From positions 1 to 36,498 of the forward strand of contig CAZKBD010000009.1 of assembly GCA_964550945.1 (NCBI GenBank): a stretch of DNA of 36,498 bases, given 5' to 3'. Origin of the DNA: an uncultured Methanosarcinales archaeon (GTDB lineage: Archaea > Nanobdellota > Nanobdellia > Woesearchaeales > CAZKBD01). Of the stretch, positions 1 to 36,498 are shown one piece after another; positions within the stretch are counted from its first letter, which is position 1; every line of letters starts with the position of its first letter. The position numbers and the translations under genes are program-made. The notes under the pieces were generated by a model. The model saw only the letters and a list, made by a program, of their open reading frames with translations. It did no database searches and was not told the origin of the DNA.

Positions 1-70
1 AAGCAGGGAATTTTGGCTGATTATTAAATGTGTAAACTAATTATCAAATTGAACATAAAAAGGTAAAATC

Positions 71-86
71 GAAAGATTTAAATATA
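71..86 (+). promoter_or_regulatory. Archaeal BRE + TATA box for the 200..3139 gene
   Basis: GAAAGA-TTTAAATA-TA, with TATA at 77-84. Implies a start site near 108-110 and a ~90-nt leader ending in the GAGGGAGG RBS at 183-190. Confidence 0.7.
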
Positions 87-199
87 TGCCCAGAAATATT
101 CATCTAAACAGAGTTTATACTCTGCTATCAGAATAAGAGGGGGGGATTATTTGTCCTCTATAATATTAATTTTCATTTAAAAGAGGGAGGTTTTAGAAA

Positions 200-3139
200 A
201 TGAATACAAAAAAGATGGTGTTAATACTAGTTAGTTTGGTGTTTTTGTTTGCAATGTGCGTGGGTGTAAGTGCGTTTCCCACCAATCTTAGTGTTTCTAA
301 TGTGACGGTCTACCAATATTTTACAGGTCCTAAGATTGTACTTCAGAATTATTCCGGGGGAAGCTATTACCTCAAATCAGCTATTTATAACCTCGAATTA
401 TACCTAAACAATACTGATTTAAGTGTGAACATAACCGATGTTAACGTCACTCTTCCTAGCGGAGTTACCTTTGTGGCAGGATCAAATGATACAGACTCTA
501 CTGCAGCAGAAGCTTCATTTTCGAATACCACCAATAAATTAATCTGGTCAGCTACTGCTCCAGATGGGCTAATCGCTAACGGTTCTCTTACTTACAAAAT
601 ATTCTCATTTAACGTTACTGTTTCTTCTGGCAGCGATGGTGCTAAGGAGATAAGGATAGAAACTAAAGGATTAGCTCCAGGAGGCTATAACTTAACGAAC
701 AATATCGTTGCAGATACGACAGCACCAACTTTTGTGAATGCAACATTTGGTCCTGGGCCACAGGGAGTAGGTGCAGGCGATAACAACTACATCTATGCGT
801 TTATGAGCGAAACTCTTAATGGCAGCAGTGGTAGTGACGTGTACTTTAATCTATTTAATGTGACTTATGCTGGTGTGACTTTTAATATCACAAGTGCTAA
901 TATCACAATATCGTCAGGAAGTAAATCTGTAATAAACCTTACCGTTGATAATGGACTCAAGTTAAACACACTGAAGGTTTACAATGCAACACCAGTTGTT
1001 GCATACCAACTAAAAGCAGCGGCTGGAGCAGATGACCCCTTGATTGATTTTGCTGGAAACCAACTTGCAAACGGATCCTCAGCAACAGCTGCTGATAAAG
1101 TGCCCCCTCAAATAGGAAATATCGTTACTTATAGCCATGTTACCAAGGAAGTGGTGGTCCAGTTTAGCGAGGATATTGATACAGCATGGTTAAACATCAC
1201 AGCAATCAGATTTAATAGCACATCAGGTGCTAATGCCAAGGGTGCAAATGTAGCATTGGTTGCAACTACAAATTCAACATCAGGTAACACCTCTACTATC
1301 ACTTTAAGTGACGATTCTAGAGATAATCTTGCTCCTGCGACTAGTTTGAATTTGACGTTAAATATGACAGCAGTTAAGGATAAATCAGGCAATTTTGTAA
1401 TTCCATACACAAACCACTGGCTAACCACTTATACAAGAGACACAACTGCTCCAACAGTAACAGGCTGGTTCTTCAATGCGAACACAAATGTTCTTCAAAT
1501 TAACTTTAGTGAAAGAATGAATGTGACAAGCTTTGGTAATTCAAGTATACTTATATCTTATTTCCAAAACATGAATCGGACAGAAACCGGGATAAATGTC
1601 ACGTCTATTGTCTTAACTACAAGTGAAGTATCTAAAATTGGAAGTTTGGGCAATAAGTCAATAAATTTCACAATGCAAAATAATGAAACAAGGAATATTT
1701 CCACTTGGTATAGGAGAAATGGAGCATCAACACTTTATCTATCTGTAATGAATGGCTCCGATAGCGGCAGCATATTTATGACTGATTTGACTAACAATAC
1801 TATCAGTAGGATTGTTAACTCTTCAGGAACAGCTGTTACAACATGGACGTTAGATACTACTGCTCCAACAATTGTTACGCTAAACATATCAAATGCAACC
1901 CTAAATGCAAGGGAGATAACAGGCACAGTAGACTTCAGCGAAGAAATGAATCCAGAGGCAAATGTTTCTATCAACTTTTCGATTGGCTCAACTTCATACA
2001 TATTATTTACCACAGTAGTTACTAATCAAAGCTTATGGCAATTCAACTTCACTCCATCGAATGATTCGAGTGCAGATGGATTGAGAACAATGACCATCGG
2101 TGGAGCAAAAGACGACTATAATCAGACATTGGCATCAACATCAAGATTCGCATTTAGGTTTGATTCAACAGGCCCAAAACTACTCTGGGCTTACTTAGTT
2201 GACAACAGAACAAAAGATTCTTCTACAAACACATATAACTTAGCAAGGGTCACCGCATTAACTGCAAGTGGAGCAAATAGGGATTTAGTAGAGTCTACTT
2301 TAGTATTAGTGTTTAATGAGAATATTACAGAGGATGCCGCAACCAACAGCACATTTAACCTAACTGTGCAAGGAGATGGCGTTAATATCTCAACTGATGC
2401 AATAGCAAGGGATGCAACAGATTTATGGAAACTGAATATCACATTTTCAAGCGCTACAAATCTAACAATAAGGGGAAGATACAATAGCTCATTGCTTGGA
2501 ATAGGAAATAGCTCAGGAATAGATATAAACAACGCAACATTGTGGAACGGTGGGAGCTTAACCGATGTTGCAGGAAACCCCGCGTTAACAAATACATCAG
2601 CAGTTGATATTGCAGATGCCATGATTGAGTTTACAGGTAATGTATCAAAAACACTCTCTATACCAGCATGCGCAGATTCTGTTGAAATAAACAGATACCT
2701 AAGCACAGTAACATCTGCTTGTTCAGCATACACAGCAGGAGCATGGGGCAATGCAGTTTCAAGCGCAAACTTCCTGCCAATAAGAGGATATAAATGCACA
2801 TTGCATGGCGCTCTTGACTTGCCAATTTACACTATGAAAGTAGCAGAGTGCGGACTGCCACCACCCTCAGTAAGTTTAACACAAGGATGGGCATTGGTTG
2901 CAGTTAACCAATTCACATGGAGCAACGCCACTTTATACTTGAGCGATTTAGGATCAGGCTCACAAGTAAGCTATGTGTACACAGGAATTGACACAGCTCA
3001 AAGCGCGGCAAAACACCAGAGAGCAGATAGTGTAGCTCTGAATTATGGTAACTTGACATTAAACCCATACACTGGATATTGGATATTTACCAACTTTGAC
3101 CAGTCAAGCAAGACATTTACAGGTAATGGTATAATATAA
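200..3139 (+). CDS. Secreted S-layer-like glycoprotein with tandem Ig-like (DxTAP...FSE...DxAGN) domains and a divergent C-terminal GW...GYW tail module
   Basis: 979-aa ORF with RBS GAGGGAGG 9 nt upstream and Sec signal MNTKKMVLILVSLVFLFAMCVGVSA. Repeated DTTAP/DKVPP...FSE...DxAGN units, roughly 55-60 NxS/T sequons (manual count), no C-terminal TM helix. Confidence 0.85.
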   Translation: MNTKKMVLILVSLVFLFAMCVGVSAFPTNLSVSNVTVYQYFTGPKIVLQNYSGGSYYLKSAIYNLELYLNNTDLSVNITDVNVTLPSGVTFVAGSNDTDSTAAEASFSNTTNKLIWSATAPDGLIANGSLTYKIFSFNVTVSSGSDGAKEIRIETKGLAPGGYNLTNNIVADTTAPTFVNATFGPGPQGVGAGDNNYIYAFMSETLNGSSGSDVYFNLFNVTYAGVTFNITSANITISSGSKSVINLTVDNGLKLNTLKVYNATPVVAYQLKAAAGADDPLIDFAGNQLANGSSATAADKVPPQIGNIVTYSHVTKEVVVQFSEDIDTAWLNITAIRFNSTSGANAKGANVALVATTNSTSGNTSTITLSDDSRDNLAPATSLNLTLNMTAVKDKSGNFVIPYTNHWLTTYTRDTTAPTVTGWFFNANTNVLQINFSERMNVTSFGNSSILISYFQNMNRTETGINVTSIVLTTSEVSKIGSLGNKSINFTMQNNETRNISTWYRRNGASTLYLSVMNGSDSGSIFMTDLTNNTISRIVNSSGTAVTTWTLDTTAPTIVTLNISNATLNAREITGTVDFSEEMNPEANVSINFSIGSTSYILFTTVVTNQSLWQFNFTPSNDSSADGLRTMTIGGAKDDYNQTLASTSRFAFRFDSTGPKLLWAYLVDNRTKDSSTNTYNLARVTALTASGANRDLVESTLVLVFNENITEDAATNSTFNLTVQGDGVNISTDAIARDATDLWKLNITFSSATNLTIRGRYNSSLLGIGNSSGIDINNATLWNGGSLTDVAGNPALTNTSAVDIADAMIEFTGNVSKTLSIPACADSVEINRYLSTVTSACSAYTAGAWGNAVSSANFLPIRGYKCTLHGALDLPIYTMKVAECGLPPPSVSLTQGWALVAVNQFTWSNATLYLSDLGSGSQVSYVYTGIDTAQSAAKHQRADSVALNYGNLTLNPYTGYWIFTNFDQSSKTFTGNGII
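2174..3086 (+). repeat. 913-bp direct repeat, copy 1 (in-frame, coding)
   Basis: Line-by-line match to 6838..7750 (offset 4664). Only two differences, both synonymous (2209 A/G, 2224 T/A). Confidence 0.97.
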
Positions 3140-3143
3140 ACCA

Positions 3144-3168
3144 TTTTTTTATTTTTATTTTACATTTT
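3144..3168 (+). terminator. Oligo-T tract, possible archaeal terminator
   Basis: TTTTTTTATTTTTATTTTACATTTT immediately after the stop codon at 3139. Confidence 0.45.
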
Positions 3169-3183
3169 GGAGGGGGAAAGTTA

Positions 3184-4122
3184 ATGACAATCAAAAAATT
3201 AGTTATTGTTGTAATTGTTCTGATATCATTGATTAATTTTGCAGCTGCAGTTTCATCGCCTGTGCAGGATCCTCATTGGTTTTATGGAATTGTTACCATA
3301 AATAGTAGGTCTATGGCCGCAGGCTCTACAATCACTGCTACAATCGGTGGAGTGGAAAAAGGGAGTATAACAGTTACTCCAGCAAGCCAATATGGAGCTT
3401 CTGGCAGTGGTTCTAAACTAGCAGTTACAGGATGCGGCACTGATGAAGATTGTTATAGTTCTACACAGACGATTTCATTTTCAGCTACTGTTCTCCAATT
3501 CTCAGATGTAACTTGCGGAACTGCGACATTTACAGCAGGCAAGTTAGAGGAAAAGAATTTAGCATGCACTGCAACTGAAATCGGAGGATATAACCCTCCC
3601 GGACCAGGAACAGCAAGCGGAGGGCCTACAGGTGGAGGCGGAGGAGGCGGAGGAGCTGCAGCACCAGCAGCAGTAGTGTCAAAAATAAAAGAAAATATTC
3701 TTGCAGATGAAGGTGGTACAGTTATTATGGGAGTTGGTGATATCTCAAAAATTAATATCAAAGGCATAAAACACGAATTTAAGTTGGATAACATAGGCGA
3801 TGATTATATTGAAGGTGTATGGAGTTCAGATCCAATAAGCGTTTTAGTTCGTTTAGCTCAAACTATTGAGACTGATTTAGGTAAAGATGGAGTAAATGAT
3901 ATCTCTACAAAGTTGGAGAGTATTTCTTCGGATAAAAAAGAGGCTACAATAACTATAAAACCTGTCAAAGAAGAAATAATAGCCCCACCACCTCCACCAC
4001 CGCCAGCAGAAAAGCCAAGAATTGTGACAGCGCAAGTTGTAATTGGGCTCACTATAATGATCTTGATTGTTTTAGTTGGCTTAGGAATTTACTATGGGGT
4101 TTCAAGGAAGAAAAAAGAGTGA
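3184..4122 (+). CDS. Membrane-anchored surface protein: signal peptide, PxxFYG head domain, poly-Gly linker, beta domain, poly-Pro linker, C-terminal TM helix and basic tail
   Basis: 312 aa with RBS GGAGGGGG. Head PHWFYGIVTINSRSMAAGSTITATIGG, linkers GGGGGGGG and PPPPPPP, C-terminal VVIGLTIMILIVLVGLGIYYGV-SRKKKE. Confidence 0.88.
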   Translation: MTIKKLVIVVIVLISLINFAAAVSSPVQDPHWFYGIVTINSRSMAAGSTITATIGGVEKGSITVTPASQYGASGSGSKLAVTGCGTDEDCYSSTQTISFSATVLQFSDVTCGTATFTAGKLEEKNLACTATEIGGYNPPGPGTASGGPTGGGGGGGGAAAPAAVVSKIKENILADEGGTVIMGVGDISKINIKGIKHEFKLDNIGDDYIEGVWSSDPISVLVRLAQTIETDLGKDGVNDISTKLESISSDKKEATITIKPVKEEIIAPPPPPPPAEKPRIVTAQVVIGLTIMILIVLVGLGIYYGVSRKKKE

Positions 4123-4158
4123 TAGAGACCTATAAATTTAAGCATTTAGGGTGATTTT

Positions 4159-4437
4159 ATGGATAAGAAAAACCTTATTTTGGGAATAATTGCTTTGATT
4201 CTATTTGCTTTTGTTATGTTCTCCGCATTTAGAGGGGGAGTAACTGCTGCAGCCACTTATTGCGATAACTGCGCTCAGGCAGAGGATTGCGAGAAATACT
4301 GCTATAACGATTGCATAAAGCAAGGCTATGATGTTGTGACTTCTTCTGGAATGGAAGCTAATGGCAAAGTAGAGTGCACTTGCACTTGTGAGAGTTATCT
4401 GAACAATTTGGTTACTGGGAAAACAGTGAAGAAATAA
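4159..4437 (+). CDS. Small secreted or membrane-tethered 8-Cys protein
   Basis: 92 aa, GGGTGA RBS 4 nt before the ATG, N-terminal hydrophobic helix, Cys pattern CxxC-x5-CxxxCxxxC-x20-CxCxC. Confidence 0.8.
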   Translation: MDKKNLILGIIALILFAFVMFSAFRGGVTAAATYCDNCAQAEDCEKYCYNDCIKQGYDVVTSSGMEANGKVECTCTCESYLNNLVTGKTVKK

Positions 4438-4497
4438 ATAATGGCTGCACTCAAATTTAGTTGTTTTTATATAATAAATAATAAAAAGAGGTGGAAA

Positions 4498-7400
4498 ATT
4501 CAAATAAATAAATTCATTTTTAAAAGTAGCATACTATTTACTCTTTTTTTTATGTTTCTGGCTAGTTCTGATTATGTTCTTGCAGCCAATGTCGTATTCA
4601 CTGGATATACTTATAATGTAACAGAAGGAGCATTGCCCAACACAAACGTTACAATTGAGATTTGGCAGGAAAATCCTTGGGGCTCAACTGCGTCTTACTC
4701 AAATATAAGCGGCGCGAATGGAAACTGGTCAATAACTATTGATGATTCAGTGCTTACTGGTAAAATGGTTAAGTTTATACCAAGGCATTATGTGTCAGCT
4801 AATGTTGTAAACTATGTTGGAGGAACATTACCTCCCTTCCCTTATCAAGAAATTGTTTCTATGCTAAATCTAAGCGCAATTAATTTTTATCTTAAGGAAG
4901 CAGCTACAATATCTATAAATGCAACTAATGCATCTGGTGGAATGTATGCAGTTAACTTTACTTATATGGTGAAAGACACAAAAGTTGGTTTTGATATTGA
5001 ATCAAACTGGCAAACTCCTGTTTATAACAAAACAATTTATGTCCCAGCTGACAGGAATTATTCTATTGAGATATTTCCGCAACAAGCTATGCCTATATAT
5101 TATAACCTAAATAACCTGCCATCTTATACTGGCGTAAAACATATTAATATCACGTTTAATACAACAACCTCTCCAATAAGGGTGTATGGATATGTTAATC
5201 TATCTAATGGAACATCTGGTAATTTTACTGAATTGAATATAGTAAATTACCTCTTAGAACCAGGAAATATGGTATTTAGCGGCAACGCAATGCCTAATAA
5301 TATGAGTGAATGGGCTGGGCTGGGGGATTTTTATAATACCACAAGCGGCTGGTATAATATATCTTTGCAAGGCACAACAATGTCCTCCCAAGTTTTAATG
5401 TTTGTCGTGGCAAAAGTAGGCAACCAATATTTTGGAGGCTTTAGGAATATTTCTCCAACAATTGGAGCAGATGTTACTGGATTTAATTTTACTTTGTACT
5501 TGTTGTTTGGAAATGCAACTAATAGCAGCATACAAAGAGCTATCGCTACTCAGGAATTTGGGAATCAAATAAATATTACTTCTGCACAAACATTGTTTGC
5601 TTTTGTGAACAGCACAGGCAGCGATCTAACAACAGCAACAGGCCATTTAGAAATACAACTTGCTTATTCTAAATTAGACTCTAGATTTCCTGATTTTACC
5701 TGGATGGTTGATGTAGCCCAGGGAGGTTTAGGCAGATTCACACTACCTCTTCTTAATTATAGCGTCAAAAAGTTGAATATGTTCACGCAGAGCTATGCGC
5801 CATTGAAATTATCCTATACAGCTGCGCAGCTTAATGTTCCACATATAAATATAAATTTAACTGCATTTAATCCTGGCGGAGTTGATGAGGATTTTGGCGA
5901 CATTGAAATGAAAATGATGAAAAGTTCAGCAGAATGCGATGTTCCTAGCCCGCCAACCAGCTGCGACTTTGCAGCTTCATCAGATGAAGAGGGTGAAGAT
6001 GACTTTAAGCCATTGAATGCTGTTATTTCAGGAGGGAAAATAAGCTTAAGGATTAAAAAAGGCGATATAACTGTTCATTATAAAAATGTAGACATGATTG
6101 CTTCAGGGCCCCCAGACGCTGCTTTTGATGATAATGCATCCAGCTCTGCGACTAATGGCTCAACTTTAGAAGAAGCATGGCGATTTGGAAGCAAAGGGCC
6201 TGAGATATATGATAGTGTTCTTATAGGTATCCCATATAACTCAAGTAATTATGATGAAAGAAGAGATTTTATCACAACAATTAAAAAATTGTATGATCCT
6301 AATTGGAATTTAATATGGGATGTTGATACTAACGGAACAGCCGGGCTTAAAACAAACTATACAGACTACACTGATTTTGATGACAATTGGTTTACTGGAA
6401 AAACCTGCAGCAAAACTGATGCCTCACAACAATGTTTTGTTAATACAACTACAGATATTATGTGGCTGACTATACCCCATTTCTCCGGGGTAGGCCCTCA
6501 ATTTCAGGGCTATGTAGTTGATTATGGCGGACCAGGAGTTAAAACACTTAATATAAGCAATGTAACATTGAACGGAAGAAGACACGATTTTAATGTTATA
6601 TTCAATGAAACAATGAACATAAGCATAAATGTAACCTTTACGTATACGCCAGCCACTGGATCAGCAAGTTTAGTTAACGGAACATGGTTTAATGCTACAA
6701 TATGGAATGGAACATTTACAATACAAAATAGCACTGCTAATGGTGTGGCTGCGGTAATCCTTGCTGGCGCAAAAGACAACCAAAGCAATACAATGAATAC
6801 TGAAGCAAGGTTTACATTTACGATAGATACTGTAGCACCAAAACTACTCTGGGCTTACTTAGTTGACAACAGGACAAAAGATTCTTCAACAAACACATAT
6901 AACTTAGCAAGGGTCACCGCATTAACTGCAAGTGGAGCAAATAGGGATTTAGTAGAGTCTACTTTAGTATTAGTGTTTAATGAGAATATTACAGAGGATG
7001 CCGCAACCAACAGCACATTTAACCTAACTGTGCAAGGAGATGGCGTTAATATCTCAACTGATGCAATAGCAAGGGATGCAACAGATTTATGGAAACTGAA
7101 TATCACATTTTCAAGCGCTACAAATCTAACAATAAGGGGAAGATACAATAGCTCATTGCTTGGAATAGGAAATAGCTCAGGAATAGATATAAACAACGCA
7201 ACATTGTGGAACGGTGGGAGCTTAACCGATGTTGCAGGAAACCCCGCGTTAACAAATACATCAGCAGTTGATATTGCAGATGCCATGATTGAGTTTACAG
7301 GTAATGTATCAAAAACACTCTCTATACCAGCATGCGCAGATTCTGTTGAAATAAACAGATACCTAAGCACAGTAACATCTGCTTGTTCAGCATACACAGC

Positions 7401-7803
7401 AGGAGCATGGGGCAATGCAGTTTCAAGCGCAAACTTCCTGCCAATAAGAGGATATAAATGCACATTGCATGGCGCTCTTGACTTGCCAATTTACACTATG
7501 AAAGTAGCAGAGTGCGGACTGCCACCACCCTCAGTAAGTTTAACACAAGGATGGGCATTGGTTGCAGTTAACCAATTCACATGGAGCAACGCCACTTTAT
7601 ACTTGAGCGATTTAGGATCAGGCTCACAAGTAAGCTATGTGTACACAGGAATTGACACAGCTCAAAGCGCGGCAAAACACCAGAGAGCAGATAGTGTAGC
7701 TCTGAATTATGGTAACTTGACATTAAACCCATACACTGGATATTGGATATATACTGACTTTAATGCGGCGAGTAAACTATTTAGCGGTAATGGGATAATA
7801 TAG
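4498..7803 (+). CDS. Large secreted glycoprotein. N-terminal beta-sandwich domains; C-terminal ~304 aa identical to the 200..3139 protein (Ig-like + GW...GYW tail)
   Basis: ORF is open from 4441. The GAGGTGG RBS (4488-4494) points to in-frame ATT at 4498, giving a normal signal peptide (MQINKFIFKSSILFTLFFMFLASSDYVLA). Start is uncertain (4441 ATG, 4498 ATT or 4504 ATA). Many sequons, no TM anchor. Confidence 0.8.
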   Translation: MQINKFIFKSSILFTLFFMFLASSDYVLAANVVFTGYTYNVTEGALPNTNVTIEIWQENPWGSTASYSNISGANGNWSITIDDSVLTGKMVKFIPRHYVSANVVNYVGGTLPPFPYQEIVSMLNLSAINFYLKEAATISINATNASGGMYAVNFTYMVKDTKVGFDIESNWQTPVYNKTIYVPADRNYSIEIFPQQAMPIYYNLNNLPSYTGVKHINITFNTTTSPIRVYGYVNLSNGTSGNFTELNIVNYLLEPGNMVFSGNAMPNNMSEWAGLGDFYNTTSGWYNISLQGTTMSSQVLMFVVAKVGNQYFGGFRNISPTIGADVTGFNFTLYLLFGNATNSSIQRAIATQEFGNQINITSAQTLFAFVNSTGSDLTTATGHLEIQLAYSKLDSRFPDFTWMVDVAQGGLGRFTLPLLNYSVKKLNMFTQSYAPLKLSYTAAQLNVPHININLTAFNPGGVDEDFGDIEMKMMKSSAECDVPSPPTSCDFAASSDEEGEDDFKPLNAVISGGKISLRIKKGDITVHYKNVDMIASGPPDAAFDDNASSSATNGSTLEEAWRFGSKGPEIYDSVLIGIPYNSSNYDERRDFITTIKKLYDPNWNLIWDVDTNGTAGLKTNYTDYTDFDDNWFTGKTCSKTDASQQCFVNTTTDIMWLTIPHFSGVGPQFQGYVVDYGGPGVKTLNISNVTLNGRRHDFNVIFNETMNISINVTFTYTPATGSASLVNGTWFNATIWNGTFTIQNSTANGVAAVILAGAKDNQSNTMNTEARFTFTIDTVAPKLLWAYLVDNRTKDSSTNTYNLARVTALTASGANRDLVESTLVLVFNENITEDAATNSTFNLTVQGDGVNISTDAIARDATDLWKLNITFSSATNLTIRGRYNSSLLGIGNSSGIDINNATLWNGGSLTDVAGNPALTNTSAVDIADAMIEFTGNVSKTLSIPACADSVEINRYLSTVTSACSAYTAGAWGNAVSSANFLPIRGYKCTLHGALDLPIYTMKVAECGLPPPSVSLTQGWALVAVNQFTWSNATLYLSDLGSGSQVSYVYTGIDTAQSAAKHQRADSVALNYGNLTLNPYTGYWIYTDFNAASKLFSGNGII
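6838..7750 (+). repeat. 913-bp direct repeat, copy 2 (in-frame, coding)
   Basis: Matches 2174..3086. Perfect identity over 862 bp (6889..7750 vs 2225..3086). Confidence 0.97.
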
Positions 7804-7832
7804 AATTTTATTACTTTTTCTATAATAACCAT

Positions 7833-8699
7833 TTATTCTATCACAATCGCAGCATAGCCAACAGCAGAATTATAATCATTAATCACATCTCCAGAAGTGT
7901 AATAATGCAGCAAACTGGCACTCTTTGCTCCTAGAAGCTTTGTTGTTTCTATTAATGTAGCAATCGGGATTTTTCCGCATATTGTTGCTCCTGTCTTCTC
8001 TATATAATATAAGAACTTTTTAGAATCCAGCTTTTTGATGCAATCTATTGCCTTTTTGTCAAGAGCATACATGCCCTCTTTTATATTGTCTGAGAAGGGA
8101 AAATACCCGTAATTAAGCCCAAAATGCGTAAAATCAGATGATGCAATTATTATCGCTTTGCTCCTTGTTTGCTCAATTGTTTTTGCAATAGCTTTGGCAA
8201 TTTCTGCATAATCCACATCGCCAGAAACAATAACAGGCGCTATCTTCAGCCTATTTAAGTTATCCCTGTTGGCAAACTGCAAGAATGGCAGCTGAACTTC
8301 AATTGAATGCTCCTGGCTGTTAGCGCTTTCATTTTGCTTTAACCCGGAATTTGCCATTAACACTCTATTAAACTCCTTATCCACTGTAACCATGCCAAAC
8401 GGCGTTTCCCAGTCTTCTAAAGATACACAGCTTCTGTAGCCAGAATGTGACAAGCCAAGAATAACATAAACATCTGCAAACTTGCTCTCTGCAATCTCTT
8501 TATAAGCCCAGGCAGCTCCAGGCCCAGAGAATTGATAGCCGGCATGCGGAGCTATAATTCCAAATATGCTTTTCTCCCTTTTCTTGACAGGCAGTGCTCC
8601 AGGCCCGAATTTCGATTCAAAGCACCCATTTATCTGCTTGTCTAATTCATCAAAACCAGATTCATAGAACATTCCGGCAACAATAGGCTTTCTTGGCAT
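7833..8699 (-). CDS. amrB: MEMO1-family protein (AmmeMemoRadiSam system protein B)
   Basis: 288 aa with family motifs RKPIVAGMFY, IAPHAGYQFSG, EHSIEVQLPFLQ, IASSDFTHFG, TICG, YYTSGD and VGYAA. Confidence 0.93.
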   Translation of the reverse strand: MPRKPIVAGMFYESGFDELDKQINGCFESKFGPGALPVKKREKSIFGIIAPHAGYQFSGPGAAWAYKEIAESKFADVYVILGLSHSGYRSCVSLEDWETPFGMVTVDKEFNRVLMANSGLKQNESANSQEHSIEVQLPFLQFANRDNLNRLKIAPVIVSGDVDYAEIAKAIAKTIEQTRSKAIIIASSDFTHFGLNYGYFPFSDNIKEGMYALDKKAIDCIKKLDSKKFLYYIEKTGATICGKIPIATLIETTKLLGAKSASLLHYYTSGDVINDYNSAVGYAAIVIE

Positions 8700-9032
8700 T
8701 TTAATTGTAGTTATTTTATTAGTCTGTCTATCCTATATCTACTCTTACCTAAAGTATGTGCCACCTTGGATAGTAGCTGGTAATAATTTATTATTTTTAT
8801 TATTGATTTTTATATCTTATTGGTTAATAATCCACCATTGATTTTAAAATTACAGGTAATTGTTTTTATTTTAAAATTAAATTTTATATTTTGACTTTAA
8901 ACTTTTAATGGTTATAACACAATCATTTTTTTATTATTACTTACTTAAAATCACTCTTGCACATACAATGTAACTTTATATTTATTCTTCACCCCCTTTG
9001 ATAATTAATATTCTCTAATTTAAAAATTTATT

Positions 9033-10373
9033 CTATTTTTCTTTGCCTTTTTTTAGGTTAATCAGAATCATAACAATTAAAGCAATAAGAACAGCATCAA
9101 CCGCTATAAATATTGGATTTTTAAATACTTTATCATAAATCTTCTTAAATAGTGATTCCTTTTTTTCTAAGATAACTGTTTGGTTGTTAGTTGCTCCAGT
9201 AGGCGTTGTTGATAAATTTTCAATAACAACCTCACTTGAGTTTGTTACGTTAATTAGGTCCACCACGCTCTGGTTTATAACAGCACTTTCATTTGCCTCA
9301 ATAGGGATATCTTCCTCTATAGGAATGGTTATATCCTCTGGCACTAAAGGCTCATTAATCTTTAAGAGCTTGTCAAAACTCTTTCTTACATTGTTTGTAA
9401 GGAATTCTGCATGGATCTTTATCGCATAATACTCCTCTTCCTCAACCTTTAATTCTATGGTGGACTCAACTTCTGCTGAAGGTTCTAGAGTCTTTTGCCA
9501 TCTAAACTTATTGTATTCCCGCTCTAGCAATACCGGAACATTCATTATTTTCAGGCCAATGGGAATATCAATATAAAAATTCTCGATCCTGATAGGATAG
9601 CTGCTATGATTGTTCTGTATCTTTATATAGAAGGTTAGCTGATCATTTACACTGGCTCTCTGTGCGCTTAAATTAGCCGCTATCTTTAATTCATAATCAG
9701 GGATTTTGAAACTCTGCGAGTCTGAATACATATATTTTGTTTTCTTGCCATTATAATAGCTTAAGTTCAATTTTGAGGTGTAGTTTGTTTTGGCAGCAGG
9801 TTTTACTGTATAAGAGCATTTCTTCTCTCCATACCTGTCTAAAGAACCACGCCAAATAACCTTATCTCTTTCTATCTCACAGCCAGAAACAGCAGTTATT
9901 ACAAATGGAGATGGAAACCTGTCTGTTATCATCACATCAGTAGCCTCTCTTTCTCCCGAATTAAAAATTACCACATTTACATTAGCCCCTTCATTAATCA
10001 ATAAATCAGTCCTGTCTATTGTTCTTGATAGGTTTATGCAGGCAGGAAGGTCATAAATCACAACCTTAGCTTTATAATAATCCCTATCTTCCTCATAATC
10101 GTGATATGAGGCATTTACTCCTGCAAAGCATATATCATAGAAATCAAGAATCTCACATTCGCCATTTTTAACAGTTACGCTGTTTCCAGTTGGTAGATTA
10201 GCCAATATCCTAGCTGCATCAGATGCAATTATGATATTAAAAGACCGGTTATCCTTTGCAGTAATATTGCTGGTTGAGTTAACCCACCCTTCAACAGCAC
10301 GCTCTTCACATAGGCCATATACATATGGAATTGCAAATAACAAAAATAGCGCTAAATACCTCTTTTTTTGCAT
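9033..10373 (-). CDS. Membrane-anchored surface protein with DUF11/BatD-like Ig domains
   Basis: 446 aa with signal peptide, NSGEREATDVMITDRFP...YTVKP Ig-like motif, Glu/Asn/Thr-rich stalk, C-terminal TM (IFIAVDAVLIALIVMILINL) and KKGKEK. Confidence 0.82.
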   Translation of the reverse strand: MQKKRYLALFLLFAIPYVYGLCEERAVEGWVNSTSNITAKDNRSFNIIIASDAARILANLPTGNSVTVKNGECEILDFYDICFAGVNASYHDYEEDRDYYKAKVVIYDLPACINLSRTIDRTDLLINEGANVNVVIFNSGEREATDVMITDRFPSPFVITAVSGCEIERDKVIWRGSLDRYGEKKCSYTVKPAAKTNYTSKLNLSYYNGKKTKYMYSDSQSFKIPDYELKIAANLSAQRASVNDQLTFYIKIQNNHSSYPIRIENFYIDIPIGLKIMNVPVLLEREYNKFRWQKTLEPSAEVESTIELKVEEEEYYAIKIHAEFLTNNVRKSFDKLLKINEPLVPEDITIPIEEDIPIEANESAVINQSVVDLINVTNSSEVVIENLSTTPTGATNNQTVILEKKESLFKKIYDKVFKNPIFIAVDAVLIALIVMILINLKKGKEK

Positions 10374-10394
10374 AATTTTGTATTTATCATTTAG

Positions 10395-10411
10395 AATATA
10401 AAAAGTTTTTG
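10395..10411 (-). promoter_or_regulatory. BRE-TATA for the 446-aa gene, probably a leaderless transcript
   Basis: Minus strand CAAAAACTTTTTATATT about 25 nt upstream of the ATG at 10373; no RBS visible. Confidence 0.55.
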
Positions 10412-10450
10412 TTATATCTCACTATCAGAAAAAAATTTAAGAAATTAAGT

Positions 10451-10465
10451 AAAAAAAAGAAAAAA
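10451..10465 (-). terminator. Oligo-T terminator after the pilin gene
   Basis: Minus strand TTTTTTCTTTTTTTT just after the stop at 10470. Confidence 0.55.
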
Positions 10466-10469
10466 TGAT

Positions 10470-10922
10470 TTATTCGTATTTAGTTGTTAGGGTTCCTGTT
10501 TTTGAATGTGTAACAGTACTCCCTGATTCTGTATAAGCAACAATTAAATCCTGCGAGTATCTGCCGCTTGCTGAGCCTGGAGTTAAATCACCAATTGCCC
10601 AAGTGCATGTTATTGTGTCTCCTGAGCCCCAATTATCTGCAGCAGTGCATGCTGCTCCACCAGCTACAGCCTCTAAGCTTACTGTTACTGCATCAAGCTC
10701 TTTGCCCATGCCATTTCTTAATACCAATGTGCCTGAACCATCTGTAACTATCTTAAAATCATCACAGCTTATTCCAGGGCCGACTGTACAGCTCTCTGGC
10801 AAGAATCTACTTGGGTTCAATACACCAAAATACGCCAATGCTCCAATTGCGACTAAAACGACTAGGATTGCCCAGCCATAAGTCATCAAGAATTCCATAG
10901 CAGCTTGTGCTTTTTTATACAT
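10470..10922 (-). CDS. Type IV pilin-like protein with class III signal peptide
   Basis: MYKKAQ-AAMEFLMTYGWAILVVLVAIGALAYFGVLNP: basic leader, Q+1/E+5 pattern and hydrophobic helix. The RBS GAGGTG 6 nt upstream favours ATG at 10922 over the GTG at 10931. Confidence 0.9.
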   Translation of the reverse strand: MYKKAQAAMEFLMTYGWAILVVLVAIGALAYFGVLNPSRFLPESCTVGPGISCDDFKIVTDGSGTLVLRNGMGKELDAVTVSLEAVAGGAACTAADNWGSGDTITCTWAIGDLTPGSASGRYSQDLIVAYTESGSTVTHSKTGTLTTKYE

Positions 10923-10994
10923 ATAGTTCACCTCTTTGTTGATGTTTTTTAATTATATTCAAATATATATTAAGTTAATCTATCTACTAACTCC

Positions 10995-11010
10995 TATATA
11001 AAGCTTTTGT
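10995..11010 (-). promoter_or_regulatory. BRE-TATA for the pilin gene
   Basis: Minus strand ACAAAAGCTTTATATA, about 70 nt upstream of the start. Confidence 0.65.
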
Positions 11011-11039
11011 TTTGTTTTTTGGGAAAATGGGTGATAATC

Positions 11040-13568
11040 TCATTCAATTACAAGTTCCCTATGTATGACCCTTCTTATCTTATCATTAGAAATAACAATC
11101 CTGGCATCATAAACCCCTTTTTCAATGAATGGCAGCTCTATTGTCTTTGTTTTAGTGGCTTTCTCCCCTTCCTTAATGTCAAAATCTCCGAAGGCGTAAT
11201 ATAACCCAAGATCATACACCAGTACAGAAATTTTTAAGTCATCTAGATCCTGCTCGCCTTTGTTCTCAAAACTCATGCTTAATTGTAATTCTCCATCAAA
11301 ATCAAGCCTTAGATCACCAACATATAGATCTTTATTAGTTATTGGCTTTTCCTTGCATTTTCCATCAGAGCAGCCATATCTGCATTTTTCTTTTAGTTTA
11401 GGATTAGTGCTGCTTACACAATTGGCGCTGGTTGTTGCCGGATTCTGGCAGCTGTAGCTGACATAGTAATCATATATGCTATCTTTACTGCAGTAAATCT
11501 CATCTAAAAAATAATCAGTTCCGCAATCCTCATCACTCATGCATTCGCCTTGCAGCTCATTCTCACATAAGCATTCATCACAGCTATCTGCTGTTAAAGG
11601 ATTGTTGTCATCACAGCTATCATCATTTTCACATTCAGCATTACATCTTGCGCTATCGCATGTATGTGTTAATCCTATGCTTCCAGCAGTGCAGCTATCA
11701 ATTCCATCATCACAGCTCGAAACAAAACCAGCAAAATAATCAAAAGTTAATGGATTACTGTCCGGGCTATTAAAGCAGGTCTCAATCGGAGCTACATTAT
11801 TAGCAGAGCAATCACGGCTTTCTGAAATGCAGCTATCTGCATTTTCATCGCACATCTCATTCACTGTGCAGAACATAGAATCGCTGCAATCAACAGCAGT
11901 TCCTGCTTGACAGCCATTTACAGCACCACAATACTCTTGCCCATTACAGAATAACCCATCATTACACACACTATCCTGAGGGCTATTATCACATCTGCCA
12001 TCAGCTTCATTACAGCTGTCTAGGGTACAAGATATGCTGTCAGAACAATCTCTGCCAGAGCCGCCAGTGCATATTCCTGAATAGCATGTCTCGCCCATAT
12101 TACAGAATAAGCCATCATTACAACTTAATCCTTCGTTAGCAGTTTGTTTTTCACAATTATCTATATCCTCATTGCAAACGCCTATATTACATTGGTCATC
12201 CAAACCAGAACAATCCACTTCAATTCCAGCTGTACAAGCTGCACTTTGGCAAGTCTCTTGACCATCACAATAGATTCCATTATTGCAATCATCTACAACA
12301 ATTGTTTGGTCTAAAACACAGCTTGCAGCACCGCATGTGTAATCATCATTTTTTATCTCAGTTCCATCGCAGTAATTATTATTCATATCATTACAATCCT
12401 CAACAGTTGTAGTTTCTGCTTGACAAGCATAGCTAACACATCTTCCTTCATCATGTATTATCATATCTCCATTACAATAATCATTATCCCAATTATTGCA
12501 TTCATCATCTGTCTGGCATTCAGTGCATCTCGGATCATCATAACTTATTATTAGAGCCCCACAAGCATTTTGCTCGCAACTGCAGCCAGATAAGCAATTA
12601 TTTGGAATATCTGTATAATCATAATAGTCGTTGCCAACACACCCATCCAAATTGTCGCATTCTGTTGGAGGGCAGTCATCATTTATCTCGCATTCTGCGC
12701 TGCATTGCGCAATATCGCAGCTATGAGTTATTGCTGGGTCTCCTGTTGTGCACGAGCCAGTTGGTTCATTGCATGCAGAAATAAATTCACTCCTAAAATC
12801 CCAGGTAAAGATATTGCCGTCATCCGGGCTGTTAAAGCATGTCTCAATTGGAGCCATATTATTAGCAGAGCAGTCACGAGGATCTGAAGCGCAGCCATCT
12901 ATACTCTCATCGCATCTTTCATTAACTGTGCAGAACATGGAATCGCTGCAGTCAACAGCAGTTCCTTGTTGGCAACCAGCTAAACCATTGCAAGTTTCTG
13001 TACCATCACAAAATACCTCATTACTGCAAAGAGCATCTCCTCCTTCATCAACCCCATTAACGCAATTATCGTCTATTCCATTGCAAATCTCGATCTCGCC
13101 TGGATTCACGTTTGGATTGCTATCATCACAATCTGATTCTGGATAAGTGCAAAGCAGGCTAGCCGGATATCCATAGCCGTCCATATCATCATCAATACAA
13201 TCAGGAACATAAATTATAGTCAAATCAAGCACAGTAGACAATCCAGAATGCCATACGCCTGTTTCTGCGGCTTCATGGCCATCAACAATAAACACAATGT
13301 TATCTCCTTCAATGCCACCCTCTTTCTCAGGCGTGTCTGGATCATCTCCTATCACATCTATAAAATAAAATCCACCCCACGTAAATCCATCATTAGGGTA
13401 ATTAACTCCATTGATAAAAGCTCTTACACCTAATCCATCAGGAGCAGGATACCCATTTATAGTTGCTGTACCCCAAAAATCTGAAGGTATTAGGGGTATA
13501 GCAGATACTATAGATGAAAATATGATCAAAAAGATAGCACTAATTATGAAAGCGAAAATCTTCTGCAT
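11040..13568 (-). CDS. Secreted Cys-rich protein: PxxFWG head domain, MopE-related motif, long disulfide-rich stalk, C-terminal CARDB-like Ig domain
   Basis: 842 aa with RBS AGGGGGA and signal peptide. Motifs IPLIPSDFWGTATINGYPAPDG, DDDMDGYG...EICNGIDDNC, repeated CxDxxFCxxxExC, and C-terminal ENKGEQDLDDLKISV...GVYDARIVISNDKIRRVIHRELVIE. Confidence 0.87.
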   Translation of the reverse strand: MQKIFAFIISAIFLIIFSSIVSAIPLIPSDFWGTATINGYPAPDGLGVRAFINGVNYPNDGFTWGGFYFIDVIGDDPDTPEKEGGIEGDNIVFIVDGHEAAETGVWHSGLSTVLDLTIIYVPDCIDDDMDGYGYPASLLCTYPESDCDDSNPNVNPGEIEICNGIDDNCVNGVDEGGDALCSNEVFCDGTETCNGLAGCQQGTAVDCSDSMFCTVNERCDESIDGCASDPRDCSANNMAPIETCFNSPDDGNIFTWDFRSEFISACNEPTGSCTTGDPAITHSCDIAQCSAECEINDDCPPTECDNLDGCVGNDYYDYTDIPNNCLSGCSCEQNACGALIISYDDPRCTECQTDDECNNWDNDYCNGDMIIHDEGRCVSYACQAETTTVEDCNDMNNNYCDGTEIKNDDYTCGAASCVLDQTIVVDDCNNGIYCDGQETCQSAACTAGIEVDCSGLDDQCNIGVCNEDIDNCEKQTANEGLSCNDGLFCNMGETCYSGICTGGSGRDCSDSISCTLDSCNEADGRCDNSPQDSVCNDGLFCNGQEYCGAVNGCQAGTAVDCSDSMFCTVNEMCDENADSCISESRDCSANNVAPIETCFNSPDSNPLTFDYFAGFVSSCDDGIDSCTAGSIGLTHTCDSARCNAECENDDSCDDNNPLTADSCDECLCENELQGECMSDEDCGTDYFLDEIYCSKDSIYDYYVSYSCQNPATTSANCVSSTNPKLKEKCRYGCSDGKCKEKPITNKDLYVGDLRLDFDGELQLSMSFENKGEQDLDDLKISVLVYDLGLYYAFGDFDIKEGEKATKTKTIELPFIEKGVYDARIVISNDKIRRVIHRELVIE

Positions 13569-13606
13569 AAAATAATCCCCCTAAATGTTATTGTTATCTG
13601 ATAGTA

Positions 13607-13626
13607 GTATATAAATGTTACTATTA
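13607..13626 (-). promoter_or_regulatory. BRE-TATA for the 842-aa gene
   Basis: Minus strand AATAGTAACATTTATATAC about 40 nt upstream of the ATG. Confidence 0.55.
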
Positions 13627-13653
13627 AATGGTAGTTTTAGAAATAAGTTATAA

Positions 13654-15795
13654 TCAAAATTTTCTGATAAGATCTAAAATGCTCCTAAAAAATATAATAA
13701 TGCCCTTCTCTTCAGGATTTGATGCAGCTGCTGGAGTAGCTTTAATCTCTTTAATCTTTTTTGTTTTATTATCAACTTCTGCGGCCTTTTTAACCTCTTC
13801 TGGGCAATCTATATTCAACTGTAATTCTTTATTATCCATTAATAAATTATCTTCATTGTAAACCTTTATTGAAATAGGATATATGTCTGGCTTAATTTTT
13901 TTGGGCGCGATCAAAATATGCGATTTAGTGAATTTTGCATCAGCATCAAGGTTAAAAGCGTCCTTTAACGATATATTAATCAATTTATTTTCAATCCTGC
14001 ATATCATGTTTTCTTCATCTGAAGAGCCTAAATTGAGGATTTCAAGATACAGGTTAGAACTGCTGCCGCATTCAATCTCTTCTGGGTCAATAGCAGCTTC
14101 AGTTATCTTTATTTTATGTTTTTCTTTTTTAACCTCTAAAATTAAACCCCATACATTTTCATGCTTATCCCCATTTTTATCCTTTCCTTCTACATTGATT
14201 ACGACATCAAATTCATCCTCTTCAACTTCTAACGGCACTTTAAATTCAACAGGCTTGCTTTTCTTCCTTTCTGGGTTTATATCTCCCATATCCGCATTGT
14301 CATCTAAATCGTCTCCATCATCAATCCCTTCTATGGTAGCAGTAAAACTAACATCCTTTAAATCAATGCCTTCTTCTTTTGTGAATAAATTTTCAACCTC
14401 AACATTAAACTTTATTTTTGAGCCTGGCTTTGCCTCTCTTCTTATCTTATCGCCATCATTAACACTTTGCCTTTTTCCATCAACTTCAACCTCGACATCA
14501 GAAATCCTCATTTTTGAGCTGTCTGATTGGTCGCAACCATCCCTTGTTTTGATTGAGGAATCTGAATTAGAGCAATTTGACTGGGCTGTTCCCGGATTTG
14601 TGCATTTGTAGTCTCTATAGTACCTATAGGTGTTTCCATCTGTGCAGTATTCTTGGCCAAAATAGCTGTCTGTTCCGCAATCTAAATCAGAATTGCAATC
14701 TATCACCTCAGTAATATTTATGCCTAATTGGTCACACGTTGAATAATAATTGCAGGTTAGTTCATCATCAACACATTTTTCTGTTGATGCGCAATAATCA
14801 GCTGTTGACCAGCTAGTCCAATCTGATATTGTGCCAGAACATGAAGAGCTAGTGCCAGAGCAGTATCTTTGATTGTATCTTACGCCAACATCATTTCCGC
14901 AATTTGTTCCCCAAGGACAGCCATAATCAGTTTCATACTGGGAACTACAAACATAAGAGCTTGGCCTATAATCACATCCATCGCAGCAAGCGCCAGAATC
15001 GCATTCGCAAGCAATAGTACAGCTTGAATCAGAATTACAGCTTGAATCATCATTCGCGCACTTTTCTGTTGATGCACAGTCATCATAAACGATAGTACTA
15101 TCCCATTGCAAAGCACCATTGCAGCTGGATGAAGAGCCAGAACAATATTTATCCTGGTGCCTTACATAGACATCATTGCCACATCCAGTTCCATCTATAC
15201 ACTCATAGTCTGTTGCCACATCTTCCTGGCATTTGTAGCTGGTTGATCTATAATCACATCCATCGCAGCAAGCGCCAGAAGTGCATTCGCAAACAGCAGT
15301 GCAGCTTGGATCTGAAACGCACCTTGATTCAGAACCGCAATCAGAAGGGCACACTCTTGTTTGGCGCATCTGATTATCACTGCAGCTTCCTTCACCACAG
15401 CCATCATCTTGCCATGAAGTGCATTCACAATTAGTTCCGATAGTTAGATCAAGATCAGTTTGTACTCCACTATGCCAAATTCCTGTTTCTGCAGCAGCAT
15501 TGCCATCGATTTTGAACACAATAACATCTCCTTCTTGACCGCCTTCTTTTTGAGCTGTGTCTAAATCATCCGATGCGACAGTAATGCCATATTCGCCACC
15601 TTGGACAATGCCATCTTGAGGATAGTTAACGCCTCCAATAAATGCATTCACAACTAAACCATCAGCAGCAGGCGCTCCATTAATAGTTGCTGAACCATAA
15701 AATTGTGCAGGTAACTGAGGTATAGCAGATACAAATATACCTAACAACACCAAGAAAAAAACTACATTTATCGCAAAAAATTTAGCCTTTGCCAT
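13654..15795 (-). CDS. Secreted Cys-rich protein: PxxFYG head domain, Cys-rich repeats, two charged Ig-like domains (putative S-layer type), C-terminal amphipathic helix
   Basis: 713 aa with signal peptide. Head IPQLPAQFYGSATINGAPAADG, two CxCxSGACCDGC repeats, KPGSKIKFNVEVENLF...IDDGDDL domain, ending GIIIFFRSILDLIRKF. Confidence 0.87.
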   Translation of the reverse strand: MAKAKFFAINVVFFLVLLGIFVSAIPQLPAQFYGSATINGAPAADGLVVNAFIGGVNYPQDGIVQGGEYGITVASDDLDTAQKEGGQEGDVIVFKIDGNAAAETGIWHSGVQTDLDLTIGTNCECTSWQDDGCGEGSCSDNQMRQTRVCPSDCGSESRCVSDPSCTAVCECTSGACCDGCDYRSTSYKCQEDVATDYECIDGTGCGNDVYVRHQDKYCSGSSSSCNGALQWDSTIVYDDCASTEKCANDDSSCNSDSSCTIACECDSGACCDGCDYRPSSYVCSSQYETDYGCPWGTNCGNDVGVRYNQRYCSGTSSSCSGTISDWTSWSTADYCASTEKCVDDELTCNYYSTCDQLGINITEVIDCNSDLDCGTDSYFGQEYCTDGNTYRYYRDYKCTNPGTAQSNCSNSDSSIKTRDGCDQSDSSKMRISDVEVEVDGKRQSVNDGDKIRREAKPGSKIKFNVEVENLFTKEEGIDLKDVSFTATIEGIDDGDDLDDNADMGDINPERKKSKPVEFKVPLEVEEDEFDVVINVEGKDKNGDKHENVWGLILEVKKEKHKIKITEAAIDPEEIECGSSSNLYLEILNLGSSDEENMICRIENKLINISLKDAFNLDADAKFTKSHILIAPKKIKPDIYPISIKVYNEDNLLMDNKELQLNIDCPEEVKKAAEVDNKTKKIKEIKATPAAASNPEEKGIIIFFRSILDLIRKF

Positions 15796-15821
15796 CCCCT
15801 AATTGAGTTAATCAATTCCTC

Positions 15822-15839
15822 ATTAAATAGTTTTCTATT
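15822..15839 (-). promoter_or_regulatory. 18-bp BRE-TATA element, identical to 25224..25241
   Basis: Minus strand AATAGAAAACTATTTAAT upstream of the 713-aa gene. Confidence 0.65.
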
Positions 15840-15876
15840 GTGGAGTACTAAAATTACGGTTTATTGAGAATTATCA

Positions 15877-18800
15877 TCAAGGTATTGTCAAGGACATATT
15901 TTGATTTACCTTAACCCAATATCCATATCCGGGCTTCATTGTAGTTAAAGTGTTCAAGAATCCAGGCCTTGCAGTGCTATAACTTTCCCATATGCCCTCT
16001 TTCCAGGCAAAGACTAATTCTAGATTACTCATAATATCAGTAAATGCAATTGTTAAATTTTCCTCTTCAAGAGAAGGGTAACCAATAAGATTCCATCCCT
16101 GGGCTAGATCAACTACGGCGCCGTTCATAATAGTTCCATTGATCTCTAGGCTATCGCTATTATCCATCTTTATCCAATATCCAAATTCAGGTTTTAGCTC
16201 TGTTAGTGTATTAAGGAATGCTGGCCTTTCAGGAGTGTAAGATTTCCATTCATGCCCAACATCAGAAGCATCATATTCAAACACAATATTATAATTACCT
16301 TCAATTGAAGATAAAGCAGATGGCAATGAGTTATCTACTAGAACAGCCGGTATTGAGATTAAGTTCCAGCCTGATACTAGGTCAATATTTAAGGCTTGGA
16401 TTGTGTATTCAAGAACCGTTATAACTAAATCCTGGCTATCACTTGATTCACCATCACTCACAGTTATATTCACATGATACTCTCCAGCATCTCCTGATTG
16501 AGTCTGCCATGAAAATACGTTGTCATTCTGCACAAACCTTGAGTTATTTATAGAGTAGCTTAATTCATCTTCATCAATATCACCAGCTATTGCAGTTATC
16601 GATACAGTTTTTGTTTCGTTTACAGTTATATCGGCAATATATTCAAGAACAGGCGCATGGTTTATTAGCAGCCAGCCGCTCTCCTGGGTAAGAGGATAAT
16701 TATCACTCTCATTGCTGTTGTTGATGTAGTATGGTGAATCGCAGATGCCGTCAACATTTAAATCAAAGCAATCTTCAATTTCCTGATCGTAATCGCTCCA
16801 ATAATTGCCTTCCATGCCATTATCCCATGTGTTGTTTGCAGTTAAACCTACTTGGTGAAGATTATTGATGATGTTATTATGATAAACAGTGTTGTTTTTA
16901 GAGCTTGGGAATGTAAGGCCATATTGATTGTTAACTATAAAATTATTTTTGATGGTTGAGTTTACAGAAGCGCCTAAACTAAAACCATATGTATTGTTCC
17001 TTATATCATTGGCATCAAAGACATTGTTGTAGGTAACTCCATAATAAGTTGAAGAATGAGAAAATCCTGTAGAGCCTCCAGATACATTGTTACCTTTAAA
17101 TATGCCATTACTTGAATAATGGTCAAAATAGAATCCTGTTGAGCAATGCTTAATTGTGTTGTTTATGTAGTTGTTATAATAAGAATACCACCAAATACGG
17201 AATCCTTGTGAGCAATCATAGACGCTATTGTTCATAAATAAACTGTAAGTAGTATCATACAAAGAAAACCCGGTATAATAACTGCCCCTTAATATGTTGT
17301 CTATGATTGTGTTATTATAGCTATGCCAACCAGTAAATCCTGTGTTGCTATTCCCTATTAGGGTATTTCCTTTTATTAGATGATTACTTGTACCTGTATC
17401 ATCTACCTTATGTGTGCTTATATCTAATGAGTTGTTCACAAAGGTGTTAGCAATTATTCGTTCATAGTTATTATTCAGAAGGATTCCGGTATTGTAATTC
17501 TCAATTCTACAGTTAGTTATTTCGTTATAAGGGTGATAGACCTTTATAGCTGTTCCTGATTTAGTTCCATAAATTAGGGTATTGTCACAATTAACAACAA
17601 TATCAGTAGCGTCTGTATTCAAACCGTCTGGAAGGTAATATTTTCCTGGGCAAAGTGTAGCATTTTCAGTTATTATCATACCATTGACAGGCACAACACA
17701 ATCGCTAGTATCATCAACACCAACTAAGAACCATTCCTTTGAGCTGAAAAAACCATTAACATCAGTTACAACAACAGTTATCCTATCTGTACCTTGATGA
17801 TTGATTGTATAACTTAATGTTGATGATGTTCCAATTTCACTTTTCACAGGAATGCCTTCAACAAACCATGTTATGTTAAGGTCTAAGCCCCTTGGAGAAA
17901 AGGAATCAATTGAGAATTCCTGAGTAGCACCAACATCTACAAAAGAGATATTCGATGCTGGGGAGTAATCAATTATAATAGGAACGTTTTGTACTAATGT
18001 TTCCTGATATTCAGTTGTTATATCTGTGATGTTCTTTGCATAATTGTAAATCTTGAATTCGTCAACATAACTATCTCCATAACCATAATAATAGTTCCTT
18101 CCAATCCACATATACTTGGTTATATCAGGATAGAATGAACAGAATTGGCTATTGGATCCTGCTGATCCATCAATGTAAGTTCTGCCTGTATAACAATCAG
18201 TGCCTGAAGTGCCCCATGTAAAGGCAACGTAATGCCATTTATACTTTCCTGGTGTGCCGTCCCACATCTGAGTCATGTTTGCTGCACTATTCCTTATCTC
18301 AGTTATTATACCTGTGCTAGTGCCCTCATCTCCAAATATTCCCATGCTGTTTGCATGAAGACCAGATAGCCTTCCAATATCAAAATACCCGCTACTGGTC
18401 TGAGATACTCTTTTCTTAAACCAAAACTCGATTGTTCCATTTGAGCTAGGGAAGTTATCTGCAATTGGATATGAAGCAAAAGAGGAAGAAGTGCCATTGA
18501 ATGCTTTATCTCTTATTCCATAGAAGAAAGTTGCTGTCCCATTAACTGTGCCATTTACTGCACCATTGTTAAGTATGATTGATGACAAATTGTCAAAGCT
18601 TTCATAAAAGAGTAAGCCCTCTTCTGAAAGCACTTCAAAATGGCAGGAGCAGCCTGAACAGAAATCATTGGTTGATGAATTCCCATCATCACAGTCATTA
18701 TTTATTTCACATTCTGCGCTGCAATTGGTTATACTACAAGAATGGGTTAATGCAACAGTTCCTGTTGTGCAGCTATCACTAGCTTCATTACAACCAGAAG

Positions 18801-21800
18801 TGAAACCAGCAAAATAATCCCAAGTTAATGGGTTATTGTCTGGGTTATTTAAGCACGTTGCTATTGGACCTAGAGTATTAACAGAACAATCAACATTAGT
18901 TCCTGCTTGACAACCTAAAACACTATTACAAATCTCTGCACCATTGCACCAAAGGCTATCGTTGCATAAAGAATTAATGGGGTTGTGCTGGCAAGAGCCG
19001 CTTACACAAACATCAGCAGTACACCCAATAGCATCAACACAGCTAGCGTCAGCTCCTGGATTTTCATCAATTCCATTAACGCAATTATCATCTATTCCAT
19101 TGCAAATCTCAGTTGCACCCGGATGTACATTTGGATTGCCATCATTGCAATCTAGTTCTGGATATGTGCAAGCTGCATTTGCTGGATTTCCATAGCCATC
19201 CACATCGTTATCAATACATCTGCAGCTTGTTGTATCATTTGAAGGGTATGGATAGCACAACCAAGGATAAAAATCAACTATCCCTGATTCTGGATCATCA
19301 TAATAATCATAAATCCTGTTGCCTATCTCTTCTTGTACATTAGTTCCCCACCAGTTGTATTCTGCAGACATGCTTTCGTTTCCCTTAAAATTTGACAGAG
19401 CAGTAGCAGTGTTGTTTATGTTGTTGTACTCTATCCTATCACTGGCTGAACCCCCCATATAGAAAAAGAAACCAGTATCAGTAAGAGTAAGGTTATTGTA
19501 GATATACTCATTATAAGAGGAATATTGTACCCAAATGCCAACACCGCTTGTGTTTAAAAGGCGATTATACGCGAAAGTGTTGTTATGAGAGCTTGTTATG
19601 CGAACTCCCCAATCATAGTCTGAAATGTGATTGTTAAGTATTTTATTATCGTACGATTCTTGCAATATAAGACCATAAAATCCATTTGATATAAGATTAC
19701 CAGAAATTGTATTATTCAATGAGTAGGTTATGCTTAATCCAAAGTCATTGCTAAGCAAGCTGTTGTTGAAAACTAAATTATTATCAGATCCATGAACACT
19801 GCCGTCATAATAATATGCTAAGGAAATGCCGAGGTAATTTTCAGACAGGTTATTTTTGAAAATAGTAGTGTAGGAGCTCGCATTCAAAACAATACCTTCA
19901 GAAAAATTTTGTATGTTGCAGTTTTTTATTGTATTATTGAATTTATTATTAGCATATATACCGCGACCAGAACCATCCCCATTCAAAACAGCACTACCAC
20001 AATCCAGCACAACATTATCAGTGCCAATTGTTATTCCATTAAGCAAATTATAAGTCCCTGAACAGAAAGTTGTATGTTGAATAATAACAGCCCCATCTGT
20101 AGCGGGGTGCACACTAGCATTGTTATCATCACAGTCAAGTTCTGGATATGTGCAAGCTGCATTTGCTGGATTTCCATAGCCATCATCGTCATTATCAACG
20201 CAAATTATTGGAACTGTTGGATGATAGTCTACTCCATCTCCGGGTCCACTGATTTCATAATTAGGAAAGCCTGGATTTGATTGATAATCACTCCAGTAAT
20301 TCCCTGTATTGCTGTAGTTCCAGTTATTTTTGTATGTAGTTTCATTTTCATAAGCATTTATGGAGTTATTGATGAAATTATTATTCCAGAAATTGTTATA
20401 TGAACTCGGGGCAACTGATATGCCTCCCAGCCGGGCTCCAAAACCATTTCCTGTGAAATTATTCTTAGTAATATTATTGTTAGAGCTGATATGTATGTAA
20501 ACTCCGTATGAATTATTGTTCATAATATTTCCAGATAAAGTATTACCAGAACCCCCAAAAAAATCAATTCCATAATATTTGTTGTTATTTGCAATATTAT
20601 TTAGCATGGTGTTGTAAGAACCGATAAAAGAGCTTATTCCCCCACCTTCGTTGTTGTTTGCAATATTATTTGAGATTGTATTATTTCTGCAGCCCGAAAA
20701 TAGATGGATTCCATCATTGTTATTGTTTACAGTATTTCCTGACAGAGTATTGTTAGAGGAAACATGCAAATGAATTCCATAAAAATTATCTGAAGAGTTT
20801 ATAGCTGTAAAATACGAGTTCTCTGTTTTTGCAACAAGAACCCCATTATTCTTTAATGTTTTTGAGCCAATAATGGTTATATTTGTTATATTGGAATTGT
20901 CTGCATTGCATAAAATCAGTTCTGAGAGAACCTCGTCTTTTAAATAAACCGTAGAATTAAAGTATTTTAGCGGTCTGCCACCAGAGATATTATTATTCTC
21001 AATCAGATTATTGCAGTCTAAAGCTGAAGATGGATAAACGTTAATGTCCCACGCTGAGTTTTCTTTAACATTGTTGTTCAATACACTATTGTTAGAAGTA
21101 AAAGATAAATAGATTCCACTAAGGCTGTTATTAGTTACAGTATTGCCAGAAATAGTATTGCTAGAACCTGTGCTTAAACTAATTCCATTGCTGCTATTAA
21201 ATACATTATTGCCTGATATATTATTGTTGAAGCTCGATGATAAGTAGATTCCGTAAGCATTATTATTAGCTACAGTATTATTTAATAGATTGATATTGGA
21301 GCTTTGGGATAAGCTAATGCCCTGATAAAAGCTAACTAGATTGCAATTCTTAATAGTAACCCCTGCCCTACTGCTAATGCTTATTCCTGAACCTGATGAA
21401 GAGCTGTTTCCGTTTAAAATAGCATTATTACAATCTAAGACGGTGTTATTTGCTGCAATTGTTAAACCATTTGGTAGTATGTAAGTCCCTGAACAGAAAG
21501 TCGTGTTTTCAAATATGTTCATCCCATTTTGAGGAATGATGCATGATTCAGTATAATTATTGAATGCATTTTTTAAGCCATAATAAGCTTGTCGTGGCTG
21601 CATTATGTCTGGAGAAGTTCCATTATCAACAGTCCTCATAATGCCATACCATTCTTCATTTGAACATCCATCTGGGTGATTTGGAGTAGAATAAGCGCAG
21701 TTTGTTGTATGCACGCAAGGATCATTAGTGCTCCAATCCTTCTGCCATTCATCTGAATAGGCCATGACTGTACCTCCCATTGAATTTGCTGCAATCTCTC

Positions 21801-23307
21801 TCCACATATTTAAGTCCCATTCTGATTGAGCATGTTCATATTCAGCTCCAGCAGTATTATTCAAAGCATCTATGCCATATTCAGAAAGCCATAATGGCTT
21901 TTGAGTCATAACACCATAATCATCAAAAAAGGAGCCAAAAGAATAACCTCTGTAGGCATTTATTCCCCAAGAATCAACATAATTTAAGGAAGCGTCATCT
22001 GCTTTAGCTCCGGCGCTTCCAATATAGCCTAGATCACCATTGACAATTGTAGCAGGATGATACGTATCATTCTCTTCGATATAAGCTACTTTTGCTAACT
22101 CATTTGCCAATGAATACCACTCAGCCATATCTCCTGTATAGAACAGATTATTTTCATTGCCAATAACCCACATAAGCACAGCAGGATGATCCTTAAATTG
22201 ATGAACATAATCCTTAAACTGAGTTTTGTAAGATTCTATTGTTGCTGGATCTCCATAATCTATGCTTGGATTATCATTGCTTGATGGAATATAAAATCCC
22301 ATAGCAACATATATAGGATTAGTTCCATTGTTGTATGCAGCGTTGAGGAAGTTTACGTTTGTTACTTTTCCCCAAGTCCGTATTGTATTGGTATTCATAT
22401 CTCTTAAAAGACTGAAATCTCTATTGTAAACCTCTGGATGAGAAAAGAAATCATAACTATAATCTCCACATATTGGTATTGGCTGATAACCAACTCCCTT
22501 CATTAAAAAGGGTTTGTTGTTGACAAACAAGCCTGAGCTGTTTATTTGTACAGGCCCTGTGCTTTGGTTTTTTGCAGAAGGAACAATTGGAGGAGTATAG
22601 TTGATCATCTCGTTATAGTCCTGTATTATCTGCGCGCTTGATATCATGTAATCGTATATTTTAAGCTCGTCTATGTATGCGTCTGCTCTTTCATACCAAC
22701 CGACATCTCCTACTGTGAAAGATGTATCTGAAGGATTAAATGGTATATTCATGCCTGACCAATCTCCATTTGGCACAATTACTCCATTTCTATATACCCT
22801 CATAATGTCGCTTCCGCCAGTGTTAAACTTGTATGTAATCACTATGTTTGTCCACTCTCCGATTGAAAATGAATTTTCTCTGGATAACGGGCCATGTTGT
22901 AAACTACTATCATCTTTAACTTCAAAATAAACATAATTTGTTGCCAAGTTCCTGAAAATAGCCATGCTTGAAGCAGTGCCAAGTTGTCCAAAATCAAAGT
23001 AACCATTTCCTCCATTACCAGAAGCTCCATTATTAAACGAGACTGGTTTAATCCAAAGAGAAACGCTCCCTTGGCTTTTATTGATATTATTCAAAACAGG
23101 ATAAGTCAATGAGCTGCCAGAGCCAAAGTTTGATGCATTGCCTTTTATACCTTGTCCAAAAGATGTAACAGAGCATGAAATGCAACCATTTGTACTAAGA
23201 GAATTAGCATTGTCAAAGCTCTCGTAAAAGATTAAAGAATCTGCGTTGATTAAGGGCATAACTAATAAAATAAAAAAAATCAAACTTATAATTTGAAATA
23301 ATCTCAC
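15877..23307 (-). CDS. Giant secreted multidomain glycoside hydrolase: LamG-like, clan GH-A TIM barrel (GH2-like), three NosD/CASH beta-helix blocks, MopE-related motifs, second LamG-like, Ig/cadherin-like, tandem GWNL...GYW tail
   Basis: ORF of ~2476 aa. RBS GAGGGGG 6 nt before GTG at 23307 (the track start at 23322 overlaps the RBS). Motifs IDELKIYD, KGVGYQP, NTIRTW, HPAVLMWVIGNENN, KPLWLSEYG, GNYWSDY and many GIxLxxSxNNxIxxN repeats. Confidence 0.88.
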   Translation of the reverse strand: MRLFQIISLIFFILLVMPLINADSLIFYESFDNANSLSTNGCISCSVTSFGQGIKGNASNFGSGSSLTYPVLNNINKSQGSVSLWIKPVSFNNGASGNGGNGYFDFGQLGTASSMAIFRNLATNYVYFEVKDDSSLQHGPLSRENSFSIGEWTNIVITYKFNTGGSDIMRVYRNGVIVPNGDWSGMNIPFNPSDTSFTVGDVGWYERADAYIDELKIYDYMISSAQIIQDYNEMINYTPPIVPSAKNQSTGPVQINSSGLFVNNKPFLMKGVGYQPIPICGDYSYDFFSHPEVYNRDFSLLRDMNTNTIRTWGKVTNVNFLNAAYNNGTNPIYVAMGFYIPSSNDNPSIDYGDPATIESYKTQFKDYVHQFKDHPAVLMWVIGNENNLFYTGDMAEWYSLANELAKVAYIEENDTYHPATIVNGDLGYIGSAGAKADDASLNYVDSWGINAYRGYSFGSFFDDYGVMTQKPLWLSEYGIDALNNTAGAEYEHAQSEWDLNMWREIAANSMGGTVMAYSDEWQKDWSTNDPCVHTTNCAYSTPNHPDGCSNEEWYGIMRTVDNGTSPDIMQPRQAYYGLKNAFNNYTESCIIPQNGMNIFENTTFCSGTYILPNGLTIAANNTVLDCNNAILNGNSSSSGSGISISSRAGVTIKNCNLVSFYQGISLSQSSNINLLNNTVANNNAYGIYLSSSFNNNISGNNVFNSSNGISLSTGSSNTISGNTVTNNSLSGIYLSFTSNNSVLNNNVKENSAWDINVYPSSALDCNNLIENNNISGGRPLKYFNSTVYLKDEVLSELILCNADNSNITNITIIGSKTLKNNGVLVAKTENSYFTAINSSDNFYGIHLHVSSNNTLSGNTVNNNNDGIHLFSGCRNNTISNNIANNNEGGGISSFIGSYNTMLNNIANNNKYYGIDFFGGSGNTLSGNIMNNNSYGVYIHISSNNNITKNNFTGNGFGARLGGISVAPSSYNNFWNNNFINNSINAYENETTYKNNWNYSNTGNYWSDYQSNPGFPNYEISGPGDGVDYHPTVPIICVDNDDDGYGNPANAACTYPELDCDDNNASVHPATDGAVIIQHTTFCSGTYNLLNGITIGTDNVVLDCGSAVLNGDGSGRGIYANNKFNNTIKNCNIQNFSEGIVLNASSYTTIFKNNLSENYLGISLAYYYDGSVHGSDNNLVFNNSLLSNDFGLSITYSLNNTISGNLISNGFYGLILQESYDNKILNNHISDYDWGVRITSSHNNTFAYNRLLNTSGVGIWVQYSSYNEYIYNNLTLTDTGFFFYMGGSASDRIEYNNINNTATALSNFKGNESMSAEYNWWGTNVQEEIGNRIYDYYDDPESGIVDFYPWLCYPYPSNDTTSCRCIDNDVDGYGNPANAACTYPELDCNDGNPNVHPGATEICNGIDDNCVNGIDENPGADASCVDAIGCTADVCVSGSCQHNPINSLCNDSLWCNGAEICNSVLGCQAGTNVDCSVNTLGPIATCLNNPDNNPLTWDYFAGFTSGCNEASDSCTTGTVALTHSCSITNCSAECEINNDCDDGNSSTNDFCSGCSCHFEVLSEEGLLFYESFDNLSSIILNNGAVNGTVNGTATFFYGIRDKAFNGTSSSFASYPIADNFPSSNGTIEFWFKKRVSQTSSGYFDIGRLSGLHANSMGIFGDEGTSTGIITEIRNSAANMTQMWDGTPGKYKWHYVAFTWGTSGTDCYTGRTYIDGSAGSNSQFCSFYPDITKYMWIGRNYYYGYGDSYVDEFKIYNYAKNITDITTEYQETLVQNVPIIIDYSPASNISFVDVGATQEFSIDSFSPRGLDLNITWFVEGIPVKSEIGTSSTLSYTINHQGTDRITVVVTDVNGFFSSKEWFLVGVDDTSDCVVPVNGMIITENATLCPGKYYLPDGLNTDATDIVVNCDNTLIYGTKSGTAIKVYHPYNEITNCRIENYNTGILLNNNYERIIANTFVNNSLDISTHKVDDTGTSNHLIKGNTLIGNSNTGFTGWHSYNNTIIDNILRGSYYTGFSLYDTTYSLFMNNSVYDCSQGFRIWWYSYYNNYINNTIKHCSTGFYFDHYSSNGIFKGNNVSGGSTGFSHSSTYYGVTYNNVFDANDIRNNTYGFSLGASVNSTIKNNFIVNNQYGLTFPSSKNNTVYHNNIINNLHQVGLTANNTWDNGMEGNYWSDYDQEIEDCFDLNVDGICDSPYYINNSNESDNYPLTQESGWLLINHAPVLEYIADITVNETKTVSITAIAGDIDEDELSYSINNSRFVQNDNVFSWQTQSGDAGEYHVNITVSDGESSDSQDLVITVLEYTIQALNIDLVSGWNLISIPAVLVDNSLPSALSSIEGNYNIVFEYDASDVGHEWKSYTPERPAFLNTLTELKPEFGYWIKMDNSDSLEINGTIMNGAVVDLAQGWNLIGYPSLEEENLTIAFTDIMSNLELVFAWKEGIWESYSTARPGFLNTLTTMKPGYGYWVKVNQNMSLTIP
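19154..19200. repeat. 47-bp exact intragenic repeat encoding DGYGNPANAACTYPE (other copy 20138..20184; 35-bp partial copy near 24754..24788)
   Basis: agttctggatatgtgcaagctgcatttgctggatttccatagccatc is present at both positions. Confidence 0.9.
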
Positions 23308-23342
23308 ATTAAACCCCCTCAAAATAGTTTCCCAAAATCCAC

Positions 23343-25187
23343 TTATGGAATTGTCAAGCTTGTGTCTGCATTTACCTTAACCCAATAGCCATAATTAGGC
23401 TGCATTGTTGCTAAAGTGTTCAAAAATGAAGGCCTTTCTGGGCTGTAGCTTTTCCATTCGTTGCCTGCGTCAATAGATTTGTATTGGAATACAGACTCTA
23501 GATCATCGCTTATTGGTGCAAAGAGGTCTTCTAAATCTGTTTCTGTAAGGGTCGGATATCCAATCAAATTCCATCCTTGCTTTAGATTGATAGATGTGCT
23601 GTCTGGAACTGCTCCTCGCAGCTCCAAAATATCATCTTGCGTCATATCTACCCAATAGCCCAATTCAGGAGTAATCTCTGTTAAAGTATTCAAGAATCCA
23701 GGCCTTGCAGGATTAAAGCTCTTCCATTCATTTCCAACATCATTTGCATCATACGCAAAAACAACATTATAATTGCCTTCAATTGAAGACAACGGAGCAG
23801 GTAAAGTACCGTTAACTAAACTTAATGGTGTTGAGATTAGGTTCCAGCCTTCATACAGCTGAATATCTATCTGAGTGCATCTTGGGTCACCATAGCCGAT
23901 TACCGGTGCTCCGCATGAGTTAGTTGTACATGTGCATCCACTTTGACAGGTGTTGGAAATATCTGCATAATCACGATAATCACTTCCAACACAACCATCT
24001 AAATGATCACATTCTGTTAGAGAACAGTCATTATTTATTTCACATCCTGCGCTGCATTGCTCAATATCGCAGCTATGTGTTATTGTTGCACTTCCTGTTG
24101 TGCAAGAGTCGGTTGCTTCGTTGCAAACTGATGCGAATAAAAGCCTAAAATCCCAGGTTAAAGGATTATTGTCTGGGTTGTTAGAGCAGGTTGCAATTCC
24201 GGGAAGGTTATTAGCAGAACAGTTTATAGATGTTCCTGCCTGGCATCCTAAAACGCTGTTGCATGTTTCTGCACCATTGCACCAGAGGCTATCGCTACAT
24301 AAACTGTTTTGAGGGCTATGATCACAGCTGTCAGATGCTTCATTACAGCTGTCTGTTGTGCATGACACATTATCAGCACAATTTAGTGAGGTTCCTGCCT
24401 GGCATCCTGGTAATCCAGCGCAAACTTCTTGTCCATTACACCATAATCCATCACTGCAAAGAGCGTTTCCACCTTCATCAGTGCTTGAATCGCAATCATT
24501 GTCTAAGCCATCGCATGTAGATTCAGTAGATTGGTAATTTGGGCCGTAACTTGCAGCATTGCATGCTAACCATCCACTTACTCCGCCGCATTGCTGCATA
24601 GCTCCTGAACATACGCCAGCCTGTAATGAGCATAAAGCTCCTACTAAGCTTTCATCAACACCATTAACACAATTATCATCTATACCATTACAAACCTCAG
24701 TTGCACCTGGATGCACATTTGTATTATTATCATTACAGTCCAATTCTGGATGAGTGCAAGCTGCATTTGCTGGATTTCCATAGCCATCTCCATCATTATC
24801 CACGCATGTGCTAATAACGATATCTAGTCTTGTCAAGCCGCCAGAATGCCATACACCAGTTTGTGGCGCATCAATTCCGTTTACATTAATAACAACAATA
24901 TCCCCTTCTTCTCCGCCTTCTTTTGTTGCATTTGTATGTATATCATCACCATTAACAATAAGATTATAATAACCTGACTGGTTAACACCTTGCTGGGTTT
25001 GAGTGGTTTGAGGATAAGCCACGCCATCAATAAATGCCTGCACAGTTAATCCATTAGGAGCTGGAGCTCCATCTATAGTCACAGTACCCCAGAATGTAGA
25101 TGGTACTGGAGGCTGTTTTTCACCACCCGCCACAGAAACAGATAATAAAATACTAATTATCACTAAAACTAAACTTATTTTTTTCAT
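23343..25187 (-). CDS. Secreted non-catalytic protein carrying both the PxxFWG head and the tandem GWNL...GYW tail, joined by MopE-related and Cys-rich modules
   Basis: 614 aa with RBS AAGGGGGA and signal peptide. Head PPVPSTFWGTVTIDGAPAPNG; tail repeats LYEGWNLISTP...ELGYWV and LKQGWNLIGYP...NYGYWVKV. Confidence 0.9.
   Translation of the reverse strand: MKKISLVLVIISILLSVSVAGGEKQPPVPSTFWGTVTIDGAPAPNGLTVQAFIDGVAYPQTTQTQQGVNQSGYYNLIVNGDDIHTNATKEGGEEGDIVVINVNGIDAPQTGVWHSGGLTRLDIVISTCVDNDGDGYGNPANAACTHPELDCNDNNTNVHPGATEVCNGIDDNCVNGVDESLVGALCSLQAGVCSGAMQQCGGVSGWLACNAASYGPNYQSTESTCDGLDNDCDSSTDEGGNALCSDGLWCNGQEVCAGLPGCQAGTSLNCADNVSCTTDSCNEASDSCDHSPQNSLCSDSLWCNGAETCNSVLGCQAGTSINCSANNLPGIATCSNNPDNNPLTWDFRLLFASVCNEATDSCTTGSATITHSCDIEQCSAGCEINNDCSLTECDHLDGCVGSDYRDYADISNTCQSGCTCTTNSCGAPVIGYGDPRCTQIDIQLYEGWNLISTPLSLVNGTLPAPLSSIEGNYNVVFAYDANDVGNEWKSFNPARPGFLNTLTEITPELGYWVDMTQDDILELRGAVPDSTSINLKQGWNLIGYPTLTETDLEDLFAPISDDLESVFQYKSIDAGNEWKSYSPERPSFLNTLATMQPNYGYWVKVNADTSLTIP
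23652..23851. repeat. 200-bp exact repeat shared with 30217..30416; its inner 113 bp (23737..23849) is also at 25650..25762
   Basis: Direct comparison, offset 6565. Encodes the first GWNL...GYW repeat. Confidence 0.95.
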
Positions 25188-25223
25188 TTAAATCCCCCCT
25201 TAGTTTATGGAATCTCTTTTGAT

Positions 25224-25241
25224 ATTAAATAGTTTTCTATT
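25224..25241 (-). promoter_or_regulatory. 18-bp BRE-TATA element, identical to 15822..15839
   Basis: Minus strand AATAGAAAACTATTTAAT upstream of the RBS of the 614-aa gene. Confidence 0.65.
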
Positions 25242-25255
25242 CAAAATCATAATAA

Positions 25256-28200
25256 TCACGGGATTATAGGGATTGTATCTTCATCAACTTTAACCCAATA
25301 ACCATAACCAGGCTGCACAACATTTAGTGTATTCAAGAATGAAGGCCTATCAGGACTATAGCTTTTCCATTCATCACCATCATCAATAGCTTTATACTGG
25401 AATATAGTCCCTAGACCATCTCCAAGCGGCGCAAATAACTCTTCTGCATTGGTTTCTGTAAGGGTCGGATATCCAATCAAATTCCATCCTTGTTTTAGAT
25501 TAAATGTTGTGTTTGATGTAACTATCCCTTGCAGCTCCAAAACATCATCTGAGGTCATATCTATCCAATAACCTAAATTAGGGCTTAGTGCTGTTAAATT
25601 ATTAAGGAATGCTGGCCTTGCAGGATTATAAGACTTCCATTCATTGCCGACATCATTTGCATCATACGCAAAAACAACATTATAATTGCCTTCAATTGAA
25701 GACAACGGAGCAGGTAAAGTACCGTTAACTAAACTTAATGGTGTTGAGATTAGGTTCCAGCCGGTATTTAATGGTATATCAAACACTTTATTTAAAGTGA
25801 TATTAAAATTCTCTATGTTGTTTGTTTCATTTCTTTCACTTATTAAATCTCCAGGATCGATTATCCAACTGAGTTCATGCTCTCCAATCGTTCCATTATA
25901 ATCAAATTCTAAATTTAGGCGGGAATTATTTGTGATTGATGCGTTTCTTATGTCATACAAATCATCATCAACATCAAATTCGACAAAAATATTTGATAGA
26001 TTATTATGCCCTGAATTTTCAATTACCACTTCAATAATTGCAGTTTCTCCTTCTCTGATGCTACCCTGTGTTAAATTTACAAAAGAAAAGTATAAATCAG
26101 TACAATCAGGATCTATCCCGCTTAAACAATCAGGATCACATCCATTGTCTTCTGCATTGTTGCAGATATTGTCATGGGCATAGCTTATACAATCGCCTGG
26201 GCAGCCATAAAAGTTCTCCCAAAAACCTGGCTCACAAATTGAATTATTGTTGCAGAAATTTATTTCTTTTGAAAAAATTAATGAATTATTGTGATAAAGT
26301 TGAACTGATTTCATTGAATCTTTATAACCCACCCGGTCATAGAACCATGTTGAATTAGTTACTTCTGGCGGATCAGAAAGAATAACAAAATATATTTCAA
26401 AATTTCTTTCATAGACCGTGTCATTATTGTTATCTGATATTTTAAAACTGTAAGTGCCCTCTTGAGAGTCATTTGTCAATGGTTCGCCAAAAGTTACACC
26501 TTCATTTTCCAAAGACACACTGCCATTATTGTAGAGAACTAAACTAATTTCAATAACAGAAACATTTTCTGCAGAAGTTCTTTCTAATACTTTTGTTTGG
26601 AACGTCTTCTGCTGTGTTGTTCTGCATTGGAGTTGAGGCTTCAACCCAAAATAGGCGTATTCATTTGAATCATAATGCCCGGCTTCCCCACTTAAAATAA
26701 GATTTGACATTGTAGTCCTTTGGCCAGTATCAAGAAATCCATCTAGATCTGTGTCTTCTCCGTAAATATCAAAATTCCCATTGCATCCCCGTTTGCAGAA
26801 AGGGGTGAGATCTGCTGACCAACAACAAGAACCAGACTTATCGCACCCTAATCTGATGTCAAAAGGATTTGGACTTCCAGGGCCAGGACCACATAAAGGC
26901 CAACAGTCACAATACTGGTCAGCCAAATCAAATTTATGCCCCATCTCATGCGTTACAATGCCTACTGAATCAGTTTGAGCTATAATAGAGGGATTAATCG
27001 AACTTGCCCACCCCCCAACATTGTAATTGCATAACACTATTAAAGAACCCTGGGCTACATCTTGGTCCGTTATACCGACAATATAATCATAATTGTTTCC
27101 TGTCGCAGATTTGTAATCATCTCCACAACCTTTCAAAATTCCAAGTGTAGAGAGTCCATCAAAACAATGTGGTTGTAGTGGATAGCTTGAAGTATATTTA
27201 TCACATTGGTTGTCTATCCAAAATAATCCATAGTTTTTCCACTCAGGTATCACAAATTTAAATTGCTCAGGACACATATGTAAAGGTATTCTTTCCAAGA
27301 AATAGTGAGAAACCCTATATGCTTCTTGCTTGTACTCTTCAAAAGTTCCCTCCCAGTCAAATGGCAAGATTAAAATGGTTAGTGAGGGTTCTTCCTGAAT
27401 AGTGCACCTCTCAGCACACCCTTCCCTTCCAGCATCATTCCACATTCCTGGCCAGTCGCACTTATTGCTAGAGCCAACATTACTTCCTTGGTTATTAGTC
27501 AATAGTTGGAAGTCTATATTTTCATTTGCTGGGCAGAAATTGTTATGGATTATTGAATTAGAGTGGCTATTAGCGCTTAGACCTATACCTGCCTCATTGT
27601 GGTAGACATCATTATCTTGTATAGTATTCTCATCAGAATAAACCAGGTACAACCCATGATATTTACTTCCAGAAACATTATTGTAGAATATGTTATTCTT
27701 GTTTGAGTCCTTGCTAAATATGCCCTGATCATTATTTTCTAATCTATTCCCTGTGAGAACAGAATAATTTGAATTATCCATCTCTATACCGTTTACATAA
27801 TATTTAACAATGCAGCTTTTTACAGTTAACCCTTTTCTGTTTTTAATGCTAATGCCACTTCTACTGCCAGTTCCGATTAATGCTGCCCCATTGCAATTAA
27901 CGGCTATATTATCTGCTCCAATTGAAATCCCATTTGACAGATAGTAATCTCCTGGACAAAAAATAGTGCTTTGGGTTACATCCATATTATCTTCTGGTAT
28001 AACACATTCTGAGCAGCTGCCATCAGCATTACAAAAATGGCTGGGATCACATCCACAAACATTACAATTGTTGATTAAATCTCCATTATCACAATACAAT
28101 GGTTTTGTTGATGAGCATTGGTTGTCTGGCGTATTATCCAAACAAGATTGCGGAATACTTGCACCATATATCTTACCTAAAATTTTGAATAACTTATTTT

Positions 28201-29860
28201 CTCTGCTAGTCCATGTTATTACAAAATTATCCAACGAATTCAAACCTACATAGGGGTAACCGACAAAATTAGTTCCTTTATCAAAAATGGAGTAATTAAT
28301 AACCAAAAATTCATTTCCGATGCTGCTATTAAACTTAAACCTGTTCGCATAGAGGCCAGCCATACCCACCCAACTAGCCCTACCCCCCTCCCAAACAACA
28401 ATAAAATCACTTTCATTATCTAAAAAAATGTACGGTGAATAACCTATATCAGTTATTTTATTGATTCTAAATTTGTTTCCAATTTCATTTCCCAACAAGT
28501 CATACGCTTGTCCGGATATATCGTTATTCCCTTCCCTCCAAACAATTATAGAGTTTCCAGATTTATCGATTGCTGCAGAGGATAGATCAAAAGTTGTTTC
28601 AAACTCTTTGATACCGCTTTTGTTTGAATTAAATAACCTAGCGTGTTTTTTATAAATAACAATAAATTGGCCAGAGGGATTCATTGAGATAACAGGCCTC
28701 CCAAGCGGCATTCCAAAATAAAAGTCGTACGGGCATTCAATTGAATTTGCAAAAATTTCAAATTCATCCCCTATCCTATTACCATCAAAATCATATCCTT
28801 GCCCATATATGTTACATGAGCCATTACCGACATCACCCAACCATACACTAATGAAGTTTCCATTAGAATCCATCCCGACAGAAGGATGAGCCTGATCCAA
28901 AAAATTATTTGTATTGACTTGAAACTCATCACCTCTTCTGCTGTTATCACCATAAAACCTTTGACCGTAAATTCCAAAACCGCTTCCATCCTGGCCATCG
29001 CTTTGCCAAACCACAACAAACTCTCCATTAGGATCCTTTGCTATAGCAGGGGAACCTTGGTTGTTGGTGGTGTGGGTATTCACTCTAAATTTATTACCTA
29101 TCTTGTCCCCTAAACTGCTATATTTTTGACCATAAACATCAAATCCGCTACTTCCTTCACCTTCCCACACAATTATAAAATTTTTATCATTGTCTATTAC
29201 CATTTGAGGATCTAACTGATTATATTCCTGATCTGAACTCACATCAAATTTGATTGGGTTATTTAAAGGTGATTCACAACCATCTATCAATTCAGAGGAG
29301 CAGTATGACTCACAGACATCGCCAGGGTTGATACATGCATCAAGAGTACAATCATTACCATCAGAGCAGTCACTATCCGAATTGCATGATGGCTCTAGCC
29401 TAAATTTGCTCCCAGGACAACAATATCCTCCACTAACCAATATCTCACCACAAAAACATTGTCTCCCTACAGGTCCCAGGTTGCACTCCGGGGCAGATGA
29501 AGAATAACATGCAGCATAAGCTGTACTGCCCTCTAAACAGACGCCTCTGCTAGCGTTTGTACGGCAATCTACATCTGAAAGACACCGTGGAAATAAACAC
29601 GCACATTCTGCACCCTTTGCTAATTGGCCTTCTATACACCTACAGGAGATGGGTTCAGACCCCGTCACAATCCCTCCTTCTGTCGGCATATTATATCCGG
29701 TTAGTAAGTTTACCCTATTGGTCTTCTCAAAAGAGCCACTAGTATTTTTTTCGTTATTAACTATATTGTCACCTATATTTCTTGAATCTCCAGCTATACA
29801 GACAGATAACAGGATTAGAAGTATTGATATACAATTAGCCAAAAAAATATTTTTATCGAT
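25256..29860 (-). CDS. Large secreted multidomain zinc metalloprotease-like protein: Cys-rich N-terminus, beta-propeller-like repeats, NosD beta-helix, HExxH zincin, CARDB, tandem GWNL...GYW tail
   Basis: ORF from TTG 29842 in the track, open upstream to ATC at 29860, which follows a GGGGGGT RBS (start uncertain). Motifs FQVNT...QxxP...FVVVWQSDGQDGSGFGIYGQRF, VTHEMGHKFDLADQY and IDPGDLISERNETNN. Confidence 0.85.
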   Translation of the reverse strand: MDKNIFLANCISILLILLSVCIAGDSRNIGDNIVNNEKNTSGSFEKTNRVNLLTGYNMPTEGGIVTGSEPISCRCIEGQLAKGAECACLFPRCLSDVDCRTNASRGVCLEGSTAYAACYSSSAPECNLGPVGRQCFCGEILVSGGYCCPGSKFRLEPSCNSDSDCSDGNDCTLDACINPGDVCESYCSSELIDGCESPLNNPIKFDVSSDQEYNQLDPQMVIDNDKNFIIVWEGEGSSGFDVYGQKYSSLGDKIGNKFRVNTHTTNNQGSPAIAKDPNGEFVVVWQSDGQDGSGFGIYGQRFYGDNSRRGDEFQVNTNNFLDQAHPSVGMDSNGNFISVWLGDVGNGSCNIYGQGYDFDGNRIGDEFEIFANSIECPYDFYFGMPLGRPVISMNPSGQFIVIYKKHARLFNSNKSGIKEFETTFDLSSAAIDKSGNSIIVWREGNNDISGQAYDLLGNEIGNKFRINKITDIGYSPYIFLDNESDFIVVWEGGRASWVGMAGLYANRFKFNSSIGNEFLVINYSIFDKGTNFVGYPYVGLNSLDNFVITWTSRENKLFKILGKIYGASIPQSCLDNTPDNQCSSTKPLYCDNGDLINNCNVCGCDPSHFCNADGSCSECVIPEDNMDVTQSTIFCPGDYYLSNGISIGADNIAVNCNGAALIGTGSRSGISIKNRKGLTVKSCIVKYYVNGIEMDNSNYSVLTGNRLENNDQGIFSKDSNKNNIFYNNVSGSKYHGLYLVYSDENTIQDNDVYHNEAGIGLSANSHSNSIIHNNFCPANENIDFQLLTNNQGSNVGSSNKCDWPGMWNDAGREGCAERCTIQEEPSLTILILPFDWEGTFEEYKQEAYRVSHYFLERIPLHMCPEQFKFVIPEWKNYGLFWIDNQCDKYTSSYPLQPHCFDGLSTLGILKGCGDDYKSATGNNYDYIVGITDQDVAQGSLIVLCNYNVGGWASSINPSIIAQTDSVGIVTHEMGHKFDLADQYCDCWPLCGPGPGSPNPFDIRLGCDKSGSCCWSADLTPFCKRGCNGNFDIYGEDTDLDGFLDTGQRTTMSNLILSGEAGHYDSNEYAYFGLKPQLQCRTTQQKTFQTKVLERTSAENVSVIEISLVLYNNGSVSLENEGVTFGEPLTNDSQEGTYSFKISDNNNDTVYERNFEIYFVILSDPPEVTNSTWFYDRVGYKDSMKSVQLYHNNSLIFSKEINFCNNNSICEPGFWENFYGCPGDCISYAHDNICNNAEDNGCDPDCLSGIDPDCTDLYFSFVNLTQGSIREGETAIIEVVIENSGHNNLSNIFVEFDVDDDLYDIRNASITNNSRLNLEFDYNGTIGEHELSWIIDPGDLISERNETNNIENFNITLNKVFDIPLNTGWNLISTPLSLVNGTLPAPLSSIEGNYNVVFAYDANDVGNEWKSYNPARPAFLNNLTALSPNLGYWIDMTSDDVLELQGIVTSNTTFNLKQGWNLIGYPTLTETNAEELFAPLGDGLGTIFQYKAIDDGDEWKSYSPDRPSFLNTLNVVQPGYGYWVKVDEDTIPIIP
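25650..25762. repeat. 113-bp exact repeat shared with 23737..23849 and 30302..30414
   Basis: Encodes GWNLISTPLSLVNGTLPAPLSSIEGNYNVVFAYDAND in three genes, with identical codons. Confidence 0.95.
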
Positions 29861-29893
29861 TTTTACCCCCCAGAAATAGAAAGCCTTCTTGTT

Positions 29894-29907
29894 TATTTAA
29901 ACCTTTC
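29894..29907 (-). promoter_or_regulatory. BRE-TATA for the metalloprotease-like gene
   Basis: Minus strand GAAAGGTTTAAATA immediately after the upstream stop codon. Near-identical to GAAAGATTTAAATA at 71-84. Confidence 0.7.
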
Positions 29908-32900
29908 TCAGCTAATAGTCAAACTTCTATCATCATAAACCTTAACCCAATATCCATAACCCGGCTTCATTGTAGTTAGCGTATTCAGGAATGCTGGCCT
30001 TGCAGGATTATAAGACTTCCATTCATTGCCAACATCATCAGATTCATACATAAATACAACTTCTAAATCATCAGCTATACCATTAAACAGTATCTCAGCA
30101 TCTGTTTCATTGCGGGAAGGGTATCCAATCAAATTCCATCCTTGTTTTAGATTAAATGTTGTGTTTGATGTAACTATCCCTTGCAGCTCTAAACTATCAT
30201 CTGAGGTCATATCTATCCAATAGCCCAATTCAGGAGTAATCTCTGTTAAAGTATTCAAGAATCCAGGCCTTGCAGGATTAAAGCTCTTCCATTCATTTCC
30301 AACATCATTTGCATCATACGCAAAAACAACATTATAATTGCCTTCAATTGAAGACAACGGAGCAGGTAAAGTACCGTTAACTAAACTTAATGGTGTTGAG
30401 ATTAGGTTCCAGCCTTGAGTTAGATCAATGTTGAACTGAAAACACGCTTCATCAACTGTTCCGTCACAATCATTGTCTAATCCATCGCAAGATGCCTCTG
30501 GGTTTTCATAGTCAGATCCATAATCTGGATTAGTACAACCAAGCCACTCACCATTTGCACACGTTTCGATACTCCCTTCGCAAACCCCTTCCTGTAATGC
30601 GCAAAGCTGGGTTTCAAAATCATCGCAAACTATGCTATTATTGCTAACAGCAGAAACCTGCACATTATCTTGGACTCTCGTATTATTAGCATAATCAATG
30701 GGCATAACAGTATAATAATACATTTGGCCATCAGTTAAACCTCCACCTAAATCAGTGTATGTCGTATTTGTTTGCGACTGTATTTTATTTTTTTCACAAA
30801 TACCCTGCAGAGAAGCGGAGCAAGGCAAATCATTCCAATTTGCTCCAAATGGATATATCTCTGCACAGTCTTCATCACCCCAATTATTAGGCTCTCCATT
30901 GACCCAATTAGTATAATTAGATTCTCCATAAGCCCAAACAAAATTACCCTCTTGAACAATATCATTAAGACCAATCCATCTATCTTCTCCAGAATAAGTT
31001 GAAGCTAACCAGCTGTTTTCAGCCTCGTCATTTATTGTTACCAAATACCACCCTAAAGAAGTGCAGGAATCATTAGCTTCTTGCCAACTTCTACTGATTT
31101 CCGTTAATCTATAACAGCTACCAGAATATGAATCCCAACCATTAAGGCATACTTCTTCTTGTGTAATCCTCTGGCCAATCTGCCCGCTAATCTCTGACCT
31201 ATAAATCTCATAATAATACACGCCGCTAGCGGCATCATAAGGCTCTTCCCATCCTAATAATATATTGCCATGTTTCTTTGAAGTTGCGTTAATATTAGTA
31301 ACCGGCTCCGGAGCTGTTGTATCAACATTAACTCTATAATGCCCAATATTCCCTAAATTCCCCAATGTATCAACAGAAACAATATGGAAATACCATGTTC
31401 CATCATCAATATCATTAAATGAGGTAAAATTGCTTGTTGTGTAAGTTCCAGTCAAATTTGTTGGAACTGTATTCTCAACTTTATCAAAACTATAATAATG
31501 ACCCGCTATGCTGTCAGGATGCAGAACACCCCATTCTAAAGAAGGATCATTATTTTGATACCATTGTGTTTGGTTTGAGTGTGATGTTGAACTGACATTT
31601 GGTGCAGACGTGTCAATGTTTATCTGGTAATTAGAGGGGCTTGTTCCGACTTCACCCAATTCATTCTCAGAGACTATGTGGAAATACCACGTTCCATCAG
31701 CAATGTTTGTGAAGGTCACATTAGTGCTGGTTGTATAACTGCCTGTGGATGCAGTTGGAATAGTTGATTCGTTTTGGTCTAGGAGATAATAGTGAGCCAT
31801 TATTCCTTGATTGATTTCCCAATTAAGGCGTATATCTCTATTAGAATAATATTTTTCCTCAATAGGATGGGAAGGAGATATTACTAAAGGGACTAAGATA
31901 GCCGTTACTATAGTTCCATCTTGTCCATAGCCCCCCATACTGTTCCCACTTCCCCCATTAATTTTGATCTTTGAAGGATCTATATTAGAAATATAGCTAC
32001 AAAATATTTTTATTCTGCCTCCACCTCCACCTCCACCACCTCCCTGATCTTGTTGATCATAAAATCCCCCATAAATCCCATTACCTCCAATTGCACTAAT
32101 AAACCCCAATTGAATACAATCTACAGAGTGTATAAATATTCCTCCTCCACTCCCTCCTCCACTCCCCCCACTCTCCCCGTCCCCATCCCGACCATTCACT
32201 GAAATATTTCCATTAACTATCGTCGTATTTGTCACTAGTAATCTTATTTTTGCACCACCATTCCCACCTACATTACTAAACCCAGCACCACCTCCTGAAC
32301 CCATATCTAAAATAGTGGTGCTTTGATCGCCGTACTCNNNNNNNNNNCTAGGAGAACAAAAATACCCACCATCTCCCCCATTCCCACCGTATCCCCCTCC
32401 ACCCCCTCCATCACATCTCCAACCGGTCTCAGGACCCCAACAACTACAGCCTCCTCCTCTTCCACCCCCGGGACCCTCACTAAACTCCCCATAGGGGGAG
32501 GTTCCACCCCTATACCCTGCTCCATCACCATTTATCTGGCTTATTGGATCAATAAAAACATTATCAGCGTAAATCTCTAACTCTCCAGTTCCTTCTGTGC
32601 CATTGTAAGGTGTTACAAATAAAATCCCTCCATTTGTTATGCTAACATTTTTGTAATGATACACCCCATGCATTGTAACATTTACTCCATTAATTATCAG
32701 ATTGTCACCTGCAACATCAATCTCCCTGCTCTGGATATTGTTGGAATAATTTGCCTCCATAAAATCATTAAATGGCGAGATAATCACGATTACAGTATAA
32801 TCCCCATCCAAATCTGGAGCCCACACAACTGAAACCGTTTCTGTTCCTAAACCAGAAATATCAACAGTTGCGTTTCCTATTAGAATGTCCTCATATTGTC

Positions 32901-35900
32901 CATTGTAATAAAATTCAATTGCAGCATTATATGCACTTACATTCAGCAAATTATTAATAACCGCTTCTATTGTGACATTATCACCAACATAAGGGGTATC
33001 GTCAGAAAAGGTTATATTGTCAACAACTAAATCAGGATATTCCTCAACCCAAAACGAACTAACTTTTTCCCTTTCAAAATTGGTTCCATTTGCAGTGACT
33101 GTTAAATCATATTCTCCATTGATATTAGTTTCAGTGTAAACATTTGTATAGTTGCCGTCGTTTGCTATTAAATCATTGTGCGTTCCGTCGTCATACAAAT
33201 AAATTAGATTCTCGCTGGTATCAGGCTTTATTATGTTCACTACAATATTAGCGTTAGTTATTGGATTTGTATCATTTTTTAATTCAGCTGTAATAGTTAA
33301 TTGTTGATTTGAGTGTAAAACATAATCACTTAGTGAAACATCCATAGACATGCTTGATTCAACAAATGTATAGATTAAATATTCAACATTTTCAGTGACA
33401 TTGTAGCCAAAAACATTTAATGTCCATTCTCCCTGCAATGGATTGCCTATTTCATACGCTTGGGTATAGTCGCCATCTTCATAAGTTATATTAAAAAAGG
33501 CTGCGTTGTTTGGATCGATTAGTGTACCATTTGAATCAATTAAGGTAAAATTTAGGGTACCATTAAAATTCCCTAAAATAAACTCTACTGCATCGATATT
33601 TTGCAAATAGACTGTATGGTTTTTCCCTTGGCTTTGGCTAAGATTTCCAGATATTGAAGCCAGTTGCTGAGGAATTGGTTCAATGCCAAAAGATTTTTGT
33701 TGGAGTGGCGCAGTTTGGGACTCAAAATTATTTTCCAGTATATATCTAACCTCATTGTAAGGTTGTATATCATTGTGAAGTCCTTCATGATTGCTTCCAA
33801 AATTTGCTTGCTCAATTAAATCCAGTTTGACGCTATTTACTGCCACAAAACCATCATCCTCACCTGGCAATACCCAGCTGCCTAGTCCTCCATTGGTCCC
33901 AGCAATGGTGTACTGGTATATCCCGCTTGTTGTAATATCTTCACAGTTTTCTCTATGAGGATTATCGCAGTTAAGAGAATTAAGAAAATCATTGCCTGGT
34001 TTCATCTGAAAGAAAGCTTTCCCAGCTACATTTGTGCCAGTGACTCCTTTATAAGCCTCAGCAAAAAGATAAAAATAATTCGTTAATTCGGAACCATGAT
34101 TGGGTGTACCAAGCATTACAAGCTTTCTTACATCATCTTGATACAGGTCACTTCTCCTTGTATACCCTCTTGACACTAAGCCACCCATTGAATGAGCAAC
34201 TATATCAACATATTTGGCATTGTATTGGTTTTTTACATATCTTATTCTATTTTTTAATACCTCAGAATACCTTGAGATGTTGCCTCGTGCAGGTACATTA
34301 CTAACTTCTAGATCCATCACTTCAACAGTAAAACCATCATTTTCAAGCCTTTGCTTCATCACAGACCACGTCTCACTCATTGGATCAACTACATTGTAAC
34401 CATGCACCAGAATAACAGGAACAATGCAGCTATAATGGCAGCTTCCTCCGCAATCAACACCAGTCTCACCTAAGTTATTATCTTGATAATTATTATTGCA
34501 GCAATCCTGGTTAGCGCAGCTCCCCCCACAATCAATTCCTAGTTCATCACTGTCTTTAATGCCGTTTTCACATTGGCCCAGGCATAATCCCCCTCCACAA
34601 CCATATTGGCAATTTCCAACTAATCCTTCGTTAAAATATGAGTTATAGAAGCAGGAATTTCCAGAGCAACCCAAGTTATAACATGTTCTGTTATGGTAAA
34701 CGCTATTGCCTATGCAATAATTAGTGCCCCAACCATCACAATAACTATTGCCACATTCTTGGACTTTCTGCTCATCAGTATATGGGTTGTTAAAACAAGA
34801 GCTGCCAGAGCATCCTTTGTCATAGCATGTCCTTGAGTGATAAACATCATTATCTCTGCAAGAATTACCACCCCAGCCATCGCAATAATCGTCTCCACAA
34901 TCAGATCTTAATTGAGCTGAATCTGAATTGGAGCAGTATGAAGAAGGAGTTCCAGGATTATTGCATATATAAGTTCGGTAATTCTGATAAAGGTCATTAT
35001 TCGAGCACCAAGGTGAATCAACCCAGCCGTCTGTTCCGCAATCTGAATTTGAATCGCATGCTATGACCTCACATCCAAAATCATAATTGCATGTCGCATC
35101 ATTATCAGCGCATTTCTCTGTTGTAGTGCAGTCATCAGCTAATGCCCAAGCATCCCACTGCAAAGCTCCGTCACAGCCAGATGAAGTTCCAGAGCAATAT
35201 TTATCCTGATGCTGCACGCCAACATCATTACTGCAAGCTGTTCCCCAAGGGCATCCATAGTCTGTTGTCACATCTTCCTGGCATTTGTAAGTTGTTGGCC
35301 TGTAATTGCATCCATCGCAGCAAGTTCCTGATGTGCATACACAAGCACATACAGCATCATAATTGCAGCTTGAGTCATCATTCGCGCATTTCTCTGTTGT
35401 TGTGCAGTCATCATAAACAACAGGAGTATCCCACTGCAAAGCTCCATCACAACCAGTTGAAGAGCCAGAGCAATATTTATCTTGGTGCCTTACATAAACA
35501 TCCTGGCCACAGTTAGTTCCATCTGCACATTCATAATCTGTTGTAACATCTTCCTGGCATTTGTAGGTTGTTGACCTGTAATTGCAGCCATCGCAGCATG
35601 TTCCTGATGTGCAAACGCAAGGTGTTCCTCCAGAAACCCATTGCATATCCCATATAAAATCCACAGGAGACGTAAAGCTTTCAACTATCGAACCACTGGT
35701 TGTTACTTTATGAATACTGTCCCCAGGCGTGCTTATCCAAAAATATTGTCCATCCCATGCAAGACCAACTGGATATGAGAAAGCAAAGCCACCAACAACA
35801 GAGCCGCTAGTTGTAAGCTTATAAATGTAATTATCATCCATATCTGCAAGCCATAAGTAATCATCTGCATAAGTTAAACCTAAAGAAAAATCGCCGCCTG

Positions 35901-36498
35901 GTGTAGGAAAGTAACTAACAACTTCTCCAGTTGTTGTTAACTTGTAGACTCTATTCAGGGAAGAGTTAGTACTAGACCATGTAGCCAACCACAAATATGT
36001 GCCATCCCAAACTAAACCAGTTGGAGCATACGGTCCGAAGAAATGGCTTATCTCTTGTCCTGAAGTAGTCATCTGATAGATTCTCCTAAGAACTGAAGCC
36101 TCCCACAAATATGTGCCATCCCACGTTATTCCTACAGGGCTTTCAGGGCCAGAAAATTGAGAAACTAAAGTCCCATTTGTATAAATTTTTGTGGTGTAAC
36201 CTGGAGCTGAACTACCACTTGCCAACCAAAGGTAGTCAGATGAACTAGTAGTAGTAATATTGCTTAATCTATAGGTTATTTTTGGGCTTTTGATTATCTT
36301 ATCTTTTATCAACTGAACTTTTGTATTAAACTCCTTCAAAGCTTCTGAATCATTAAATGTTTCTTCAGGAGAATCACTCTCACTGGATTTGCTCGTATAA
36401 TACGCTTGGCTAATTATTGGACTAACCTGCCCAAACCAGTCAAATTGATTATTTTGACTATCAATCACAGTAAATTTTATTGCATTATTAGAATCACC
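29908..36498 (-). CDS. 5'-partial giant secreted multidomain lipase/esterase-adhesin: WDGxYLW propeller, Cys-rich repeats, alpha/beta hydrolase, LYDDGxHxD domain, CARDB, Gly-rich domain, Ig/FN3 repeats with inserted C-type lectin, MopE-related motif, tandem GWNL...GYW tail
   Basis: Frame stays open to the window edge (GGT GAT TCT AAT... before the GTG at 36468). Motifs PVILVHG, VDIVAHSMGGLVSR, LGTPNHGS, DDGFV, NHEGL, WIGLND, GEPNN and WNDLPC. Spans a 10-N gap. Confidence 0.85.
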   Translation of the reverse strand, partial: GDSNNAIKFTVIDSQNNQFDWFGQVSPIISQAYYTSKSSESDSPEETFNDSEALKEFNTKVQLIKDKIIKSPKITYRLSNITTTSSSDYLWLASGSSAPGYTTKIYTNGTLVSQFSGPESPVGITWDGTYLWEASVLRRIYQMTTSGQEISHFFGPYAPTGLVWDGTYLWLATWSSTNSSLNRVYKLTTTGEVVSYFPTPGGDFSLGLTYADDYLWLADMDDNYIYKLTTSGSVVGGFAFSYPVGLAWDGQYFWISTPGDSIHKVTTSGSIVESFTSPVDFIWDMQWVSGGTPCVCTSGTCCDGCNYRSTTYKCQEDVTTDYECADGTNCGQDVYVRHQDKYCSGSSTGCDGALQWDTPVVYDDCTTTEKCANDDSSCNYDAVCACVCTSGTCCDGCNYRPTTYKCQEDVTTDYGCPWGTACSNDVGVQHQDKYCSGTSSGCDGALQWDAWALADDCTTTEKCADNDATCNYDFGCEVIACDSNSDCGTDGWVDSPWCSNNDLYQNYRTYICNNPGTPSSYCSNSDSAQLRSDCGDDYCDGWGGNSCRDNDVYHSRTCYDKGCSGSSCFNNPYTDEQKVQECGNSYCDGWGTNYCIGNSVYHNRTCYNLGCSGNSCFYNSYFNEGLVGNCQYGCGGGLCLGQCENGIKDSDELGIDCGGSCANQDCCNNNYQDNNLGETGVDCGGSCHYSCIVPVILVHGYNVVDPMSETWSVMKQRLENDGFTVEVMDLEVSNVPARGNISRYSEVLKNRIRYVKNQYNAKYVDIVAHSMGGLVSRGYTRRSDLYQDDVRKLVMLGTPNHGSELTNYFYLFAEAYKGVTGTNVAGKAFFQMKPGNDFLNSLNCDNPHRENCEDITTSGIYQYTIAGTNGGLGSWVLPGEDDGFVAVNSVKLDLIEQANFGSNHEGLHNDIQPYNEVRYILENNFESQTAPLQQKSFGIEPIPQQLASISGNLSQSQGKNHTVYLQNIDAVEFILGNFNGTLNFTLIDSNGTLIDPNNAAFFNITYEDGDYTQAYEIGNPLQGEWTLNVFGYNVTENVEYLIYTFVESSMSMDVSLSDYVLHSNQQLTITAELKNDTNPITNANIVVNIIKPDTSENLIYLYDDGTHNDLIANDGNYTNVYTETNINGEYDLTVTANGTNFEREKVSSFWVEEYPDLVVDNITFSDDTPYVGDNVTIEAVINNLLNVSAYNAAIEFYYNGQYEDILIGNATVDISGLGTETVSVVWAPDLDGDYTVIVIISPFNDFMEANYSNNIQSREIDVAGDNLIINGVNVTMHGVYHYKNVSITNGGILFVTPYNGTEGTGELEIYADNVFIDPISQINGDGAGYRGGTSPYGEFSEGPGGGRGGGCSCWGPETGWRCDGGGGGGYGGNGGDGGYFCSPXXXXEYGDQSTTILDMGSGGGAGFSNVGGNGGAKIRLLVTNTTIVNGNISVNGRDGDGESGGSGGGSGGGIFIHSVDCIQLGFISAIGGNGIYGGFYDQQDQGGGGGGGGGRIKIFCSYISNIDPSKIKINGGSGNSMGGYGQDGTIVTAILVPLVISPSHPIEEKYYSNRDIRLNWEINQGIMAHYYLLDQNESTIPTASTGSYTTSTNVTFTNIADGTWYFHIVSENELGEVGTSPSNYQINIDTSAPNVSSTSHSNQTQWYQNNDPSLEWGVLHPDSIAGHYYSFDKVENTVPTNLTGTYTTSNFTSFNDIDDGTWYFHIVSVDTLGNLGNIGHYRVNVDTTAPEPVTNINATSKKHGNILLGWEEPYDAASGVYYYEIYRSEISGQIGQRITQEEVCLNGWDSYSGSCYRLTEISRSWQEANDSCTSLGWYLVTINDEAENSWLASTYSGEDRWIGLNDIVQEGNFVWAYGESNYTNWVNGEPNNWGDEDCAEIYPFGANWNDLPCSASLQGICEKNKIQSQTNTTYTDLGGGLTDGQMYYYTVMPIDYANNTRVQDNVQVSAVSNNSIVCDDFETQLCALQEGVCEGSIETCANGEWLGCTNPDYGSDYENPEASCDGLDNDCDGTVDEACFQFNIDLTQGWNLISTPLSLVNGTLPAPLSSIEGNYNVVFAYDANDVGNEWKSFNPARPGFLNTLTEITPELGYWIDMTSDDSLELQGIVTSNTTFNLKQGWNLIGYPSRNETDAEILFNGIADDLEVVFMYESDDVGNEWKSYNPARPAFLNTLTTMKPGYGYWVKVYDDRSLTIS
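30217..30416. repeat. 200-bp exact repeat shared with 23652..23851
   Basis: Direct comparison; see the other copy. Confidence 0.95.
32338..32347. other. Assembly/scaffold gap (10 N) within the Gly-rich coding segment
   Basis: Run of n characters flanked by poly-C-rich sequence. Confidence 1.

Follow-up and report, generated by a model that had tools for sequence, protein, structure and literature searches.

The window, meaning the whole stretch of DNA analysed here (36,498 nucleotides), is an entire contig of a 1.97 Mb genome that is 92% complete and belongs to an order containing more than 100 families of small genomes; its nearest named homologues come from Woesearchaeota and Nanoarchaeota, and the organism is probably a DPANN archaeon of Woesearchaeota type. 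Thirteen genes were read in the window and twelve of them look exported, the exception being Memo; one window gene looks archaeal pilin-like, with a class III signal. As the original prediction claimed, nine of the twelve exported proteins carry one or both of two modules: a head of about 97 residues (four proteins) and a tail of about 172 residues made of two repeats of about 86 residues each (six proteins), the 614-aa protein having both. The genes that carry them are as follows.

200..3139, + strand: 979-aa secreted, sequon-rich protein with a divergent tail at its end (2618-3136)
3184..4122, + strand: 312-aa protein of signal peptide, head (3262-3573), linker and transmembrane helix (residues 277-309); predicted anchor
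4441..7803, + strand: 1120-aa secreted protein with a divergent tail at its end (7282-7800)
11040..13568, - strand: 842-aa protein with head (13206-13496), Cys-rich repeats and C-terminal Ig-like domain, without transmembrane helix
13654..15795, - strand: 713-aa protein with head (15430-15720), Cys-rich repeats and a partial S-layer-like region
15877..23322, - strand: 2481-aa candidate cargo protein with GH2-like TIM barrel, beta-helices, MopE-type repeats, Ig domain and tail (15880-16395)
23343..25187, - strand: 614-aa protein with head (24810-25112), MopE-type and Cys-rich repeats and tail (23346-23873); predicted extender
25256..29842, - strand: 1528-aa candidate cargo protein with beta-helix, weak M6-like metalloprotease motif, CARDB and tail (25259-25786)
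29908..36498, - strand: 5'-truncated open reading frame of at least 2196 aa with propeller-like region, alpha/beta hydrolase, CARDB, C-type lectin and tail (29911-30438)

The last of these runs past the contig end, and its N-terminus (signal and possible head) lies outside the window. In the 312-, 842-, 713- and 614-aa proteins the signal peptide leads straight into the head, and they score 54, 93, 103 and 92 bits with head profile A5, a profile of which all four heads are members. The claim that the tail ends six proteins is right in that all six tails are homologous, but those of the 979- and 1120-aa proteins depart from the proposed motif as written, keeping its GW-L-like strand in the second repeat only. 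The tails of the 2196-, 1528-, 614- and 2481-aa proteins are mutually 59-78% identical, and a profile of these four canonical tails gives 17-18 bits on the other two (E about 1e-3). A profile of eight divergent tails of the 979/1120 type matches the main family along the length of both repeats (hhalign 96.4%, E 1.4e-9), and the two are therefore true homologues. Over roughly their last 1 kb the 979- and 1120-aa genes share 96.6% identity.

That the tail proteins lack a membrane helix was borne out, as none of the six has a hydrophobic segment after the signal region. For a PGF-type or archaeosortase signal, neither a hydrophobic segment behind any window tail nor a corresponding NCBIfam row was found. 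The head-only proteins end as described in two cases, with a transmembrane helix (312 aa) and an Ig-like domain (842 aa); the S-layer-like end of the 713-aa protein is a partial match only (NF033506, 39 bits where the cut-off is 110).

Three of the four head genes in the window lie directly after a tail-ending gene (979 to 312, 1528 to 614 and 2481 to 713 aa), and the fourth, encoding the 842-aa protein, comes after the 713-aa head gene. The 979/312 gene pair recurs in other genomes, and the order of tail gene and then head gene is met on three other contigs of the window genome, with GH10, tail and head joined in one chain on a fourth. On contig C62 of the same genome head-like and dockerin- or cohesin-like stretches were picked out by eye, and profiles gave them no support. 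Window DNA is present in public runs of groundwater metagenomes from one study, whose contigs span two of the tail-to-head junctions (X1 15248-16087 and X3 15645-16281; X5 24969-25499); X1 and X3 may be the source samples. No RNA run was among the public runs listed as containing window DNA, and promoter and terminator scans of the window were at shuffle level.

Profiles of both modules, as the original prediction proposed, show that they co-occur across genomes and adjoin in a fixed order. The order was surveyed in 151 genomes, of which 82 have the tail, 50 the head and 19 a divergent head subfamily. With the window's own genome set aside, both modules are present in 48 genomes, only a head in 7, only a tail in 33 and neither in 62, a table that includes the unpublished G106 and G125 and in which related genomes are not independent; on inspection, a divergent tail lies beside the head in two of the seven genomes scored as having only a head. 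Genes with an N-terminal head numbered 68 in 48 genomes: 42 lie directly after a tail-ending gene, 7 come after a head gene so placed, 4 are head-tail fusions and 15 are neither, a visibly divergent tail being located upstream in 5 of these 15. Counted from the other side, a head gene follows 48 of 106 genes with a C-terminal tail and no head gene was detected after the remaining 58 (the 106 remain from 138 listed tails once 6 that were not fetched, 14 that were too short or open and 12 classed as internal are removed). The head profiles had been partly trained on neighbours counted in 42/68 and 48/106, and the count was therefore repeated in held-out genomes, with 12 weak head hits below 25 bits dropped: 27 of 33 N-terminal-head genes lie directly after a tail gene, and the reverse order was found in 2 of 19. 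A transmembrane helix was present in 38 of the 42 downstream head proteins (24 of 27 in held-out genomes) and behind the tail in none of 75 tail genes (0 of 32). A pattern scan of genome contigs returned three cyanobacterial loci, which were spurious and discarded.

The genomic support for head and tail as a functional pair is strong. We consider it probable, at roughly 60%, that they form a cognate non-covalent docking pair which tethers cargo to the cell surface. The central claim of the original prediction, docking for surface display, thus stands on its genomic side (co-occurrence, fixed adjacency, fusions in both orders and membrane helices on the head side); physical contact between tail and head, subtype specificity and the roles of the window proteins we infer. 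The same neighbourhood could arise if the tail bound the surface by itself, through lipid, glycan or the S-layer, and the head were just a generic domain with which anchored stalks begin, the two being co-expressed neighbours without contact. Many tail genomes are without a detected head, as this would predict (33 of 81 tail-bearing relatives by either profile), and a deeper head profile run on 10 of these still found none in 7. The two heads newly found with it both directly follow a tail gene. The conserved aromatic residues of the tail would suit a carbohydrate binder, the predicted head fold is that of a common spacer, and heads follow another type of tail as well: at four loci (L196-L199) a head gene with transmembrane helix lies behind, or close to, cargo that carries another C-terminal module, and the head is therefore not tied to this tail alone. 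Co-expression, however, leaves unexplained the fixed order, the end-to-start geometry, the fusions in both orders and the matching of subtypes, and CARDB, another surface domain taken as control, lacks this adjacency. Of 71 heads, 37 lie no more than 700 nt downstream of a listed tail, as against 0 of 136 CARDB domains; CARDB is not N-terminal-biased, and its count was still 0 at 3 kb. We regard contact-free surface binding as unlikely.

About half of the adjacent pairs represent one orthologous locus (a tail-only gene followed by a gene for head and transmembrane helix), and the counts overstate the number of independent events. At least four further subfamilies behave alike, which brings the order of tail and then head to at least five divergent subfamilies. 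Among these are a giant cargo tail subtype followed by a divergent head type in 12 genomes, the 979/312 type at nine loci found through their heads, a head protein of about 300 aa with a transmembrane helix, and the window's canonical type. The divergent head subfamily has an hhalign value of 94.6%; further head subtypes picked out by eye comprise one probable (hhalign 85%) and three unsupported ones (36%, 7% and 1%), none of which was counted. Median identity among paired modules is 23% for tails and 24% for heads, and tail clusters map onto head clusters. Tail and head co-diverge (Mantel r 0.74), a pattern that linkage of neighbouring DNA would produce just as well. In a mean-field coupling analysis of 101 pairs, of low power, no coupling between the modules rose above the controls, the top inter-module z being 5.8 as against 5.8-7.5 in six within-cluster permutations. 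Complex prediction for the 2481-aa tail with the 713-aa head scored 0.33, 0.33 and 0.31, as against 0.00, 0.02 and 0.15 for the controls, the required margin being 0.20, and carries no weight for or against docking.

The pairing extends beyond the order of the window genome. A bacterial head used as query led to 22 metagenome loci, most of which we take to be Chloroflexota-like from named relatives and C-terminal motifs; at these, 11 of 31 heads come after a tail gene, 8 after a head gene and 1 is fused. In one of them, the methanogen locus L201, an S-layer glycoprotein (NF041431, 611 bits) ends in a tail and is followed by a head-PKD-dockerin protein. Non-redundant fusions comprise 8 of head-tail and 5 of tail-head order, the latter also placed before T9SS C-terminal domains. 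Tail-head fusions, with linkers of 22-41 residues in T9SS-type proteins and in the window genome, are what would be expected if head and tail were split halves of one ancestral domain that have ceased to interact and whose junction is passed on by recombination as a cassette. The window tails are moreover 69-82% identical in DNA, with many shuffled repeats. Every head gene, on the other hand, encodes a signal peptide of its own and, in most cases, a transmembrane helix, the order persists between domains of life where identity is down to about 23%, and the opposite fusion order exists; a split domain is improbable.

The tail profile found 11,375 representatives at 50% identity (E<=0.001), on cargo including subtilases, papain-like and C25 peptidases, glycoside hydrolases, beta-helices, lamin-tail and S-layer proteins. 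Searches of Pfam and NCBIfam gave no match for either module, an atlas search returned unnamed clusters only, and plasmid and phage records held no tail match. In the 245 proteins fetched, the tail lies within 30 residues of the C-terminus in 211 and is internal or N-terminal in 34; a hydrophobic segment beyond residue 70 is present in 7 of the 245. A C-terminal position on unrelated cargo, which includes the S-layer protein of L201, is also that of a cleaved sorting signal comparable to the T9SS CTD or PGF-CTERM, its enzyme being encoded elsewhere in the genome. Internal, N-terminal, doubled and cargo-less tails speak against such a role, as does the search of genes beside the tails, in which no recurring peptidase was found; in bacteria, too, the tail sits before a separate T9SS CTD. 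A sorting signal is the least likely of the alternatives and highly improbable.

The tail model (172 aa, pLDDT 97, pTM 0.91) is beta-rich, with 10 predicted strands and 3 short helices. By Foldseek it had no match in the PDB at E<=0.001, its best VIA match had Z 4.7 and rmsd 2.5 over 64 aligned residues, and it resembled the predicted phage protein A0A8D9C8P8 (TMq 0.66, E 3e-4), results that show neither novelty of the fold nor difference from known folds. The head model (pLDDT 96) is a predicted sandwich whose best VIA matches are 8fia (Z 8.1, rmsd 2.4, 80 aligned), 5aq0 (Z 6.8, 3.0, 74) and 8bdw (Z 6.5, 3.4, 80). Transthyretin-like, CnaB and carboxypeptidase-D regulatory-like domains match it at Z 8.1 to 6.5 over 74-86 residues and share its seven-to-eight-strand topology; identity of about 10% and middling Z indicate a common arrangement only. 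Two heads match PF13620 weakly, and PDB sequence searches with the modules gave nothing convincing. An acidic DD-x-x-T...EG loop is kept in about half of the heads and may bind calcium. An isopeptide link in the head was considered and rejected, there being no conserved Lys/Asn/Asp set among the columns conserved at 50% or more.

Some 30 tail-only proteins have, ahead of the tail, a transmembrane helix, an ITG-like motif and a short strand that is conserved. That strand could be a donor strand, in which case the head protein with its membrane helix might be a membrane chaperone or assembly factor and the tails might polymerise or cap a fibre. WxL clusters are reported to encode a donor-strand pilus with a dedicated chaperone and to be confined to Bacillota (PMC10599100; bioRxiv 10.64898/2026.10.17.759780). 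The gene logic of WxL and DUF916-DUF3324 is much the same, in that one cluster combines variable cargo on an invariant C-terminal module, a small module-only protein and a partner with a membrane anchor. Heads, unlike that partner, are also found on anchorless cargo and in fusions, and no tail, head or window protein matched the WxL, DUF916 or DUF3324 rows of Pfam. Each module alone also models as compact, a weak argument as incomplete pilins can model well. We think a chaperone role unlikely, slightly more so than contact-free surface binding.

Dockerins are helical modules of about 60-70 residues with two EF-hand-like calcium loops; the tail differs in being much longer and beta-rich. No DxDxDG-type motif is conserved in the tail columns and no EF-hand motif was found in the tail model, PF00404 matched none of 69 tails at E<=0.1 (the genome's single PF00404 match is on another contig), and PF00963 matched none of 70 heads and was not found in the genome at its 92% completeness. 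The original prediction of a cellulosome-like scaffold was not upheld: cohesin and dockerin matches are absent from the modules, and no scaffoldin with many tandem receptor modules was found in the window, where each head protein has one head. Among the 51 head proteins fetched and in relatives the maximum is three, and proteins with two or three heads exist outside the window. The recurring unit is a two-gene tether of a cargo-tail and a head-anchor gene, and the word cellulosome overstates what the window holds. Cohesin-dockerin pairs include non-cellulosomal archaeal ones (PF00963/PF00404), and they share with the present system an anchorless cargo with a two-repeat C-terminal module, an anchored partner and adaptors with both (PMC9012536). 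They differ in sequence, and here most chains have a single head and the partner genes are adjacent in fixed order. In the head fold search, whose top rows are transthyretin-like, the cohesin-dockerin chains 4fl4_C and 2b59_B rank low (Foldseek TMq 0.43-0.45, E about 0.01). Heads do share chains with such domains: P0131 has a head and a dockerin, P0270 three heads with cohesin-like and dockerin domains, and L201 is a further case.

The T9SS type B proteins are reported to be kept on the surface through a CTD that binds a dedicated membrane partner, PorP/SprF (PMC9143113). The arrangement proposed here is alike in its C-terminal domain and dedicated partner, but that partner is an outer-membrane beta-barrel of the secretion system, whereas here it would be a single-pass protein with a sandwich of about 97 aa in presumably monoderm archaea. 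By the features tested, in sequence and in models, the pair is thus not a member of the cohesin-dockerin, WxL or T9SS type B systems, and would, if it binds as proposed, work like the first. The modules are undescribed in the sources searched: no paper describing either appeared in listings of openly accessible articles, supplements apart.

In the docking model, secreted cargo that ends in a tail and lacks a membrane helix would be exported separately from its anchor, and the tail would then bind the head, the head proteins mostly ending in a membrane helix. Cargo would thereby be tied either to a protein that crosses the membrane once or to one associated with the S-layer. In the window the 2481-, 1528-, 2196-, 979- and 1120-aa proteins would be cargo, the 312-aa protein a membrane anchor and the 713-aa protein possibly an S-layer-associated anchor; the 614-aa protein would be an extender, since proteins with head and tail could lengthen a chain. 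How DPANN archaea hold giant anchorless enzymes and adhesins on their surface bears on host attachment or feeding, and the pair, if it docks as proposed, would be a concrete mechanism of surface display built on two small domains. The tail family is large and unnamed, and proof of binding would give thousands of proteins an annotation, with a prediction of the displayed ones and of their anchors. That one genome has several divergent subtypes points to orthogonal pairs, which could serve as new protein connectors alongside cohesin-dockerin.

A wider proposal, which we put forward tentatively and consider doubtful as a whole, is that of a widespread, undescribed system of surface assembly in DPANN archaea, methanogens and Chloroflexota-type and T9SS-type bacteria. 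In it a pseudo-symmetric tail would bind two heads, and anchors, extenders, connectors without cargo, and enzymes or adhesins of up to 5000 residues that carry a head or a tail would form assemblies that branch, are coded by subtype and also connect to S-layers and to cohesin-dockerin chains. Second anchorless head genes and cargo-less tail proteins suggest, speculatively, that each of the two tail repeats binds a head, and a bivalent tail would explain both. The order of tail, anchored head and second head gene is found in three locus types, and in two of these the second head protein, where complete, is anchorless.

The final ~1 kb of the 979-aa and 1120-aa genes (window 2142-3156 and 6806-7818, respectively) is 96.6% identical at the DNA level, and this common tail cassette appears to have been duplicated or converted recently. 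Repeats are also held in common by the five adjoining genes at window 11040-36498, where Cys-rich, MopE-type and beta-helix repeats with 67-89% DNA identity point to a hot spot of domain shuffling. Within the 713-aa head gene, 282 nt corresponding to one Cys-rich repeat (window 14965-15248) are absent from one public contig, and a 619-aa version of the protein (P0122) is included in the protein collection; this length difference reflects either repeat-number variation or a difference in assembly. Two genes are located between the two surface-gene blocks:

7833-8699, Memo-family gene (PF01875)
10470-10931, archaeal pilin-like gene

Heads and tails were also encountered in the company of cohesin- and dockerin-like domains. 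The secreted 490-aa protein P0270 combines three heads with a cohesin-like domain and a dockerin, an architecture suggesting a small scaffoldin-like adaptor that would link the head/tail and cohesin-dockerin systems. A methanogen S-layer glycoprotein (L201:297-4297; NF041431 match above cut-off) carries a tail at its end, and the gene that follows encodes a head-PKD-dockerin protein. On C62, another contig of the source genome, a tail gene is followed first by a gene for a DNRLRE/lamin-tail protein whose end resembles a dockerin and then by one for a TM protein of 1475 aa, parts of which resemble cohesins and heads (L015); these likenesses were judged by eye and were given no support by profiles.

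At four loci (L196-L199) the cargo beside head-TM genes has another C-terminal module of ~45 aa, two-helix-like, which is possibly a second ligand of the head; the L196 cargo is papain-like. Tail-only proteins with an N-terminal TM were represented by L011:3544-4251 and about 30 orthologues, in which the tail is preceded by an ITG-like motif, by a short strand that is conserved, and by a cysteine. The adjoining genes encode proteins with a conserved strand pattern at their ends, fibre-subunit-like as judged by eye and with no support from Pfam.

In two genomes of the order, the group of small genomes to which the source genome belongs, a head and a T9SS type A sorting domain are joined in one protein (L157:2773-3627, with a PF18962 match above cut-off, and L158:5072-5821). 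These fusions may stem from bacterial transfer or bin contamination; both genes adjoin tail and head genes.

Follow-up and report, generated by a model that had tools for sequence, protein, structure and literature searches.

A GWNL tail shared by giant enzyme-bearing proteins of a DPANN archaeon, and FWG as its candidate docking partner

Neighbouring genes of an uncultured DPANN archaeon encode giant proteins that bear a glycosidase, a metzincin-like and a lipase-like domain and end in the same GWNL tail. We conclude that these three enzymes are probably displayed at the cell surface by a docking system that resembles cohesin-dockerin in its logic and is unrelated to it. The candidate partner of the tail is a prealbumin-like domain of about 95 aa, FWG, which is new here; the tail is likely the plug and FWG the socket. 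The question addressed is how DPANN archaea with small genomes keep hold of large surface enzymes and adhesins. A membrane anchor is missing from most of these giant proteins, and a named partner of about 95 residues turns a vague idea of tethering into a binding question between two proteins. The window, the whole stretch of 36,498 nucleotides that we analysed, contains the following features.

200..3139, plus strand: 979-aa S-layer-like protein whose C-terminal end is one diverged GWNL-like unit (2867-3106, weak)
3184..4122, plus strand: 312-aa protein with a diverged FWG (3256-3567; itself one row of the FWG model), a Gly/Pro linker and a C-terminal transmembrane helix; predicted membrane-anchored socket
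4441..7803, plus strand: 1120-aa S-layer-like protein with the same diverged tail as the 979-aa protein
11040..13568, minus strand: 842-aa protein with FWG (13215-13505), a long Cys-rich stalk and a C-terminal beta domain; second predicted stalked socket
13654..15795, minus strand: 713-aa protein, directly downstream of P0001, with FWG (15439-15729), a Cys-rich stalk and a hydrophobic C-terminus; predicted stalked socket
15877..23322, minus strand: P0001, 2481 aa, with a LamG-like domain, GH-A barrel, three beta-helix blocks, Cys-rich repeats, a second LamG-like domain, Ig and GWNL tail
15880..16395, minus strand: GWNL tail of P0001 (chain 1 in the complex prediction)
21553..22551, minus strand: clan GH-A (beta/alpha)8 barrel of P0001, both catalytic Glu intact (Pfam and PDB profile)
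23343..25187, minus strand: P0002, 614 aa, with an N-terminal FWG, Cys-rich stalk and GWNL tail, without an enzyme; predicted extender/adaptor
23346..23873, minus strand: GWNL tail of P0002
24813..25118, minus strand: FWG domain of P0002 (predicted socket)
25256..29842, minus strand: P0003, 1528 aa, with a Cys-rich N-terminus, propeller-like repeats, beta-helix, metzincin-like domain, CARDB and GWNL tail
25259..25786, minus strand: GWNL tail of P0003
26618..27406, minus strand: metzincin-like domain of P0003, with HExxHxxDxxD and Met-turn-like RTTMSN
29908..36498, minus strand: P0004, 2196 aa, 5'-open, with a propeller, Cys-rich stalk, lipase-like alpha/beta hydrolase, CARDB, Gly-rich region, C-type lectin and GWNL tail
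29911..30438, minus strand: GWNL tail of P0004 (predicted plug)
30790..31131, minus strand: C-type lectin domain of P0004, with EPN and WND motifs (E=6e-16)
33724..34431, minus strand: alpha/beta hydrolase (PGAP1/lipase-like) of P0004, with Ser770, Asp881/882 and His904 at the triad positions

The first-pass annotation had described three co-oriented giant genes with a GH-A barrel, an HExxH zincin and an AHSMGG hydrolase, and these were confirmed in place on P0001, P0003 and P0004, all on the minus strand and with their catalytic motifs intact. Their reported setting among lectin, beta-helix and propeller domains was borne out by the C-type lectin match and by Pfam matches to beta-helices, CARDB and a Vgb-like propeller. 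As for the tail that it had assigned to the three giants, the resemblance held (the other tails are 59-78% identical to that of P0002), while the number of adjacent tailed genes rose to four with the enzyme-free P0002. FWG is present on P0002 and on the two genes that follow the tailed cluster, which encode 713 and 842 aa. TATA-like boxes stand 5' of P0003, P0002 and the 713-aa gene, so a single operon is doubtful. DNA identity among the modules of the cluster is 66-85%, and the cluster grew by duplication and module shuffling. P0004 contains a run of 10 N bases (32338-32347) and is truncated by the contig end; its database copy, P0125 (2221 aa), extends the N-terminus by 24 residues that look like a signal peptide.

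The GWNL module consists of two units of about 88 aa, and the structure model of the P0002 tail (pLDDT 98.1) is made mainly of beta strands in such units. The tail of P0002 had no match in Pfam or NCBIfam; the family, which comprises 11,375 clusters at 50% identity, has no model in either, and a fold search with the tail model gave no clear match (best Z 4.5). GWNL cargo is very diverse, including enzymes, Rhs proteins and adhesins. The FWG model (pLDDT 95.4) has 7 strands in 99 aa, and the top rows of its fold search were prealbumin-like domains, with best Z of 7.0-7.7.

Genomic linkage between the tail and FWG is strong. The first held-out set had 40 FWG loci, one from each of 40 genomes that belong to the same order and played no part in model building. 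A GWNL unit on the same strand lay no more than 1.5 kb away in 32 of them, or in 34 when the diverged-tail model was used. Another surface domain, LTD, had a tail nearby in 1 of 30 loci, and reversed ORFs gave 0 of 2070; LTD is a single control domain, and the Fisher p for 32/40 against 1/30 (3e-11) overstates the difference, since many of the held-out loci are orthologues of one conserved locus and not independent. A second held-out set comprised 79 metagenome loci (GC 0.38-0.66) selected by the tail alone: 36 contained FWG, which was the next gene downstream in 32, compared with 0 of 3993 in the reversed control. After merging at 70% identity, FWG was found in 27 of 49 evaluable clusters.

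Architecture points the same way. FWG is fused to the tail in 17 of 245 tail proteins, versus none of 115 GH homologues; it occurs in tandem, five-fold in locus L276 and two-fold at both L223 and L247; and L138 and L142 each encode a protein with C-terminal FWG and, in the following gene, one that starts with GWNL. Many FWG proteins have a C-terminal transmembrane helix, including a 180-aa gene on contig C67. No clear transmembrane helix was found in the 713-aa and 842-aa proteins, and a region of the former that resembles PACE-CTERM proteins scored below the cut-off. Among long ORFs picked by hand, 7 of 18 GWNL-only proteins and 0 of 14 FWG-only proteins carried a hydrolase Pfam.

Complex prediction lends weak support to binding of FWG by GWNL. 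The pair scored 0.57 (runs 0.29, 0.63 and 0.57) against 0.02 for the best control. Of 157 solved pairs 116 reach the score mark, as do 2 of 215 mismatches; only 18 of these solved pairs and both mismatches do so at 0.60 or below. At least 92% of contacts agreed among runs, and partner pLDDT was at least 87.

The docking model is thus supported by the held-out linkage, the fusions, the tandem FWG, the L138 and L142 junctions, the confident folds and the complex score. Counting against it, FWG was absent nearby in 32 of 68 evaluable tail loci and had no match in 5 of 13 tail-positive relative genomes, one of them rated 100% complete; two FWG matches in the archaeon's own genome, on contig C38, have no adjoining tail; and one prediction run reached only 0.29. 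The absence of FWG from nearly half of the evaluable tail loci and from those genomes would be expected if the tail, like a CBM or SLH domain, bound a surface glycan or the S-layer by itself and FWG were a co-inherited cassette that does not bind GWNL. The conserved surface-type aromatics (W, Y) of the tail, and its N-terminal or internal position in 34 of 245 proteins (C-terminal in 211), also fit such a binder. We nevertheless consider it unlikely, as it does not account for FWG lying strictly next downstream in several architectures, for the fusions and the five-fold array, for the junctions between C-terminal FWG and N-terminal GWNL, or for a complex score above controls.

Under the docking model, the giant proteins would be exported via N-terminal signal peptides, and the GWNL plug would then dock into FWG sockets on neighbouring stalk or membrane-anchored proteins. 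FWG proteins with a C-terminal membrane helix (3184-4122 and the C67 gene) would hold plugs at the surface, as would the stalked 713-aa and 842-aa proteins, whose anchoring is presumed. P0002, which pairs an N-terminal socket with a C-terminal plug, would lengthen chains. Once displayed, the enzymes would cleave beta-glucan-like polysaccharide, proteins and esters of the matrix around the cell or of cells nearby.

The enzyme assignments rest on conserved motifs and profile matches. The P0001 barrel matched Pfam Glyco_hydro_2_C (E=7e-11) and has the sequence features of clan GH-A: barrel homology, an Asn-Glu acid/base after strand 4 (GNENN, 22147-22161; Glu in 45 of 47 aligned rows, the preceding Asn in all 47) and a Glu nucleophile on strand 7 (LSEYG, 21874-21888; 47 of 47). 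PDB profile matches were 9fz9 (E=4e-23), which we take to be GH157, 9oro (5e-23), 6pal (5e-17), presumably BuGH158, and the GH72 structure 8pe2 (2e-16), with GH2 beta-glucuronidases and galactosidases nearly equal (4e-18 to 1e-14). The top single-sequence match was 9oro, given as GH158(Pro) in its source (PMC13195107); it covers only residues 65-214, and by profile it is tied with 9fz9 and close to GH2 and GH72. Like these GH-A families, GH158 included, the barrel is a TIM barrel with two catalytic Glu, yet it sits in its own widespread group of 115 relatives (26-53% identity), and a beta-helix follows it where GH158 has an Ig-like domain C-terminal to the barrel. Its closest relatives appear to include families acting on beta-1,3-glucan rather than wall hydrolases. 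The two LamG-like domains of P0001 had no Pfam match of their own; they matched relatives, most of which have a precomputed LamG match.

In P0003, HEMGH lies at exactly 26936-26950 within HEMGHKFDLAD (26918-26950), which fits the metzincin motif HExxHxxGxx(H/D) with Asp in place of the usual Gly; two homologues retain Gly. The Met-turn-like RTTMSN (26702-26719) is kept as RTxMSN in all three sequences, and the zinc motif and the RTTMSN-type motif are both retained in two homologues from genome G095. Among named MEROPS/Pfam families (M6, M7, M64) there was no accepted match: Pfam gave none, the NCBIfam M6 domain was below threshold (E=0.005, 16.7 bits against a cut-off of 110.8), and snapalysin in the PDB matched at only E=0.23. 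The P0004 hydrolase matched Pfam PGAP1 (E=2e-9) and Burkholderia-type lipases (E=1e-6), and it has a nucleophile elbow (G/A)xSxGG (AHSMGG, 34180-34197), an oxyanion HG, and Asp (33844-33858) and His (33778-33792) motifs in triad order. The catalytic Ser is missing from two of five tailed lipase homologues, and some tailed lipase-like domains may be inactive.

The first-pass annotation had proposed a coordinated toolkit against glycan, protein and ester-lipid, and had named hydrolase enrichment on tailed proteins genome-wide as a check. The domain calls hold; the enrichment was not seen, as hydrolases occurred on 4 of 7 tailed proteins versus 13 of 45 large, extracellular-looking proteins without a tail (p=0.20), or on 4 of 12 versus 13 of 45 with weak tails counted in (p=0.74), and the tail therefore fails as the mark of an enzyme toolkit. 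Among the best 120 database proteins with the tail, 21 carry a hydrolase Pfam, and the tail is found on 1 of 115 GH homologues. What the three proteins have in common is likely their route to the surface.

That they serve together to breach a host cell envelope is a separate claim about purpose, compatible with docking, to which we give little credence. The three intact catalytic motifs amid lectin and adhesin domains would suit it, as would the peptidoglycan-hydrolase domain (GH73) encoded in the same genome. Against it, the tail is not enriched on hydrolases and the GH73 protein is tail-free. The nearest relatives of the P0001 barrel include beta-1,3-glucan enzymes, and to our knowledge beta-1,3-glucans are not usual wall polymers of archaea or bacteria. 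The three-gene set was not found in relatives, of 150 other genomes queried with the zincin one has it (G095, where it is tail-free), and separate TATA-like boxes precede several genes. In favour of breaching, papers on nanohaloarchaeal SPEARE proteins (PMC10266531) and Omnitrophota archaeovorins (10.1101/2023.11.21.568195) propose roles in host or prey contact for these very large secreted multidomain proteins of small-celled microbes. As described there, those proteins range from some 9,000 to over 30,000 aa and have a membrane anchor and ATPase or SecA-like domains, whereas the giants of the window have 1,500-2,500 aa, no membrane anchor and a terminal GWNL tail. Secreted glycosidases and peptidases encoded by DPANN MAGs have been interpreted as serving polymer scavenging (PMC8091004), with neither a shared tail nor a display mechanism described in the part of that source available to us.

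It is very improbable that the tail directs secretion or sorting in the way of the T9SS C-terminal domain or of PGF-CTERM/archaeosortase signals: its mostly C-terminal position on very diverse cargo would agree, but it matches no Pfam or NCBIfam sorting signal (PF18962 and PGF-CTERM included), is non-terminal in the 34 proteins noted above, lies upstream of true T9SS CTDs (PF18962) within the same proteins, comes with a C-terminal transmembrane helix in 0 of 245 proteins, and can also make up nearly a whole protein, preceded by an N-terminal hydrophobic helix.

Cohesin-dockerin pairs serve in clostridial cellulosomes and their anchoring scaffoldins; the dockerin is a duplicated Ca-binding loop-helix of about 22 aa, and the cohesin a nine-stranded jelly-roll of about 140 aa. 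The predicted logic of the GWNL-FWG pair is alike, with enzymes bearing a duplicated C-terminal module and a partner that occurs singly on membrane-anchored proteins, in tandem or on plug-fused adaptors. The components differ: the tails, with their mainly beta units, had no Dockerin_1 match, the FWG model is a seven-stranded prealbumin-like sandwich, and cohesin was found neither by Pfam in any of 66 FWG members (E<=0.01) nor in a PDB profile search with FWG. We put at about even the wider proposition that GWNL and FWG are a third, unrelated plug-and-socket, spread among DPANN archaea and many bacteria yet to be cultured, with which cells assemble interchangeable parts on their surface in the manner of a cellulosome. 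Scaffolds, either anchored in the membrane or with several sockets, would then receive S-layer proteins, hydrolases, Rhs proteins and adhesins, and double-ended adaptors would lengthen the chains. The window would code for one assembly of this sort: three heads with enzymes, an extender and, on stalks, a pair of sockets. Such an assembly tag, independent of cohesin-dockerin, would explain surface display in many uncultured archaea and bacteria, and FWG arrays would identify scaffold proteins.

The SlaA/SlaB S-layer of Sulfolobales has two components, a large secreted protein and a smaller membrane-anchored partner. One domain of PDB 8qox chain B ties with other fold matches of FWG (Z 7.0, rmsd 3.7, 86 aligned); the fold is a common one, the Z is middling and the sequences do not match. 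The GWNL tail, unlike that system, also serves enzymes, Rhs proteins and adhesins. The window likewise has a large secreted S-layer-like protein (200-3139) followed by a smaller membrane-anchored one (3184-4122), a two-gene order seen again in held-out loci L096-L098 and L109. The last ~1 kb of the second S-layer-like gene (4441-7803) is 96.6% identical to that of the first.

The first-pass annotation had described glycosidase, protease and lipase domains on three neighbouring giant proteins with a common tail, and read them as an enzyme toolkit. The observation was confirmed, and the interpretation was supported in part: the domains held up, while an enrichment of hydrolases among tailed proteins did not. 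The window is the entire contig C9 of a 1.97 Mb genome (177 contigs, 92.5% complete), and the cluster in question comprises six genes, here in order of transcription:

29908-36498, minus strand: P0004, alpha/beta hydrolase giant, open at its 5' end, first
25256-29842, minus strand: P0003, zincin giant, second
23343-25187, minus strand: P0002, enzyme-free tailed gene, third
15877-23322, minus strand: P0001, GH-A giant, fourth
13654-15795, minus strand: 713-aa gene, fifth
11040-13568, minus strand: 842-aa gene, sixth

P0001 carries a clan GH-A barrel at residues 258-590 (Pfam GH2_C, E=7e-11), as predicted. An alignment of the query with 46 of the 115 homologues has Glu at the acid/base position in 45 of 47 rows and the nucleophile Glu in all 47. 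Profile matches to solved structures included 9fz9 (4e-23), which we take to be a GH157 enzyme, GH2 enzymes (from 4e-18), 6pal (5e-17), presumably BuGH158, and GH72 transglucosylases (2e-16). A further match was to the GH158(Pro) structure 9oro (5e-23), an enzyme described in the accessible part of its report as a retaining beta-1,3-glucanase (PMC13195107). Beta-glucan is the likelier guess for the substrate. The zincin proposed for P0003 has HEMGHKFDLAD and RTTMSN motifs and is metzincin-like; two homologues in genome G095, both without the tail, have HELGHxFGLxD and the Met motif. No named family scored above the cut-off for this zincin, a protein search matched only relatives of the neighbouring domain, as judged by coverage, and a genome search found the zincin in 1 of 150 other genomes. 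Residues 690-925 of P0004 form the expected lipase-like alpha/beta hydrolase, whose Ser, Asp and His are all retained; among five tailed homologues, two no longer have the Ser. In its database copy P0004 is longer by 24 residues at the N-terminus, which look like a signal peptide.

The shared tail, which we call GWNL, is present on all three giants, and also on P0002, making four tailed genes rather than three. It consists of two units of ~88 aa, each starting GWNL(I/V), and is modelled with a pLDDT of 98.1; Pfam and NCBIfam gave no match. Comparison with known folds produced no clear candidate (best Z 4.5, by VIA), and a PDB profile search returned designed kelch proteins only, on short stretches. 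At E≤0.001, 11,375 cluster representatives contain a match to the tail. Among the 245 top matches, two units occur in 229, the position is C-terminal in 211, and none combines the tail with a C-terminal transmembrane (TM) helix in one protein. Cargoes include S8, C1, M14 and M23 peptidases, GH10, NodB and lipases, as well as Rhs proteins, beta-helices and T9SS substrates, and by our count a hydrolase Pfam domain is on 21 of the best 120 tail-bearing database proteins. Elsewhere in the same genome GWNL is found on a GH10 protein (C114), a LamG fragment (C172) and a 236-aa protein on C67 that is a hydrophobic helix plus tail and little else, with weak tails on five or six further proteins. A 3'-open ORF at C7:30621-40505 overlaps a 5'-open ORF at C29:3-7754 (loci L050 and L006), and so the two would form one ~5,860-aa Ig-repeat giant ending in a diverged GWNL-like tail.

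The tail does not mark hydrolases significantly. As controls we picked 46 large ORFs (≥750 aa) that looked extracellular, judging by composition and eye, and reduced them to 45 by removing the C7 ORF for its apparent continuation into the tailed C29 ORF; hydrolases were 4 of 7 tailed against 13 of 45 untailed proteins (p=0.20), with three controls scored by an HExxH-type motif only. Counting weak tails gave 4 of 12 against the same 45 (p=0.74), and scoring by Pfam only gave 3 of 7 against 10 of 45 (p=0.35). Other secreted hydrolases are plentiful in this genome (two GH9-like, a GH17, a GH10, five S8 peptidases and a second lipase-like protein, on C11, C6, C114, C94, C93, C50, C109 and C100). 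A second shared C-terminal tail family (...GNL.ENGNP) occurs on other large secreted proteins, encoded on C79, C84, C95 and the cut end of the C114 ORF; the C84 protein also has an HExxH motif.

P0002 starts with a ~95-aa domain, FWG, with the consensus P.P..F(Y/W)G.V.I.G..A..G. The domain also starts the 713-aa and 842-aa genes, and a diverged copy starts a membrane-anchored 312-aa gene (3184-4122). Searching 66 members against Pfam gave nothing meaningful (three single matches, E 0.005-0.009), and atlas searches with GWNL and FWG returned unnamed clusters only. Seven strands make up the FWG model (pLDDT 95.4), and its likeness to prealbumin-like sandwiches is of middling strength (Z 7.0-7.7). 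Fusions of FWG to the tail account for 17 of 245 tail proteins versus 0 of 115 GH homologues. The FWG domain occurs with C-terminal TM helices, in tandem arrays of two or five copies (L223, L247, L276), in FWG-stalk-GWNL adaptors and, at L138 and L142, at the C-terminus of a gene followed by one starting with GWNL; these are architectures expected of a socket. Among 34 hand-picked long ORFs, a hydrolase Pfam domain was present on 7 of 18 with GWNL only versus 0 of 14 with FWG only. One 564-aa protein (L276:3658-5349), encoded directly after a GWNL-tailed gene, is five tandem FWG domains, a candidate scaffoldin analogue. The C67 locus (L002:1936-5650) pairs a ~230-aa hydrophobic-helix and GWNL-only gene with one or two FWG genes following, an arrangement conserved in many families of the order (orthologues L042, L044, L045, L116-L136).

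Because FWG was first seen in loci chosen by the tail, its association with the tail was circular, and we therefore ran held-out tests. Of 151 genomes in the order, 51 have a match to the FWG model, a tally that includes the genome of the window and the unpublished G131; no other result draws on G131. Taking one FWG locus from each of 40 genomes outside model building, we looked no further than 1.5 kb for a same-strand GWNL unit and found one at 32 (34 when a diverged-tail model was used). The figure for a control surface domain, LTD, was 1 of 30 loci, and for reversed ORFs 0 of 2070. The counts are not independent, as many of the FWG loci are orthologues of one locus. A smaller prior sample had an upstream S-layer-like gene with a weakly matching, diverged tail at 4 of 8 new FWG loci from other genomes or contigs. 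Conversely, 79 metagenome loci picked by tail alone, via an alignment of 15 database tails, contained FWG in 36, or 36 of the 68 with room to look: in the next gene downstream (32), the previous gene (2), fused (1) or further off (1). Merging near-identical tails left FWG in 27 of 49 clusters. A contig scan of named genomes outside the order returned only three short, chance-level cyanobacterial matches, and a plasmid search returned no match.

We reasoned that GWNL would dock into FWG on stalk or membrane proteins, and we hold this to be fairly probable. Co-folding of the P0001 tail and the FWG domain encoded by the next gene yielded a median score of 0.57 (runs 0.29, 0.63 and 0.57) versus 0.02 for the best of three controls, with contact agreement between runs of at least 92% and partner pLDDT of at least 87. 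Calibration had 116 of 157 solved pairs and 2 of 215 mismatches attaining the mark; only 18 of those solved pairs, and both mismatches, did so with scores of 0.60 or less. For our own alignments these counts are approximate. The prediction weakly favours the pairing. Against docking, however, FWG is missing from the surroundings of 32 of the 68 evaluable tail loci, no FWG match was found in 5 of 13 relatives that have the tail, and two FWG matches on contig C38 have no adjoining tail. The predicted working resembles that of cohesin-dockerin, whereas neither GWNL nor FWG belongs to those families by sequence. Giant proteins of nanohaloarchaea (PMC10266531) and Omnitrophota (10.1101/2023.11.21.568195), as presented in the portions available, differ from this system, and the part of PMC11606122 consulted holds nothing on such proteins. 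Among the papers listed by our literature search, with subscription journals outside its coverage, none was seen to describe GWNL, FWG or the pair.

Building on the observed domains, motifs, shared tail and gene linkage, we propose that the tailed proteins would be exported, that GWNL would bind FWG, and that TM-bearing or stalked FWG proteins would provide anchoring, with P0002 extending chains; the enzymes could then hydrolyse beta-glucan-like polysaccharide, protein and esters at the surface. The targets may be either a host envelope or environmental polymers; the nearest GH families of the P0001 barrel, and the GH73 protein of this genome, which lacks the tail, would sooner suggest scavenging or matrix remodelling. 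Secreted DPANN hydrolases have been read in the same way, in the accessible part of PMC8091004. Rhs/YD-repeat proteins with GWNL, often near the N-terminus (L027, L030, L275, L283 and eight database proteins), may be displayed by the same predicted dock.

All six cluster genes have modules in common at 66-85% DNA identity, and the cluster therefore expanded through duplication and shuffling. A BRE/TATA-like motif, found in 252 of 873 upstream stretches versus 18 of 873 coding stretches, lies upstream of P0003, P0002 and the 713-aa gene, making a single long operon doubtful; none precedes P0001 or the 842-aa gene, and P0002 and P0001, 20 bp apart, may be co-transcribed. Homologue labels and a PACE-CTERM-protein match below cut-off suggest a Woesearchaeota-like placement; no relative of the same family was among the genomes drawn. 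Just downstream of the cluster, 10470-10931 encodes a 153-aa protein whose start resembles a class III signal peptide (pilin-like, by eye). Between Memo-like and DUF11 genes lies an AT-rich non-coding element of ~230 bp (8741-8995), MITE- or dispersed-repeat-like, with relatives spread over 13 further contigs (64-95% piecewise identity). The first 54 bases (2-55) recur unchanged at the ends of six other contigs, a sign that a repeat probably broke the assembly here. Finally, the 3' kilobases of two otherwise different S-layer-like genes (2142-3156 and 6806-7818) are 96.6% identical, which suggests recent duplication or conversion and could permit S-layer variation on a shared anchoring end.
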